Origin: an uncultured Chloroflexia bacterium
GTDB lineage: Bacteria > Chloroflexota > Dehalococcoidia > DSTF01 > JALHUB01
Direction of reading: 5' to 3'
Assembly (NCBI GenBank): GCA_963703345.1
Contig: OY969814.1
Span: forward strand, 1,568,001-1,632,000
DNA length: 64,000 nucleotides
The notes beneath the pieces were generated by a model that did no database searches, was not told the origin of the DNA, and was given only the letters and a program-made list of their open reading frames with translations. The position numbers and the translations under genes were made by a program. This document shows, piece by piece, positions 1 to 64,000 of the stretch; positions within the stretch are counted from its first letter, which is position 1; every line of letters starts with the position of its first letter.

Positions 1-4
1 TTAA

Positions 5-440
5 AGAGAAGGGGCCGAGGGACACGGTGCAGGGCCCCGCCTCCCCCTTTCCGGGTCCCTCGGCCCCAGAAAAGCTAACTCCTGGCTCTCGATGAACGGG
101 GGCGCAAGGGAGGGGCCGATACCTCGGCCGAGGCCGCGCTCCTGCCGCTTTGGCTGGAAGCTGCGGCTTACGCCCCCCGAAAGCAGGGAGGCAGGCGCTT
201 TGGTTGCCTGCTGGCATGGTTACCCATGCGCTTCTCGGAGGCTTCTTCTCTTGTCCAGGTGCCCGGTCGGCTGCCCTCCATCGGCATGCCGCCCGTTTTT
301 CCCCAATATGAGGGGATTCACCTAGGCTGAGCCCTTACGCCTCCTTGCGAATTACAGGCCAGCAGGAAAAGGTCGAAAATATTATCGGAGGAGCCCCGGG
401 CTCCAGACCTACGGCCTCTTCCCTGAGGCTGCGAGTTTAG
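5..440 (-). ncRNA. Candidate structured non-coding RNA or long leader (unassigned)
   Basis: Leftward TTGACA-N17-CAACAT promoter-like site at ~444-472; no minus-strand ORF of 60 aa or more; many hairpins (e.g. GCATGG-GTAA-CCATGC); 13-bp GC stem (11-67) followed on the minus strand by TTCTCTTT. Confidence 0.35.
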
Positions 441-586
441 CGCAATGTTGTCACAACAGCGGCGCGTTGTCAAGGGGCTCTCCTGGTACTCTGTCAATAC
501 TCATAACGTTCAAGTTAGGTGCTCATTACAGGATGGGACGCCGCTCTTGAAGCCTTGGGCCTATCCTAAGCGTTAGGACAAAGACG

Positions 587-739
587 ATGAAGAGCTTTCT
601 CAACGAGAGGGGCCAGACCACAGTCGAGTTCGGCTTAGTACTGGTCCTGGTCGTGGTTGCAGCGGTTGTAGCCCTTGGTGGGCTAGGTGGAGCAGTACTT
701 CAACTCTGGAACGGTTTCGTCTCGGCCTGGCCGGCTTGA
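587..739 (+). CDS. flp: Flp/type IVb pilin, 50 aa (not in ORF track)
   Basis: Manual translation MKSFLNERGQTTVEFGLVLVLVVVAAVVALGGLGGAVLQLWNGFVSAWPA; G|QxxxEF prepilin motif plus hydrophobic helix; AGGA upstream. Confidence 0.85.
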   Translation: MKSFLNERGQTTVEFGLVLVLVVVAAVVALGGLGGAVLQLWNGFVSAWPA

Positions 740-855
740 GATCATGGCAGGCCAAGCGCGGGGACAGATACGGAGGCAGCGTCCGCACGAACGCGGCGTC
801 GCATCCGAAGCCGCCGATTTGAGGCTAGACCGAATCGACTGATAGGGACCGAGAC

Positions 856-2727
856 TTGGTGTTTCGAAGCGCCTCGATCACTACTGCAGTCATCTCGCTG
901 CTTGCGCTGGCGTGCGCCGGCGCTCACGCGGACGACAGCAAGCTCCACGTCGACATTGCCAGCGTGGACAGCAGCGCCTTCCCCAGCGTGTCGGCCGTCG
1001 TCAACGTGCTCGACGCGAACGGCCGCCCGATCCCGGGCCTCGATGCCTCAGCAATCCAGGCCTCAGTCGACGGCAAGCCGGCAACGATAGAGGAGGTGCA
1101 GCCTGTCGTCGATTCGCAGGTCGCTCTCTCCGTCATTCTCGCCGTCAACGTGAGCGGCAGCATGGGTGGGCAGCCGTTATCTTCAGCCCAGAAAGCGGCC
1201 ACGGACTTCGTGCACGGCCTTTCGCCGCAAGACAGCGTCTCCATCTTGACGTTCAGCGACTCCGTCAACACCGTCCTGGAGCCCACTGCTGACAAGGACG
1301 CCGTCGCTGCCGCCCTGGCCGGGTTGAACGCCGGCGGAAACACCGCTCTATACGAGGCGACGAGCCGGGCAATCGCCGAGGCTTCAGCCTCGCCGTCAAC
1401 GCGCCGGGCAATCGTTCTGCTGGGAGATGGCGTCGACTACGGCGGCAGGAGCAACGTCAGTCGGGACGAGTCTCTAGCACAAGCGCGGGCCGCGGCAGTG
1501 CCTGTGTACACGATTGGTCTGGGCTCCGAAATCGACAGGAACTACCTTGATGAGCTCGCAACGGCCACTGGCGCCCGGTTCCTGGAAACGCCCTCGCCGG
1601 AAGGGCTGTCGCAGCTTTACGGCGACATCGCCGGTCTTCTGCGCGGCCAGTACGTCGTCAAGCTCGCGTCGCCTCAGGCCGCTGCTGGGACGACGCACAC
1701 CCTCGAGCTGACGATCAGCGCTGGTGGGGTTACCGCCGTCGCGTCAAAGGACTTGCCGGCCGTCGCCGCTGCAACTCCCCGACTGACGCTGAAAGGTCTC
1801 GCCTCAGGCGAGCGTGTCAACTCGCTGACTACTATCACGGCGGAAACAGGGGAGGCAGTACCGCTTGAAGTACGTTTCCTCCTCGACGGCAAGCCTCTCG
1901 CCGACGCGACAGCTCCACCTTTCGCCGCAACGATCGACCCCGCCGTGCTCAAGAATGGCAACCACAGTCTCCATGTCGAAACCAGGGACGCTTCGGGCAG
2001 CAGCTATACGCTCGACATGACCTTCGCCGTCGGGGCGGTCGGTGGCAGCTCGATGAGCCCGCAAGTCATCGGCGCTCTCGCCGCCGTGGCGCTATGCGTC
2101 GCCGGCCTCATATGGTTGCGACGTCGCCGGCCGAACGTGCGGCGGAAGATTGTGCAGGTCCGCCTGCGGCCCTGGTCGAACGGCGGCCCGGCGGAGACCG
2201 AATCGTCACTCGTCGACGAAGAACCCGTCTTATTGCTTCAGCCGGAGGCCGAGCCGGTAGAACAACCGCTTGCCAAGCTGGTCATAGTGAGTGGTCCAAA
2301 CTCCGGCAAGGAGTTCCCCGTCGGCTCGACGCCGCTTAGCGTCGGCAGCGCTGAGTGGTGCGACATCATTTTGGCAGACGACGGCGGCTCGATAGGACCG
2401 GAAGAAGCACGAGCCTGGATCCACGGCGACAAGATGATGTTCCACAAGCTGACGCGTCTCACGGTCTTGGCCACGGACGGAGCTATTGGGGGCTGGCTGG
2501 TGCTGGAGCACGGCGACGAGGTCAGCGTGGGTCCCCACCGGCTGCGCTTCGAGGTGCTGGCCGGAAGGACACTGGAGCAGGCCAAAGCGAACAAGGCAGT
2601 AACCGATGCCGTGGAGCGCCTCAATTCCCGTCCGGGTGAAGGCTGGTTTTGGCCCGTCGACGAACCTCCGGGCGCACCGCCGCCGGAAGACGACCTCGAC
2701 ACACCGGCTGCTGCTTCCTCAGCCTGA
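856..2727 (+). CDS. Membrane protein with signal peptide, VWA domain, Ig-like domain, TM helix and cytoplasmic FHA-like domain
   Basis: MIDAS-like NVSGSM...T...DG motif; TM followed by RRRR; C-terminal FHA-like segment (LVIVSGPNSGKEF...LEHGDEVSVG). Confidence 0.8.
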   Translation: MVFRSASITTAVISLLALACAGAHADDSKLHVDIASVDSSAFPSVSAVVNVLDANGRPIPGLDASAIQASVDGKPATIEEVQPVVDSQVALSVILAVNVSGSMGGQPLSSAQKAATDFVHGLSPQDSVSILTFSDSVNTVLEPTADKDAVAAALAGLNAGGNTALYEATSRAIAEASASPSTRRAIVLLGDGVDYGGRSNVSRDESLAQARAAAVPVYTIGLGSEIDRNYLDELATATGARFLETPSPEGLSQLYGDIAGLLRGQYVVKLASPQAAAGTTHTLELTISAGGVTAVASKDLPAVAAATPRLTLKGLASGERVNSLTTITAETGEAVPLEVRFLLDGKPLADATAPPFAATIDPAVLKNGNHSLHVETRDASGSSYTLDMTFAVGAVGGSSMSPQVIGALAAVALCVAGLIWLRRRRPNVRRKIVQVRLRPWSNGGPAETESSLVDEEPVLLLQPEAEPVEQPLAKLVIVSGPNSGKEFPVGSTPLSVGSAEWCDIILADDGGSIGPEEARAWIHGDKMMFHKLTRLTVLATDGAIGGWLVLEHGDEVSVGPHRLRFEVLAGRTLEQAKANKAVTDAVERLNSRPGEGWFWPVDEPPGAPPPEDDLDTPAAASSA

Positions 2728-2934
2728 CCCTCGTCTTCGGCCCACGAACGACAACGCCCCGGCCTCACTTTCAGCGTCACGGCCTCTCGCTGCCTTCGTG
2801 CCAATGACATGGCGTGGGATGCAGTCGACGTAACATCGGCGTACTCTTTCCCACCCACCCGCCTGCCTACCGGCAGGCAGGCCCGCAAGCGTCATTCCCC
2901 TCCTCCCTTCCGCGATCGTATTAGGGATAACCCC

Positions 2935-2961
2935 TACAGACCACGCTACACCTGCCGATAC
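2935..2961 (+). promoter_or_regulatory. Putative sigma28 (FliA/WhiG-type) promoter upstream of the ECF sigma gene
   Basis: TACA-N15-GCCGATAC versus consensus TAAA-N15-GCCGATAA. Confidence 0.6.
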
Positions 2962-3045
2962 TTACCTAGGTGAACTCCCTAAGGAATACGACCTAAGGGG
3001 GAGTGCCGAGACGTATCGCCGATTCCGTCCGGGAAAGAGATCGCA

Positions 3046-3612
3046 GTGCTCAAACTGGACATCCCGCCGGTAACCGAAGAGAGGATGCTCGTCCAGCGGG
3101 CCATTGCTCGCGACAGCGAAGCCTTCGCCGAGCTCTACGACCGACACGTCGTACGCGTCTACCGGCACATCTACTACATAATCAACGACCAGAAAGAAGC
3201 TGAAGACCTTACCGCCCAGACCTTCCTCCAGGCCTGGGAGGCGGTGGGCCGTTTCCAACCTAGGGGTGCTCCCTTCGCATCGTGGTTGCTGCGCATCGCT
3301 CACAACCTGGCCGTCAGCCATCTGAGGGCCCGAAAGGGGGATGCGCAGCTCCACGAGTCGCTTGTCGACGACGGCCTTCCGCGAAACCCGGAAGCCGTCG
3401 TCGAACGACAGGCCGACGAAGAGCGCGTCCGACAAGCCGTCCTCCGCCTCGGCGACGACCAGCGGCAAGTCATCATCCTCCGCTTCGTCGAAGAACTGGA
3501 CTACAAAGAAGTCGCCGAGATTCTCGGCAAGAGCGTGGCTGCGGTGCGCGTCATCCAGCACCGCGCCCTGTGCGCCCTGCGCAAGATCATGAAGGTGGAA
3601 GAAGTTGCCTAG
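3046..3612 (+). CDS. ECF-family RNA polymerase sigma factor
   Basis: Region 2 (AEDLTAQTFLQAW...FASWLLRIAHN) and region 4 (YKEVAEILGKSVAAVR). Confidence 0.92.
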   Translation: MLKLDIPPVTEERMLVQRAIARDSEAFAELYDRHVVRVYRHIYYIINDQKEAEDLTAQTFLQAWEAVGRFQPRGAPFASWLLRIAHNLAVSHLRARKGDAQLHESLVDDGLPRNPEAVVERQADEERVRQAVLRLGDDQRQVIILRFVEELDYKEVAEILGKSVAAVRVIQHRALCALRKIMKVEEVA

Positions 3613-3871
3613 AATCGTCGAAGCACTTGCCGACTGCCTGGAAGCGATGCGTCAGGGCGAAGATATGGAGGTCTGTCTGGCGATGTACCCACAGTACCGC
3701 GCCGAGCTCACACCATTGTTGCAGATCGCGAGCTTACTGCGGCCGCTGCCACCGGAGATAGCGCCCTCGTTCGCCTTCAAGGAGCGCACCAAAGTGCAGA
3801 TCCTGGAGGGCCGACGGGCGCAAGAGGGCTCGTCCCTTGCGCCGGACCAGCGGTCGGGCAAGTTCCGATGA
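3605..3871 (+). CDS. Putative short soluble anti-sigma factor (Chloroflexi-type N-terminal domain)
   Basis: Overlaps the sigma stop codon; LADCLEAM...CLAMYPQYRAELTPLLQIA resembles N-termini of Chloroflexi ECF partners; no TM segment. Confidence 0.6.
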   Translation: MPRIVEALADCLEAMRQGEDMEVCLAMYPQYRAELTPLLQIASLLRPLPPEIAPSFAFKERTKVQILEGRRAQEGSSLAPDQRSGKFR

Positions 3872-4084
3872 AACACCACGGCGCGACACCTCGCGGCGTC
3901 CCCGTGGCGATATGACAAAAACCGGCCAGAAATGGCTTTAAGGCTCAGCAAAGGAGGTGAAGCCGAAAGACTGACGAACACCCGGAGACCATCCGCCTGG
4001 CGCCCTCGCGACAAGTGTCGCCCCGCCCGAGGGCCAGGCGGTGAAGCAAGCTCGACAACACCTTAGACAACTAGGAGGAAACAA

Positions 4085-4273
4085 ATGCAGTTCATCAACG
4101 ACGCCATTCTCCGGCTCTACTGCTGGATGAAGGATGAGAAGGCTCAGACCATGGCCGAGTACGGCTTGATCCTGGCCCTCGTATCGGTCGTCGCGATCGT
4201 GGCCCTGATAACGGTCGGCGATCAGCTGAAGACTGTCTTCGGCGACATCAAGAACGCCCTTACACCTGCATAG
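4085..4273 (+). CDS. flp: Flp/type IVb pilin (probable major pilin)
   Basis: EKA|QTMAEYGLILALVSVVAIVAL Flp motif; strong AGGAGG RBS. Confidence 0.92.
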   Translation: MQFINDAILRLYCWMKDEKAQTMAEYGLILALVSVVAIVALITVGDQLKTVFGDIKNALTPA

Positions 4274-4491
4274 AACCGACTCACGATCGGAAGTCGACGA
4301 CAACATTTGGGTGGGGAGCACGTGTCTCCCCACCCAATCTCATTCGAGAAGGCAAGATGCTCGGCCGGTCGTCAAACAACCGCGGCCGGTGCTGGATGTG
4401 GTCATCGGCGGCTCCTGACGAACAGGCGCTGCTCGACTCTGCCCGCGCCCCGTTTTGCGACGCCACTGAACGCGGCCAAGCGCCCTAGGGT

Positions 4492-4519
4492 TCAAGAGAT
4501 ACGTTCAATCGGCCGATAC
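4492..4519 (+). promoter_or_regulatory. Putative sigma28-type promoter for the cpaB-tad operon
   Basis: TCAAG-N15-GCCGATAC. Confidence 0.65.
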
Positions 4520-4610
4520 TCTTAATTGGGTAAGGCACCCATAGATCAAACGAAAACCAAGTCCAGCCGCTCTCGTGGCCGGACATCTACGCGAAACTGG
4601 AGGTAGCCCC

Positions 4611-5438
4611 ATGGCTGGAGCAGGAGCCCGTGGGCCGGTGAGCAGGATCAATCGACGCTTCCTGCTGCTGACAATCGTATTCGCCCTCTTGAGCGCGGTA
4701 TTGGTCTACGCCGCCATCTCCCGCGGCAGCACCAGCAAGGAAGCCGAGTCAGCGTCCATGACCGGCTTCACAGTGATCGCCAAGATGGACATACCCGCGC
4801 GTACCCAGATTACGGCCGAAATGCTGGCACTAAAGGAAATCCCGCTTAGCGTTCGCCCGGCTACGGCGCTCACCAGCATTGACGACGCTGTCGGCAAAGT
4901 GACACGCTACCCGATTGGCGCCGACGAGGAGGTGACCCCGAACAAGATCGTCTCCCTCCAGGGAACCCAGACGACCGATTCGCTCTCGTTCGTCGTCCCA
5001 AAGGGGATGCGCGCGATCTCCATTCAGGCCGATCAGGTCCTGAGCGCCGGCGGCCTCGTGCTCCCCGGCGACTACGTTGACATAATGGGCGTGCTCAAAG
5101 GAACGAAACCCGACGGCACCACCGTAGAGAACTACGTCGTCAAGACGATACTTCAGAACGTCCAGGTGCTGGCGGTGGCCCAAAAGATCGCCGACATTGC
5201 GGTAGGCAGCGGCACCGGTTCGACCTCCGCAAGCGCTGATAGCTCTAGCGGCTCGTCGGCCAAGCCCAATCCGGAAGCGACGACCCTGACGATTCTCGCT
5301 TCGCCCGAGCAGTCGGAGCTGCTCTTCCTCGCTGAGTCCAACGGCACCCTGAGAGCCGTGGTTCGCGGCTTCGGCGACGGCGACGTGACCCAGGTGCGTC
5401 CCATCTTCCAGAACGAACTCTCGCCGGCCGCGCCTTAG
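4611..5438 (+). CDS. cpaB: Flp pilus assembly protein CpaB/RcpC
   Basis: N-terminal TM, SAF domain, GMRAISI...GGLVLPGDYVDI...LQNVQVLAV; ATG at 4611 chosen after GGAGG. Confidence 0.92.
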   Translation: MAGAGARGPVSRINRRFLLLTIVFALLSAVLVYAAISRGSTSKEAESASMTGFTVIAKMDIPARTQITAEMLALKEIPLSVRPATALTSIDDAVGKVTRYPIGADEEVTPNKIVSLQGTQTTDSLSFVVPKGMRAISIQADQVLSAGGLVLPGDYVDIMGVLKGTKPDGTTVENYVVKTILQNVQVLAVAQKIADIAVGSGTGSTSASADSSSGSSAKPNPEATTLTILASPEQSELLFLAESNGTLRAVVRGFGDGDVTQVRPIFQNELSPAAP

Positions 5439-5444
5439 CCCTGT

Positions 5445-5470
5445 TCAGCGAAGATACTCGCATCCGATAT
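5445..5470 (+). promoter_or_regulatory. Possible internal sigma28-type promoter upstream of cpaE
   Basis: TCAG-N14-TCCGATAT. Confidence 0.4.
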
Positions 5471-5486
5471 AGGAACAAGGAAGTCG

Positions 5487-6674
5487 ATGGCAAGAACCCC
5501 GGAAGCCGTAATCATTGACCCTGATCTCAGCGCCCGCGCCGACGTTAAGCGAGCGCTCACTCTGGCTCACTTCACGGTGTCCGGCGAGTCCGGTTACGGC
5601 ATAGAAGCAGTAACCGTCGCTAACGAGAACGTTCCCGACGTCTTCATCGTCAGCGTCGAGGAACCGGTCGCCCGTGCCCTGCAAACGATGCAGTCCCTCG
5701 GCGACGCCCTGCCCGACACACCGATAATCGCCTACTCTTCGCTTGCCGACGCCGCTTCCGTCCGCCGTGCCATGGTTGCCGGCGCCCGCGACTATTTGAT
5801 TAAGCCCGTCAAGCCCGAAGACCTGACCCGCGCTATCTACGGCGTCATGGAGCAGGAAGAACGGCGGCGCATGCGCGCCAGCGGCGAGCGCCAGGAGACT
5901 GCCGCCAGGGGCACGGTCATCACCGTCTTCGGCGCCAAGGGCGGCATCGGCAAGACGACGATTTCCACCAACCTGGCGACGGCCCTCGTCCGCTCGACGA
6001 ACAGCTCCGTCGTCCTCGTCGATATGGACACGCGATTCGGCGACGTAGCCATCATGATGGACATCGCCGTCGAGCGGAGCATCGCCGATCTCGCCCGTCG
6101 CGTCGACACCATGGACCGCGATACTATTCACGATTTCCTGGTGCGCCATCACAGCGGCGTCATGATCCTGCCCGCGCCCCTTCACCCGACCGAGTGGCGC
6201 AACGTCACGCCGCACCAGATCAGCAAGATCATCGACCTTCTCGCCCAGACGCACGACTACGTGATCGTGGACACGCCGGGCACGTTCAACGAGATTGTGG
6301 CCGCCACGTTGGAGGCGGCCAGCCTCATCCTGCTCGTCACGAGCATGGATATCGCCAGCATCAAAGACACGGCCCTCACCCTGGAGATGCTCCAGAGCGC
6401 CGCCGTCTCCGAAGACAAGGTCAAGCTCATGATCAACCACTCCACGGCCGCCAACACGCTGCGAGAGGACGACGTGGAGCGCGTTCTGGAGTACAAGGTG
6501 TTCTGGCGCATCCCGCATGACCTCAACGTCGCCACAAGCACGCAGCTTGGCCAGCCAGTCGTCATCACGAAGCCGTACGCCAGGGTCTCGCGCAGCATCT
6601 CTGAGCTCGCCGGCGCCCTCAGCGGCACGGTCAGCGAGAAGAAGGGTTTCCTGGAGAGGTTCCTCGGACGTTGA
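5487..6674 (+). CDS. cpaE: Pilus assembly protein CpaE/TadZ (receiver-like domain plus MinD/ParA ATPase)
   Basis: N-terminal REC-like domain (GARDYLIKP); deviant Walker A KGGIGKT. Confidence 0.9.
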   Translation: MARTPEAVIIDPDLSARADVKRALTLAHFTVSGESGYGIEAVTVANENVPDVFIVSVEEPVARALQTMQSLGDALPDTPIIAYSSLADAASVRRAMVAGARDYLIKPVKPEDLTRAIYGVMEQEERRRMRASGERQETAARGTVITVFGAKGGIGKTTISTNLATALVRSTNSSVVLVDMDTRFGDVAIMMDIAVERSIADLARRVDTMDRDTIHDFLVRHHSGVMILPAPLHPTEWRNVTPHQISKIIDLLAQTHDYVIVDTPGTFNEIVAATLEAASLILLVTSMDIASIKDTALTLEMLQSAAVSEDKVKLMINHSTAANTLREDDVERVLEYKVFWRIPHDLNVATSTQLGQPVVITKPYARVSRSISELAGALSGTVSEKKGFLERFLGR

Positions 6675-6715
6675 CCCGATGACACAATCGTACAGCAGAT
6701 GGAGCGGATGAGACG

Positions 6716-8077
6716 ATGACTCAATTCCAATGGCAACCCCGAAGAACAGGCGTCGACGGCGCTGAAGGCGGCTTCAGACGGACCAGCAGCTCTTCCAGCC
6801 TGCTTCAGACCAGCGAAGCCCTCACCGAGCTCAAGTACAAGCTCCACCAGCGCCTCATCGAGGAGCTGGACCCGGCCAAGCTCGACGGGCTCGACCCCAT
6901 CAAAGCCCGCGAAGCCGTCGAGACCTCGGCGCGCACGCTGATCTCCCAGGAAATGCCGGGAATCGTTGGCGTAACGCGCGACGAGCTCGTTTCCGCCGTC
7001 GCGGACGAAGTGCTCGGCCTCGGACCGATCGAGCCCATGGTCCGGGACAAATCCATCTCGGAAATAATGGTCAACGCCCCGGACACAATCTTCTTCGAGA
7101 AAGAGGGGCGGCTGTATCTGAGTCCCATCCGCTTCCGAGACTCTAACCACATCCAGCGCATCGCCGACCGCATCATCGCGCCGCTCGGCCGCCGCGTCGA
7201 CGAGTCGTCGCCCATGGTCGACGCGCGTCTCGCCGACGGCTCCCGTGTCAACATAATCATCCCGCCCGTCGCGCCCAAGAGCCCGACGATCACCATCCGA
7301 AAGTTCCGCGAAGACAAGATGACGGTGGAGGACCTCATCGCCACCGGCACGATGGTCCAGGAGTTGGCGGAATTCCTGCACGCCTGCATCCAGGCGAAGC
7401 TGAACGTCGTCATTTCCGGCGGTACCGGCACCGGCAAGACGACCTTGCTGAACGCCCTTTCCGCCTTCATCCCGGAAACCGAACGCATCATCACCATCGA
7501 GGACCCGACGGAGCTGCGGCTGCAGCAGGGCCACGTCGTCAGCCTGGAAGCGCGGCCGCCCAGCCTGGAAGGGAAGGGCGAAGTCACGCAGCGCGACCTC
7601 GTCCGCAACTGCCTCCGTATGCGCCCCGACCGCATCCTCGTCGGCGAGGTGCGCGGCCCAGAGGCCTTCGACATGATGCAGGCCATGAACACCGGCCACG
7701 AAGGCTCACTCACCACCGTCCACTCCAACTCGCCGCGCGACGCCCTCGCCCGCATCGAGAACATGATCCTGATGGCCGGCCTTGAGCTGCCAATGCGCGC
7801 CATCCGCGAGCAGATCTCGTCCGCCATCCATCTCGTCATCCAGATCAGCCGGCTCCCCGACGGCACGCGCAAGATCACCTGCGTCGCGGAGATCACCGGC
7901 ATGGAGGGCCAGGTCGTCACGATGCAAGACCTCTTCCGCTACGAGCAGAAGGGCATTGACAGCGAGGGCCACGTGGTCGGCGAATTCCGCTTCACCGGCA
8001 TTCACCCGCAGTTCGCCGAGAAGTTCAAGTTGGCCGGCATCCAGTTGCCGCAGGACATCTTTGGCCCTGGGTGGTGA
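6716..8077 (+). CDS. cpaF: Pilus assembly ATPase CpaF/TadA
   Basis: GGTGTGKTT Walker A, RMRPDRILVGEVRG, AMNTGHEGS. Confidence 0.95.
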   Translation: MTQFQWQPRRTGVDGAEGGFRRTSSSSSLLQTSEALTELKYKLHQRLIEELDPAKLDGLDPIKAREAVETSARTLISQEMPGIVGVTRDELVSAVADEVLGLGPIEPMVRDKSISEIMVNAPDTIFFEKEGRLYLSPIRFRDSNHIQRIADRIIAPLGRRVDESSPMVDARLADGSRVNIIIPPVAPKSPTITIRKFREDKMTVEDLIATGTMVQELAEFLHACIQAKLNVVISGGTGTGKTTLLNALSAFIPETERIITIEDPTELRLQQGHVVSLEARPPSLEGKGEVTQRDLVRNCLRMRPDRILVGEVRGPEAFDMMQAMNTGHEGSLTTVHSNSPRDALARIENMILMAGLELPMRAIREQISSAIHLVIQISRLPDGTRKITCVAEITGMEGQVVTMQDLFRYEQKGIDSEGHVVGEFRFTGIHPQFAEKFKLAGIQLPQDIFGPGW

Positions 8078-8081
8078 TCGT

Positions 8082-9080
8082 ATGGACATGCTAGCGCTCG
8101 CGGCGGCTCTCTCGGTGATGTTGACGGTCTGTCTGCTGCTGACCGCTGCCTACGCCTTTTCCGGCGCCGACCGTAACCGACTCGTAGTCACCAGGCTCGA
8201 GCACGTCGTCAACCGTACGCCTGGGCAAGCAGGGCTGGACGACGTCATTGCCCTGAAGCAGGAGCGCATGGGTCTTTTCCCCCTCCTGACCAGCATCTTC
8301 GCCAGCGGCGAATGGGCCCAGCGCATCACGACCGACCTGGAGCGCGCCGAGCTCAAGCTGCACGTCGGCGAGTACCTAGCCATTCGCATAACCTGCGCTC
8401 TCGTCCTCTTCGCCATCGCGATGGTCATCATGGGACCGGGCGTTTTCGGTTTGCTGGGGGGGGGCGTGGCGGCGCTTGTCGGCTACACGCTGCCCAAGTT
8501 CATGATCAATCGCCGGCTCAAGAAGCGCCTGATGACGTTCGACGACCAGCTCGTCGAAGCGCTGGGCCAAGTAGCCAACGCCTTGCGCTCGGGCTTCGGC
8601 CTCCTCCAGGCGATGGACCTGGCCGCCGAGCAATTGAAGGACCCGCTCGCAATCGAGTTCAAGCGCACTATCAACGATATCAACGTCGGCTCCAGCTTCG
8701 AAGATGCGCTCATTGCCCTGAACCAGCGCATGATGAGCAACGACCTTGACATTGCCGTCACGGCCATCCTCATTCAGCGCACCGTCGGCGGCAACCTGGG
8801 CGAAATCCTGGACACCGTCGCTAACACCATGCGCGAGAGAGCCCGCATCAAGGGCGAGCTGCGGAGCCTGACCGCCTCGCAGAAGATGTCGGGCTATGTC
8901 GTCGGCGGGCTGCCCGTCGCCATAATCGGCATGCTGCTGGTCGTGGGCCAGCTCACCGGCGAGAGCTACATTGCCACGCTATTCACGACGAACGCCGGTC
9001 GCCTCGCGCTCATGGCCGCCGCGGGGCTCGAAGGCATGGGGATCATGATCATCCGCAAGATCCTGGCCATCGAGGTCTAA
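8082..9080 (+). CDS. tadB: Tight adherence protein TadB (T2SS F family)
   Basis: ALRSG...IQRTVGGNLGEILD motif with TM helices; start set at ATG 8082. Confidence 0.9.
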   Translation: MDMLALAAALSVMLTVCLLLTAAYAFSGADRNRLVVTRLEHVVNRTPGQAGLDDVIALKQERMGLFPLLTSIFASGEWAQRITTDLERAELKLHVGEYLAIRITCALVLFAIAMVIMGPGVFGLLGGGVAALVGYTLPKFMINRRLKKRLMTFDDQLVEALGQVANALRSGFGLLQAMDLAAEQLKDPLAIEFKRTINDINVGSSFEDALIALNQRMMSNDLDIAVTAILIQRTVGGNLGEILDTVANTMRERARIKGELRSLTASQKMSGYVVGGLPVAIIGMLLVVGQLTGESYIATLFTTNAGRLALMAAAGLEGMGIMIIRKILAIEV

Positions 9081-9092
9081 GGGAGGGAGAAA

Positions 9093-10007
9093 ATGGCACT
9101 ACTGGCGGCCGCTTCGGTCTTTGTCACTGTCGTGGTCTTCGCTTTCTCATTCCGCGCAGGCCCGAAGGGCGATTCAGTGCGAGCCCGCGTTGCCGGTCTC
9201 TCCACCTCCCACGCCCACGAGAGAGGTCAGCCGACGCTGTCCTTCGGCGACCGCATCGTAGTGCCGCTCGTCGATGGCCTCACGAACAAGGTTTTCGCCA
9301 TTCTGCCGCACGGCTTCATCATTCGGCTGAGGACCCGCCTGATGCGGGCCGGCGAGCCCGTCACCGCCGAAGGCTTCATCATGATCACCCTGGTCGCGAG
9401 CGGCGTTCTGGGCGGCCTGCCGTTCCTTCTGATGATCTCCGCGAAGGGGGCGCTGAACGTAAAGATGCTCGGCCTCATAGTGCTGATGGCCGGCATGGGC
9501 GCCTATTTGCCCACCATGTGGCTATCGAACCGTTTGCGCCAGCGCCAGAACATGATCATCAAGAGCCTGCCCGATAGCTTCGACATGATCACGACGTGCG
9601 TCGAAGCTGGCCTGGGGCTCGATGCCGCTCTGGCCCGCGTCGCTGAGAAGGTGAAAGGCCCCTTCTCTGAAGACCTGTCCATCACCCTGCACGAGATCAG
9701 CATGGGTCGCAATCGCGCCGAATCCCTGCGCGATCTTGCCGACCGCACCGGCGTCGCCGATCTCAGCCTCTTTGTAAATGCTATAATCCAGGCTGAACAG
9801 ATGGGTACCAGCATTGGCCAGGTGCTGCGCGTGCAATCAGAGCAGATGCGCGTGCGACGCCGTCAGCGAGCGGAAGAGAAGGCGAACCAGGCGCCGGTGA
9901 AGATGGTCTTTCCGCTCGTCATGTGCATCCTTCCCGCCCTGTTCGTCGTCATCATGGGCCCGGCCGCCATTCAACTCTACCAGACGATATCGAGCCGAGG
10001 CACGTGA
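9093..10007 (+). CDS. tadC: Tight adherence protein TadC (T2SS F family)
   Basis: LPDSFDMITTCVEAGLGLDAAL...EEKANQAPVKMVFPL. Confidence 0.92.
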   Translation: MALLAAASVFVTVVVFAFSFRAGPKGDSVRARVAGLSTSHAHERGQPTLSFGDRIVVPLVDGLTNKVFAILPHGFIIRLRTRLMRAGEPVTAEGFIMITLVASGVLGGLPFLLMISAKGALNVKMLGLIVLMAGMGAYLPTMWLSNRLRQRQNMIIKSLPDSFDMITTCVEAGLGLDAALARVAEKVKGPFSEDLSITLHEISMGRNRAESLRDLADRTGVADLSLFVNAIIQAEQMGTSIGQVLRVQSEQMRVRRRQRAEEKANQAPVKMVFPLVMCILPALFVVIMGPAAIQLYQTISSRGT

Positions 10008-10351
10008 GAATCCAGAACACGACTCGCGAGACCCAGGTCGCCGACCGCGCCGTCCCGGCAAACAACCCCTGGAGGCGACTCGTTGGCCTGCTCAACCGCT
10101 CCCACCTGGAGCCCGGCGAAGGGCTGGTGCTCATGCCCGGCAGTGCCATCCACATGTTCTTCATGCGCATGGCCATCGACGTCATCTTCGTGGACAGGGA
10201 CGGCCTGGTGCTGAAGACGGCCGCAAACGTCAAACCCTGGCGCGTCGTCCTGGCGCCACGCCGCTCGCGCTACACCATCGAGCTGCCCGTCGGCGCCATC
10301 GAACAGTCCGCCACCGTCCCCGGCGACGTCCTCGATCTGAGCGCCTCCTAG
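10004..10351 (+). CDS. DUF192 family protein
   Basis: RLVGLL...IHMFFMRMAIDVIFVD...IELPVG; GTG start overlaps the tadC stop. Confidence 0.85.
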   Translation: MRIQNTTRETQVADRAVPANNPWRRLVGLLNRSHLEPGEGLVLMPGSAIHMFFMRMAIDVIFVDRDGLVLKTAANVKPWRVVLAPRRSRYTIELPVGAIEQSATVPGDVLDLSAS

Positions 10352-10439
10352 CCTTCGACCCTTCGACGCGTTAACCTTTCGCCCGCCCCGAGCGTTATGA
10401 TCACGTAAGAACTTTCAGGTCCCCGCCGGGAGGCCCAAG

Positions 10440-11723
10440 GTGAAGCTTCTGAGACTCCTGCCGCTGCTCCTCCTGCCCGCGCTCTTCCTCGGCGCCACCT
10501 GCGTCACCCACGTCGACCAGAAAGGACCGGCGGGCCCCTGGGTCGGCGAAGTCACGAACACCGGCACCGATGCCGTCGACGGGACTACAGGAACCGGCTT
10601 CACCATCGATGCCAACGGCAAGGACGTGGGCCCCGCGCCCACACTGCTCTGCCCCTGGGACCTTCTGCCTGGCGACAAGGCCTATTTCTCCATCTCCGCG
10701 ATGGCAGCCGGTCGCCTCAATGATCCGTCACTCGCTGCTACGCTGCCTCTCAGGCTCTCCGAGATTCAGACTTATCCTCTGCGACAGCGACCCGTGACTG
10801 GGCTGACGTTTCGTGTTTTGCAGGCATATCCAGAGCACCAGGCCATAATGGTCGAGATGCGAAACGATTCCCCAAATACCTACAGCAACTTCGACACCTG
10901 CGCCGTCCTGCTCTCAGCGGCAGGAGAAGTGCAGGAGATTGTAACCAGAAGACCGTCTCCTGCGGGCACATTGAGCCCTGGGCAGTCAGTCACCTTCCCG
11001 TTCCAGTTCAGCTCTCCCCTCGATGGCACCTTCGTTTTCGGCACACATGACGGCTACAATTCGACTCTGAACACAGTTCTCCCTTCGACAGCCTTTGATC
11101 TTGAGACCTACAAGATCGTCGAGACTCCGAACGGTAGGGAATTGTTGGGGGTCGGCGAGATAACGAACACCACCACAACCGATCTGATGTCGGCGAGATA
11201 CGAGGTGTACTTGACTACTTCTCCCACGGTCCGTGCCAATGGAAATGTGGGACCGTATGGAGCAGACTTTCGCAGCGGACTGAACTTCTGGGATGGAAAC
11301 GGCTTGATCCTCGCTGGAAAGAAGGCTCCGTTCAGATTCTCGTTGCCGCTGGACCAGAACGATACTCCGAGTGTCGAAGTCGCTGCAATTGAGGCCGGAG
11401 TATCGGAGTGGCAAGAGCCTCCGAACTACGTCTCCATTCCAGTGACAAACGTCGAGACCGAGCAGGCAGGCACGGATTCATTGAAGATATCCGCGACCAT
11501 AAGCAACCCGACCGATGATTACATGCTTTTCGGCTCGCTCTGCTTCAACCTCAGAGGATCGCGTGACAAACTCGTGGGCACGTCCTGCTTGATGATTCCG
11601 CAAGGGGTCGAGGCACGCAGTTCACTTACGGTGTCGGAAGTAGTAGCTGAGCTCGCACCGATGCATTCTGTTGAAGTGATAGCATACGGGTTCAAGGGAA
11701 GGCCAGTCACTCCGCCGACCTAG
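10440..11723 (+). CDS. Secreted or lipoprotein of unknown function with repeated beta-sandwich (FxLYD-like) units
   Basis: Signal peptide with LGATC; repeated GE(V/I)TNT motifs; lower GC3 than its neighbours. Confidence 0.6.
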   Translation: MKLLRLLPLLLLPALFLGATCVTHVDQKGPAGPWVGEVTNTGTDAVDGTTGTGFTIDANGKDVGPAPTLLCPWDLLPGDKAYFSISAMAAGRLNDPSLAATLPLRLSEIQTYPLRQRPVTGLTFRVLQAYPEHQAIMVEMRNDSPNTYSNFDTCAVLLSAAGEVQEIVTRRPSPAGTLSPGQSVTFPFQFSSPLDGTFVFGTHDGYNSTLNTVLPSTAFDLETYKIVETPNGRELLGVGEITNTTTTDLMSARYEVYLTTSPTVRANGNVGPYGADFRSGLNFWDGNGLILAGKKAPFRFSLPLDQNDTPSVEVAAIEAGVSEWQEPPNYVSIPVTNVETEQAGTDSLKISATISNPTDDYMLFGSLCFNLRGSRDKLVGTSCLMIPQGVEARSSLTVSEVVAELAPMHSVEVIAYGFKGRPVTPPT

Positions 11724-11789
11724 GCAGCGACAGAAGGCATCGCACATTCACGCAAGGGGCTTCGCAAGAGGTCTTCGTTCGGCTCCCGT

Positions 11790-12956
11790 TTAGTCCTTCC
11801 GCCCCAGAATCGTCACGGAGCAGACTGAGCCCGGCCCGCCCAGGTTGTGCGCCAGCCCCAGCCTCGCGTCCTTCACCTGCGCCCCGTCCGCGCGGCCCTG
11901 CAACTGCTTCGTCACCTCGTACAGCATCCGACATCCCGTCGCGCCGATGGGATGCCCGAAGCACTTCAGCCCGCCGCTCGCGTTCACCGGCAGGTCGCCG
12001 TCCACCTCGCTGCGACCGTCCGCGACGAACGCCGCCCCCTGGCCCTGCTCGCAGAAGCCCAGATCCTGGTAGTTCAGGATCTCCGTGATGCTGAAGCAGT
12101 CGTGCACCTCCGCCAGGTCGATCTCCTTCGCCGGGTCCTTGACGCCCGCCTCCGCGTAGGCCGCCCTGGCCGCGTCCTGCGTCGCCGGGAAGCCCAGGAA
12201 GTCCGTCGAGTTCGAGAACATGGGCCGGCCCGTAGCCACCGCCAGCGCGTTCGCCTTCACCAGCACGTAGTCGTCCTTGTGCTTGCTCCGGTCGGCGATC
12301 TCCGGACGCGTGATCACCAGCGCCGCCGACCCGTCGGACATCGCGCAGCAGTCGAAGCGCCCCAGCGGCCAGGCGATCATCGGCGCCGACAGCGCGTCCT
12401 CCAGCGTTATCTCCCGCCGGAAGTGCGCCTTCGGGTGCTTGGCGCCGTTCTTGTGGTTCTTCACCGCCACGCGCGCCAGGTCCTCCCTCGTCCAGCCGTA
12501 CTGATGGAAACAGCGAGTCGCCGACAGCGCGAACAGCGCCGGCGCGCTGGCCACACCGAACACCGGATGGCTGAAGCCCTGCGTCGGCAGGCCGGAGCTG
12601 CCCGTGTCCATCAGCTTCTCGACGCCGCAGGCCATCGCGACGTCGTACGCCCCGGACGCGACGGCATAGCAGGCGTTGCGGAAAGCGTCCATCCCGGAAG
12701 CGCAGTAGTTCTCCACGCGCGTCACCGGGATGCCGAAAAGCTTCATCGGATCGGAGAAGGTGTTGCCGCTGAACCCAGTGAACGGGTAGAGAACGCCTAT
12801 CCAGGCCGCCTGCACGTCCTGCGGCGACACGCCCGCGTCGTCGAGCGCCTCGTACGCCGCTTCGACGACGAGGTCCTCCACGTCCTTGTCCCAGAGCTCA
12901 CCGAACTTGGTGCAGCCGACGCCTATGATGGCGACCTTGTCCGTGATGCTTCCCAT
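11790..12956 (-). CDS. Acetyl-CoA acetyltransferase (SCP2/archaeal-type thiolase)
   Basis: ENYCASG, EVHDCF, NASGGL..GHPIGATG; start MGSITDK after GGAGGAG. Confidence 0.9.
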   Translation of the reverse strand: MGSITDKVAIIGVGCTKFGELWDKDVEDLVVEAAYEALDDAGVSPQDVQAAWIGVLYPFTGFSGNTFSDPMKLFGIPVTRVENYCASGMDAFRNACYAVASGAYDVAMACGVEKLMDTGSSGLPTQGFSHPVFGVASAPALFALSATRCFHQYGWTREDLARVAVKNHKNGAKHPKAHFRREITLEDALSAPMIAWPLGRFDCCAMSDGSAALVITRPEIADRSKHKDDYVLVKANALAVATGRPMFSNSTDFLGFPATQDAARAAYAEAGVKDPAKEIDLAEVHDCFSITEILNYQDLGFCEQGQGAAFVADGRSEVDGDLPVNASGGLKCFGHPIGATGCRMLYEVTKQLQGRADGAQVKDARLGLAHNLGGPGSVCSVTILGRKD

Positions 12957-13014
12957 GGCCTCTCCTCCTTGCTCAACGTCACGCCGCGAAGAACCGACGC
13001 GAATCGGAGCCATT

Positions 13015-13040
13015 GTAGGGGAGGACTTTAGTCCTCCCGC
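13015..13040 (+). repeat. GTAG-foot REP-like palindrome
   Basis: GTAG-GGGAGGAC-TTTA-GTCCTCCC; copy with one mismatch at 61432-61457 on the minus strand. Confidence 0.75.
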
Positions 13041-13046
13041 TGCTTT

Positions 13047-14459
13047 CTACCCCGCTACCACAACCGGTCGCGCCTTCCAGTAATAGTTGTGGAAGTTCGC
13101 CGCCTCATGCAACCGGCGGAACAGCACCTCGACCGGCAGCCCCACCTTCGCTTCGTTCGGGTCGGCGTCCGTCATCTCCAGGAACACGCGCCCACCGCCC
13201 TCCAGGTCGACCACCATTCGCGCCACCGGCACGTTCAAGTACTGCCCGACCGACAGGTGGTCCAGCGTATAGGTGTAAACGTTCCCCCGCCGTGACAGTT
13301 TGACCGGCTCAACGTTGTCCTTCTGACCACACTCCTCGCACACTCGCGGGGGCGGATACTGCACGACGCCGCAGCCCCGGCAGCGCCCGCCGATGAAGTT
13401 CAACTCCTGGCGGGCGTCCCGCCAGTACGTCACCGGCGACCCTTCCGCCGCCGGCGTCTCGCGCTCCGTCAGGCCTCGGAAGTGGACGTACGACGTGTAG
13501 TTCGGCAGCGGCCGTTTCTCCGCGAGGTGGCCCGCCAGCCCCTTGCGACCCTCCGGCCGCGGCATCTCCGCCGTCACCTCCAGCAGCAGCGCGTCGGCGC
13601 CGTCGCCGTGGTTGAGGACCAGAATGCGCTCGCCGGCCTTTGCCCCCTCCAGCGCGCCCGCCAGCATCATCAGCGCCAGCGCCGCGCCCGGGCTGCCGAC
13701 CGAGAAGAACAGCGTGTCCTGAAGCTGCGTCGGCGCAATTCCCAGCGCTCGCGCCACGGCGACGTGCGCCCGCGGGTCCGACGAAGTGATCACGCCCCGG
13801 GCGAGGTCCGCGCCGCTCACGCCCTGCTTCTCCAGCAGCGCTTTGCCCGCCGCCACCGCCGACGTCGCGTAGCCGTGCTGCGTCTCGACCTTCGACTCGA
13901 ACGACCGCACGTAGCGGTCCTCGCTGCGACGCCACGGCCCGACCTGCTCGCCGGCCAGCGAATACGTCCCGAGGATCTGCACCGGACCGTCCTTGGCGAC
14001 CAGCACCGCGCCGGCGCCGTCCCCGAAGAGCTGCTCCGACATCGACTCCGGCTCGCCAATGCGACAATCGCCGGCAACGACGAGAACGCTTCGCGCTGAG
14101 CCGCTGTCGACCGCGTCCGCGGCCGCCCGCATAGCCGTCGTCGCGGCCCGCAGTGAGCCGGTGAAATCGGCAGTATTGATGTCCTGCCGCATGTCCAGCG
14201 CCGCCGCGATAATCCCAGCGCACTGCTTCTCCAGGTAGGGCGCCGTCGTCGTGGCGAAGAACAAGCCATCGATGCCGGCCGGGTCGATGCCCGTCAGGCA
14301 GTCAATGCCCGCTGCCACCGCCATCGTCAGGCTATCCTCGTCCGCATTCGCCACCGCGCGCTCGCCGGGAACCGCCGGAATGCCCCAGGCGTCGCCGATC
14401 TGCTGTCGCGACAGGCGATAGAGCGGCACATACGCTCCGCTCGCTGCAATCCGTGCCAT
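13047..14459 (-). CDS. HMG-CoA synthase-like domain fused to DUF35 (Zn-ribbon plus OB-fold)
   Basis: ERAVANADEDSLTMA, GDGAGAVL; C-terminal CRGC...CEEC and OB-fold ending YYWKARP. Confidence 0.85.
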   Translation of the reverse strand: MARIAASGAYVPLYRLSRQQIGDAWGIPAVPGERAVANADEDSLTMAVAAGIDCLTGIDPAGIDGLFFATTTAPYLEKQCAGIIAAALDMRQDINTADFTGSLRAATTAMRAAADAVDSGSARSVLVVAGDCRIGEPESMSEQLFGDGAGAVLVAKDGPVQILGTYSLAGEQVGPWRRSEDRYVRSFESKVETQHGYATSAVAAGKALLEKQGVSGADLARGVITSSDPRAHVAVARALGIAPTQLQDTLFFSVGSPGAALALMMLAGALEGAKAGERILVLNHGDGADALLLEVTAEMPRPEGRKGLAGHLAEKRPLPNYTSYVHFRGLTERETPAAEGSPVTYWRDARQELNFIGGRCRGCGVVQYPPPRVCEECGQKDNVEPVKLSRRGNVYTYTLDHLSVGQYLNVPVARMVVDLEGGGRVFLEMTDADPNEAKVGLPVEVLFRRLHEAANFHNYYWKARPVVVAG

Positions 14460-14488
14460 TTGCGGCTCCTTTCTTCGACGCCTCAGCG

Positions 14489-14696
14489 TCAGTACCTGAG
14501 CAGACAGCAGACGTGCAGCGTGGGGTCGAAGTAGGCGGCGAAGGCGTCGTCCCAGTAAGGATCGAAGAGGAAGCCTTCTTCCTTCTGTGCCGCCGCTTGT
14601 CCCGGTTCAGAGGCGATGGCGGGTATGTGCTCAGGCCGTTGACGCTTGCGCTTTGCCGGCTCCAACGCCCTCTTCCGACGCTCTCTCACGGCCATG
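14489..14696 (-). CDS. Small hypothetical protein
   Basis: ATG after GAGGG; basic N-terminus, aromatic/acidic C-terminus; co-oriented with the downstream operon. Confidence 0.35.
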
Positions 14697-14861
14697 ATCT
14701 TCCCTCTTGCGCTGTGGGAAACTAATGTAATCCTTGGCGCTTTCCAAGACAACATTGTGTCGAGTGCTCACAAATGGGCATCTTTCGGATCAGGGGGCAG
14801 GGGAAGACGACCTACCGCCGCGCAGGCGTGTGGTCCGGGCGCGAAAACGATCGCTAAAGGC

Positions 14862-15287
14862 TCAGGGCACGTCCTGCTGAAGCTTGCGCAGCCGTCGGCT
14901 GAGCACCGGCAACATTTGGACAGCGATATGCGGATTCGAACGCATCTCCGCCACGAAGTCCCAGCGCGACAGCACCAGACACTCCGTGTCCTCGCTGGCG
15001 ACGACGCTCGCTGAGCGCGGGTAGGAGTCGAGCAACGCCATCTCGCCGAAGAAGTCGCCTGCGGTCAGGCTGGCCAGCGCCGTCTGACTCTTGCCGTCGC
15101 CGCCGCGCACGACGCTCACGCGCCCCTTGGTGATGAGGTAGAAGGCGATGGCGTCCTCGCCTTCCTTGACGATGACGTCGCCCTTCTTGTAGGCCCGCGT
15201 TATTGTCGCCGAGGCGAGTCGCTTGAGGTCCCTGCGGCTGAGCTCGGAGAAAAGGGAGGCGCCTGCCAGTATGTCTTCCGGGTACAT
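14862..15287 (-). CDS. Stand-alone cyclic nucleotide-binding domain protein
   Basis: GDFFGEMALLD.YPRSASV phosphate-binding cassette. Confidence 0.9.
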   Translation of the reverse strand: MYPEDILAGASLFSELSRRDLKRLASATITRAYKKGDVIVKEGEDAIAFYLITKGRVSVVRGGDGKSQTALASLTAGDFFGEMALLDSYPRSASVVASEDTECLVLSRWDFVAEMRSNPHIAVQMLPVLSRRLRKLQQDVP

Positions 15288-15484
15288 CTCACGCTCCTTT
15301 TGTTCGTTGCTTTACCGCGTAACTATACAACAGCGCCGCCGCCGCATCCAGCGTCGGGCTTGCCGGCGCTCATTCCCTTATTCCCGCTCCTTCGCATAGA
15401 GTGGCGACAGTATACTGTAGGCGAGAGCAGAAGCGACGCCGTGGAAGGGCATTACTCGACATAACGTTTACAAGGGCACCGCAC

Positions 15485-16660
15485 ATGAAGCCGCGAGCCA
15501 TTGCCGATAGGGTGCTGGCGCTTGGCGCCGTCGACTGGGATAGGCGCCTCTTCGATTCCCTGATACCGCTCCCCGACGGCACCAGCTACAACGCGTACCT
15601 CGTCCAGGGCAGCGAGAAGACGGCCCTTCTCGACACCGTCGACCCCACGAAGAGGGAAGAGCTGCTCGCTCAGCTCGACGGCCTGCCACCAGTCGACCTC
15701 GTCGTCTCCCACCACGCCGAGCAGGACCACTCCGGCGTCATTCCGAACGTGCTGGCGCGCTATCCCGCCGCCAGGCTCGTCGCCTCGACGAAAGCGAAGG
15801 GCATTCTGCTCGACCTCCTGGAGTTGCCGGAGGAGCGAATAATCACCGTCGAGGACGGCGAAGAGCTGTCCCTGGGCGACAGGACACTCCGCTTTCACTA
15901 CATGCCCTGGGTCCACTGGCCGGAGACGATGGTCACCTATTTGCCGCAGGACCGCATCCTCTTCACCTGCGACCTCTTCGGCTCGCACCTCGCGACGTCC
16001 GACCTCTACGCCGACGAAGCCGCCGTCTACGAGCCCGCCAAGCGCTACTACGCCGAGATCATGATGCCGTTCCGGCGCGCCATCGCCAAGCACCTCGAGA
16101 AGGTGCGCGAGATCGACCCGGCGATCATCGCGCCCAGCCACGGCCCCATCTACAAGCGGCCCGCCTTCATCGTCGACGCCTACGACGACTGGGTGTCCGC
16201 ACCGCCGAAGAACAGGGTAGTGCTTCCTTACATAACGATGCACGGCAGCACCGGCCGCATGGTCGACCACCTCGTCGCGGCGCTGGTGGAACGGGGTGTC
16301 GGCGTGGAGCAGTTCAACCTCGTGGCGACCGATATCGGCAAGCTCGCCGTCTCCCTCGTCGATGCCGCGACAATCGTCGTCGCCACCCCCACAGTCCTCG
16401 GCGGCCCTCACCCGACGCTCCTCAGCGCCGTCCACCTGGCCGCGGCGCTCAACCCCAAGCTGCGCTTCGCCGCCGTCATCGGCTCCTACGGCTGGGGCGG
16501 CAAGGCCGTAGAGCGCATAGCGGAGGTCATCTCGCGCGCCGACATCGAGATACTCGACCCCGTTCTCTGCAAAGGGCTGCCTCGCGACGCCGATTTCGCC
16601 GCTCTGGATAGCCTCGCCGAAACGATAGCGACCCGGCACCATTCGTTGGGTTTGAGCTGA
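15485..16660 (+). CDS. fprA: Flavodiiron protein (FprA/A-type flavoprotein)
   Basis: [30 protein letters not shown]-terminal flavodoxin GSYGWGG. Confidence 0.92.
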
Positions 16661-16698
16661 CGGCGTGGATGACACCGCGCCGCGAAAGGAGACAGGAC

Positions 16699-17928
16699 AT
16701 GGAAAGCCTACTGACTGACGACCAGCGCAAGCTGCGCGATGAGGTCCGCGACTTCGTCAAGAGCGTCCCGCGACAGCTCCTCCTCGACATGGACGCCGGC
16801 GTCGCGCCCTATCCAAAGCAGTTCCTTGAAGAGGCCGGCCGGCGCAACCTGCTCGGACTGCGCTTTCCCAAACAGTACGGCGGCCGTGGCCTCGGCTGGC
16901 GGGACGAGATCGTCGCCCTCGAAGAGATCGGCGTTCTCAGCACCAGCCTGCCCTGCCTCTACAGCCTCGTCAGCATCGTCGGTGAGGCGCTGACGCGTTT
17001 CGGCACGCCGCAGCAGAACGAGCGCTGGCTGCGACCCGCCCTCGCCGGAGACCTCGCCGTGGCGGAAGCCCTCACCGAGCCCCGCGGCGGCTCCGACTTC
17101 TTCGGCGCGGCCACCCGCGCCCGTCGCGACGGCGATTGCTGGCTCCTGAGCGGTCAGAAGCGCTTCATCGTCGGCGCGGAAGGGGCCGACTACTTTTTCG
17201 CCTACGCCCGCACCTCAGAGACTAATCCTCCGCACGAGTCCATCAGCTCCTTCATCGTCGAGCGAGGGCCCGGCATCGAAGTCCAGCACGTCTACGGCCT
17301 CCTGGGCATGCGCGGCGGCGGCACCGGCCGCGTCTACTTCCGCGACGCCCGCGTCCCCATCGAAAACCTCGTCGGGCCGGAGAACGGCGGCGCCATCGTC
17401 TTCAACCAGATGATGATCCCGGAGCGAATGACCAGCGCCGGTGGCGCTCTCGGCATGGCCCGCGCCGGCCTCGAGATAGCCGCCCGCTACGCCGACCAGC
17501 GCAAAGCCTTCGGACAGAAGATCCGCCGCTTCGAAGGCGTCAGCTTCAAGATCGCCGACAGCCTCACCCAGCTCGACGCCGCCCGCGCCCTCGCCTACGC
17601 CGCCGCTCACGCCATCGATAGCAACGACGAGCCGGGACGCGTCCGGCGCCTCGTCTCCGAGGCCAAGAAGTTCGCTACCGACACCTCATGGAAGGTCATC
17701 AACGACGCCATGCAGGTGATGGGAGGCATCGGCTACACCAACGTCTACCCGATCGAGCGCCTGCTCCGCGACGCCCGCCTGCTCATGATCTGGACCGGCA
17801 CCAACGAGATCATGAACCTGCTCATCCAGCACGAGTACTACAACGAGTTGGGCCGTCCCTCGACCGCCCGCGACGTCGAAGCCGACGCCGCCGGCTGGGA
17901 CCTCCCCGACGAGAAGGTCTACGAATAA
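16699..17928 (+). CDS. Acyl-CoA dehydrogenase
   Basis: [37 protein letters not shown]. Confidence 0.92.
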
Positions 17929-17943
17929 CGGGGGATGTTCGGA

Positions 17944-18798
17944 CTACCCCGGCTGCGGCGAGCACCCCGGCACAAATCGCGCCCGACGGTGCGCCGCCTC
18001 GTTTACCATATGGAACAGCAGCGCCAGGCTCGCCAGGGCAATACCGCCGCTACCCAGTTCGATGCCGACGGCCTCGATGGCCGTCGGTCCGGTCTGACTA
18101 TTGAAGATGTCCCAGAAGGCGTGGAACAGCACTGCCGCCGCGAACGCCGCGACCACCGGGAGATTGATGACGCGCCTACCCGCCTTCTCGCGCTCCCGCC
18201 ATAGCACGGCGCACACCAGCCCCGTCCAGGCGCCGTGACCCGCCGGCGAAAGCAGCCCCCGCACGATCAGCGTTACCTCCACGTTCCCTATCCCGTTCGA
18301 GCCCTGGGCCGCCGCAAAGCCATATCCGATCGTCTCCAGCGCCGCGAATCCCATTCCCGCCGCCACGCCGAAGATCAGCCCGTCCGCCTGCGAGCAGTAG
18401 CGTCCATGAAAGTAGATGCCCAGCGGAACGATCAGCTTGGCGCTCTCCTCGATTATGCCCACGCCGAACATCTGCGCCGCGCCCAGACTTCGCAGCGTCG
18501 CATACTCCAGCACCGCCGCAACCGAAACGCCGAGCGCGCCTCCCCAGAGAAAACACATCCCGACCACGCTGGTCGGAATGTCGCGGCCCGGCTCCCGCTC
18601 GAACACGAACGAAACGAACGCCATCGGCACGACGAAGGCGCCCACGAGTATAACGGTCGGGATGTAAGATGGATTGTTGGTTCCCCTGACCAGCACCGTT
18701 AGCACCAGGAACAGCGCGGTCCCGCCGACGAGAAGGCGAAAAGAATTGCGCCTGTAGATCGGAATGGAGCGATTTGGTGGCGTCATCGGGCTTTCCAT
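17944..18798 (-). CDS. PrsW family intramembrane glutamic protease
   Basis: IIEESAK, GFAALET, HAFWD motifs with multiple TMs. Confidence 0.88.
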   Translation of the reverse strand: MESPMTPPNRSIPIYRRNSFRLLVGGTALFLVLTVLVRGTNNPSYIPTVILVGAFVVPMAFVSFVFEREPGRDIPTSVVGMCFLWGGALGVSVAAVLEYATLRSLGAAQMFGVGIIEESAKLIVPLGIYFHGRYCSQADGLIFGVAAGMGFAALETIGYGFAAAQGSNGIGNVEVTLIVRGLLSPAGHGAWTGLVCAVLWREREKAGRRVINLPVVAAFAAAVLFHAFWDIFNSQTGPTAIEAVGIELGSGGIALASLALLFHMVNEAAHRRARFVPGCSPQPG

Positions 18799-18928
18799 CC
18801 GCCCCCTCCATCCGAGTGGCGAGCCGGAAGGCCCTGATAGTCCCCGAAAGGGAGCTTCGTCCGGTTCCCTCCGTACCTAAATTATACCATCTCGGCCCGC
18901 CCCGATTCGCATGCTATAATTCTGGTAG

Positions 18929-19558
18929 ATGGAGGCGTTCGACATCTCGGTGCCGCTGCGGCCGGGGATGATCACCTACCCCGGCGACGCTCCCCTGCGG
19001 GTCGAACGTTCCCAGGCGATAGCCCGCGGCGATGCCTACAACCTCACCTGGCTCCAACTCGGCGCTCATGCCGGCACCCACGTCGACGCGCCCCTCCACT
19101 TCATCGAAGGCGCCTCCGACGTCACCGCTCTTTCGCTGGGCGCCCTCATCGGCCCTGCCCACGTCATCGACGCCACAACCGTAACCGCCGATATCGACGC
19201 CGTCACCCTGGAGCGCCTCGACATACCGGTTCACGCGCGCCGGCTTCTGTTCAAGACGCCGAATTCCCGTCTCTGGGACCGGCCCGACTTCAGCGCCGAC
19301 TTCCTCGGCCTCACCGCCGACGCCGCCCGTCTTCTGGTCGCGCGCGGAACGGACCTCGTGGCCATGGACTATCTGTCGATAGCGCCCGCGTCTGACCCGG
19401 CTCCCACGCACCAGGTCCTCCTCGAAGCCGGCGTCGTCATCCTCGAGGGCGTCGATCTGCGGCACGTGCCGCCCGGGCCCTACGACCTCGTCTGCCTGCC
19501 GCTGCTCGTTCCCGGCAGCGACGGCGCTCCCGCCCGCGCCGTCCTCCTGCGGAACTAA
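18929..19558 (+). CDS. Cyclase family / kynurenine formamidase-like protein
   Basis: HAGTHVDAPLHF and DGAPARAVL. Confidence 0.9.
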   Translation: MEAFDISVPLRPGMITYPGDAPLRVERSQAIARGDAYNLTWLQLGAHAGTHVDAPLHFIEGASDVTALSLGALIGPAHVIDATTVTADIDAVTLERLDIPVHARRLLFKTPNSRLWDRPDFSADFLGLTADAARLLVARGTDLVAMDYLSIAPASDPAPTHQVLLEAGVVILEGVDLRHVPPGPYDLVCLPLLVPGSDGAPARAVLLRN

Positions 19559-19563
19559 GCGAC

Positions 19564-19639
19564 CCGATCCCGCGCGCTCGACATAACAAGCGGCCGCTGC
19601 GTTTCCTTCCGACCCACGGGAGAAGGCGCAACGGCCGTC
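19564..19639. repeat. 76-bp direct repeat, copy A (contains the hairpin found downstream of ssrA)
   Basis: 72/76 identical to 21375-21450; shorter copy at 25116-25150. Confidence 0.9.
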
Positions 19640-19874
19640 AATTGTGGCTGTCACGTCCATAGCATACCAATGGTGATATGCCGGCATTGACGTGCCCCGC
19701 GAACCCCCTTGACGCGGCGCTGCGGCGCGCGTAGGGTTCGACTCAGACCAGTCGCCGTAGAGTCAGCCGGCAGGGCGAGCCAGGTTGACGAACGGCAAAG
19801 GAGCAGCCACACGGCGGATTCAGAGGCGGCCTACCCGATCTTCCAGTATCGTTCTCAAGAAAGGGGCACACAAG

Positions 19875-21245
19875 ATGAAGAGGTTACTCAAGCATTGGCC
19901 GTTGTTCTCACTAGGGGTTTTCGCCGTCGTCGCGCTCTCTGTAGCGGCCTGCGGCGGAAGCAGCAACAACAACGGCACCGCCACCCCGAAGGCGGGAGCA
20001 ACGCCGGCAGCGGCCGAAACGAAAGTCGCCATCCCTGCCGGCGTCGAGACCAACGGAGTCACTGACACGGAGATCAAGCTCGGCACTATCCAGCCATTGA
20101 GCAATACGACTGCGGCTGCCTGGGGGATACCGATCCGCAATGGTATGCAGGCCTACTTCGATTGGGTCAACGACAACGGTGGCATCTACGGCCGAAAGCT
20201 GACCCTGGACGTCGGCGACAGCCAGTACACGGGGCCCGTTGCCAGCGAGGTGACGCGAAAGCTCGTCGAGCAAGACAAAGTGTTCGCCATGATAGGAGGG
20301 CTGGGGACAGACGCGGAAGGCGCCGTCTACCAGTACCTGCAGGAACAGGCTGTCCCCGATATGTTCCTCCTCACCGGCGAGACTATGTTTACGGATCCGA
20401 TCGCCTCAACACGCTATGGCTGGCTCGTCAACTACTTGGATGAGGGCCAAATCCTCGGCCAGTACATCGGCAAGACCTACCCTGGCAAGAAGCTCGGCAT
20501 TCTCGCTCAGAATGATGACTTTGGGAAGCAGGGCGAGCAGGGCGTCAAGAACGGCATCCAAGGCGCCAACATGACGGTAGCCGACACGCAGTACTACGAT
20601 CCCACCCAGACCGACGTTACCGCCCAAATGCAGCGCCTCAAGGCCGACAACGTTGACGTCATCGCCTTCTACGGGATGCCGGCGCAGGCGGCCGGCGGGA
20701 TCAGTACCGCGCGCACGACGTTGAGTTGGAATGTGCCGTTCATCATTACCGGTGTGGACGCAGCCCAGATCGTCGGCGCGCTCGCCGGCTACGCCAACAT
20801 CGCCGGGACAGTGACCGTTTCGTACGGCTATCAGTCCGACCAAACCGAGATCCCGGGCGTCGCTAAGTACCAGGAAATCTATACCAAGTACATCTCGGGC
20901 GCAAAGCCCGACAGCATCAGCGAATCCTCCTACGCCCTCGCCGAGGCCATGGTCCACGTACTGATAATGGCTGGGCCTGATCTCACGCGCTCCAGTTTCC
21001 TGGCCGCCGCGGAGTCCGTCTGCAAGTTCAACGGAAGCACCGGGTTCAATGAGGTGAGCACCTCCCCCTCGGACCACCGCTGGAACGAGTCGGAGTTGTT
21101 CGTGAAAGCTACCGGGTCTGACGCGAGTACGTTCAGATGGGCGCCCTTCGGGGATCCGATCCTCCGCGATACCACGAAGAGCTGCACGCCCAAGACGCCT
21201 CCTGCCGACGCGACCAAGCAGCCACAGACAGGAACAGGAGGGTAA
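19875..21245 (+). CDS. ABC transporter substrate-binding lipoprotein (branched-chain amino acid/LivJ-like), orphan
   Basis: Lipobox VAAC; GVTDTEIKLG, NDNGGIYGRKL, QNDDFG; no permease nearby. Confidence 0.88.
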   Translation: MKRLLKHWPLFSLGVFAVVALSVAACGGSSNNNGTATPKAGATPAAAETKVAIPAGVETNGVTDTEIKLGTIQPLSNTTAAAWGIPIRNGMQAYFDWVNDNGGIYGRKLTLDVGDSQYTGPVASEVTRKLVEQDKVFAMIGGLGTDAEGAVYQYLQEQAVPDMFLLTGETMFTDPIASTRYGWLVNYLDEGQILGQYIGKTYPGKKLGILAQNDDFGKQGEQGVKNGIQGANMTVADTQYYDPTQTDVTAQMQRLKADNVDVIAFYGMPAQAAGGISTARTTLSWNVPFIITGVDAAQIVGALAGYANIAGTVTVSYGYQSDQTEIPGVAKYQEIYTKYISGAKPDSISESSYALAEAMVHVLIMAGPDLTRSSFLAAAESVCKFNGSTGFNEVSTSPSDHRWNESELFVKATGSDASTFRWAPFGDPILRDTTKSCTPKTPPADATKQPQTGTGG

Positions 21246-21374
21246 TAGGGCAACACTACGACCGTCCTGGCGGCCTTCAAGCAAGACACCGCCGTCTACC
21301 CGGCCACGACCGCCGAAGAAGGGCTCGCGCTCGGAGCGGAGGCGCTACGACGCCGCAAGGCCGCCTAACCCACG

Positions 21375-21450
21375 CCGATCCCGCACGCTCGACATAACAA
21401 GCGGCCGCTGCGTTTCCTCCCGACCCGCAGGAGAAGGCGCAACGGCCGTC
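21375..21450. repeat. 76-bp direct repeat, copy B
   Basis: Matches 19564-19639 with 4 mismatches. Confidence 0.9.
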
Positions 21451-21659
21451 CACTGTCGTTGGTGGAGACGGGGGAGAATTGAACTCGTCTCAAGCCCGTC
21501 TGTAGGGGTCGCTAGGCGTCGCTTTTGAATCTAAAACGCCCCTTCGCCGTCGCTCCCCGTCGCCCTTCATAGCCCCCGCTGGCTGTCAAAGCTGGCTGTC
21601 AAACTCTGTCGCGTGCGACTAGCGATAGAGACGGGCATTGACGCGCCCGGCGGACGCCG

Positions 21660-22013
21660 CTACTGCACGATCACCGTCCCAGTCATGAACCGGTTAAGCG
21701 AGCAATGGTAGGTGAAGGTGCCCGCCGTCTGGAACGTGTGCGAGAAGGTGTCGCCCAACAGGTTGCCGCTAGCGAAGCTGCCGTCGTCGGCGGTCACGGT
21801 GTGCGTCGACGGGCCGTTGTTCGTCCAGGTGACGGTATCGCCGACCTTGATGGTAACAGTCGCCGGCGTGAACTCGAAGTCTTTAATCGTTACGGACGCG
21901 GTGCCCGGTGTCGTAGTGCTTTTCTTGGAACTACCACAGGCCATCGTCGAAAGGCTTCCGACGACAAGCGCAATTAATAGCGCGATCAAGCCAGCACGGG
22001 TTTTGCAGGACAT
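21660..22013 (-). CDS. Cupredoxin/plastocyanin-like lipoprotein
   Basis: Lipobox TMAC; TVTIKVGDTVTWTN..HTVT; FTYHCSLNRFMTG. Confidence 0.85.
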   Translation of the reverse strand: MSCKTRAGLIALLIALVVGSLSTMACGSSKKSTTTPGTASVTIKDFEFTPATVTIKVGDTVTWTNNGPSTHTVTADDGSFASGNLLGDTFSHTFQTAGTFTYHCSLNRFMTGTVIVQ

Positions 22014-22345
22014 GAGAACGGTCTCCTTTCCGTCTGTTGGTTCGCGGGCCCGTCCTGACCGCGCGTGTGAAGCAAATTATGTCGTCCAAGGTTAGTGTTG
22101 CACAACCTCCCTGGTGGCGGCGGTCAATAAGCGAGGGTATTCAGCAGCGAACTGCCGATGCGGGAATCATAGCACCGCGCGGGCGCTTGTCAACCTGCAC
22201 GCGAGCAGCCAGATCACAGCATGTTGGCGCTGTGTCAACTATGTCATTCGCTGGACGAGGGCAACGCGCACGCGACAAGTTGACTCACGGGCGTACAATG
22301 TGATTATCCTCGTTACTTGACCCCCGCCAACAGGGAGGTTGTGCG

Positions 22346-24613
22346 ATGCCTGCTCGAACCGTGATGCGACTGCTCCTCATGGTCCTGGCGGCAACGTTGG
22401 CCCTCCCGCTGGTGGTGAGTGTTCTTGCCCGGCGGGGGCCAGCACCCGACGCCCGCGCTGCCGACCGTGGCCCTCCCGTCATTGACACCATCAGAACAGG
22501 CTGGGGTGAGCGGGAGTCCAACGGCGTGGCCGTCAACCCCGACACAAATCTCATCTACTTGACGAACTACGGAGACGGCACGGTATCGGTTATTCAAGAC
22601 GTGCCGAGCCCCACGCCCACGCCAACCGACACGCCAACGCCTACACCGTGTATCCCGCCCGCCAATGACGACTTTGCCAATGGTACTGGCATCGGGGCGG
22701 TACCGTTCGCAACCAGCCTATCTACGATGTGCGCCACGTCGCAGGTGAAGGAGCCCCAGCCCTGTGCCATCATCGGGTTGACCGTGTGGTACAGCTACAC
22801 GCCATCTGAGACCGAGACCCTCCAGGCCGACACTGTAGGGAGCGACTACGACACGGCATTGGCGGTCTACACAGGGACCGATCTGGAGAGCCTGACCAGC
22901 GTGGCCTGCGACGACGATTCGGCGCCCGGGCTGACGTCGCTCATCACGTTCACTGCCGTAGGTGGCACCACCTATCACTTCCAGGTCGGGGGCTTTGCTG
23001 GGAGCGGAGGAGATGTCAGTTTTGGGCTAGCGCCACCAGCGCCCACCCCCATGCCTACCGACACGCCAGTGCCGACGGCGACCTGGACGCCTGCTAGTCC
23101 CACTATCACCTCCACGCCCACGAGCGTAAGGCCGGCCCCGATCGTGCACATCGACTTGACCGTCAACGGCCAGCAGGGGCCGATCACCGTCACCCTGGGC
23201 GACTCTGTTGTTTATCGGTGGGTCCTCACCGCCGAGAAGGGCCTGATGGAGTACGCGTCGGTGCATGATGACACTCACCCGGCCCTAGACGGGAGCCGCG
23301 GGCCCGGTGCTTTTACCTCTTGCGAGCGGACTGCGGTAGTGACGTTGCTGACTCCAGGCCCCGTCATCGACACGGTCAGGGCCTTCGTACAGGGTTTAAC
23401 AACTGGTGGCGACGCAGAGACTTACGCTGAGGACTATGTCAAGGTCAACGTTGTGACGCCTACGCCAACCGACACCCCAACGCCCACCGACACGCCTACG
23501 CCGACGCAGACACCTCCTCCAAATGTTGTCCAGCCACAGGTGATCGCCGTTGTGCCGTTGGACAGCAGTCCTAGATACCTGGCGATTGACGACAACACCA
23601 ACCGCATCTGGGTGGGCAACTCAGGCAGTGGCGGCAACGTCTGGGCGATTGATGGGGTGACCAACACCGTAGTGGCAACCGCGCCTGCGGGCGTCTTCCC
23701 CATGGGCGTGGCTGTGAACCCCAACACCAACCGCATCTACGTGGCCGACTATACATGGGGTGGCAACAGAGTCTGGGTCATCGATGGGGCGACCAACTCC
23801 GTAGTGGCGACCGTGTGGGTGGGCACCGACCCCTGGGGCGTTGCTGTAAATCCCAATACCAACCGCATCTACGTGGCCAATCTGGGCAGCTACAACGTCT
23901 CGGTGATCGATGGGGCGACCAACTCGGTAGTGGCGACCGTGCCGGTGGGCAATTATCCCTACGGGATTGATGTTGACCCCAAGACCAACCGCGTCTACGT
24001 GGCGAACACCGCGAGCAAGACCGTCTCGGTGATCGACGCGTCCAGCGACTTCTATTGGACAGCGACCGTGCCCGTGGACCAGAGCCCGTATGGCGTTGCC
24101 GTAAACCCCGACACCAACCGCATCTACTTGAGCGGCTCAGACCAGATGCAGAACAATGTCTTAGTCTCGGTGATGGATGGGGCCACGAACACCGTAGTGG
24201 CGAACGTGCCGGTGCCTTGGGACGACAGCACCTGGGGCATTGCGGTCAACCCTAGCACCAACCGTGTCTACCTGACCGGCTCGTATGACGCCACCCGCAA
24301 CGATGTCCTGGTGATCGATGGGGCGACCAACTCCCTTGTGGCGACCTGGCCCGTGGGCCATTCGCCCTTCGGCGTTGCCGTCAACCCCAAAAACAACCGC
24401 ATCTACGTGGCCGAGCAAGGCGACAACACCGTACGAGTAATCCAGGACTCCCCCGTGCCCGGTCCCGTTGGCGGCATCGCAGAAGCTCCGGATACTGTGA
24501 TACCAGTCAAGACCTCGCGGGATGTGCCGTATGGCGCTTTTGCTGGGGTTGCGGCCGTCATTGTCGTGCTGGCGGCATGCGGCTTGTACTCCAGGAGGCG
24601 CTGGCTGCGGTAG
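22346..24613 (+). CDS. Mosaic surface protein with YVTN beta-propeller, Pro/Thr linkers and C-terminal PVGG-TM-Arg anchor
   Basis: About 7 GVAVNPNTNRIYV repeats, PTDTPTPT linkers, signal peptide, tail PVGGIAE...TM...RRRWLR. Confidence 0.85.
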   Translation: MPARTVMRLLLMVLAATLALPLVVSVLARRGPAPDARAADRGPPVIDTIRTGWGERESNGVAVNPDTNLIYLTNYGDGTVSVIQDVPSPTPTPTDTPTPTPCIPPANDDFANGTGIGAVPFATSLSTMCATSQVKEPQPCAIIGLTVWYSYTPSETETLQADTVGSDYDTALAVYTGTDLESLTSVACDDDSAPGLTSLITFTAVGGTTYHFQVGGFAGSGGDVSFGLAPPAPTPMPTDTPVPTATWTPASPTITSTPTSVRPAPIVHIDLTVNGQQGPITVTLGDSVVYRWVLTAEKGLMEYASVHDDTHPALDGSRGPGAFTSCERTAVVTLLTPGPVIDTVRAFVQGLTTGGDAETYAEDYVKVNVVTPTPTDTPTPTDTPTPTQTPPPNVVQPQVIAVVPLDSSPRYLAIDDNTNRIWVGNSGSGGNVWAIDGVTNTVVATAPAGVFPMGVAVNPNTNRIYVADYTWGGNRVWVIDGATNSVVATVWVGTDPWGVAVNPNTNRIYVANLGSYNVSVIDGATNSVVATVPVGNYPYGIDVDPKTNRVYVANTASKTVSVIDASSDFYWTATVPVDQSPYGVAVNPDTNRIYLSGSDQMQNNVLVSVMDGATNTVVANVPVPWDDSTWGIAVNPSTNRVYLTGSYDATRNDVLVIDGATNSLVATWPVGHSPFGVAVNPKNNRIYVAEQGDNTVRVIQDSPVPGPVGGIAEAPDTVIPVKTSRDVPYGAFAGVAAVIVVLAACGLYSRRRWLR

Positions 24614-24790
24614 GGCTCGCGGTGCTGGGCGCGATGGGCGGCGTGCTGGCCATCACCGTGGCGGGAACCATGGCGGGCAAGAGGCGGGGCGGACAGCAGT
24701 AGCGTGGCCCCCACCCGTGACGCATGAGGGGAAAGCCCAATATACACGAAACAATCCGGTGCTTATGATGGGCAAGAAGGTAGGCCGGCG

Positions 24791-25033
24791 ATGATCGCCC
24801 CAGATCACTATGCCGACCCAGTGGACGATTGGATGCTGTGCGAACGGTGCCACGAGCGCCCTGCTGCATGGTTTGTGAGTCCCGGCACCGATGCTGGAGT
24901 CTATACATACTGCGATCGGTGTATGCCGGCGCGCTGGCGGGCTTGGGCCCAGCCCTACACGCCCTGGCGCAACCAAGACATTGAGAAGTGGGCCGAGACG
25001 CTTCGGCGCGGCATTCAGGAGGACAGCGGGTAG
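24791..25033 (+). CDS. Small hypothetical protein with two CxxC motifs
   Basis: CERC...CDRC; located inside the islet. Confidence 0.4.
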   Translation: MIAPDHYADPVDDWMLCERCHERPAAWFVSPGTDAGVYTYCDRCMPARWRAWAQPYTPWRNQDIEKWAETLRRGIQEDSG

Positions 25034-25158
25034 GCGCAGCTCGCCGTCCACGGTGCGCAACGAAGCGCCGCATCGCAAGCAGAGCCGCCGCCTAATTCGT
25101 CGGATCAGATAAGAGGCGGCCGCTGCGCCCATCCCGGCGCAACGGCCGTCGTTTTCAT

Positions 25159-25511
25159 TGGTGGAGACGGGGGAGAATTGAACTCCCCGTCCAGAAGAAG
25201 AACGTCCTGAGTCTCCTACAAGCTTAGCCGGCTATTTGATGTCGCGAGACGGGCTCCTGCCGACCGGATACCGCCCCGCCAGTCGATGAGTCTTTAGCTA
25301 CCCTTATCGACGTCCGGGCCACTGCACTCCGGCATTGCGTCGCCGCTTCCCAGCCCACCGGAGCGAGGCCAAGAGCGACGTAGTCGCCGTGTTTAGGCGA
25401 CTAGGGCAAACTCACGTTCGCCAGTTGTTTTTTGCCACCTGATTTTCGAGGGTGATGGCACCTCGGCTTGCAACTCAGACCCGTCGTTCCCTGTCGAGCC
25501 CTTTCGTCCCC
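25159..25511 (-). ncRNA. ssrA: tmRNA
   Basis: 5' GGGGACGAAAGGGCTCGAC, 3' T-arm GTTCAATTC...CTCCACCA, tag ORF GEREFALVA*, adjacent to smpB. Confidence 0.97.
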
Positions 25512-25543
25512 GCACGCATTATACCGTATCCGGAGAGCCTTGC

Positions 25544-25990
25544 CTAGCGGCGGATCGCCCGCTGCATCTGGCGCTCCGCCTCCCGCTTAGCTATCGCCTC
25601 CCGCTTGTCGTGACTCCGACGCCCCCGCGCCAGCGCCAGCTCCAGCTTCGCGCGACCGTTCTTCAGATACATGCGAAGCGGGACCAGCGTCAGCCCCTTC
25701 TCCTCCAGCGCCGCGCTCAGCTCCCGCATCTCCGACTTGTGCAGCAGCAGCTTGCGCCTCCGCGTCGGCTCGTGATTGAAGCGACCCGCCGCCGGGTACT
25801 GCGCGATGTGCGCGCTCTGCAGCCACAGCTCCCCGTCGTCCGGCCGCGCGAACGCCTCCCGCAGGCTGACCCGTCCCTCCCGGACCGACTTTATCTCCGT
25901 TCCCGTGAGGACAAGGCCCGCCTCCACCGTCTCCAGGATGTGGTAGTCGTGCAGCGCCTTGCGATTGACGGCGATAACCTTCTCCGCCAC
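25544..25990 (-). CDS. smpB: SsrA-binding protein
   Basis: NRKALHDY...EAGLVLTGTEIKS...RKLLLHK...DKRE. Confidence 0.97.
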   Translation of the reverse strand: MAEKVIAVNRKALHDYHILETVEAGLVLTGTEIKSVREGRVSLREAFARPDDGELWLQSAHIAQYPAAGRFNHEPTRRRKLLLHKSEMRELSAALEEKGLTLVPLRMYLKNGRAKLELALARGRRSHDKREAIAKREAERQMQRAIRR

Positions 25991-26016
25991 GGTTCCCTCC
26001 GACGCCTCAGCCTTCG

Positions 26017-27231
26017 CTACTGCCCCCCGTGGAGAAAGTCGATGGCGCTCAGCAACTGGCTGTCGCGCTTCGCCGCAACATCCGCGTCGCTGAGGCTGAC
26101 CTGGATGTCCGGCGTGATGCCCGTCTTGTCAATCCCGACACGATTCGGCGTGAGCCACTTCGCGACCGTCACGAAGAGAGCGCCGCGGTCATCACTCAAC
26201 TGCTCGGAGCGATTCACCGTCCCTTTGCCGAACGTCTTCTCGCCGATGATCGTCGCGCGGCCGTTGTCGTGCAATGCCGCCGACAGCACTTCCGAGCCGC
26301 TGGCGCTGTACTTGTTGACGAGTATCGCGATAGGTATCTGCGTCGCCTCGCCGCCGCTCTTGGCGCTGTACACCTTCTCGCTCTGATCGCGGTCCACTTC
26401 CACCAGAATCGTTCCGCTGTCCAGGAACATGTCGGCAACCTGCACCACGGTGTCGAGGAGTCCGCCGGGATTCCCGCGCAGATCGATTATCAGCCCCTTG
26501 TAGTTGCCCTTCGCTATCTGGTCGAGTTGCGGCTTGAGCTGCGACACCGTCAGCGCCGAGAATTCGCGTATCTGGACATACGCCAGGTCCGTCACGTCAT
26601 TGCCGTTTGCGTCCTTGAGCGTCCCGCCCGGCGGCTCGTTGGACACACTGTCCACCTGAATCGCGTCCCGCTTTATCGTCAGCTCCACCACCTCGCCGTC
26701 CGTGTGCTGCAGCTTCAGCCGGACCTCGCTGCCCTTAGGCCCGCGTATTTTCGTCACCGCCTGATCGATATTCCAGCCGTCCGTCGATTCCCCGTCGACC
26801 TCCAGGATGATGTCGCCGGCCCTCACGCCCGCCGCTTCCGCCGGCGTCCCCTTAATCGGCGACAGTATCACTATCTTCCCATTCTGCTGCGTCACGTTCG
26901 CGCCGATGCCCTCGAAGACGCCAGAGGGCATGATGCTGACGCCGTAGGTCTGCGGGTCGACATAATACGTGCCGGTGTCCGCCAGCGACTTCACCATCCC
27001 GTTGATCGCGGCCTGCGTCAGCGTCTTGCCGTCGATCAGCGACTGGTCGACATAATCTCGCTGCAACAGCCCGTATATCTCGTAGAGGGCGTTGAAATCA
27101 GGCGAGCCATTCGCCGTGCTCGCCTCCGAGCCGCCGCGGTTCCTCTCGAAGGTGACGCCAAGTGCGAAGGTGACGGCCGCCAGCGTGACCACCAGGGCGC
27201 CGAATACTGCCCATTTAGCCGCTTTCGACAT
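26017..27231 (-). CDS. ctpA: C-terminal processing peptidase (S41A, PDZ)
   Basis: DLRGNPGGLL, SASGSEV, GEKTFGKG, PDZ domain. Confidence 0.92.
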   Translation of the reverse strand: MSKAAKWAVFGALVVTLAAVTFALGVTFERNRGGSEASTANGSPDFNALYEIYGLLQRDYVDQSLIDGKTLTQAAINGMVKSLADTGTYYVDPQTYGVSIMPSGVFEGIGANVTQQNGKIVILSPIKGTPAEAAGVRAGDIILEVDGESTDGWNIDQAVTKIRGPKGSEVRLKLQHTDGEVVELTIKRDAIQVDSVSNEPPGGTLKDANGNDVTDLAYVQIREFSALTVSQLKPQLDQIAKGNYKGLIIDLRGNPGGLLDTVVQVADMFLDSGTILVEVDRDQSEKVYSAKSGGEATQIPIAILVNKYSASGSEVLSAALHDNGRATIIGEKTFGKGTVNRSEQLSDDRGALFVTVAKWLTPNRVGIDKTGITPDIQVSLSDADVAAKRDSQLLSAIDFLHGGQ

Positions 27232-27436
27232 CTCGTCGCTCCTTCGTGATTAGAGTGGCTCCCAACACACCGTTCACCGGAGTCTGCGGAGCTTCGGCGT
27301 CTCCGGCGAAGCTCAGTCTAGCATCTCGCGACTGCGCCCGCAATTTGACCGCCGATCGACTCGACAGGGGAACAGTTGACATAACTCCGGCGCCGGAATG
27401 GAGACGACGCTCCCGAGTCCGTCTTTGACTGACAAG

Positions 27437-28369
27437 CTAGCCGGCCCAATGCGCCGGCGCCCTTCGGCCCCTGACCGTCCCTCGGCGCTGGCGAGAGGCG
27501 TAGAGTGCCCTGTCTGCCCGCGCCAGCAGCTCCTCGCTCGACTTCGCATCGTCAGGATAAGTGCCCACGCCGGTGGAGACTTCCAGTGCCACGTCCACCA
27601 GGATCCCCGCGCCCCAGTCGCGTCGCCTCGAAACCATCTGACGTATCTTCGTCGCAATCGACCCCGCGGCCTCGGCGTCCGTCTCCGGCAGGATAAGAAC
27701 GAACTCGTCGCCGCCGTAACGCGCGGCAGTGTCGCAAGACCGCACGTTTTCCGCGAGAAGGCGCCCCAGGAAGCTCAACAACTCATCGCCGGCCAGGTGC
27801 CCGTAGCGGTCGTTGACCTCCTTGAAGCCGTTGACGTCCAGCATTATGACGCTCAGATGGCGACCGTAACGACGCGCACGCTCGAATTCAGAGCGAAGCT
27901 GATCATGGAAGTAGCGGTGATTGTACAGGCCCGTCAGGTTGTCGTGATAGGCCAGGTGGTGCAGGCTCTCGCTCAACCGCTCGAGGTGCTCCGAGTACGA
28001 CCGCTCGAGTTTCAGGTTGGCTCGCCCGGCCTGCCTGGCCAGAAGCAGCGCGTACAGCGCTACAAGGCCGACCAGGCCCGTCTCCGACACCTCGTACGCG
28101 TGAGACGGCAGCACCCATCGTCCAACCAGCGACCAAACGAGAAGCGCGGCGAACACCAGGATGCCGATGCCGCGCAAGAGCCAACCTGCGCTGCCCGATT
28201 CTACGCGCCCCCGTTCGAGTCCGGCTTCGTCCGGATCGTCCGCCGTCGCCGGGGAGCTGGCGCCTCTCATCGCTCGTCCGATCCTTCCGGGCAGCGTGAA
28301 GCTAGGTCGCGACGGCATTCGCGTAAGGCTTTTCGACCGCAGACCGGCGAGACAGGGCCGCCGCGACAA
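27437..28369 (-). CDS. Membrane-bound diguanylate cyclase (GGDEF); true start may be at 28270
   Basis: Two TMs, DNLTGLYN, RSCD I-site, intact YGGDEF. Confidence 0.88.
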   Translation of the reverse strand: MSRRPCLAGLRSKSLTRMPSRPSFTLPGRIGRAMRGASSPATADDPDEAGLERGRVESGSAGWLLRGIGILVFAALLVWSLVGRWVLPSHAYEVSETGLVGLVALYALLLARQAGRANLKLERSYSEHLERLSESLHHLAYHDNLTGLYNHRYFHDQLRSEFERARRYGRHLSVIMLDVNGFKEVNDRYGHLAGDELLSFLGRLLAENVRSCDTAARYGGDEFVLILPETDAEAAGSIATKIRQMVSRRRDWGAGILVDVALEVSTGVGTYPDDAKSSEELLARADRALYASRQRRGTVRGRRAPAHWAG

Positions 28370-28519
28370 GCGGATTCAGAGTCAACATAACAGCGCCTTC
28401 GGTAGCCCGGCTGCCGTAGCCCGCGGCACGCGGACCCTAGGCCCGTTGCTTTGCGCCCCAACCTTTCGGCTGGTTTGCCCTTGTCGAGCACTCGCGGAGA
28501 ACACTTTGCTCTCTATGGA

Positions 28520-28547
28520 TTATCGGCCGCTGTCGCAGCCGGCTTGA
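28520..28547 (-). promoter_or_regulatory. Putative sigma28-type promoter for the GGDEF gene
   Basis: TCAAG-N15-GCCGATAA on the minus strand. Confidence 0.7.
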
Positions 28548-28643
28548 CCACCTTCCGCCGAGTCAAGCTTACATAACTACCATAGTGCGATCATACGAGG
28601 ACGATTGACGAAGGCTGTTTCTGGGGAGATGTCGTCGCTGCGC

Positions 28644-29195
28644 CTAGCGGTGTCGCGTAAGCGCGAGCTCCTGATTGCTACCCAGGCGGTCCAGCCGCTC
28701 CACGACCCGCAGGTCGCGTCGCCACCGTCGCCTGCCGAGATAATGATGCGCCTCATTCGAAGAAGCGAAGTGGCTTGGCAACGTGACGAGTGAAGCTCCC
28801 ACAGCGATGGCCGTCAACGGCAAGGCGGCCCAGAGCGCCACGCCAGCCGCCAGCGCTACGACGGCGAGTCCGACGGAGGCCGTGGACGCCAGCATCCCCT
28901 GCCAGGCCGGCAAACTCCAGAACGAAACCTCAATCGACACCCGCTTTGTCACTTGCGGTTCAGGAGCAGCCATCCGCGCTAGACTGGCTCTCTCGCAATC
29001 GTAAGCAGCCCGCGAGTCCGGTGAGCCGAGCACCTCGAACGCGCGGTTTAGCTCTGCGAGGCGATGTTCTACAAAGGCATCCTCGTCCATCGCCGCCTTG
29101 TACTTGCGCGCCAGACACCAGTATGACTGAACGACCATCGTCTGATCGGCATTCGGATGGAGTTGCAGGACCTGGTAGTAGTCGCGTTCTTCCAT
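28644..29195 (-). CDS. J-domain-like membrane protein lacking HPD
   Basis: DYYQVLQL...LARKY...LNRAFEVLGSPDSRAAYD; C-terminal hydrophobic helices. Confidence 0.7.
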   Translation of the reverse strand: MEERDYYQVLQLHPNADQTMVVQSYWCLARKYKAAMDEDAFVEHRLAELNRAFEVLGSPDSRAAYDCERASLARMAAPEPQVTKRVSIEVSFWSLPAWQGMLASTASVGLAVVALAAGVALWAALPLTAIAVGASLVTLPSHFASSNEAHHYLGRRRWRRDLRVVERLDRLGSNQELALTRHR

Positions 29196-29301
29196 GCTTC
29201 GCCTTCAGATTCGTCATCGGAGCTTTGCAGGCATTTACTATAACGCGACTCCCTCGCGAAGGTTTCACACCTTTTCGTCCGAGCGCGAGAGGCGGTCAGA
29301 A

Positions 29302-29550
29302 TTATGTCAACATTCCCCTCACCTGCTGCTGCACCTCCGACAGCTCCGGGAAGTGCCCCGTCGCCACCTTCGAGTACACCAGCTCGCCGTTTACGGTCAC
29401 CTCGAACCTGCCGCCGCCCGACGGCACGAGGCGCAGCCCTTCCACGCGTTGTCCCAGCTCCGTCAGCAGCTCAGCCGCCGTCCAGACGGCTCTCAACGTG
29501 TAGTTTCAGGTCACGCAGTATTCAATCTCGATGCTCAGCTTCTCGCTCAT
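29302..29550 (-). CDS. SelW/SelT/SelH (Rdx) family selenoprotein with CxxU motif
   Basis: GGAGG RBS; MSEKLSIEIEYCVT-TGA(29506-29508)-NYTLRAVW...LVPSGGGRFEVTVNGELVYSK...FPE; hairpin GCCGT-CTGG-ACGGC 15 nt after the UGA. Confidence 0.88.
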
Positions 29551-29663
29551 GCTCTTGTCCTCCAGTTGCCGACTGTGTTAAGAGATTAGCGCGTCGTTCC
29601 TCTTATGATAAGAGCCGCGTCGCGGCTGTCAATTCGAATGGAACTCCGCAGGACTAGGAGTGC

Positions 29664-30446
29664 TTGATGCGACTTCGCCCCCGCCTTCTTGTCGTTCTGG
29701 TTTGCCTTCTCCCGATCGTCGCCTGCAGCGGCAGCGAGAAGCTCACCTATCTCGCGCTCGGCGACTCCTTCGCCACCGGCCTCGGCGCCTCCAAGGCAGA
29801 CCTTGGCTACGTTCCGCTCTTCTACTCGTACCTGCGTGAAAACCCCAAGCAGGACCTCTCGCTTGTCTCCGAGGCGGTCGTCGGCGAGACGACCGCGAGC
29901 GCCATAGCTACCGGCCAGCTCGGCAAAGCCCTCGCCGAGCTCAGGTTCCGCAATCAGGACAAAGACCCAACGAACAACGTCATCGTCATAACTCTTGACC
30001 TCGGCATAAACGACGTCAACGCCCTCGTGCCCGCCGGACAGCCTTGCGCGCCGCCCGTTGCTCCCAACAGCTCGGGCTGCGTGAGCGCCGCCAACGCAAG
30101 GGTCGATGCGGCCGAGCAGAACCTCACGGCCATCCTTCATTCCCTGCGTGTGGCCGCCGGCTCCGACGTCAAGATCTTCGTCATCAACTGCTTCAACTCC
30201 TACTCAGGCACCGGCCAGCCCATCGAAGCGACGCTGGACGCGCTCGTGACGCTCATCAACCAGAAGATCGCTGCTGTGGCCGCCCTTCCGGACGTGGACG
30301 CAAAGCTAGTCGATGCCTACGACGCCTTCAAAGGCAGAGGCGCCCAGCTTACCAGCGTCGGCGCCCCTTCCGGCGACTTCCATGCCAACGACGCCGGCTA
30401 TCGCGTCCTGGCCGACCTGCTGATCGCCGCCTACCGCAACTCCTAG
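29664..30446 (+). CDS. SGNH/GDSL hydrolase lipoprotein
   Basis: Lipobox IVAC; ALGDSFATG, GINDV, DFHANDAGY. Confidence 0.88.
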   Translation: MMRLRPRLLVVLVCLLPIVACSGSEKLTYLALGDSFATGLGASKADLGYVPLFYSYLRENPKQDLSLVSEAVVGETTASAIATGQLGKALAELRFRNQDKDPTNNVIVITLDLGINDVNALVPAGQPCAPPVAPNSSGCVSAANARVDAAEQNLTAILHSLRVAAGSDVKIFVINCFNSYSGTGQPIEATLDALVTLINQKIAAVAALPDVDAKLVDAYDAFKGRGAQLTSVGAPSGDFHANDAGYRVLADLLIAAYRNS

Positions 30447-30483
30447 CGCGCGAACAACCGCGGCATTACTGTCCAGCGCCACT

Positions 30484-30726
30484 TCCATGGCGGGTGCGAT
30501 TCTTGGTTGTCAAGTCCGATGATCGCGTTCTCGATGCGCTCGTCGTCCTGCGGACTCCTCGCGCCGACGCCGAACCTTCCAACCAACCGAGACCATTCCA
30601 ACCGACGCGCCGTTCGATCCCTCCCGAAGCATCCGACCTCCATGAGAGGTACGATTCCTGTTGTCGACTGCGATGATCGCGTTCTCGATGCGCTCGTCGC
30701 TTCGCTCCTCGCGCCTACGACCGACC
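30484..30726. repeat. Two-copy ~95-bp degenerate direct repeat, period ~154 bp
   Basis: 29-bp exact core CGATGATCGCGTTCTCGATGCGCTCGTCG at 30517-30545 and 30671-30699. Confidence 0.8.
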
Positions 30727-30849
30727 CCGTAGCTCCACCCGACGAACACCCCTGTCTCCCCAGCGGTTGACTTATCTCACCCGACCGACTATCTTTACCC
30801 CCGATCAGCCGGACAGACAAGCCAGCGAAAGGTGGGGAGGGCTAGAAGC

Positions 30850-32613
30850 ATGGAGCAGAGCTTCTGGCAGAAGCGGTTGTCTCGACGCCGGCTGCTTGGG
30901 GCCACCTCCCTCGCCGTCGCCGGCGGTAGCGCCGCCCTCATCCTGCCCCGACGCTTCGTCGGTCGCTCTCCGCAGGCTCAAGCTCAGACCGGCCCCGTAA
31001 TCGCCGAAGACATCCGCCATAACGCCCCCGAGCTCGCGAAGGGTGAATTCCGCGGGCTCGAATGGGATTCCGCCGGCGCGCCTCTCCTGCGTGCCGCCGC
31101 TGCTTCAGGCGGCGACTACATCTCGCCAATCGTCAAGACCAGCTTCCCTGTCACCCACATCGGCCTCCACTGGCGCGGCGACGGCCCGGGCTGGGACCGC
31201 ATCGACTTCGACCTGCGCACCTCCAGCGACGGTGCTACCTGGTCGCCCTGGCGACGCCTCTCCATCGAGGCCGAGCCGCAGCAGAACCCGCGTCGCGAAC
31301 GGTTCGCCGCCCTCGTCTGGGCGCCCGGCGCATCTTATGTCCAGTACCGCGCCGCCTTCCCCGCCGACACACCCGAGCAGCCGGCGCTGCGGAGCGTAAC
31401 CGTCACTGCCCTCAGCGCGGCTTCGCCTGCCGTCATTCAGGCGGCTCGCGCCACCAAGACGCCCACGCCGGGCAAGACACCGACCTCCGCCGTCACCCCC
31501 GCGCCGACAAACGACGCCGCCAATCTTCCGCCGCCCTTCGCCTCCGGCCAGCTCATAAGCCGCGAGGCCTGGGGCGCGCCGGACAGCTATCGCTTTGACC
31601 CCGACGGCAGCGAGCACTGGGCGCGCATGTACATACCCACGAAGAAGATGATCGTCCATCACACCGCCACGCTAACCAACGATAACCCGCAGGACCCCAA
31701 CTACCCCTATCCCTCCTACACCGCCGACCAGGTTTTCCAGGATATCCAGTCCATCTACTACTACCACGCCATCTCCCTCGGTTGGGGCGACATCGGCTAC
31801 AACGCCCTCATCGACCGCTTCGGCCGCGTCTTTGAAGGGCGCCGCGGTCGCGACAGCGGCCCCAAGGGCGGCGGCCGCGAGATCATTAGCCCCGACGTTG
31901 TCGCCGGGCACGCCCTCCAATGGAACGAAGGCACCTGCGGCGTCTCCTGCTTCGGGAACTACGACGTTAACCAGCTCAGCGCCAACGAGCAAACGAACCT
32001 GGTCGGCACCCTTGTCCAGTTCCTGACCTGGGCCTGCCGCCGTCACTACGTCTGGCCGAACGCCACCACCGACTTCCTCCAGGTCGACTGGGTATGGCGT
32101 AGCGGCATCCCCAACATCTGCGGCCACCGCGACGTTAACCAGACCGCCTGCCCGGGCCAGTACCTCTACGCCTACCTTCCCGACATCCGACAGAAGGTCG
32201 CCCAGGGAGCCGCAGCCATCGCCATCATCAAACCGTCAGCGCAAATAACCGCCGTGCCCTCCGCCGACCAAATCAATAGCGGTTCGGTCACCTTCGGCTG
32301 GAAATCGCCCGACGGCTCCGCCGACTTCGCCTACTACCTCGAAGGCTGGTACCCCAACCTCGACACCGACGTCGAGACCTACTACTCCGGCTTCACCAAT
32401 GACCGGCGGCCCGCCTGGTCTAGCTTCGGCTCAGCTACCCAGGCCACCGTGTCCGTCCCGCAGTCCGGCCACTACACCTTCCACGTCCGCTCCAAGGACA
32501 ACAGGACCGACGGTGCTTACGAAGACAACTGGACCTTCATCGCAGGCCAGTCCCCCAATCCTACCCCGAGCCCGGGCCGCGTCGTCGGCCTCCCGGGCGT
32601 CACCCGCAACTAG
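30850..32613 (+). CDS. Tat-exported N-acetylmuramoyl-L-alanine amidase (Amidase_2/PGRP-like)
   Basis: SRRRLL Tat motif; ISREAWGA, VHHTA, GWGDIGYN, GHRDVNQTACPG. Confidence 0.88.
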   Translation: MEQSFWQKRLSRRRLLGATSLAVAGGSAALILPRRFVGRSPQAQAQTGPVIAEDIRHNAPELAKGEFRGLEWDSAGAPLLRAAAASGGDYISPIVKTSFPVTHIGLHWRGDGPGWDRIDFDLRTSSDGATWSPWRRLSIEAEPQQNPRRERFAALVWAPGASYVQYRAAFPADTPEQPALRSVTVTALSAASPAVIQAARATKTPTPGKTPTSAVTPAPTNDAANLPPPFASGQLISREAWGAPDSYRFDPDGSEHWARMYIPTKKMIVHHTATLTNDNPQDPNYPYPSYTADQVFQDIQSIYYYHAISLGWGDIGYNALIDRFGRVFEGRRGRDSGPKGGGREIISPDVVAGHALQWNEGTCGVSCFGNYDVNQLSANEQTNLVGTLVQFLTWACRRHYVWPNATTDFLQVDWVWRSGIPNICGHRDVNQTACPGQYLYAYLPDIRQKVAQGAAAIAIIKPSAQITAVPSADQINSGSVTFGWKSPDGSADFAYYLEGWYPNLDTDVETYYSGFTNDRRPAWSSFGSATQATVSVPQSGHYTFHVRSKDNRTDGAYEDNWTFIAGQSPNPTPSPGRVVGLPGVTRN

Positions 32614-32872
32614 CGAAGCGACGCGCCCTTTCTCACGACCGTCGACCCCGCCGCTCTGAGGCAAGGAAACGCGGCAGGTCCACCGCCTTCAGTCGAAGAT
32701 CCGTGAAGGTGTGATGTTATGTCAACTATCCCCTACCGGCGACCAACGACCCTCCCACTCCCGCCTCGCCCAGGTTGACCCTTGGCCCCATCGCCCTACA
32801 ATTGCCCTAGAGCCCCATCGCCTATCGAAGGAGCGCACCGGCGAAGAGATACGCCCCAGAACGGAGACAATC

Positions 32873-34234
32873 GTGACTACTATCCTTGAGCGCTTTCGCG
32901 CCCTCCACCAGCGTTCCGCCGCCCTCCACAAGCAGGCCGAGCGCGTCTTCCCCAACGGCGTCACCCACGACATCCGCCACTTCTCCCCCTTCCCCATCTA
33001 CGTCGACCACGCCCTCGGCGCCCGCAAATGGGACGTCGACGGCAACGAAATCATCGACTACGTCATGGGCCACGGCGCCCTCCTCCTCGGCCACGCCCAC
33101 CCGACGCTCGTGCGCGCCGTCACCCGCCAGATCGCCGCAGGCACCCACTACGGCGCCTCCAGCGAGATCGAAATCGAATGGGCCGGCTTGATCCGCAAGC
33201 TCGTGCCCTCCGCCCAGAAGGTCCGCTTCCACTCCTCCGGCACCGAGGCGACGATGATGGCCGTCCGGCTCGCCCGCGCCTACACCGGCCGCAACAAGCT
33301 CGTCCGGTTCGCCCTCAACTTCCACGGCTGGAACGACAGCGTCGTCGGCTACGTCCAGCCCGAAGAGACGCTCCCCCGCTCGCCCGGCCTGCCCCCAGCG
33401 TATCTCGGCGAGCAGATCGTCCTGCCCCAGAACAGCTACCCGGACATCGCCCGCACCCTCGCCGACGAAAAGGACGTCGCCGCCGTCATCATCGAGCCCA
33501 CCGGCGCTTCCGCCAGCACCGTCCCCATCGACCCGGAGTTCCTTGCCTTCCTCCGAGCCCGCACCGAGCGCTACGGCGTCGTCCTCATCTTCGACGAAGT
33601 CGTCACCGGCTTTCGCGTCGCCCCCGGTGGCGCCCAGGAGCGCTTCGGCATCAAGCCCGACTTGACCACCCTCGCCAAGATTGCCGCCGGCGGCCTCCCG
33701 GGCGCTGCCGTCGTCGGTCGCGCCGACATCCTCGAGTGCATCGAGTTCCGTCGCGACGCCGACTGGAACGCCCACGAGCGTGTCGCCCACCAGGGCACCT
33801 TCAACGCCAACCCGCTCTCCGCTGCCGCCGGCGTCGCCATGCTCGAGGCCATCAGCGACGGCAAGGCCCAGGCCCACGCCGAAGAGATGGCCAAGCGACT
33901 CTGCCGCGGCGCCAACCAAGTCTTTCGAAAGCTGGGCGTCAAGGGCTGTGCCTACACCGTCTCGTCCATGTTCCACATGTCGATAGGCGTCGACTGCCCG
34001 GAGCCGGCCGACGGCTGGGAGTGGGTGTGGGAAGACGAGCCGGGCGCGACCGTGCCTCAGACGCCGCCGCGGGTCATGGCGGCGTTCAAGCAGGCCATGC
34101 TGAACAGCGGCGCCGGCGACTTCATGCGGACCGGTGGCCTGACCTCCGCCGTCCACGACGAGAAGGACATCGACCAGACCCTCGCCGCCCTCGAACCCGC
34201 CCTGGCAGAAATGAAGGCTGAAGGGCTCCTGTAG
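32873..34234 (+). CDS. Class III aminotransferase (glutamate-1-semialdehyde aminomutase-like)
   Basis: SGTEATM, FDEVVTGFR, DLTTLAKIAAGGLP, GTFNANP. Confidence 0.88.
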   Translation: MTTILERFRALHQRSAALHKQAERVFPNGVTHDIRHFSPFPIYVDHALGARKWDVDGNEIIDYVMGHGALLLGHAHPTLVRAVTRQIAAGTHYGASSEIEIEWAGLIRKLVPSAQKVRFHSSGTEATMMAVRLARAYTGRNKLVRFALNFHGWNDSVVGYVQPEETLPRSPGLPPAYLGEQIVLPQNSYPDIARTLADEKDVAAVIIEPTGASASTVPIDPEFLAFLRARTERYGVVLIFDEVVTGFRVAPGGAQERFGIKPDLTTLAKIAAGGLPGAAVVGRADILECIEFRRDADWNAHERVAHQGTFNANPLSAAAGVAMLEAISDGKAQAHAEEMAKRLCRGANQVFRKLGVKGCAYTVSSMFHMSIGVDCPEPADGWEWVWEDEPGATVPQTPPRVMAAFKQAMLNSGAGDFMRTGGLTSAVHDEKDIDQTLAALEPALAEMKAEGLL

Positions 34235-34244
34235 GGCTTCCCGC

Positions 34245-35294
34245 GTGGCGAAAAGACCGAAACTCGCCGTCATCCTTGGAGCCGGAGCATCTCACGGTGT
34301 TTGCCCCGCGGGAAGCGGTGTGGTCAAGAACGAATTCCTCAAGCCGCCCATCACAGAGACCATGTTCAACGGTACAGCCCTCGATGGAGTGCTGGCGCGT
34401 CACCCGGAGGCTGCAGCCCTCATGAGCTCGGTCAGGACCGAGGTGGCCGCCAACGTCCCATTTGAAGAAAGCCTGCGCCGCTATCTGGACAATACCAATG
34501 CCTATATCCAAAGGCAGCTTGCCTTTGTTCCCATAGCCTTGCACACGTTCTTCTTCCTGGTAAGCGCCGAGTATACCAGCGAGGCCATCAACTACTCACA
34601 TCTCCTGAATCGCACCATTGGCGAGGGGATCCACACTGCATTCATGACTGTCAACTACGACACCCTGCTGGAGATGTCCTTGACAAGAACCACGGGCGTT
34701 GTCTTTGATTCGCTCCAGTCCTACGTGTCTTCGCCCGACTGGATATTGGTGAAGCTGCACGGTTCGGTTGGCTGGGGATACCCCTGGATTGAAGACGGCC
34801 ACATGAATATGGCAACGGACATTGGGGGCGACTGGGCCAGGAACCTAGCGTCACACAATCCGCCACCGAGCCGTGATCCTGACCTGATACGCGCGGGAAG
34901 GAACAACTTCCTATACGCTGACGGCCGTGCTCTCTACCCTGCTTTGGCCCTTCCCGTTGCGGGCAAATACGGCTTCGTCTGCCCGCCTTCCCACGTCTCC
35001 GCCCTGAAAACGTTCTTGGCCGATTGCGAGAACTACCTTTTCATCGGGTTCAGCGCCAACGATCAAGACCTTCTCGATCTGCTGAAAGAAACTGTTCGGA
35101 CCGCAAGATCGTTCTTCACCGTCACAGGCGGGCTGCATAAGGAATCGCAGGCCGTGGCTGGTCGCCTGATGGAAGCTGTCCCCCAATTCAGGGGCCCCTA
35201 CCGGCTAGGTGCCAAACACTTCGGCTTGGGTTTCACCGCTTACCTTGGCCATAGAGAGGGCCTCGATTATCTCGTCTCAGCGCTAGCGCACTGA
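34245..35294 (+). CDS. SIR2-like (SIR2_2) domain protein, putative NADase
   Basis: ILGAGASH, TVNYDTLLE, VKLHGSVGW, LFIGFSANDQD. Confidence 0.8.
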   Translation: MAKRPKLAVILGAGASHGVCPAGSGVVKNEFLKPPITETMFNGTALDGVLARHPEAAALMSSVRTEVAANVPFEESLRRYLDNTNAYIQRQLAFVPIALHTFFFLVSAEYTSEAINYSHLLNRTIGEGIHTAFMTVNYDTLLEMSLTRTTGVVFDSLQSYVSSPDWILVKLHGSVGWGYPWIEDGHMNMATDIGGDWARNLASHNPPPSRDPDLIRAGRNNFLYADGRALYPALALPVAGKYGFVCPPSHVSALKTFLADCENYLFIGFSANDQDLLDLLKETVRTARSFFTVTGGLHKESQAVAGRLMEAVPQFRGPYRLGAKHFGLGFTAYLGHREGLDYLVSALAH

Positions 35295-35400
35295 CGGAAG
35301 TAGCGCAGTGCAACTTTAGCGCCCGTCTCCTGTGCCCGGGCGGCCGCCCAACGGCGCACACCATTCGCTTCCTCCCCACAACGCACGCCTAGCCGCCCAG

Positions 35401-35484
35401 AGGGAGTGCAGGGGCCCTCCCCTGCCAGGGTTCAAGGGGTGCCCCCTTGAGAAACAACCTTTCGAGGGCGGGTGGGCGGGAAGA
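35401..35484. repeat. Palindromic intergenic element (possible dispersed repeat)
   Basis: Stacked hairpins CAGGGG-CCCT-CCCCTG and TCAAGGGG-TGC-CCCCTTGA between convergent genes; single copy in this window. Confidence 0.4.
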
Positions 35485-35512
35485 AGAGCGCCCATGTTGC
35501 CCGACGCGGCAG

Positions 35513-36511
35513 CTACCAGGCAGGGTCGAATGCGCCACCGTGGGTCAGCCTCGTCTGATCGCCGCCGTCGGCATTCATGATGTAGATCTCCGGGGGACCG
35601 TCCCGCCAGCTGGTGAAGGCGATCTTGAGGCCGTCGGGCGACCAGGATGGCTCAACATCCCCGGCGCTGTTGGTGAGCCTTGTCTGGCCGCTGCCATCGG
35701 CGTTCATCACGTAGATCTCTAAGTCGCCGTCCCGCTTGCTTTCGAAGGCGATCTTGGAGCCGTCGGGTGACCAGGTCGCCGAATAATCGTCGGCCGGGTT
35801 GTTGGTCAAGTTTCGCCGGTCGCTGCCATCGGCGTTCATCACGTAGATCTCCAAGTTGTCGTCCCGCTTGCGCTCGAAGGCGATCTTGGAGCCGTCGGGT
35901 GACCAGGCCGGCGAACGCTCATAATTGGCCGCTGGGTCGTTGGTTAGCCGTCTCTGGCCGCTGCCGTCGGCGTTCATCACGTAGACCTGCAAGTTGCCGC
36001 CGCGGTCCCTCTCGAAGGCGATCTTGGAGCCGTCGGGTGACCAGGTAGGCGAACTATCAAAATCGGCCGTTGGGTCGTTGGTTAACTGCGTCTGGCCGCT
36101 GCCGTCGGCGTTCATCACGTAGATGTTCAAGTTGCTCGTGAAGGCTATCCTCGACCCGTCCGGTGACCAGGCAGCATTTTTTGCGTCGGTGGCAAGGCGC
36201 TTCTGACCGCTACCGTCGGCATTCATCACGTAGATCTGTTCGTTGCCGTCCCGCTCGCTCACGAAGGCGATATGGTTCCTGTCCAGTAACCAGGTAGGGA
36301 ACCAATCGGTCGCTGGGTTGTTGGTGAGCCGGGTCTGACCGCTGCCGTCGGAGTTCATCACGTAGATCTCGTAGTTCTCGTCCCGGTCGCTCGTGAAGGC
36401 GATCTTCGCGGTCCGCCAGGACAAGCAGCCGGACAGAAGGAGAGGAAGGGCGGCGGTAAGAACAATGGCAATGACCAGCCCGTAGGGGGGACGGCTCTTT
36501 CCGTTGGACAT
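35513..36511 (-). CDS. TolB-like PD40 beta-propeller lipoprotein
   Basis: Lipobox LSGC; repeated [10 protein letters not shown]...[10 protein letters not shown] units. Confidence 0.9.
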
Positions 36512-36576
36512 ACGCCATCTCCTTAGGCTGGCATTCTAGGCTCGCCGTCGCCGACCGTCAATCGCACGGCCAGTCT

Positions 36577-36786
36577 GTGCCACTTCCCCCTCGCAAGCCC
36601 GCCCTGGATATGCTGTAATAGCCTCGACAGGCCGTCGCCCGCCCACAGACGACCGCCGGCACGGCCGAAATCGCCCATCTCGACGGTCAATTGTCTAAAA
36701 CGCACCCTTACAGACTCACCAAACCACAACTTTTTCAAAACAAATACAATCATAGCGCCGTCCCGCCAAGCGCCCTACAATGGAAG
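36577..36786 (+). repeat. ~200-bp dispersed element, copy 1
   Basis: Begins GTGCCACTTCCCCC; AT-rich core 36680-36750 is ~63/71 identical to the reverse complement of 50059-50129. Confidence 0.85.
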
Positions 36787-36832
36787 TAGCGGCGCCCGCC
36801 CCATCGACCGGCGGCCCGCCCGGAGGCCAGCC

Positions 36833-37078
36833 ATGACCAGCAAGAAACAGCCCGAAGAGCCCCTCGAAGAGCGCCTGCGCCACCGCCTGGAGTCCTTCCG
36901 ACAGTTCGTCCAGGAGTGCCAGGCCTGCCAGACCGAGGCTCCCGCCCACTACCAGTACTGCGCCCACTGCGGCTCCCGACTCTCCACCCAGTGCCCCGGC
37001 TGCGGCAACCCGCTGCCCCCCAAAGGCGCCCGCTACTGCCCTCACTGCGGCATGGAGATTCCCGCTGAGACCGACTGA
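36833..37078 (+). CDS. Double zinc-ribbon protein
   Basis: Four CxxC motifs; GGAGG RBS. Confidence 0.8.
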   Translation: MTSKKQPEEPLEERLRHRLESFRQFVQECQACQTEAPAHYQYCAHCGSRLSTQCPGCGNPLPPKGARYCPHCGMEIPAETD

Positions 37079-37157
37079 AGGGGCTCGCGGCAGCGAGAAG
37101 GTGCAGGCGCGCCTGCCCGTAGAGCATCGACCTGCCCCATGCTACACTGACTCTGAG

Positions 37158-38543
37158 ATGCTTCCGACCAACACCGTCCGCGACCTCCAGCGCATCGCCG
37201 GCGCCGACAACGTCCTCGTCGCGCCCGAAGACCTCCTCGTCTACGAGTACGACGCCACCATCGAGCGCGGCCTCCCCGACGCCGTCGTCCTTCCCGCCAC
37301 AACCCAGGAAGTCGCCGCCGTCGTCCGCCTGGCCTCGGAGCGCAGCATAGCCATCGTCCCGCGCGGCTCCGGCACCGGCCTCTCCGGCGGCAGCGTGCCC
37401 TCGGAGGGCGGCATCGCTCTCGTCCTCACTCGCATGAACCACATCCTGGAGCTCGACCCCGTCAACCGCATCGCCGTCGTCGAAGCCGGCGTCATCAACT
37501 TCGAGATCGACCGCGCCGCCCGCAAGCACGGCCTCTTCTTCGCGCCCGACCCGTCGAGCTACAAGTCCTGCACCATAGGCGGCAACGTCGCCGAGAACGC
37601 CGGCGGGCCGCACTGCCTGGCGTATGGCGTCACCAGCAACCACGTCCTCGGCCTCGAAGTCGTCCTCGCCGATGGCAGCATCGTCGAAGTCGGCGGCCGC
37701 CTCCGCGACCAGCCCGGCTACGACCTCACCGGCCTCATCGTCGGCTCCGAAGGCACCCTCTGCGTCGTCACCAAGGTCATCGTGCGCCTGCTGCCCGTGC
37801 CGGAGACCGGCTACACCCTCGTCGCCCAGTTCAAGGAAGTCGAAGACGCCGCCAACGCCGTCTCCCAGATGATCGCCTCCGGCATCGTGCCCCAGTGCAT
37901 GGAGGTCATGCAGTTCGACGCGATCGCCCGTCTCTTCTCCGCCGGCGCCGAGCCCGAAGTGACCGCCAGCATGATCGTCGAGGTGGAAGGCCTGCGCGAA
38001 GACGTCGCGGAGCTGGGCCCGGCCGTCCGCGAGATAATCGAGTCGAACCGCGCCGCCAGCATAAACGTAGCGAAGGACGACGCTGAGCGCGAGCAGATCT
38101 GGGCGATGCGGCGCGCTGCTGCAGTCATCATGGGGCGCATCGCCCCCAACGCCTACGTCATCGACGGCGTCTGCCCGCGCACGAAGCTGCCGCAACTGCT
38201 GCGCCAGGCCTCGGACATCGCGAAGAAGTACGACCTGCTCCACGCGGCCGCCTTCCACGCCGGCGACGGCAACCTGCACCCACAGTTCGTCTTCGACGCC
38301 TCCCAGCCGGGCGTCGTCGAGCGAGTCGTCGCCGCCGCGGGCGAGATCCTGCACGCCTGCGTCGATGCCGGCGGCAGCATCACCGGCGAGCACGGCGTCG
38401 GCCTAGAGAAGCGTCAACACCTCCGTCTAATGTTCAACGGCGCCGACCTCGCCGCCATGAAGAAGCTGCGCGCCGCATTCGGTGCCCACCTCTTGAACCC
38501 GGGAAAGCTGTTTCCCCAGGAAGCCGCGGTTGTCGCGCCATGA
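37158..38543 (+). CDS. glcD: Glycolate oxidase FAD subunit GlcD-like
   Basis: PRGSGTGLSGG, PDPSS..CTIGGNVAENAGG, HAGDGNLHP, GEHGVG. Confidence 0.9.
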   Translation: MLPTNTVRDLQRIAGADNVLVAPEDLLVYEYDATIERGLPDAVVLPATTQEVAAVVRLASERSIAIVPRGSGTGLSGGSVPSEGGIALVLTRMNHILELDPVNRIAVVEAGVINFEIDRAARKHGLFFAPDPSSYKSCTIGGNVAENAGGPHCLAYGVTSNHVLGLEVVLADGSIVEVGGRLRDQPGYDLTGLIVGSEGTLCVVTKVIVRLLPVPETGYTLVAQFKEVEDAANAVSQMIASGIVPQCMEVMQFDAIARLFSAGAEPEVTASMIVEVEGLREDVAELGPAVREIIESNRAASINVAKDDAEREQIWAMRRAAAVIMGRIAPNAYVIDGVCPRTKLPQLLRQASDIAKKYDLLHAAAFHAGDGNLHPQFVFDASQPGVVERVVAAAGEILHACVDAGGSITGEHGVGLEKRQHLRLMFNGADLAAMKKLRAAFGAHLLNPGKLFPQEAAVVAP

Positions 38544-39862
38544 GCAGCAACGGCACCCTCAAAGCGATCAAGGCCGCCGCGCCGAAAGCGGATATCGCGC
38601 CGCAACGCCGGCTCCTCGACTACGTTGTCAACGGCCTGACGCCACAGATCGCCGTTTCGCCCCGCAACGCCACCGAGACCGCGGCCATCCTCGCAGCGGC
38701 GGCCAAGTGCGACGCCGTCGTTATTCCCTGGGGCGGCGGGACCACGATGGCTACCGGCGCCACTCCCGAGCGCTACGACGTCGCCCTCGACCTCACACGC
38801 CTCAACGCAATCGTCGAGTACGTCCCCGACGACCTGACCGTCGCCGTGCAGACGGGAATTCGCCTGCAGGACCTGCAGGAGCGCCTGGCGAAGAGAGGTC
38901 AGTACCTGCCGCTCGATCCGCCGCTGCCGCATCGCGCCACTATAGGCGGCATCGTCGCTTCCAACGCAGGCGGGCCGGCGCGACACGCTCACGGCTGGCC
39001 CCGCGATTGGCTGCTCGGCCTGAAGGTCGCCCTGCCCGATGGGAGCGTCGTCAAGTCCGGCGGACGAGTCGTCAAGAACGTCGCCGGCTATGACACGACC
39101 AAGCTGCTTGCCGGCTCATTCGGCAGCCTGGGCGTCATAGTCGAAGCCGCCTTCAAGGTGATGCCCCTGCCGCCAGCTCGCGCGACCCTGGCGGCTTTCT
39201 TTCCTTCGGCCTCTGCCGCCGCTCGCGCCGCGCTGAGACTGAATTCACGCAACCTCCGCGTCGAATCGCTCGACGTGCTCAATCACGCGGCTGCTGTGGC
39301 GACACTCCCTGCCGGCATCGACTACCCGGGAGGTGCCTGCCTGCTCGTCGCCGCGGCCGGGAATAGCAGTGCCGTTGAGAGGACGTTGTACGAGGCGACC
39401 GAGATTCGCAACGACGACGGGGCCGTGGGCGTTCGCCTCTCGTCCGAGCAGGCAGAGTCAACCTGGCAGCAGGTGCGGGCGCTCTCGACGCAGACGCCCG
39501 ACGCTGCGCTGCTTCTGCGAGCCGCCGCATTTCCTTCTCACGTTGCGTCGTTCTTGGAATCGGCGGAGTCGACGGCGGCGGAACGTAGCCTGCCGCTGCG
39601 GCTGGACGCGCGCCCGGCGCTTGGCGCTGTGCACTGCCGTCTGGAAGCCGCGCTGGACGATCAGGCGGAGCAACTCGTCCGCGATCTCCGGCGGCTGGCG
39701 CAGGAGCGCGGCGGCGGCCTTGTCGTCGAGCAGTGCGCCGTGGATTTGAAGGAGCGGATCGATGTCTGGGGCGGAAACGGCACCGGGCTGATGAAAAGCG
39801 TCAAGGACGCCATCGACCCGCTCGGCACGCTCAGTCGAGGCCGCTTCGTGGGAGGGTTGTAG
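38540..39862 (+). CDS. glcE: Glycolate oxidase FAD-binding subunit GlcE-like
   Basis: ATIGG, GGRVVKNVAGYD, GSFGSLGVI; coupled to glcD. Confidence 0.88.
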   Translation: MSSNGTLKAIKAAAPKADIAPQRRLLDYVVNGLTPQIAVSPRNATETAAILAAAAKCDAVVIPWGGGTTMATGATPERYDVALDLTRLNAIVEYVPDDLTVAVQTGIRLQDLQERLAKRGQYLPLDPPLPHRATIGGIVASNAGGPARHAHGWPRDWLLGLKVALPDGSVVKSGGRVVKNVAGYDTTKLLAGSFGSLGVIVEAAFKVMPLPPARATLAAFFPSASAAARAALRLNSRNLRVESLDVLNHAAAVATLPAGIDYPGGACLLVAAAGNSSAVERTLYEATEIRNDDGAVGVRLSSEQAESTWQQVRALSTQTPDAALLLRAAAFPSHVASFLESAESTAAERSLPLRLDARPALGAVHCRLEAALDDQAEQLVRDLRRLAQERGGGLVVEQCAVDLKERIDVWGGNGTGLMKSVKDAIDPLGTLSRGRFVGGL

Positions 39863-39866
39863 CGCG

Positions 39867-41219
39867 GTGACGGCATTGCAGACAGACCGCAATTGCGACG
39901 CGCCGGCCCTCGAGGACCTCCAGCGCTGCGTCCGTTGCGGCTACTGCCTCACTGACTGCCCAACTTACGTCGAGCTGGGCCACGAAGCGGAGTCGCCGCG
40001 AGGACGGCTTCATCTCATCGATGCCATGGTCCGCGGACGCGTCAGCGCTACGCCTGAGCTTCTGGCGCACCTCGATCGCTGCGTTCAGTGTCGCGCCTGC
40101 GAGACTGCCTGCCCCTCCGGCGTCGCCTTCGGGCGCATAATGGAACGGGGGCGCGCCGCCGTACTGAGAGCCGGAAACGGGCCTTTGAGCTGGCGAGTTC
40201 GGGCGTCGATGGCCGGCCTCTTGCTGCCTTACCCGCAGCGTGTTCGCTTTGCGGCGGCGACGCTGCGCTTCTATCAGCGCTCCGGACTCCAGCGCGTCGT
40301 TCGAGGGAGCGGCATCTTGAGGCTGTTCCCCGGCCATCTGGATGAAATCGAGCAGTTCCTTCCGTGGCTGCCCAACGCCGTCCCTCCTTTGCAGGCAGTG
40401 TGGCCCTCAGCCGAAGCGCCGACGCATCGCGTCGCCCTGCTCGGCGGCTGCGTGACTCCCGTGCTCTACCCGAACCTGAACGACGCGACGCTGCGCGTTC
40501 TCCTACGAAACGGATGCGAAGCTATAGTCCCTTCCGAGCAGACCTGCTGCGGCGCGCTGCACGTCCATGCCGGCGATCTGAAGTCGGCCAGACGCCTCGC
40601 CCGCCGGAATATCGACGCATTCCTATCGCTCGGCGTCGAGGCTGTCGTCGTCAACGCGGCCGGCTGCGGCTCGACCATGAAGGAATACGGCCATCTCTTG
40701 AAGGACGATCCGGAATACGCGGAGAAAGCCACCGCCTTCTCGGCGCTCGTGAAGGACATCAGCGAGTACCTAGTTGCCCTGCCCTTCCGCGCCGAGCTGG
40801 GCACGGTCCCGGGCCGCGTCACTTACCAGGACTCGTGTCACCTGGCGCACGCGCAGGGGGTGAGAGCGCAGCCGCGCGCCATCCTGCAAGCGATTCCGGG
40901 GCTCGAGTTCGTCGAGATGCCTCAGGCTGATCGTTGCTGCGGCAGCGGCGGCGTCTACAACCTGACGCAGCCGCAGATCTCCTGGCGACTACTGCGGGAG
41001 AAGATGAAGACGGTCGCCGAGACAAGGGCCGACATCGTTGCGACCGCAAACACCGGCTGCATGATGCAGTTGGAGGCCGGCCTGCGACGCTTCGGGCCGC
41101 GGAAGACCCAGATGGCGCACGTGGTCGAGCTCCTGGACGAGGCATACCGCGCCCTCGACCGCGAAAGCAGGAGCCGGCTAGCCGCCGACGTTCCGCACAA
41201 ACACCTCGACGCGGTCTAG
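39867..41219 (+). CDS. glcF: Glycolate oxidase iron-sulfur subunit GlcF
   Basis: Two CxxCxxCxxxCP motifs and two CCG domains. Confidence 0.9.
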   Translation: MTALQTDRNCDAPALEDLQRCVRCGYCLTDCPTYVELGHEAESPRGRLHLIDAMVRGRVSATPELLAHLDRCVQCRACETACPSGVAFGRIMERGRAAVLRAGNGPLSWRVRASMAGLLLPYPQRVRFAAATLRFYQRSGLQRVVRGSGILRLFPGHLDEIEQFLPWLPNAVPPLQAVWPSAEAPTHRVALLGGCVTPVLYPNLNDATLRVLLRNGCEAIVPSEQTCCGALHVHAGDLKSARRLARRNIDAFLSLGVEAVVVNAAGCGSTMKEYGHLLKDDPEYAEKATAFSALVKDISEYLVALPFRAELGTVPGRVTYQDSCHLAHAQGVRAQPRAILQAIPGLEFVEMPQADRCCGSGGVYNLTQPQISWRLLREKMKTVAETRADIVATANTGCMMQLEAGLRRFGPRKTQMAHVVELLDEAYRALDRESRSRLAADVPHKHLDAV

Positions 41220-42758
41220 CTGATCGGCCAAGGGCAGCGACCCATCCAGCCGCAAGCGTGAGCCTTCCGGCAGCTCCGACAGCGGCTCCGTTCGCTTCAG
41301 TTGCGCCTGATAGACTTCCCAGCGGCCATCCGATGGGCTCCACACCGCGCTCCGCCGGCGTTGCAGCCTTTCGCGCACCAGCGCTTCCGTCGGTACGCAC
41401 TCAACTGCCAAGAATCGCACGCCGGCCCGCTCGGCAAAGTCCCTCGCCTGCTCCCGCGTTTTGCGCGCCAGATAGGAAGCATCCAGAATCACAGGCCTCC
41501 CCCAGCTCAAGAAGGGCGCCGCCTGAAGCAGCATCTCGGCGTAGGTCAACTCCGTCATCTCCGGCGAATAGATGCCTGAATCGATAGGCTCTGCCTGCGA
41601 TCGCCTGGGATCGAGACCGGCCAGCTTCTTGCGGGTAACATCGGAAGAGATCACCACCGCCCCCAGTCGGCTGGCCAGGGCATGTGCCAGGTAGCTCTTG
41701 CCGCTGCCCGTCACGCCGACCATGGCGATTAGGGCCGGACGCACGGAATGTGAGGCGTACTCTTCGGCCAGCGCGAAGTAGCGTCGAGCGCCTTCCGCGG
41801 CCGCCTCCTTCTGCTCGACGGGTATCTCCGGCTGGTCCAGCTGGAACCCGTCCACCTTGCCCCTCACGAATGCCCGATAGCATTTGTAGAAATGGAGGAC
41901 GAGCGGCAGCGTTGTGTCGAGCGACTGCGCCAGATAGAGGCCGACCATTTCGTCGGACAGCACGGGATGGCCGCGGAAATCCACATCCATCGCCAAGAAG
42001 GCGAGGTCCGACGCGGTGTCTGCGTATCGGAAGCGCTCATTGAACTCGACGCAGTCGAAGACGCAGATGCCGTCCTTGAAACAGACAGCGTTTGTGCGCA
42101 AGTCGCCGTGGCAATCGCGGATCCGGCCGTCTTTGACGCGGTTGTCCAGCAACCAGGTATCTTGGGCCAGAAAGCAGTTGACGTAGGAGCGTATCTTTTC
42201 GAACTGGTCGCGAGAGATCGTCCGTCCGACGTACGGCTCGCTTTGGTCGAAGTTCTCGCGCCAGTTGGCGGCAACCGCGTCCGGTTTCCCGAATGACTGG
42301 ATGTAGTCGTTGGTCTCCGCTTGGGCATGAAACGCCACTAGCTTCCCGGTCAGTCGCTCCAGCATGTCGCTCGTAATCGCGTCCTGTTCGAGTAGGCGCT
42401 CCATCATGCGCTCCTGCGGCAGGCGCTTCATCTTGACGGCGTAGTCGACCACCTCGCCGGTTCCATCGAGAGACACCGTGTCGCTCTTCACGGTGACGGC
42501 CACGACGCCCAGATAGGCATCGGGGCACAACCTCCGATTCAGCCGCACCTCTTCCTCGCAGTAGAATTTCCGCTTTTCCAGCGTCGTGTAATCGAGAAAG
42601 CCCATGTCGACCGGCTTCTTGACTTTGTAGACGTACTCGCCGGCCAGGAGAACGTAGGAGATGTGGGTTTGAATCAGCTCGACGCGTTCGACTGGATGAG
42701 GGTATGCCGACGGAAGTAGGAGCGCCTCCACATGCGGCGGCAGCCGTCCCTGAGCCAT
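41178..42758 (-). CDS. Aminoglycoside phosphotransferase-like plus AAA_33 kinase fusion
   Basis: QTHISYV, HGDLR, DCVEFN, GVTGSGKS. Confidence 0.88.
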   Translation of the reverse strand: MAQGRLPPHVEALLLPSAYPHPVERVELIQTHISYVLLAGEYVYKVKKPVDMGFLDYTTLEKRKFYCEEEVRLNRRLCPDAYLGVVAVTVKSDTVSLDGTGEVVDYAVKMKRLPQERMMERLLEQDAITSDMLERLTGKLVAFHAQAETNDYIQSFGKPDAVAANWRENFDQSEPYVGRTISRDQFEKIRSYVNCFLAQDTWLLDNRVKDGRIRDCHGDLRTNAVCFKDGICVFDCVEFNERFRYADTASDLAFLAMDVDFRGHPVLSDEMVGLYLAQSLDTTLPLVLHFYKCYRAFVRGKVDGFQLDQPEIPVEQKEAAAEGARRYFALAEEYASHSVRPALIAMVGVTGSGKSYLAHALASRLGAVVISSDVTRKKLAGLDPRRSQAEPIDSGIYSPEMTELTYAEMLLQAAPFLSWGRPVILDASYLARKTREQARDFAERAGVRFLAVECVPTEALVRERLQRRRSAVWSPSDGRWEVYQAQLKRTEPLSELPEGSRLRLDGSLPLADQLDRVEVFVRNVGG

Positions 42759-42871
42759 TCCTTGCGCTCCTTCGCACTGAAATCGACAGCCGGGGTCAAC
42801 CCAAATATATGGGGATTCCGCAGAATAGTCCACCGGGGAAGGTCGAAGTGGCTAGGAGGAGGTTGCGACGA

Positions 42872-43537
42872 CTACCTCTTGCGCCGGACGGTCCGCCTGA
42901 CAGTGGGCGGGACGACAGGTTGCGTCGCTGGCTGCGGCGACGAGACAAGGGCGGAGACGAGGGCGCTCAACACCTGCGACGACTCCGTCTGACCCGGCAC
43001 GACATTGGAACGAAGCGCCAGGCCGTCGTGAGCGGCTAGCACGAGACTCGCCGCGACGGCCGGTCGCGCCGCCAGCATGACGAGTCCCTCGCGTTCCATT
43101 CTTTCGAAAGCCTTCTCCAGTAGCCGGGTCCAGCTCACGTAGGCGTCCTGCAGCGAATTCCGCACCTTCTCGTTTCGATGCGACTGCGCCCAGATCTCCG
43201 GCAGAAGCAGCCGCCATTGGGCGTCGGTATCGTCACGATACACCAGCGACTCCACGGCCTTCACCAGAGACAGCGCTGTGTCGTCGCCGAGGTCCTCGAA
43301 CTGGCGTAGCCGGCGCGTATGCTCCTCTATCCAGAGAGACAGGAGCTCCAGGAGCACCTCTTCTTTAGAGTCGAAGTGGAAGTAGTACGCCCCCTTCGAG
43401 TAGCCAGCGGCAAGGGAGATCTCTTCGACCGTCGCGTGGTCGTAGCCTTGCTCAGCAAAGACGCGAAGCGCCGCCTCGACGAGTTTTGTCCTCGTCTGTT
43501 GGCGTTGCTGCTGTCTGGCGGCTCTCGCTTCGTTCAA
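42872..43537 (-). CDS. TetR/AcrR family regulator
   Basis: GYDHATVEEISLAAGYSKGAYYFHFDSKEE HTH. Confidence 0.92.
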   Translation of the reverse strand: MNEARAARQQQRQQTRTKLVEAALRVFAEQGYDHATVEEISLAAGYSKGAYYFHFDSKEEVLLELLSLWIEEHTRRLRQFEDLGDDTALSLVKAVESLVYRDDTDAQWRLLLPEIWAQSHRNEKVRNSLQDAYVSWTRLLEKAFERMEREGLVMLAARPAVAASLVLAAHDGLALRSNVVPGQTESSQVLSALVSALVSSPQPATQPVVPPTVRRTVRRKR

Positions 43538-43970
43538 GCCACGATACCTCTGTTTGATTCTCGACCGGTCAGCGCCTCACTGACAGCCCACCCCGACGCG
43601 CCCATCAATCTCCATATGAAGGGCCGAGAAGTGAGTGAGGCTACGCTTTGAACCGGGCCAGCGGAACGGATGCGAATGCAGCGAAAGCGTTGCGAGCCGG
43701 CCTGGAGGACGTGAAACCGAAGAGATCCTGCCTCGGCTAGGCTGCTTGACCACCGCTCATCGCATGCGACGCAGCCAATGGCGTCTGAATCCCACCCCTC
43801 GGTCCCACGATAGCAGGTCGCCGCCAATTCTTCCAAGACGGCGACATCGTCCGTTTGGTAGATTTTTCGGCTCCTCAGGATATGTTTCAGGAAGTGTCCC
43901 GTTATTGCTTTGGTGGTTTGTATAGGCCACCGTCCCGCCACCGCGGGTCAGCAGCTTAACCAGAGAAAAA

Positions 43971-44069
43971 GGCACCGACAAAGGCAAACTCCTCGAAAGA
44001 GGGGGACGCAAAGCCGCAGACCTAAAGCTTGCTGTCGCAGAAGCTATGGCCGCTGGGCTTCCGAAAGCC
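43971..44069 (+). promoter_or_regulatory. c-di-GMP-I (GEMM) riboswitch
   Basis: GGCAAAC-TCCTC-GAAA-GAGGG-GGACGCAAAGCC...CCTAA...ATGG receptor...TTCCG; G at the G20-equivalent position. Confidence 0.9.
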
Positions 44070-44132
44070 TTGCCGAAACGGCGTCGGAGAGGACGCCTTC
44101 GGCGCGCATCAATTCCCCCTTCCCAGGTCCTT

Positions 44133-44170
44133 GCCGTCGTCGGTGACGCTGCCGACGACGGCGCTTTTTG
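44133..44170 (+). terminator. Intrinsic terminator (riboswitch expression platform)
   Basis: GCCGTCGTCGG...CCGACGACGGC followed by GCTTTTTG, upstream of the sigma start. Confidence 0.75.
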
Positions 44171-44207
44171 TGCCTCCGGCAGCCTCGATTGAGAAACGGA
44201 GCGCGAG

Positions 44208-44933
44208 ATGAGAGAAGACCGGAATCAGATGATCGTCAACCACCTGCCCTTGGTGGCTTTCGTGGTGAACCGCATGCCCAGCGAGGGTACGGGCGCTGTC
44301 GGCATCGACCGCGAAGACGCCATGAGCTACGGCGTCGAGGGGCTCATCCACGCCGTCGACGCCTATGACCCCGAGCGCGGGACCACCTTCGCCAGCTTTG
44401 CCATCCAGCGGATCCGCGGCTCGGTGCTGGACGCTGTTCGCAAGCAGGATCCGCTGCCGCGCTCACTGCGCAGGAACGCCAAGGAGATCGAGCATGCGTC
44501 GCAGGAGTTGGCGGTACAGTTGGGCCGCTGGCCGACCCGGAAGGAGATCGCATTCAAGCTGGGAATCCCCCTATCGCGGCTCCAGTACCTTCTCAGCCGA
44601 GCAAGCTCGCGGCTTGTCTCTCTCGAGTACTCGCTGGAAGACCGTCCGAACTACGGTGCCGGCCATGCGCTGGACCCGGTGGATGAGGACATCCTATCCG
44701 ACCCGGCGCGCGCGGCTGAGCAAAAAGCGGCGCTCTCGCAGCTTTCGCAGGCCGTGAACTCTCTTTGTCGAAGGGACAGGGACATCCTTCGCCTGCGTTA
44801 CGAGGAGTGCCGGCCATTCCACGAGATCGGCGAGATGCTGGAGCTGTCGGAATCGAGGGTCTGTCAGCTTCACAAGCGGATCATCACCCTTCTGCGTCGG
44901 GAGATGCGTCCCCAACTGGAAGAGGCGGCTTGA
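44208..44933 (+). CDS. fliA: FliA/WhiG family sigma factor (sigma28)
   Basis: GLIHAVDAYDPERG..FASFAIQRIRGSVLD...DPLPRSLR; EIGEMLELSESRVCQLH. Confidence 0.88.
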   Translation: MREDRNQMIVNHLPLVAFVVNRMPSEGTGAVGIDREDAMSYGVEGLIHAVDAYDPERGTTFASFAIQRIRGSVLDAVRKQDPLPRSLRRNAKEIEHASQELAVQLGRWPTRKEIAFKLGIPLSRLQYLLSRASSRLVSLEYSLEDRPNYGAGHALDPVDEDILSDPARAAEQKAALSQLSQAVNSLCRRDRDILRLRYEECRPFHEIGEMLELSESRVCQLHKRIITLLRREMRPQLEEAA

Positions 44934-44983
44934 CCTTGAGACGCGCAAGGCTTTGGTCTAGACATTTCGCTCTCGATGCAGAC

Positions 44984-45011
44984 TCATCACTGCGGTCTAA
45001 ACTGCCGATAA
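44984..45011 (+). promoter_or_regulatory. Putative sigma28-type promoter for the HD-GYP gene
   Basis: TCATC-N15-GCCGATAA (perfect -10, weaker -35). Confidence 0.55.
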
Positions 45012-45174
45012 TACTGCGAAGAAGGATGCTCAACCTCCATCCTGCCTTCGAATCGCTTTCTTCCGGACGGTTGTGTCCTGAGGGGAACGAATGTCCGGTT
45101 ACGGGAATCTGTCTGTTCTGCACGAGATGTAGTGCGCGGGCTGCCCCAAGCGCCCGCGAAGTGAGTCTTATGTC

Positions 45175-46659
45175 ATGCAGAATGGTGTAGAGCCAGAAGA
45201 CGAATCGAACGGCAGCAAGACGGAACGCCCGCCGCTAGTGTTGGTCCATTCCACGGCCGGTCCCGCCGCGCATGCTGACGCTGATCGCCCCCATGTTCCG
45301 GCGCCCACTTCCCTGCCGGTACAGGCGCGCATCTTCTCAATCGTCGTCTTCCTCTCGGGCCTGGCGCTCATAGGCTACTACGCGCCGCAAGTGTCTCATT
45401 CCGGCCTCGTAGGGCTCATCCTACTGGGGCTTATGGCCGCCGCTTCGGAACGGTTGAGCATCATCGTTTACGGCGAGAGCTGGGTCTCAATAAGCTTCGT
45501 CTGTCTCTTCGCCATTGCAGCACTTTACGGCCCCCCAGGCATCGTCGTGGCGACACCCCTCGCGATTCTGAGCCTGCACTTTCCGCGGCGGATGCTTCCA
45601 GATCGGCTGATGTTCAACTCGGGCAACTCGCTCCTCGCCGATGTTGCATCAGCACTGATCCTCACGTCTTTCCTGGCGGGCGGCTCGCAAATCACGCTGT
45701 CCGCAAGAGTGTTTGGCGTTGCCGTAGCTGCCGCGGCCGCGAACTATGGCGTGAGGTCTGTCCTGATATCGACTGTGGGCGGCTTGGCGTCGGGTCAACG
45801 CCCGTGGACGTTCTGGCGGCAGAACTTCCAGTGGCTGCTCCCCCACTACATCCTCTTCGGTTTCCTTGGTTTGGCGCTGGCGGTAGCTTATCAGCAGATC
45901 GGCGTCACCGGCCTGCTCGCCTTTGCCGCTCCGCCGCTGATGATGCGTCTTGCCATGAAGCAATACGTCGACAAGACTACTCGCAGCGTCGCGATGCTGA
46001 GGCGCAAGAACGACCAGCTCTTGAAGGCAAATCGCGAAATCCTGGCGATGAGCGCGCGCCTCAAAGAGACATATGACGCCACCCTGGAGGCGCTAGCGGC
46101 GGCGCTGGACGCCAGGGACAGCGAGACCGGCGGGCACTCCAGCCGCGTCACGGTCTACACAATGGATATGGCGCGGGAACTGGGAATAGAAGAACGGAGC
46201 GACGTGTGGCTGGATATCGAGCGCGCCTCGCTGCTTCACGACGTAGGCAAGATCGGCGTTTCCGACGCTATCCTGAACAAGCCTGGCCCGTTGACCTCTG
46301 AGGAGTGGCAACAGATGAGAAAGCATCCGGCCATAGGCTACGATATGCTGAAGGACGTAAAGTTCCTTTCAACTGCGGCGGAGATCGTCTACGCGCACCA
46401 CGAAAGATTCGACGGCAAAGGCTATCCGGTCGGCCTCCAGGGCGAAGACGTACCCCTAGGCGCGCGCATATTCGCCGTCGCTGACGCTTTCGACGCGATG
46501 ACCTCGAACAGGCCCTATCGCCGCGCCCTTTCGGTGGACAAGGCGCGGGAGGAGATCCTGGGCAATTCGGGCAGTCAGTTTGATCCCAGAGTGGTTCAGG
46601 CTTTCCTGCAGTGCCTTCAGGGCTGGGCGGATGACTTGAGGGAAAGGCAGGCCGCCTAG
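45175..46659 (+). CDS. Membrane-bound HD-GYP cyclic dinucleotide phosphodiesterase
   Basis: Multi-TM N-terminus; LHDVGKIG, HHERFDGKGYP, VADAFDAMTSNRPYR. Confidence 0.9.
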   Translation: MQNGVEPEDESNGSKTERPPLVLVHSTAGPAAHADADRPHVPAPTSLPVQARIFSIVVFLSGLALIGYYAPQVSHSGLVGLILLGLMAAASERLSIIVYGESWVSISFVCLFAIAALYGPPGIVVATPLAILSLHFPRRMLPDRLMFNSGNSLLADVASALILTSFLAGGSQITLSARVFGVAVAAAAANYGVRSVLISTVGGLASGQRPWTFWRQNFQWLLPHYILFGFLGLALAVAYQQIGVTGLLAFAAPPLMMRLAMKQYVDKTTRSVAMLRRKNDQLLKANREILAMSARLKETYDATLEALAAALDARDSETGGHSSRVTVYTMDMARELGIEERSDVWLDIERASLLHDVGKIGVSDAILNKPGPLTSEEWQQMRKHPAIGYDMLKDVKFLSTAAEIVYAHHERFDGKGYPVGLQGEDVPLGARIFAVADAFDAMTSNRPYRRALSVDKAREEILGNSGSQFDPRVVQAFLQCLQGWADDLRERQAA

Positions 46660-46985
46660 CAGGCAACGAATTGCCTGCGCTCCGATGCGATGACCGTTGA
46701 GGCGAGGAAGAGAGGAGTGTCGTAGGCCCCTGGACGATGACGAGTCTGGCTGGACCTATGCGAATCGTCCGAAGGCCAAGACGGTCGGTGCTATCGAGTC
46801 AATGCCCTGGGTTTGTTGAGCCGGCCCGCTTTTCAGGAGGGCGCGGGCGCCATCTGTAGCTCAAAGAGTCTTCTGAGGCGTCCCTCCTAGAACCAGTGCA
46901 TCTTCTTCATGGTGGCCTCCTGGCAGTGCGCGGCACACGTGGGTGCCGTCCGGATGTGGTTCCTTCCTCTCCACTCGCCTCAACA

Positions 46986-47035
46986 ACATACCGACCCGTC
47001 GGTATGTATTATGACACCCGCTTGTAACTTGTCAA
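46986..47035 (-). promoter_or_regulatory. Sigma70-type promoter overlapped by a TetR-like operator palindrome
   Basis: TTGACA-N16-CATAAT (47035-47008) and ACATACCGAC-CC-GTCGGTATGT (46986-47007). Confidence 0.7.
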
Positions 47036-47208
47036 GGTTCAAATAGGGCCAACCTGAAGCTCAAAGGGAAACGCAGACCCCAGGATACCCGCGAGGAACC
47101 CGACGGTGCAGGAGACACGCCCTAGTCTAAGGGCACAAGGGCTGGCAGGATCAGCGTTCTTGAGCGACTGGTGGGGGGCGAGTTGCTGTCAGGGATGCGA
47201 GGGAAAGC

Positions 47209-48093
47209 TTATCCAGAGGCGCTCGTCCAGCGTTCGCGGCGGCGGTCTCGGTCTTGCTTCGCGGTCTCCAGATTGTGACGCGCTTGCACGAGCAGGTCGA
47301 GAGGGTTGTTGTCGGCGTCTTGAGCTGAGGCGATTCCGGAGCAGACGCCCACCCATAGCGTTATCGTCTGGCCTTCCACGTTCACGGCAACCGGCTTTCG
47401 CGTCACATAACGCTCCAGGCGGCGCAGGAACTTCGAGGCGTCCTCCTGGCTGCATTCGAGCAGGATCAGAGCGAACTCGTCGTCGCCGAGGCGGGCAGCG
47501 ATGTCGGATGACCGCTTTGTTAGCTCCAGCAGGTCCGCTATGTGTTTGAGTACGGCATCTCCCGCCGCCTCGCCATACGCCTCGTTGACCGAAGACAGGT
47601 TGTTCACGTCGAAAACGGCGAGAGAGAGCGTGGAGGCAGTGCGCTGCATGCGCTTGAACTCGTCGCGAAGGCGCAGCCGGAAGTACTCCTCGCCCGGCAG
47701 ACCGGTCACGTCGTCGCGCATCGACGGCGAGAGCGTCCTTTCCAAGCCTTCCGCCGTCTTCTTCGCCCGGTAGATGGCGAAGAGACTGGTGATTACGACC
47801 GCAACCATCAGAAGCTCGACGGCCGCTGCCAAATGCGGAGCCTGCCTTCTCTCATCGAGGAACGAAAGCGAGGCGCCGGCGAGCACAGATATGAGCGCAG
47901 CGATGAGATATCGCCGCAGATCCTGCCATACCTGCGCCCTGCCCGCCGGTGGGCCTTTGGAAGAGAGCTTCTGCAACGTGAGCGCGCGCGTATCGCGCCA
48001 GTCTTCGCTGGCGTCAGCGCGAAGCTCATCTTGAAGCGGCCTCGGCAGGGAATGAGTATCCTCTGGTTCGGAGATGTGTCTGTCTTCGAGCAA
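47209..48093 (-). CDS. Membrane-bound GGDEF-domain protein (GDDEF variant)
   Basis: Two TMs, DDVTGL, RSSD I-site, LGDDEF. Confidence 0.85.
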   Translation of the reverse strand: MLEDRHISEPEDTHSLPRPLQDELRADASEDWRDTRALTLQKLSSKGPPAGRAQVWQDLRRYLIAALISVLAGASLSFLDERRQAPHLAAAVELLMVAVVITSLFAIYRAKKTAEGLERTLSPSMRDDVTGLPGEEYFRLRLRDEFKRMQRTASTLSLAVFDVNNLSSVNEAYGEAAGDAVLKHIADLLELTKRSSDIAARLGDDEFALILLECSQEDASKFLRRLERYVTRKPVAVNVEGQTITLWVGVCSGIASAQDADNNPLDLLVQARHNLETAKQDRDRRRERWTSASG

Positions 48094-48120
48094 GCCGATC
48101 CTCCAACACCGTCAGTTAGA

Positions 48121-48147
48121 TTATCGACCGGCCGGACGACAGGTTTA
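48121..48147 (-). promoter_or_regulatory. Putative sigma28-type promoter for the GDDEF gene
   Basis: TAAA-N15-GTCGATAA on the minus strand. Confidence 0.7.
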
Positions 48148-48249
48148 GCTTAGATTCATGGACGCGGCCCGCCTTTCTCAGCGAAGGAGGCGGCGTTGAC
48201 ACCGGCAGGGACGGTAGTATTATGGATTGGAGAGAACACGAGGCGATAA

Positions 48250-48795
48250 ATGCAAATCGACTGGAGCAAGACGATAGACGATATCCTGTCGCACAAGATA
48301 TCGTGCCTTCGCTGCGGCCGCTTGGAGACGTCCGTTTGTGTTGGCTATTCGCGATCGCCGGCGGTGTCTGACTACGCGCCGCGCTGCCTCGATTGCAGTC
48401 GACGAGAAGGATGCGACGCGCGGAAGCTAGTCGTTCTCTGCCAATCCTGCGCGGAGGAGTTGCATGTCCGGGCGAAGCAGGCGGACGAAGAAGCCATGAT
48501 GGCCCTGCTTATCGACGACTGCCGCAAGGACCTCGAGGACTGCCTCGACTACCTCACCGACTACTGGCAAGAAGAGCTGAACGTCGACCCGGACGATGAG
48601 GAGCACCGGCTGGAAGGGGTTGCGCCAGACGTGTTTGCCGAGGAGAGCGCCTGGCGGGCCCGCCTTGAAGAAGAGTACTTGTCGTATCACCGCTGGTTCC
48701 GGGAGCGCGGCCTTCGCCTGCCTGAGCCGGGTTGGCGCTCCGACTACGTCGAAGAGATCGTCGATCTCGGTTACACCACGCTACTGGGAGACTAA
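48250..48795 (+). CDS. Hypothetical Cys-rich (Zn-binding) acidic protein
   Basis: CLRC, CLDC, CQSC; TTGACA-N17-TATTAT promoter and GAGG RBS upstream. Confidence 0.7.
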   Translation: MQIDWSKTIDDILSHKISCLRCGRLETSVCVGYSRSPAVSDYAPRCLDCSRREGCDARKLVVLCQSCAEELHVRAKQADEEAMMALLIDDCRKDLEDCLDYLTDYWQEELNVDPDDEEHRLEGVAPDVFAEESAWRARLEEEYLSYHRWFRERGLRLPEPGWRSDYVEEIVDLGYTTLLGD

Positions 48796-48801
48796 GGAGC
48801 C

Positions 48802-50013
48802 TCAGGCCCGCTCCGTGCGCTCGTCGGGCGTCGAGGAGCCTGAGGCCGCCTTCACGGGAAGAGCGCTTCTCCCCTCCAACACCAGCTCTATCCGCTGCCG
48901 CAGCTCGTCGAGTCCCCAGCCGTTCTGCGCCGAGATGAGGAGCGCGTCCGGCCGCTCGTAGCTGAGGCTAGCGCGCTGCTCTCGCAACTCCACGAGGCCG
49001 CGAATCGGGTCGCCGTTGCGACGGGTGAGCAGGTCCACCTTATTTAGAGCCGTCACCACGGGCTTTCCGGCCAGCTCGAGCTCGCGCAGAGTCTCCAGCA
49101 CGGTCTCGCCCTGTTGCGCCGCGTCGGGGTGAGTGATATCGACGACATGGGCGAGGACGTCAGCGGCGGACAGCTCTTCCAGCGTGGCGCGGAAGGCGGC
49201 GACGAGCTGCGCCGGCAGCTTCTGAATGAACCCCACAGTGTCGGAGAGGAGGACGCTGCGGCGTTCGGACAGCTTGACGCGGCGGGTGAGCGGGTCGAGC
49301 GTGGCGAAGAGCTTGTCCTCGGTGAAGACGTCGGCGCCGGAGAGGGCGCGCATGAGGGTGCTCTTGCCGGCGTTGGTATAGCCGACGAGGGCGACGACGG
49401 GCACTCCGGCGCGCTCCCGGCGGCGTCGGTAGAGGGCGCGCTGGCGCCTGACGGCCTCGATCTCGCGCTTGAGGCGGGCGATGCGGTCGCGGACGAGGCG
49501 TCGGTCGGTCTCAAGCTGGGTCTCGCCGGGGCCACGGGTGCCGATGGCGCCTTCGAGTCGCTCCAGGTGACTCCACTGGCCGGCGAGTCGCGGCAGGAGG
49601 TACTGGTACTGCGCCAGCTCGACCTGGAGGCGGCCTTCACGGGTGCGGGCGCGTCGGGCGAAGATGTCGAGGATGAGGGCGGTGCGGTCGAGGACCTTGA
49701 CGCCGAGGGCGTCTTCGAGGTTGCGCTGCTGATTCGGGCTGAGCTCGTCGTCGAACACGACGAGGGAGTAGTCGAACTCGGAGCGCTGGGCCTTCAGCTC
49801 CGCCAGCTTGCCCTTGCCGACGTAGTGCCCGGGATGGATGCTTCCCAGCTTCTGGACGGCGCGGCCGACGACGCGGGCGCCGGCGGTATCGGCCAGGAGG
49901 GCGAGCTCATCGAGGGAGGACTGGCTGGAGAAGGGCGCAGGCTTGCCCTTGACCTCGACGGCGACGAGGTAGGCCCGCTCGATGGGCTCGGCTGTGGGGT
50001 AGGTCTTTGCCGT
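48802..50013 (-). CDS. hflX: GTPase HflX (probable non-canonical ACG start at 50013)
   Basis: [31 protein letters not shown]; HflX-like N-terminus continues 85 codons upstream of the GTG called in the ORF track. Confidence 0.92.
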
Positions 50014-50031
50014 CGGGGTGTGCCTCCTGTG

Positions 50032-50241
50032 CCTCCATTATAGGGGCAGCGGCTTCGAATTGTATTTGTTTTGAAAAAGTTGTGATCTTGTGAAGCTGTA
50101 AGGGTGCGTTTTGGGTAATTGACCGTCGAAAAGGCGGTTTTGGCGGCGCGGCGCGCGGGCCGCGGAAGGTCGGGGATCGTCGAAGGGCGCATAGGGTCAT
50201 TAGAGCACGGCGCGTCGAGCTTCTCAAGGGAGAAGTGGCAC
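50032..50241 (-). repeat. ~200-bp dispersed element, copy 2
   Basis: Homologous to 36577-36786; its first 57 bp are also repeated at 51251-51307. Confidence 0.85.
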
Positions 50242-51132
50242 CTAGTGCGTCCAGGTCACGCCGCCGTCGGTCGTGGTCCAGTTCCCTTCCGGTGTGACGA
50301 CTGTCCCGTGCTGGGAGTCCGTGAATGTGATGGACGTCACCGGGACTGCGGGCGGCACCACGGTGACAGCAGTCCAGGTCACGCCGCCGTCCTGCGAGCG
50401 GAACAGGTTATTGCCGGGGCTGTTGAGCCCCATCCAGCCCTTGCTCGCATCGAGAAACAAGATCAGCACGACTCCGTTTCCGTTCGGCAGGTCGCCAACG
50501 CCCGGCTCGGGTGTCGGATTGCCAAGCGTCGTGCGGCTGATCAGCGTCCAGGCGGCGCCGCCGTTGGTGGTGCGGAAGAGGTATTTCTCCATACTGCCGG
50601 CCGCCCCACCGTCATTGCAGAGCTGCCACTTAATGGCCGCATTGAGGCTGAATGACGCGCCCGGTGTTAGCGTCTGGCCGAACAGCGACTTGAGGAGGGT
50701 GCAAGGCGGGGACGGCGTTCCGGACGGCGTGAGACCGAAGCCTTGGACCTCCCAAAAGCTAGAGAGATCGGCCAGGCTGGCGTTGGGGTTGTCGTTGTAC
50801 TGCACGAGTCTCGGCGCAGAGAGCGGATCATATCCGGGTGCGCTTACGTTGAAGGTGACCGGGCCGAGTGCCGGTGTTTGCCCTGCCGCTGAGTCGAACG
50901 AATACAAGCCCCAGCTGTTCGTCGTAGCCGCTCCCGTGTGCCCGTAGGAATCCACGTACGAGACGTTTGCTCCCACTAGCGGCGAATTCGTTTGGCTGTC
51001 CAGCACCGTTCCCCATAAGCAACCAGACGTCACAAGCGCTAAGGCGGCGGTGAGGAGGCTAACGAGGAAGAACAAGCAGCGCAGTCGGTTGGTTGCTGAC
51101 ATCATGTCGCACCCCCTTCCTATGGCAGGCAT
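50242..51132 (-). CDS. Secreted or lipoprotein with carboxypeptidase-regulatory-like domain and BNR/Asp-box repeats
   Basis: Lipobox TSGC; GTVLDSQTNSPLVGANV; TTNGGAAW, SQDGGVTW, TTDGGVTW. Confidence 0.7.
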   Translation of the reverse strand: MPAIGRGCDMMSATNRLRCLFFLVSLLTAALALVTSGCLWGTVLDSQTNSPLVGANVSYVDSYGHTGAATTNSWGLYSFDSAAGQTPALGPVTFNVSAPGYDPLSAPRLVQYNDNPNASLADLSSFWEVQGFGLTPSGTPSPPCTLLKSLFGQTLTPGASFSLNAAIKWQLCNDGGAAGSMEKYLFRTTNGGAAWTLISRTTLGNPTPEPGVGDLPNGNGVVLILFLDASKGWMGLNSPGNNLFRSQDGGVTWTAVTVVPPAVPVTSITFTDSQHGTVVTPEGNWTTTDGGVTWTH

Positions 51133-51218
51133 TCTACCTCATCTCCGGCGGGGACAAAAGGTCTGCGAGCACCGGGCTGGTGCGCTGTCAGGGGCGCCGT
51201 CTGCAAGGCGGCGCGGTC

Positions 51219-51307
51219 CGCGGGCCGCGGATCGTCGGGGGTTTATCGGCGGGCGCATAGGGTCATTAGAGCACGACGCGTCGAGCTTCTCAAGGGGGAA
51301 GTGGCAC
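51219..51307 (-). repeat. Partial copy 3 of the dispersed element
   Basis: 51251-51307 is 55/57 identical to 50185-50241. Confidence 0.85.
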
Positions 51308-51328
51308 ATCCGCCCTGCGGCGGGCATC

Positions 51329-52411
51329 CTACTGAATCGCGTGTAAACGCTTGCCGTTGGGTTGGTAGACTCTGTACAGGTCTGCCTTGTTGAGGGCCAA
51401 TAGACGGCAAAGATCATCGTGAGAATAGCCCAAGCTGTCACAATGATATGCGACTATATCACGCAATAACTCGGGCGGCTCTGAGGGCGGATCAAGTTCT
51501 TCTGGTTCTCGCAAGCGATAACCTGCTTTGCTCAGTTGCATCATCATACGCTGCTTCTCATACGCTGAGATTGCGCCCGCGGTAGAAGCCCGCATTATTA
51601 GCGCTTGCATCGACATCTTCCAGTATTCCTTGAGTGGCGCGAGCCTTTTGAGGCTGAGGTTGAAAAACTGAGGCCTGATCTCATGCTTTGGTGCTAAAAA
51701 CTCGCCAGCGAATAGATGGGCGTCCGGTTCCATCTGTGGATACGAGCCAGAGGTAGAGTGCATGACTATATGCCCTAACTCGTGGGCGAGTGCAAAACGC
51801 CAGCGATCAGGGGGAATCTTGGAACTCATATAGAAGATCGGAGGCGTATTCGACCCCCATCGGCTGAAACCATCAACATCAGGTGTACTGAAATCGCAAC
51901 TAAGAACTATTCCGCCAGCAGATTCGATGACCTTAGTCATGCTGAAAATTGGCCCTGGCGGAATTCGCAACGTTGCTCTCACAGTGCGCGCTATCTTCTC
52001 CGGATTTCCCTCGAATTCGTTTATGTCCAGCACAGGAAATGGCTCTTGGGGCATCTTATCCCACGAGCGTAAGAGAGCCGCTATTTCGAAACGTCGGATT
52101 TCGGCTTCGGCGTGAATCCTATGAAGGGCCATAGCACTCGCCCTTGCCTTCTTCCGGTGATATATCTCGGTAATCCCAGGTCCACCAACCTCCTCTCGCC
52201 GCAAAAAGAAACCGGCTGGATAGTCGAGGGCTTCAGCCAGCGCGCTCAATCTGTCGCCCGATAAAGGCTCAAGGCCGGTCTCTACTTTTGAGACCGTTCC
52301 CTGAACCCATCTGAGTTTGACGGCAAGTGCGGCTTGTGAGATTCCTCTAGACTGGCGCGCCAGCGTGATCATTTCGGGATTGGCCCGTTCGGGCGTAGGT
52401 TCTGCTGGCAA
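51329..52411 (-). CDS. XRE-HTH plus ImmA/IrrE (M78) metallopeptidase
   Basis: ARQSRGISQAALA...VSKVETG HTH; RFALAHELGH; lower GC than the flanks. Confidence 0.9.
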   Translation of the reverse strand: MPAEPTPERANPEMITLARQSRGISQAALAVKLRWVQGTVSKVETGLEPLSGDRLSALAEALDYPAGFFLRREEVGGPGITEIYHRKKARASAMALHRIHAEAEIRRFEIAALLRSWDKMPQEPFPVLDINEFEGNPEKIARTVRATLRIPPGPIFSMTKVIESAGGIVLSCDFSTPDVDGFSRWGSNTPPIFYMSSKIPPDRWRFALAHELGHIVMHSTSGSYPQMEPDAHLFAGEFLAPKHEIRPQFFNLSLKRLAPLKEYWKMSMQALIMRASTAGAISAYEKQRMMMQLSKAGYRLREPEELDPPSEPPELLRDIVAYHCDSLGYSHDDLCRLLALNKADLYRVYQPNGKRLHAIQ

Positions 52412-52414
52412 ACT

Positions 52415-53029
52415 CTAGATTGCCTTTCCCATGTACTCCGAGTAGTCATCGTAAGCATAAACGTCGGTCTGTTGTCCCAACTGCGCGGGAAACCGACGTT
52501 GGATGCCGAAGGTCTTTAGATCGAGCGGAGAACCAAGAACCTGCCATATCCAGTCGTTGACGGCGGTTACCACGCCATTGGGAAGCGTGACGAAGGCGCC
52601 AGTGACCACGGCACCAGTGACATCCAGTGTATAGCCAAATTCGAGGCGTCCAATCTTAGGCAGGGTTGCAAGCGCAGCCTGCTGTACCCAGCGACGCGCC
52701 CTTCGAGTCGGGTAGTTATGCGATTCCAAGCCCGCGCCCAACCGTTTGAAACGGAGAATCACAGTCTCGTCGAAAACCATGTATCTTTGCAGACTATCCA
52801 CAAGGAAAGCCACCCCCGGATCATCACTGAGGAGCTGCTGCGCGTGGGAATAGAAGCTCTGATTCACGATAATGGCACGAGCGGACTCGTCTAGGATGAG
52901 GTGTAGATGTTTGCAGTCTTCGCGCCAAGTTTGCCAGGCCTTGCCGAATGCAGTTACCAACTGGGGCATCCGTGGCCTAAGGACATCCTGCGATTCTGGA
53001 AGGGAGATGATCGAGGCGAACGTAGTCAT
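52415..53029 (-). CDS. Hypothetical protein paired with XRE-ImmA (candidate toxin)
   Basis: Stop codon 3 bp before the peptidase start; same low-GC block; no recognisable domain. Confidence 0.7.
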   Translation of the reverse strand: MTTFASIISLPESQDVLRPRMPQLVTAFGKAWQTWREDCKHLHLILDESARAIIVNQSFYSHAQQLLSDDPGVAFLVDSLQRYMVFDETVILRFKRLGAGLESHNYPTRRARRWVQQAALATLPKIGRLEFGYTLDVTGAVVTGAFVTLPNGVVTAVNDWIWQVLGSPLDLKTFGIQRRFPAQLGQQTDVYAYDDYSEYMGKAI

Positions 53030-53115
53030 GGCGCTCCTTCACGGAATTTTTCTTGGAATAATTTTCCGCGATCAGCGCGGTTTTGTCAAGCCCTGTCTTC
53101 GCCGTCTGGTGGCCG

Positions 53116-54279
53116 TCACTCGCGCTTCCAGCTCTCTAAACGGTGGAGGGCTTCTTCGAGGCGGGCGTCCGGGACGGTGAGGGAGAGTCGGACGTAGCCT
53201 TCGCCGGACGGGCCGTAGCCGGTTCCGGGCGTGACAACTATCGATAGGTCGTCCAGCAGGCGCTCGGCGAACGACGCCGACGTGAAGCCGGTCGGCACGC
53301 GCGCCCAGACGTAGAGGCTCGCCTTCGGCACGCGCACACGCAGCCCCATCGATTGCAGCGCCGGCACGAGGCGGTCGCGGCGACGCTGGTAGACGGCGTT
53401 GTGCTCGTCGATGCAGCCCTGCGGACCCTCTAACGCCGCAATGGCCATGCGCTGAATCGCCTGGGGGATGCCGGAGTCGAGGTTCGACTTGACGCGGCGC
53501 AGGGCGTCGATCAGACGGGCGTTACCGACGGCCATGCCGACGCGCCAGCCGGTCATGTTGTAGGTCTTCGATAGCGAGTTGAACTCGATGCCGACGTCGC
53601 GGGCGCCTTCGGCCTGAAGGAAACTGACCGGTCGGTATGCATCGAAGGCGACGTCGCTGTAGGGGCCGTCGTGGCAGACGGCGATGTCGTGCCTGCGGGC
53701 GAAGGCGACGGCTTCGTCGAAGAAGTCGGGGCGGGCAACGGCGGCAGTCGGATTGTTGGGATAGTTCAGCCAGAGCAGCTTCGCGGCGTCAGCAACGGCG
53801 GGCGGCACGGCGCTGAAGTCGGGCAGGAAGTCGTTCTCCTCCCGCAGGGGCAGGAAGTGGCAGCGGCCGCCGGCGAACATGGTGGCGACGGAGTAGACGG
53901 GATAGCCCGGGTCCGGCACGAGGGCGACGTCGCCGGGCTCGATGAGGCAGAGCGGGACGTGGGCGACGCCGTCTTTGGAGCCGATGAGGGGCAGTACCTC
54001 GGTATCGGGGTCGAACGAGAGGCCGAAGCGGCGCTCATACCAGCCGGCGATGGCGCGTCTTAGCTCCGGCAGGCCTTCGGACTCGGGATAGCGATGGTTC
54101 GCGGGGTCGCGCGCGGCCTCGACGAGGGCGTCGATGACGTGCGGCGGCGTCGGCAGGTCGGGGTCGCCGATGGCGAAGGTGATGATGTCGGCGCCCTGCG
54201 CCCGCTTGTCGGCGATCTTTCGGGAGATCTCGGCGAAGAGGTAGGGCGGCAGGTTCTCGATACGTTTGGCAAACCTCAT
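53116..54279 (-). CDS. dapL: LL-diaminopimelate aminotransferase
   Basis: LPPYLFAEI, IGDPDLPTP, LNYPNNPT, SLSKTYNMTGWRVG; dapF nearby. Confidence 0.85.
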   Translation of the reverse strand: MRFAKRIENLPPYLFAEISRKIADKRAQGADIITFAIGDPDLPTPPHVIDALVEAARDPANHRYPESEGLPELRRAIAGWYERRFGLSFDPDTEVLPLIGSKDGVAHVPLCLIEPGDVALVPDPGYPVYSVATMFAGGRCHFLPLREENDFLPDFSAVPPAVADAAKLLWLNYPNNPTAAVARPDFFDEAVAFARRHDIAVCHDGPYSDVAFDAYRPVSFLQAEGARDVGIEFNSLSKTYNMTGWRVGMAVGNARLIDALRRVKSNLDSGIPQAIQRMAIAALEGPQGCIDEHNAVYQRRRDRLVPALQSMGLRVRVPKASLYVWARVPTGFTSASFAERLLDDLSIVVTPGTGYGPSGEGYVRLSLTVPDARLEEALHRLESWKRE

Positions 54280-55670
54280 TACAGCGACTCCTCCCAGCGC
54301 ACTTCGTAGAGCCGGACGGGCCTGTCAAGTCCCTTCAGGGTAGCTTCCCCCTGATCGGAGAACGCGAAGCCTTTGCCCGCCGCAAGCTCCTGCACAACGT
54401 TAGAGGCTAGTATCTGGCAGGGCTGGGCGTGCGCACACAGGCGGGCCGCCACCTGAACCGCTGTGCCGAATAGGTCCTCGTCCTCCGCTATCGGCTCGCC
54501 CGCGTTCAGCCCGATGCGGACGCGTATCGGCGTCTCCGGGTGCTCATCAGCGTGGGCGGCGAAGGCGCGCTGCATGGCAATCGCGCACTCCAGCGCCCGC
54601 GTCGCCGATGAGAACGACGCCATGAAGCCGTCGCCCATGGCCTTCACCTCCGCGCCGCCGTGTGTCCGCAGCGCCTCCCGCACGATGCGCTCGTGGTTTC
54701 GCAGCACGTCGCGCGCCCTGGCGTCGCCGAGGCGCTCGGTCAGCGCCGTCGACCCCTCCACGTCTGTGAACAGGATGGTGACAAGGCCGCCCGGTTCTCT
54801 CGACGGCACACCCCTGGCCGCTGGGGCCTCCTCGCCTTCCCCAAGGAACTCGTAGATGGCCTTCGCCATGACCCGCGCCACAGGTTCGCTGGGCAGAGGC
54901 CAATGGTTCCTGCCGTCCAGGGAGAGGAAGCGGGCCCCGGGTATGCCGGTCGCCAGCTCCCGTCCTGACTCAAAGGGCACGATAGCGTCACCGCGACGGT
55001 GAATTACCAGGGTGGGCACTGTCACCTGTGGCAGGATCGGCCTCACGTCGATGTCTAGCATGGCAGTCATAAGGTTCAGAACGTTGTCGCCGGACGCTGA
55101 GACCCGCTGCAATTCGTTGAAGGCTCGAATAGCGTCGATATCAGCGTCCGGCATGAACAGGCTCGTGAAGAACTGGCGGTGCGCTGGCAGATCGCTGCCC
55201 CACCCGTGGCCGACTAGCGTAAGCATAGCCGCGGCCTGTTGGCGGCCCTCCTCCGTATCCAGATACCACTCCATGCGGGCGAACGAGCCGTAGAGTATGA
55301 GGTGGCTGACCCGCTTCGGGTGGCGCAGGGCATACGTGATGGCCGTTGGCCCGCCCTGCGAGATCCCGTACAGGGCGAAGCATTCAAGCCCCAGGGCATC
55401 AACGACCGCTTCTAGGTCGCGCAGCTGGGCTTCCAGGGAATAGTCGCTCACTCGGCGGTCCGACAGCCCCATGCCGCGTCCGTCGTAGCGAACGAACAGA
55501 TTCTGCCCGGACATGCCATCGATGAAGGTCCGCCAGAGGGGGTTCTCCCACTCATACTCTAGGTGGGTGAGCCAACCCAGGCCGCGTACCAAGGGCGGCC
55601 CCTGGCCCGCGGTGGCGTAGGCTATGCGCGTCCCATCCGAGCTGGTGCAGAAGCGGATATGCTGTTCCAT
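54279..55670 (-). CDS. Alpha/beta-hydrolase plus class III adenylate cyclase fusion
   Basis: YDGRGMGLS, GISQGG; LFTDVEGST, VKAMGDGFM, DLFGTAVQVAAR. Confidence 0.88.
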   Translation of the reverse strand: MEQHIRFCTSSDGTRIAYATAGQGPPLVRGLGWLTHLEYEWENPLWRTFIDGMSGQNLFVRYDGRGMGLSDRRVSDYSLEAQLRDLEAVVDALGLECFALYGISQGGPTAITYALRHPKRVSHLILYGSFARMEWYLDTEEGRQQAAAMLTLVGHGWGSDLPAHRQFFTSLFMPDADIDAIRAFNELQRVSASGDNVLNLMTAMLDIDVRPILPQVTVPTLVIHRRGDAIVPFESGRELATGIPGARFLSLDGRNHWPLPSEPVARVMAKAIYEFLGEGEEAPAARGVPSREPGGLVTILFTDVEGSTALTERLGDARARDVLRNHERIVREALRTHGGAEVKAMGDGFMASFSSATRALECAIAMQRAFAAHADEHPETPIRVRIGLNAGEPIAEDEDLFGTAVQVAARLCAHAQPCQILASNVVQELAAGKGFAFSDQGEATLKGLDRPVRLYEVRWEESL

Positions 55671-57012
55671 CAGTCTTGCCACCTCATTTCGTAGAGCCGC
55701 ACGGGGTCTTCGAAGCCGCGCAGCGCGACGTCGCCCCGGTCCGCGAAGAGGAACCCCTTACCCGCCACCAACTGCCGCACGACGTCCGAGACCAGTATCT
55801 CCTTGCCCTTGGCCTGCGCCGCGATGCGCGCCGCCAGGATGACCGCTGTCCCGAACAGGTCCTGGTCCTCCGCTATCGGCTCGCCAGCATTCAGCCCGAT
55901 ACGGACGCGTATCGGCGTCTCCGGGTGCTCATCACCGTGGGCTGCAAACGCCCGCTGCATGGCGATGGCGCACTCTAGCGCCCGCGTCGCCGAGGAGAAG
56001 GAAGCCATGAAGCCGTCGCCCATCGCCTTCACCTCCGCGCCGGCGTGGGCCCTCAGCGCCTCCCGCACGATGCGCTCGTGGTTTCGCAGCACCTCCCGCG
56101 CCCTGGCGTCGCCGAGCCGCTGGGTCAGCGCCGTCAACCCCTCCACATCCGTGAAGAGGATGGTGCAGAGACCGCCTGCCGCGTGCTGCTCGGCTCCAGC
56201 CGGGGCGGGCTCGCTATCCCCCAGGAACTCGTAGATGGCCGCGAGCATCGCTTCCATGTCGCCCACCCACGCCGCCGCCGATTCCCCCTCGAGGAGAGCC
56301 AGGCGAGCGTCGGGTATTTGGGATGCCAGATCCTTGGCGATCTCCAGCCCGGGAAGGGCCTTGATTTGGCGGCGCTGGAGTATCAAGGTGGGCGACCTCA
56401 CTTGGGAAAGCACGGCCGTGACATCAAACTCCGCAAGCGCGCGAAAGATGGCGCGCGCCGTTTCTGGCGTGGCGCATTCCCGCACGAAGGCAGCTTGGCG
56501 GTGCGCTTCCTCACCCGCCGACCATCCGAACCAAGCATGCGCTTGTGCCTCCGTGTATAGCTCCCAGTCCCCCCCTTGCTCAGCGCCCAAAGTGCCTGGT
56601 CGCGGGCTTTCTGCCGCACCCACGGGCACCACAGCACAAGATGGGATACGGCCTCCGGGTGGCGAGCCGCATAAGAGATGGCGACCGGCGCTGCGCTGAC
56701 AGGGCCGAGCAAAACGAATCTCTGCACGCCCAGGCTTTCCACCACCGCCTGCAGGTCAAGCATATGGGCGTCGACTGAGTAGTCGGCCACGTTGCGGTCC
56801 GAAAGGCCCGTCCCCCTGCCGTCGTAGCGGACCAGCTTCCCTCTCTCCGTCAGCCGCTCATACCAGCGGCGATACCCGGGATTCTGCCACTCCAATTGGA
56901 TGTGGCTCCAGGGAAGTACCGGCATATACACGAGGGGCAGGCCTTCCCCCAACGTCCAGAAGGCGATGCTCACCCCGTCGGTGGTGTGCGTGTACTGGAT
57001 GCGCGGCTCCAT
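55670..57012 (-). pseudogene. Frameshifted paralogous alpha/beta-hydrolase plus adenylate cyclase gene
   Basis: N- and C-terminal halves lie in different frames, switching at a G7 tract (C7 at 56569-56575). Confidence 0.8.
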
Positions 57013-57071
57013 AGTGCACTATCCTACACTATCGATATTCTCCCTGCACGGATAGCGGGCGTGAGGCGCCA

Positions 57072-57152
57072 CTAGCAAACGAATGTTTTCTCCCGCGAGA
57101 TCTCGGCGAAGGGGAAAGGCAGCAGGTCGGCGACGACGCGTGTCAGCTCCAT
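57072..57152 (-). pseudogene. Relic 5' end of a dapL gene
   Basis: MELTRVVADLLPFPFAEISREK aligns with DapL MRFAKRIENLPPYLFAEISRK; TGATG overlap with the dapF stop. Confidence 0.65.
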
Positions 57153-58021
57153 CAGGCGCCTCCGTCGTCCGCTACAAGCCACTCGCCCTCGAAGACCGTT
57201 ACGGCGGGACCGGTCATGAAGACTTCGCCGGCGCCGTCCCACTGGAGAGTAAGCGTACCGCCGGGCAGAGTTATGTCTACTTTGTCGTCGACGAGGCCCT
57301 GAAGCCGCGCCGCGACCATCACGGCTGACGCGCCGGTGCCACAGGCGAGCGTCGGGCCGGCGCCGCGCTCCCAGACGCGGGCTTCGATGTGCGTTCGATC
57401 GATGACGTGCGCAACCTCGAAGTTGACGCCGCGCGGGAAGAGCGGGTGATTGACGACGCGCGGACCTACCTCCGCGAGAGGGAAGCCGGCGACGGGGCGC
57501 TCCGGGAAAAGCACGGCGTGGGGGTTGCCCATGGAGACGGCGGTCAGGGGCAGGATTCCACGCGAATCGCCGTGCTCGAGCTCGACGGGGATGTTGACGA
57601 GCGGCGGGTCGGCGTTTACAAGGACCGGTATCTCTTCGGGCGCGAGACGGGGCACGCCCATGCCGACGCGGACTCTCTCGACGGCGCTGCCCGCGCGCTC
57701 GACCTGGAGCGTGAGCACGCCGGCAGCGGTCTCGACGGCGAAGCGGTTGTCGAGCGGCTCGACCAAGCCGCGCTCGACTGCGTACTTCGCCAGGCAGCGG
57801 ATTCCGTTGCCGCACATCTCGGGCTCCGAGCCGTCGGGGTTGATGACGCGCATGCGGACGGCGGCGCGGTCGGAGGGCAGGACGAGCAAGAGGCCGTCGG
57901 CGCCGACGCCGAAGTGGCGGTCGCAGACCGCGACGGCGAGTCGCGGCCAATCGCACTCGTCGCCCCTCGCCTCGACGAGGACGAAGTCGTTGCCGGTGCC
58001 GTGCATCTTGACGAAGCGCAT
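57152..58021 (-). CDS. dapF: Diaminopimelate epimerase
   Basis: KMHGTGNDF, EMCGNGIRC, GNPHAV, ERGAGPTLACGTG. Confidence 0.96.
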   Translation of the reverse strand: MRFVKMHGTGNDFVLVEARGDECDWPRLAVAVCDRHFGVGADGLLLVLPSDRAAVRMRVINPDGSEPEMCGNGIRCLAKYAVERGLVEPLDNRFAVETAAGVLTLQVERAGSAVERVRVGMGVPRLAPEEIPVLVNADPPLVNIPVELEHGDSRGILPLTAVSMGNPHAVLFPERPVAGFPLAEVGPRVVNHPLFPRGVNFEVAHVIDRTHIEARVWERGAGPTLACGTGASAVMVAARLQGLVDDKVDITLPGGTLTLQWDGAGEVFMTGPAVTVFEGEWLVADDGGA

Positions 58022-58023
58022 CG

Positions 58024-58500
58024 TTAGGCGTTCTCCAACGCAAGGTCGCGGGTGATCTGAAGCTGGCCCAAGTGAAGAGCAGCGTGCTCAACGACGTGCA
58101 AGAGCGCGTCGCGCACCGAGATCTCATACGGCTCGCCCTCGCCCCAGTATTTCGGCAAGGGCACGAGGCGCCGGTCCAGGCCCGCCGGCGTCAGCGCCGC
58201 CAGGGCCGCGTCGATCTCCTGCGACAGGCTCCCGGCGCCGGCCACGAGAGCGACGGCGTCACGTCCGGACGCGCGAAACTCCGCCGGCCGGTCGCGGTCA
58301 ACGGCCTGGCCGCAGGCGATGCCCAACACCCAGGCGCGGGCGTTGCTCAGGGTGTGAGCAGCGATCACGTAGGCGCTGTTGGCGCCGGCGATGGGCGGGC
58401 GCCAGTTGAGCTGGGCCTCGCTCAGCCCCTGTAGGCTCTCGCATACGCGCTGCAGGAGCGAGCGTATCTGTCGGCTCAACGTCTCGACTTCGGTGTTCAT
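58024..58500 (-). CDS. DinB-family protein
   Basis: LNWRP...NS...H...HVVEHAALHLGQ. Confidence 0.82.
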   Translation of the reverse strand: MNTEVETLSRQIRSLLQRVCESLQGLSEAQLNWRPPIAGANSAYVIAAHTLSNARAWVLGIACGQAVDRDRPAEFRASGRDAVALVAGAGSLSQEIDAALAALTPAGLDRRLVPLPKYWGEGEPYEISVRDALLHVVEHAALHLGQLQITRDLALENA

Positions 58501-59438
58501 CGGGCAAGCCTTTCCTTGATGAGCTTCGACGCCTCGTCGAACGGGTCGCTCGCCGACGCGTCCAGCCAGCGGATGCGTGGGTCGTCGCGGCGGAACCAGG
58601 CGTACTGCATGCGCGCCACGCGGTGCGTCTCCGTCTTCATCGTCGCCGCGACGTCGGCCAGCGACATCTCGCCCTGGAGGTGGCTGACGGCCTGTCGGTA
58701 GCCGATGCCCGACATGGGCGGCAGGTCGGCGGCATAGCCTCGCGCCAGCAACGCGCGGACCTCTTCGACGAGCCCGGACTCAGCCCCACGGGCAAGCATG
58801 CGGTCCACGCGCTCGTCGATGCGCTTGTATAGCTCGGCGCGCGGCCGGTCAATGGCAAGAATAAGCGGCTGGAACTCCGGCTGCAACTTTTGGCGCGACG
58901 CGGCGCCGACGGACTGTCGTTGGAGCTCCAGGGCGCGGACGAGCCGGCGGACGTTCCTGGCGTCGACATGGGCGGCGGCTGAGGCGTCGAGCGCCAGCAG
59001 CTCGCGGTAGAGGGCATCGGGACCTTCGCGCTCGGCACGCTCTTCCAGCGAGCGGCGCAGCGCGGCGTCGGGCGCAACGCGAGGCACTTGCCAGCCTTCG
59101 AGGAGGGCCCAGACGTACTGGCCGCTGCCGCCGACGAGAAAGGGCGTCCGGCGGCGTCGCCAGATGTCCGCCAGCGCCTCCTGCGCGAGGTCGAGGTAGT
59201 GCGTCAAGCTGAACTCGGCGTCGGGGTCGACTACGTCGATGAGCCAGTGAGGGACGGCGGCGCGCTCCTGGGGCGTCGGCTTGGCGGTGCCGACGTCCAT
59301 GAAACGATAGACCTGGCGGGAGTCGGCGGAGACGATTTCGCCGTCGAAGGCGAGCGCGAGGCGGAGGGCGAGTTCGCTCTTGCCGCCGGCGGTAGGCCCG
59401 ACGACGGCGATGAGCGGGTTTAGGGCGGCTTCAGCCAT
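58497..59438 (-). CDS. miaA: tRNA dimethylallyltransferase
   Basis: GPTAGGKS, SADSRQVY, GTAKP, VGGSGQY. Confidence 0.95.
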   Translation of the reverse strand: MAEAALNPLIAVVGPTAGGKSELALRLALAFDGEIVSADSRQVYRFMDVGTAKPTPQERAAVPHWLIDVVDPDAEFSLTHYLDLAQEALADIWRRRRTPFLVGGSGQYVWALLEGWQVPRVAPDAALRRSLEERAEREGPDALYRELLALDASAAAHVDARNVRRLVRALELQRQSVGAASRQKLQPEFQPLILAIDRPRAELYKRIDERVDRMLARGAESGLVEEVRALLARGYAADLPPMSGIGYRQAVSHLQGEMSLADVAATMKTETHRVARMQYAWFRRDDPRIRWLDASASDPFDEASKLIKERLAR

Positions 59439-59441
59439 CGC

Positions 59442-60209
59442 CTACTTGGTCGCGGAGATGCGGGCGGACTCGTTGACGATGCGGGCGAAGGAGTCGGCCT
59501 TGAGGCAGGCGCCGCCGACGAGCGCGCCGTCGATTTGTGGCTGAGCGATGAACTCGGCGATGTTGTCGGGGGTAACGCTGCCGCCGTAGAGGATGCGCAG
59601 TGAGTCGCCGCGGGCGACGTCGAAGAGAGCGGTCACTTCGGAGCGGATGAGGGCGATCGCTTCATTCGCCATGTCGCCGGTGGCCGCCTTGCCGGTACCG
59701 ATGGCCCAGACGGGCTCGTAAGCGATGGCGAAGCCGGCAGGCAGGTCGACGCCGGCGAGGGCGCCGCGGGTCTGGCGTATTAGGACTTCGGCGGTCTGGC
59801 CGTCTTCGCGCTGCTGCTCCGTCTCGCCGACGCAGAGGATGGGGCGCAGATTCGCGGCAAGGGCGGCCTTCACCTTCTTGTTCACCGTCTCGTCGGTCTC
59901 GCAGAAGTAGGCGCGGCGCTCGGAGTGGCCGATAATGACGAGCTCGATGAGGTCTTGCAGCATCGTCGGGCTCACTTCGCCGGTGAAGGCGCCCTGCGGC
60001 TCCCAGTGCAGGTTCTGCGCGCCGACCCTGATCGAGCTGCCCTTTAGCGACTCGGCGACGGACATGAGGAAGGGGAACGGCGGGCAGACCACCTTCTCGA
60101 CGCCAGCGATCCGGTCGACCAGATCGCGGACGGCATGGCTCAAGGCGAGAGCGCTCTCGGCGGTGGTGTGCATCTTCCAGTTGCCGGCGATGATTGGAAT
60201 GCGTTTCAC
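59442..60209 (-). CDS. tpiA: Triosephosphate isomerase
   Basis: AGNWKM, GHSERR, AYEPVWAIGTG, YGGSV. Confidence 0.97.
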   Translation of the reverse strand: MKRIPIIAGNWKMHTTAESALALSHAVRDLVDRIAGVEKVVCPPFPFLMSVAESLKGSSIRVGAQNLHWEPQGAFTGEVSPTMLQDLIELVIIGHSERRAYFCETDETVNKKVKAALAANLRPILCVGETEQQREDGQTAEVLIRQTRGALAGVDLPAGFAIAYEPVWAIGTGKAATGDMANEAIALIRSEVTALFDVARGDSLRILYGGSVTPDNIAEFIAQPQIDGALVGGACLKADSFARIVNESARISATK

Positions 60210-60211
60210 AG

Positions 60212-61414
60212 CTATGCTCCGTACTTGGTCAATCGTTGGGCGTTGGCAAGCGCCAGCGGCAATACAGCGGTCGCGGGCATCAGGCCCAGGCCGCCAGCGC
60301 GACAGCTATTCTCGTCGAAGGCTTCTACCCTGTCGGGGCGGCACCAGCGGGCGGCGATGACGAAGGGTACAGGGTGCCAACTATGGCCGGCCAGCAGCGA
60401 AGGGGTGGAGTGATCGCCGGCGACCATGAAGACGTCCGGGGCTAGCCCGCGCAGACGGGGGATGATGCAGTCGACCTCCTCCAGCGCGGCTACCTTTGCC
60501 GCGTAATCGCCGTCTTCGCCGCGGGAATCGGTCGTCTTGTAGTGGATGAAGAGAAAGTCGAAGTCCTGGTAGCGCTCCTCAAGCGTGGCCACCTCGTCCT
60601 CGATGGTCATCCCGGTCGGCAGGACCGTCATGCCGACGAGCTTGGCCAGGCCGCGGTACATGGGGTAGACGGCGACGGCGGCGGCGTTGAGGCCGAAGAC
60701 GTCGCCCATGTGCGGGATGTCCGGCCACCTGGAGAAGCCGCGCAGGAGCAGCCCGTTGGCGGGATGCTTGTCGGCGAGGCGCTTGGCGGCCTGCGCGATG
60801 AAGTCGTTGACAAGCTTGGCTGTCGCCTCCGCCTCCGGACGCTCTGCCTTCGCGGGCAGGGGCGGGACGCCGAGGCGCTGCGGGTCGGTGTCGGCGATGG
60901 CGCCGTCGAGCCCCTTGCCGCGCAGGACGACGAGGAAGCGGTGCTCGCGGACCGGCAGGACGAATACTTCGACGCCGGGCAGCGAGATGCTATGCAGGTC
61001 TTCGCAGAGAGCGGCGCAGGTCTCGGTGCTGATGCGCCCGGCACGCCTGTCGGTAATGCGCCCGTCGGAGCCGACGGTGCAGAAGTTGCCGCGGGCGGCC
61101 AGGTCTTCGCGGCGAAGATCGAAGTCGATGCCTAGCGCCTCGAGAACGCCGCGACCGACGTTGTACTTCAGCGGGTCGTAGCCGAAGAGGGCGAGATGGC
61201 CGGGACCGCTGCCGGGCGTGATGCCGGTACCCACCGGCACCGTTAACCCGCAGAGGCCGTCGGAGGCGAGGCGGTCCAGGTGGATCGTGTTCGCCTCCTC
61301 GAGCTCCGAACGGCCGGTCTCGGGACGGGGCAGGCCACCGAGGCCGTCGATGACCAGCAGGATGATCTTGCTGTCGTTCTTCACGACCAGCTCACGAATC
61401 ACGTCGAGGTTCAT
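60212..61414 (-). CDS. apgM: 2,3-bisphosphoglycerate-independent phosphoglycerate mutase (ApgM type)
   Basis: IDGLGG, PGSGPGHLALFGYDP, DRRAGRI, GDHSTP. Confidence 0.92.
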   Translation of the reverse strand: MNLDVIRELVVKNDSKIILLVIDGLGGLPRPETGRSELEEANTIHLDRLASDGLCGLTVPVGTGITPGSGPGHLALFGYDPLKYNVGRGVLEALGIDFDLRREDLAARGNFCTVGSDGRITDRRAGRISTETCAALCEDLHSISLPGVEVFVLPVREHRFLVVLRGKGLDGAIADTDPQRLGVPPLPAKAERPEAEATAKLVNDFIAQAAKRLADKHPANGLLLRGFSRWPDIPHMGDVFGLNAAAVAVYPMYRGLAKLVGMTVLPTGMTIEDEVATLEERYQDFDFLFIHYKTTDSRGEDGDYAAKVAALEEVDCIIPRLRGLAPDVFMVAGDHSTPSLLAGHSWHPVPFVIAARWCRPDRVEAFDENSCRAGGLGLMPATAVLPLALANAQRLTKYGA

Positions 61415-61431
61415 AGCGTCTCCAACGGATC

Positions 61432-61457
61432 GCGGGAGGACTGAAGTCCTCCCCTAC
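61432..61457 (-). repeat. GTAG-foot REP-like palindrome
   Basis: Reverse complement GTAGGGGAGGACTTCAGTCCTCCCGC, one mismatch to 13015-13040. Confidence 0.75.
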
Positions 61458-61483
61458 GAGGTATTTGCGCGATATCGTATGCG

Positions 61484-62683
61484 TCATTTCTTGTCCATGA
61501 GGGCGGCGACGCCCGGGAGCGTCTTGCCTTCCAGGTACTCCAAGGTGGCGCCGCCGCCGGTGGAGACGTGAGTGAACTTGTCCTCCAGGCCGGCCTCGTG
61601 GATGAGCGCGACCGTCTCGCCGCCGCCGACGATGGTCGTCGCCTTGTGGAGCTCGGCGAGCGCCTCCGCGAGGGCCAGCGAGCCCTCGGCGAAGGCCGGG
61701 TACTCCGCTACGCCGACGGGACCGTTCCAGAGGACCGTCATGCAGTCTTGGAGCGCCTCGCGGAAGCTGGAGACGGTATCAGGGCCGACGTCGACGATGC
61801 GCATGTCGCGCGGTATGTCTTCTACGGACACCGTCTCGGAGAGAGCGTCTTCGGCGATCCGGTCGGCGACGACGACGTCCTCGGGCAGGAAGAGCGGTAT
61901 GCCTTTATCGTCGGCCTGGCGCATGAGGTCGCGGGCGGTGTCTAGCTGCTCGTCCTCGACGAGCGACTGGCCGACTTCGACGCCGTTCGCCTTCAGCAGC
62001 GTCGAGGCCATGCCACCGCCGATGAGAAGGCAATCGATGCGCGACAGGAGGTTGCGGAGGACGCCGATCTTGGTGCTGATCTTGGCGCCGCCGATGATGG
62101 CCGCAAAGGGACGGGCCGGGTTGTGTAGCGCCTTATCCAGGTAGTCGATCTCCTTCTCCATGAGGAGGCCGGCGACGGCGGGCAGGTAGGCGGCAACGCC
62201 GACGGTGGAGGCGTGGGCACGGTGAGCCGTGCCAAAGGCATCGTTGACGAAGACGTCGGCGAGCTCCGCCAGGGCGTGGGACATCTTGGGGTCGTTCGCC
62301 TCTTCTTCGGGGAAGAAGCGGACGTTTTCCAGGAGGACCACGTCGCCGGGCTTCATCGCCTTGGTCGCTTCGACGGCTTTGGGGCCGATGACGTGGTAGA
62401 GCGTGTGGACGGGCGCGCCCAGGAGCTGGCTCAGCCGGTCGCCGATGCCCACGCGGGACATGCGCAGCTCCTCGACGACCTTGCCGTCGGGCCGGTCGAG
62501 GTGGGAGCAGAGGATGACGGCTGCGCCGTGGTCACGCAGGTACTGGATGGTCGGCAGGGCGGCGCGCAGGCGGCTGTCGTCGAGGATGCGGCCGGTCTCT
62601 TCGTCGAACGGAACGTTGAAATCGACGCGAACGAGGACGCGTTTGCCCTGAACATCGATGTCGCGGACTGTCATCTTGTTCAT
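61484..62683 (-). CDS. pgk: Phosphoglycerate kinase
   Basis: RVDFNVP, LLENVRF, DAFGTAHRAHAS, STGGGATLEYLEG. Confidence 0.97.
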   Translation of the reverse strand: MNKMTVRDIDVQGKRVLVRVDFNVPFDEETGRILDDSRLRAALPTIQYLRDHGAAVILCSHLDRPDGKVVEELRMSRVGIGDRLSQLLGAPVHTLYHVIGPKAVEATKAMKPGDVVLLENVRFFPEEEANDPKMSHALAELADVFVNDAFGTAHRAHASTVGVAAYLPAVAGLLMEKEIDYLDKALHNPARPFAAIIGGAKISTKIGVLRNLLSRIDCLLIGGGMASTLLKANGVEVGQSLVEDEQLDTARDLMRQADDKGIPLFLPEDVVVADRIAEDALSETVSVEDIPRDMRIVDVGPDTVSSFREALQDCMTVLWNGPVGVAEYPAFAEGSLALAEALAELHKATTIVGGGETVALIHEAGLEDKFTHVSTGGGATLEYLEGKTLPGVAALMDKK

Positions 62684-62854
62684 CGGTTCCCTCCGTCGAG
62701 CGTCCCACTGCAAGCCGCTGCGGGCCGGGGCCTCTGGCTGCCCTCAGCCTAAATGCTGGGGCACGGGAGTGCAAGGTTCGACTTCTTGACACGGCGGCCT
62801 GAAGCTTGCCCGCTGGCAGGCAGGGACGCGGCATTGAATCCGGTTCCATGCACG

Positions 62855-62934
62855 TTAGGTCTGGCGGTTGACGAAGTAATCGGCGAGAAGCCGGAGGTCG
62901 CGACGGCGCGCGGGGACGAGGTCAAGCGCGTCGA
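62855..62934 (-). pseudogene. Duplicated 3' end of the polyprenyl synthase gene
   Basis: DALDLVPARRRDLRLLADYFVNRQT* versus DALDLVPARRHDLDRLARYFVSRET*; 31-bp exact core. Confidence 0.8.
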
Positions 62935-63023
62935 ATGAGGCGGGGCGCTTGGGCGAGATCAGGAGAACCACTCTGAGGGTTGAAACCCTCAGCTTACGGG
63001 GGATAGCCGAGAGGTGGGTCAGG

Positions 63024-64000
63024 CTATGTTTCGCGGCTGACGAAATAGCGCGCAAGACGGTCCAGGTCGTGGCGGCGCGCGGGGACGAGGTCAAGCGCGT
63101 CGAGGAGGCGCAGGGCATCGGCGGCGAAGCGTTCGGCAGTTTCCTGAGCGCACACGCGGGCGCCGGAGCGCTCCAGGATCGCGACGGCCTGCGAAACATC
63201 GTCGTCGGTCAGCGCCTCCTTCGCGTAGATGGCGCGGAGGGAGGTGCGGTCGGACGGCGGCGCGTTCTCCAGCGCGTGGACGACGGGGAAGGATTTCTTG
63301 CGGGTGCGGACGTCGTCGCCGGTGGGCTTGCCGGTCTCCGCGCTGGCGCCCCAGATGCCGAGGACGTCGTCGCGAATCTGGAAGGCGAGGCCCAGCTTCT
63401 CGCCGAACTGCTCGAAGGCGCTCACGGCGGCAGGCGAGGCTTCGCCGACGAGGGCGCCGCTTCCCGCTGCGGCGGCGATGAGCGCGGCGGTCTTGCCGGA
63501 GACCATCGCCAGGTAGTCGTCGGCGGTTACGTCGAGGCGCTTTTCCAGGGCGAGGTCGAGGTACTGGCCCTCGCAGAGGCGCAGGGAAGCGGTGTCGAGG
63601 AGGCGGGCCACCGCCGCGAAGCGCCGGGCATCGACGTCAAGGTCGAGCAGGCGGTGCAACGCGACGTGGGCCAGCGCGAACATGCCGTCGCCAGCGTTGA
63701 CGGCGAGAGGGACGCCCCAGGCGCGCCAGAGGGTATCGCGGCCGTGGCGACGCGGGCTGCCGTCCTCGATATCGTCGTGGATGAGACTGAAGTTGTGCAG
63801 GAGCTCCAGCGCGGCCGCCAGGGGAAGCGCCGCCTCGGTGTCGCCGCCGACGGCCTCGCAGGCGCAGAGGCAGAGCAGGGGGCGGACGAGCTTGCCGCGG
63901 AGAGCGCCTTCGTCGTGCTCCCAGCCCAGGTGATAGCGCATGAGGTCGTAGTGCGGCAGGTCGCGGCCTTCGAAGACGCGGCGCAGCTCGGCATCGATGC
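63024..64000 (-). CDS. Polyprenyl diphosphate (GGPP-type) synthase, 5' end outside the window
   Basis: GKLVRP, LIHDDIED...RH, GQYLD, FQIRDDVLG; frame stays open to the window edge. Confidence 0.92.
   Translation of the reverse strand, partial: IDAELRRVFEGRDLPHYDLMRYHLGWEHDEGALRGKLVRPLLCLCACEAVGGDTEAALPLAAALELLHNFSLIHDDIEDGSPRRHGRDTLWRAWGVPLAVNAGDGMFALAHVALHRLLDLDVDARRFAAVARLLDTASLRLCEGQYLDLALEKRLDVTADDYLAMVSGKTAALIAAAAGSGALVGEASPAAVSAFEQFGEKLGLAFQIRDDVLGIWGASAETGKPTGDDVRTRKKSFPVVHALENAPPSDRTSLRAIYAKEALTDDDVSQAVAILERSGARVCAQETAERFAADALRLLDALDLVPARRHDLDRLARYFVSRET

Follow-up and report, generated by a model that had tools for sequence, protein, structure and literature searches.

The window, that is, the whole stretch of 64,000 nucleotides that was analysed, contains a Tad pilus locus, a FliA/WhiG-like sigma28 gene, genes of c-di-GMP metabolism, c-di-GMP riboswitches, an intrinsic terminator and conserved promoter-like sites of two types, a sigma28 type and a BldN type (Table 1). 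Profile matches agreed with the gene identities given in an earlier note on this DNA, namely an ECF sigma factor, CpaB, CpaE, a GGDEF protein, an HD-GYP protein, a GDDEF protein and the FliA/WhiG-like sigma factor. The Tad locus encodes Flp, CpaB/RcpC, CpaE, CpaF/TadA, TadB and TadC; the gene starts from cpaB to tadC were taken from our own gene caller. The flp gene has no promoter-like site of its own, and a hairpin is located downstream of it at positions 4307-4337.

The Tad-linked ECF gene is present in 59 of 61 genomes of the order, and the best PDB match of its product is 6DXO. Judged by its sequence, this protein is BldN-like and not a member of the BldN family (ECF121), since its score is below the TIGR02952 cut-off. 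The following gene encodes a product of 88 amino acids, which has no Pfam match and is patchily distributed among relatives. It shows 45% identity over 38 amino acids (E 7e-10) to the longer protein encoded beside the other BldN-like ECF sigma factor of the genome (ECF-B), in which a DUF5667 domain was detected. The single-pass membrane anti-sigma factor at the +1 position that characterizes ECF121 was not found at the Tad-linked ECF gene.

Of the two proteins with GGDEF-like domains, the membrane diguanylate cyclase has the GG[D/E]EF active site and the GDDEF protein does not, its orthologues showing SDDEF, GGDEF or SGDEF. The sequence suggests that the GDDEF protein is possibly a receptor or a weak cyclase; a literature search, covering parts of the texts, returned nothing on the activity of GDDEF-type active sites. 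No EAL or PilZ domains were found in this genome by domain search.

Table 1. Positions of the genes, RNA elements and promoter-like sites within the window.
Feature	Position	Strand	Basis or remark
BldN-type site TGTAAT-N16-CGTTAT	503..530	-	20.6 bits; divergent from Tad locus
Sigma28-type promoter, predicted ECF/anti-sigma-like/flp unit	2934..2961	+	CTACAG-N14-GCCGATAC
ECF sigma factor	3046..3612	+	Best family BldN; TIGR02952 145.7 bits, cut-off 206.45
Short soluble ORF, anti-sigma-like	3605..3871	+	Resembles N-terminus of DUF5667 membrane anti-sigma factor
Flp pilin	4085..4273	+	PF04964
Sigma28-type promoter, cpaB-cpaE-cpaF-tadB-tadC operon	4492..4519	+	Matrix conservation
Tad assembly genes cpaB, cpaE, cpaF, tadB, tadC	4638..10007	+	Pfam, NCBIfam
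Site preceding cpaE	5445..5470	+	Unsupported as conserved promoter
Membrane diguanylate cyclase	27437..28255	-	Intact GGDEF, RxxD I-site; start codon uncertain
c-di-GMP-I(-GGC) riboswitch between sigma28-type promoter and cyclase	28397..28488	-	70.4 bits
Sigma28-type promoter, riboswitch-cyclase unit	28520..28547	-	At least 12 bits in 18/30 loci, antisense 0
DnaJ-domain membrane protein	28644..29195	-	PF00226; directly upstream of cyclase unit
BldN-type promoter-like site before DnaJ-domain gene	29240..29267	-	At least 12 bits in 12/14 gene-bearing loci
BldN-type ECF promoter-like site upstream of sigma28 riboswitch	43878..43905	+	Weak -35 box GGATAT here
c-di-GMP-I riboswitch aptamer before sigma28 gene	43973..44065	+	77.9 bits, covariance model
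Intrinsic terminator in sigma28 leader	44133..44170	+	12-bp stem, -23.8 kcal/mol, U tract
FliA/WhiG-like sigma28 (paralogue 1)	44208..44933	+	TIGR02479 185.5 bits, cut-off 189.6
Sigma28-type promoter, HD-GYP gene	44984..45011	+	-10 box in 29/30 loci, antisense 3
Membrane HD-GYP phosphodiesterase	45175..46659	+	HD and HHExxDGxGYP motifs intact
GDDEF protein	47209..48093	-	RxxD-type I-site, non-canonical active site
Sigma28-type promoter, GDDEF gene	48121..48147	-	TAAA-N15-GTCGATAA

Sigma28-type promoter sites in the window and the genome

The earlier note had listed six strings as fits to the sigma28 consensus, and all six were recovered at their positions, between genes and in sense orientation to the next gene. 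Five of them, preceding the ECF, cpaB, GGDEF, HD-GYP and GDDEF genes, differ from the published sigma28 consensus, TAAA-N15/16-GCCGATAA, by no more than two mismatches. Such matches are present in 5 of the 44 upstream regions of the window, whereas 150 dinucleotide shuffles gave 0.37 on average and never more than 2. The same five sites recur in relatives. The sixth, before cpaE, does not match the consensus. Of 30 orthologous loci, only four carry a sense site of 12 bits or more and one an antisense site, and none of the 10 closest relatives is among the four; the site was dropped both as a sigma28 promoter and as a conserved promoter.

For the ECF unit, a first strict pattern detected the site in 14 of 30 loci, and a matrix admitting variants of the -10 box detected it at 12 bits or more in 24 of 30 (antisense 0; 18 of 24 among loci kept out of matrix training), many of the added sites being close to the 12-bit threshold. 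The proposed step from sigma28 to the ECF gene is thus borne out at the motif level. Of 28 cpaB loci, many of which belong to the matrix training set, 25 have a site that reaches 12 bits (antisense 0), and in family f4 this site takes the textbook form TAAA-N15-GCCGATAC. For the GDDEF gene, 11 of 13 orthologous loci have a site of 12 bits or more, and all 13 have one of at least 10.9 bits; with distant homologues included, the count is 16/30 (antisense 0). Within the home family, the HD-GYP promoter keeps its -10 box and varies in its -35 box. The -35 boxes of the sigma28-type sites fall into at least two classes, a CTAC type and a TAAAG/TCAAG type.

Outside the window, a matrix trained on other genera identified sites upstream of 6 of 18 c-di-GMP genes, as compared to 31 of 1399 other genes (p=3e-6), and the published consensus gave 4/18 versus 16/1399 (p=8e-5). 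The remaining 12 of the 18 c-di-GMP genes carry no site, and the idea of a closed c-di-GMP circuit was therefore abandoned; the claim that sigma28 transcribes the c-di-GMP enzymes holds, at the motif level, for a part of them, one of which, the GDDEF protein, has the non-canonical active site. A sigma28-type site was also found upstream of csrA in 24 of 30 loci (antisense 0-3). The motif scan gave no support for sigma28 control of a second Tad locus (6 sense versus 7 antisense matches in 21 loci) or of a type IVa locus, which showed no signal.

Matches to the consensus across the whole genome are modest in number, with 25 sense and 15 antisense in 1461 upstream regions. Counted without regard to the -35 box, the -10 box shows no intergenic enrichment across the genome (52 occurrences, 50 expected by length), and it was discarded as evidence by itself; the sigma28 signal thus requires both boxes. 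This lack of enrichment would fit an explanation of the sites as chance matches or as -10 boxes of the housekeeping sigma factor (GATAAT/GATACT), as would the occurrence of CGATAAT and CGATACT behind TTGACA at housekeeping genes. We regard this explanation as extremely improbable: no sigma70-type promoter was found in positions 1-10600 of the window, the sites share a conserved GCCG prefix and a TAAA-like -35 box at sigma28 spacing, and they are enriched before c-di-GMP genes.

Two sigma28 paralogues in an order without flagellin

For the sigma28 protein encoded in the window (paralogue 1), TIGR02479 is the best family by far, although the score is under the cut-off, and regions 2, 3 and 4 are all present. 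The earlier note had seen no flagellar gene in the window. Flagellin was found in none of the 61 genomes of the order, and a profile search in which the positive controls matched detected no FlhA, FlgM or FliW in this 95.9%-complete single-contig genome. The genes that mark a flagellar FliA-FlgM regulon, for flagellin, the export gate and FlgM, were thus not found here. In a quick version of a tree, both sigma28 paralogues of the genome were placed outside the flagellin-linked clade; of the 14 loci labelled flagellum-linked, one (L206) has no flagellin match on its contig. A search for the anti-sigma factor RsiG (PF22802), published as limited to Actinomycetota, gave no match here and none in the control genomes either.

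The second sigma28 gene (paralogue 2) is located elsewhere in the genome, next to csrA, and is present in 58 of the 61 genomes. Its product passes the TIGR02479 cut-off with 201.7 bits and has a more canonical region 4.2 than paralogue 1. These features, together with the split of the -35 boxes into at least two classes, could mean that the promoters are read mostly by paralogue 2, or by the two paralogues jointly, in which case the riboswitch-gated sigma factor would be a mere modulator and the pilus regulon would not be gated by c-di-GMP as a whole. The conserved site upstream of paralogue 2 itself argues against such a role, as it differs in shape, with an ATA[G/T]G -35 box and a -10 box mostly without the leading GC, and scores below 10 bits in 30 of 30 loci. 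Moreover, paralogue 1 has two of the target genes as its neighbours across the order. We consider a leading role of paralogue 2 rather unlikely, and paralogue 1 is taken below as the reader of the sigma28-type sites.

Predicted control of the sigma28 gene by a riboswitch and by an ECF-type promoter

In agreement with the earlier note, the sigma28 gene lies behind a c-di-GMP-I riboswitch. The two riboswitches of the window score above the gathering threshold (RF01051/RF03167) and are located 5' of genes. The one upstream of paralogue 1 accompanies the sigma gene in all 29 loci scanned in four families but in none of three loci of family f2, and the cyclase riboswitch was found in 17 of 20 related loci scanned. 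A third c-di-GMP riboswitch is located just left of the window, with the gene for a Thr-Pro-repeat surface protein. Rfam gave nothing above threshold for the long flp leader or for those of the second Tad locus.

The terminator of the sigma28 leader is present in 24 of 30 loci and was not found in four loci of family f5. Its 5' arm can pair instead with the 5' end of the aptamer. This alternative helix averages 6.33 bp, as compared to 4.29 bp in shuffles (maximum 4.88 of 500), and 5.7-6.8 bp within families versus 4.2-4.6 bp across them, with compensating sequences specific to each family. In a looser test based on duplex energy, 28 of 100 shuffles did as well as the leader of this genome, a non-significant result. 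The leader folds into the antiterminator when free and into the terminator when the aptamer is constrained, and all 7 prefix folds shown have an antiterminator that engages the 5' end of the aptamer and the ligand-pocket G. The helix and the folds together predict a riboswitch that turns transcription OFF, and pili would thus form when c-di-GMP is low, and not as part of an adhesion state at high c-di-GMP. In the classical adhesion programme, sigma28 and pili would instead rise with c-di-GMP through an ON switch or a translational switch. Class I c-di-GMP riboswitches may be ON switches, as Cdi-1-1 rises according to a table of PMC6200980; in addition, family f5 lacks the terminator and the energy gaps between the alternative folds are small. 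The consistent use of the aptamer 5' end and ligand-pocket G, and the family-specific compensation, make this alternative highly unlikely.

New in this analysis is a BldN-type ECF promoter-like site, conserved among relatives, that precedes the riboswitch of the sigma28 gene. The site is at the same position in 30 of 30 loci, in 28 with a spacer of 16 (pattern) and in two with a spacer of 17, and matches the BldN motif in the part of PMC2375139 that describes it. With the matrix, for which 21 of the 30 loci served as training data, 26 loci reach 12 bits or more (antisense 0); the score is only 9.6 bits in this genome and 17-18 bits in all three loci of family f2, which was held out. The site at 503..530 is the highest-scoring BldN-type site in the genome. 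It sits beside the Tad-linked ECF gene, and points towards the third riboswitch and the surface protein gene. Of 15 related loci, 13 have such a site on the same strand and none has one on the opposite strand. At the DnaJ-domain gene, the best antisense score was 6.6 bits. Since the motif has no strand bias genome-wide (13 sense versus 12 antisense), no ECF regulon can be called from this genome alone.

Two ECF sigma factors are candidates for reading the promoter at 43878. ECF-B, which is accompanied in this genome by its DUF5667 membrane anti-sigma factor, is present in 45 of 61 genomes, has a promoter of its own (GTTAAC-N16-CGTT) similar to the 43878 type, and has a BldN-like region 4, which by eye is nearer 6DXO than that of the Tad-linked ECF. 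If ECF-B were the reader, an envelope signal would be passed one way through ECF-B and sigma28 to the Tad-linked ECF. Yet ECF-B is absent from 13 of 13 genomes of family f5, where the best matches in five genomes were the Tad-linked ECF itself, and the four f5 sigma28 loci examined retain the 43878-type site. The location of the best BldN-type site in the genome next to the Tad-linked ECF gene also speaks against ECF-B, as does a BldN-type site directly before the Tad-linked ECF gene in one genus (2 genomes). We judge ECF-B to be an unlikely reader. The residues of ECF region 4 are nearly invariant, and the -35 box drifts. From these sequence comparisons, the Tad-linked ECF is the best candidate reader, and it is likely that the two sigma factors feed each other.

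A proposed circuit, its precedents and its significance

We think it probable, on balance, that a riboswitch-gated, non-flagellar sigma28 drives the Tad locus, csrA and some c-di-GMP enzymes, and that the Tad-linked ECF transcribes the sigma28 gene in return. The sigma28 regulon of the earlier note would thereby be retained for the Tad locus and some c-di-GMP enzymes in a non-flagellated lineage, without the cpaE site and with the one-way cascade replaced by a reciprocal one. At low c-di-GMP, pairing of the aptamer 5' end with the 5' arm of the terminator would allow read-through and synthesis of sigma28, which would transcribe the ECF/anti-sigma-like/flp unit and the cpaB-tadC unit. Transcription of the HD-GYP gene would keep c-di-GMP low (positive feedback), and that of the riboswitch-gated cyclase would raise it (delayed negative feedback). 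The ECF sigma factor would re-start the sigma28 gene, a second positive feedback, and would also act on the surface-protein unit next to the Tad genes. The piliated state would end once c-di-GMP rises, which can also happen through cyclases that do not belong to the regulon. The outcome would be a latch or a pulse that gives a piliated state at low c-di-GMP.

More tentatively, the arrangement may be a bistable differentiation switch of this soil and peat order of Dehalococcoidia, in which a BldN-like ECF and a WhiG-like sigma28 each drive the gene of the other, the riboswitch replaces protein sensors of c-di-GMP, Tad-piliated cells at low c-di-GMP are the output, and CsrA has been kept from a flagellar regulon to tune pilin; we hold this to be possible rather than probable. 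No transcription of whiG by BldN, or of bldN by WhiG, is known.

By analogy, every link has a precedent, in Rubrobacter WhiG, Bdellovibrio FliA-Tad and the Clostridioides difficile riboswitch-SigD system; the comparisons draw on excerpts of the papers cited. That sigma28 drives pili and DGC/PDE genes rather than flagella has already been published for Rubrobacter. In the unicellular Rubrobacter radiotolerans, sigma28 promoters of the WhiG-RsiG system precede type IV pilus genes and five DGC/PDE genes, c-di-GMP switches the sigma factor off and feedback loops have been proposed (PMC8325347, PMC12871210). The window resembles this system in the regulon of pilus and DGC/PDE genes, here at the motif level, and in the predicted c-di-GMP-off logic. 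It differs in phylum, in the riboswitch on the sigma gene, the Tad pili, the probable ECF back-link and the two paralogues, and RsiG was not found in our search, which had no positive control. The circuit would be the WhiG-RsiG logic of Rubrobacter with an RNA brake replacing the anti-sigma factor.

FliA of Bdellovibrio drives a Tad/flp operon, with reporter evidence from E. coli lacking fliA; unlike here, the organism is flagellated, its FliA also drives flagellins, and the excerpt of PMC5430801 mentions neither a riboswitch on fliA nor an ECF loop. In C. difficile, the class I riboswitch Cdi-1-3 on the flgB operon with sigD terminates transcription and lowers sigma28 (PMC6200980). There, sigD is part of a flagellar operon of 23 kb, and a class II switch raises pili with c-di-GMP, whereas here the sigma gene itself carries the riboswitch, flagella are absent and pili are predicted to fall. 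Streptomyces BldN/RsbN (ECF121) shares with the Tad locus a BldN-like ECF, a short +1 gene and a CGTAAC-N16-CGTTGA-like promoter (PMC2375139, PMC7826278), and Streptomyces WhiG is likewise under negative c-di-GMP control. Unlike BldN, the Tad-linked ECF does not reach the cut-off of the BldN family and its +1 product is short and soluble; according to the supplement of PMC7826278, ECF121 is restricted to Actinobacteria. Judged from abstracts, no description of such an arrangement was found for Dehalococcoidia or Chloroflexota.

A 2026 preprint names WhiG as the only sigma factor known to be under direct c-di-GMP control. The arrangement described here would be a second, independent route to sigma28 under c-di-GMP control without flagella, through an RNA switch and not an RsiG anti-sigma factor, in a class in which flagella have been lost repeatedly according to the excerpt of PMC10284905. 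The predicted formation of pili at low c-di-GMP reverses the usual adhesion rule, and the reciprocal activation of ECF and sigma28, if true, would be a natural two-sigma latch. The analysis provides a first regulatory map for this uncultured order of Chloroflexota.

Sigma28-type sites and their conservation

All six sigma28-type promoter-like sites described in an earlier note (upstream of the ECF sigma, cpaB, cpaE, GGDEF cyclase, HD-GYP and GDDEF genes) were recovered in place and in the right orientation, and the gene identities were confirmed with Pfam and NCBIfam. Genes were called with a purpose-built dicodon-based caller, and the start codons are therefore approximate. The genome consists of one contig of 2.28 Mb (95.9% complete), and close relatives show 91–95% identity in the sigma protein. 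Five of the sites fit the criterion for Rubrobacter WhiG sites, which allows up to two mismatches to TAAA and GCCGATAA (section 14 of PMC8325347), the exception being the cpaE site. Such matches occurred in 5 of the window's 44 upstream regions; 150 shuffles gave 0.37 on average and never more than 2.

Because the six sites had been hand-picked, enrichment was tested on held-out data, using a matrix trained with 47 sites, none of them from the home genus, and a threshold of at least 12 bits. In this genome-wide scan, which the earlier note had suggested, sites preceded 6 of the 18 c-di-GMP (GGDEF or HD-GYP) genes that lie outside the window versus 31 of 1,399 other genes (p=3e-6); one further c-di-GMP gene with less than 20 nt of intergenic DNA was left out. 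The untrained consensus gave 4/18 versus 16/1,399 (p=8e-5). The other 12 of the 18 genes showed no sigma28-type site, the -10 box alone was not enriched in the genome, and consensus matches were in small excess genome-wide (25 sense versus 15 antisense among 1,461 upstream regions).

Conservation was assessed in the best-scoring loci of a 61-genome sample of the order (DSTF01-lineage Dehalococcoidia), in which kin are not independent. Five of the sites were conserved (see the table), whereas the cpaE site was rejected as a conserved promoter (4/30 loci; 0/10 closest relatives). The cpaB promoter of family f4 has the textbook form TAAA-N15-GCCGATAC. An unpublished genome, G045, contributes one locus to the sigma28, cpaB/cpaE, GDDEF-homologue and csrA sets and to both training sets, and none of the claims rests on it. 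The flp pilin gene has no promoter-like site of its own and is followed by a hairpin, suggesting two units, ECF–anti-sigma-like–flp and cpaB–tadC, for each of which we infer one sigma28 promoter. Neither the genome's second Tad locus nor its type IVa locus showed a sigma28 signal.

Conserved sites and other features (W, window; C1, the contig; L numbers, individual loci)
Feature	Location (strand)	Loci with site	Antisense	Remarks
HD-GYP site		29/30 (-10 box)	3	
ECF site		24/30	0	18/24 among loci outside training set
cpaB site		25/28	0	mostly loci used in training
Cyclase (GGDEF) site		18/30	0	
GDDEF site		11/13 orthologues		
csrA site (outside window)	gene: C1:189273-189467 (L231:1374-1568, minus)	24/30	0	
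ECF-type site upstream of paralogue 1 riboswitch	W 43878-43905 (+)			
Divergent BldN-type site beside Tad locus	W 503-530	13/15		held-out
BldN-type site before DnaJ-domain gene		12/14		held-out
Small Flp-like pilin ORF	W 587-739 (+)			no Pfam match; divergent from 503-530 promoter
GGAGG word, flp leader	W 3950-3960			no start codon at a usual distance; shared by most aligned relatives
Trehalose-phosphate synthase-like gene (by reading)	C1:1969159-1970415			strong sigma28 site
Surface protein gene	C1:607872-608840			strong sigma28 site
Small gene before AAA ATPase	C1:1563725-1564111			strong sigma28 site
Response regulator gene	C1:1768212-1768895			strong sigma28 site
Secreted protein gene	C1:2237604-2238620			strong sigma28 site
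Site upstream of paralogue 2	C1:187040-187070 (L152)			conserved, promoter-like ATA[G/T]G-N15-nCGATAC
Third c-di-GMP riboswitch, left of window	C1:1566080-1567985 (L001:18080-19985, minus)			terminator; then 533-aa secreted Thr-Pro-repeat protein, sortase-like C-terminus; tandem aptamers in several relatives
Second Tad locus	C1:2113240-2121173 (L230)			exact BldN-type site ~490 nt before pilin, conserved in three genus members; long leader without Rfam match
Seven-codon ORF with ribosome-binding site, between GDDEF and HD-GYP genes	W 46887-46910, 46990-47035 (minus)			sigma70-like promoter, TetR-type palindrome; only in closest relatives
Related palindrome	W 53623			
Hydrolase/class III nucleotide cyclase genes	W 54279-57012 (minus)			tandem near-duplicates, one apparently split
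smpB, tmRNA directly downstream	W 25159-25990 (minus)			

Two sigma28 paralogues in an order without flagellin

The earlier note had called for a search for flagellar genes and FlgM. Flagellin was found in 0/61 genomes of the order, and the present genome gave no match to FlhA, FlgM, FliW, EAL or PilZ, with positive controls; the genome search for RsiG gave no match, nor did any control genome. Sigma28 was identified in all 61 genomes (57 matching the window protein at E below 1e-70) and a second paralogue in 58. In a class-wide sample of 151 genomes, 20 contained flagellin and 35 sigma28, the latter comprising the 20 flagellated genomes, 9 of this order and 6 others. Thus, retention of sigma28 without flagella characterises this order. 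In a quick tree, both paralogues fall outside the flagellin-linked clade, which indicates that they are old side branches and not a recycled flagellar sigma gene.

The conserved promoter-like site upstream of paralogue 2 differs in shape from the sigma28-type sites above, of which either paralogue may be the reader, and possibly reflects autoregulation with a specificity different from that of paralogue 1. The paralogue 2 gene lies near csrA almost throughout the order, and csrA has its conserved sigma28-type promoter despite the absence of FliW and flagellin. The GGAGG word in the flp leader is a possible CsrA site.

The c-di-GMP riboswitch of the sigma28 gene

Rfam identified a c-di-GMP-I aptamer before paralogue 1, the FliA/WhiG-like gene of the window, a second before the GGDEF gene (at 17 of 20 loci scanned, out of 29) and a third just left of the window. 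The riboswitch precedes paralogue 1 at 29/29 loci from four families of the order, but at 0/3 loci of the fifth, f2; in other orders it was observed at 2/37 sigma28 loci, neither flagellin-linked. Upstream of a different sigma28 lineage in family f6 of another order (L199, L203) lies a c-di-GMP riboswitch, which may represent an independent or an ancestral case.

At 24/30 loci, the paralogue 1 aptamer has a terminator stronger than -12 kcal/mol behind it; none was seen at the f5 loci. The helix between the 15 nt at the aptamer 5' end and the terminator averaged 6.33 bp, as compared to 4.29 in shuffles (maximum 4.88, 500 shuffles). Within-family pairs gave 5.7–6.8 and cross-family pairs 4.2–4.6, since the complementary words in f1 differ from those in f4. 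In all 7 of the nascent-transcript folds listed, the antiterminator also captures the G with which the ligand pocket begins. The leader of this genome is antiterminated in the free fold (-104.1) and terminated in the aptamer-constrained fold (-100.7); in a looser duplex test, it did not reach significance. The placement of the riboswitch supports the proposal that c-di-GMP sets sigma28 levels, and from the folds we read its polarity as a predicted OFF switch, with sigma28 made at low c-di-GMP.

We conclude that the arrangement of riboswitch, sigma28 gene and Tad-locus sites is real. Comparable regulons are known: in Rubrobacter, WhiG drives pili and DGC/PDE genes and is itself controlled by RsiG (PMC8325347), and in Bdellovibrio, FliA drives a Tad operon (PMC5430801). 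In C. difficile, the riboswitch that lowers SigD sits on the flagellar operon (PMC6200980), whereas here it directly precedes the sigma28 gene. Among the mostly open-access papers listed in literature searches, none described a riboswitch that directly precedes a sigma28 gene, a sigma28 Tad/c-di-GMP regulon in Chloroflexota or an ECF–sigma28 mutual loop; target tables in the supplements of the WhiG papers may bear on the last of these.

An ECF-type site before the sigma28 gene and the proposed circuit

About 65–110 nt upstream of the paralogue 1 aptamer, the pattern TGTAAC/T-N16-CGTT was found at 28/30 loci; the remaining two have a 17-nt spacer. At 12 bits or more, the site was present at 26/30 loci and never in antisense, 21 of those loci having trained the matrix. 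It was found at 3/3 loci of the held-out family f2 (17–18 bits), is weak in this genome (9.6 bits) and scored below 10 bits throughout 37 sigma28 loci of other orders. The motif agrees with that of BldN, CGTAAC-N16-CGTTGA (PMC2375139).

The Tad-linked ECF sigma, present in 59/61 genomes, is closest to the BldN family, with a score under the family cut-off. Its closest PDB entry is 6DXO (BldN). The site could instead be read by a second BldN-like ECF (45/61 genomes), whose own promoter resembles it and whose region 4 looks, on inspection, more like that of 6DXO. However, this factor is missing from 13/13 f5 genomes, yet the site is kept at the four f5 sigma28 loci examined; for this reason, we favour the Tad-linked ECF as the candidate reader. 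In the flagellated family f17, a recurring TGT[T/C]AC-N16-CGTCAC upstream of a non-flagellar second sigma28 (L195, L202, L207, L210, L211) hints at a wider spread of ECF control among such sigmas.

The genes, aptamers, terminator and conserved sites of the circuit are observed, and from them we infer promoter activity, reader identities and switch polarity. In the GDDEF protein, the active site departs from the canonical motif (compared with PMC3431978), and the protein may be a receptor. At low c-di-GMP, sigma28 would be made and would drive both Tad units and csrA as well as the genes of the phosphodiesterase, the cyclase and the GDDEF protein, and the Tad-linked ECF would start the sigma28 gene again. 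Two positive loops, via the ECF and the phosphodiesterase, would combine with one negative loop via the cyclase, which would itself be limited by its I-site and riboswitch, so that the circuit might act as a latch or a pulse with outside cyclases as inputs.
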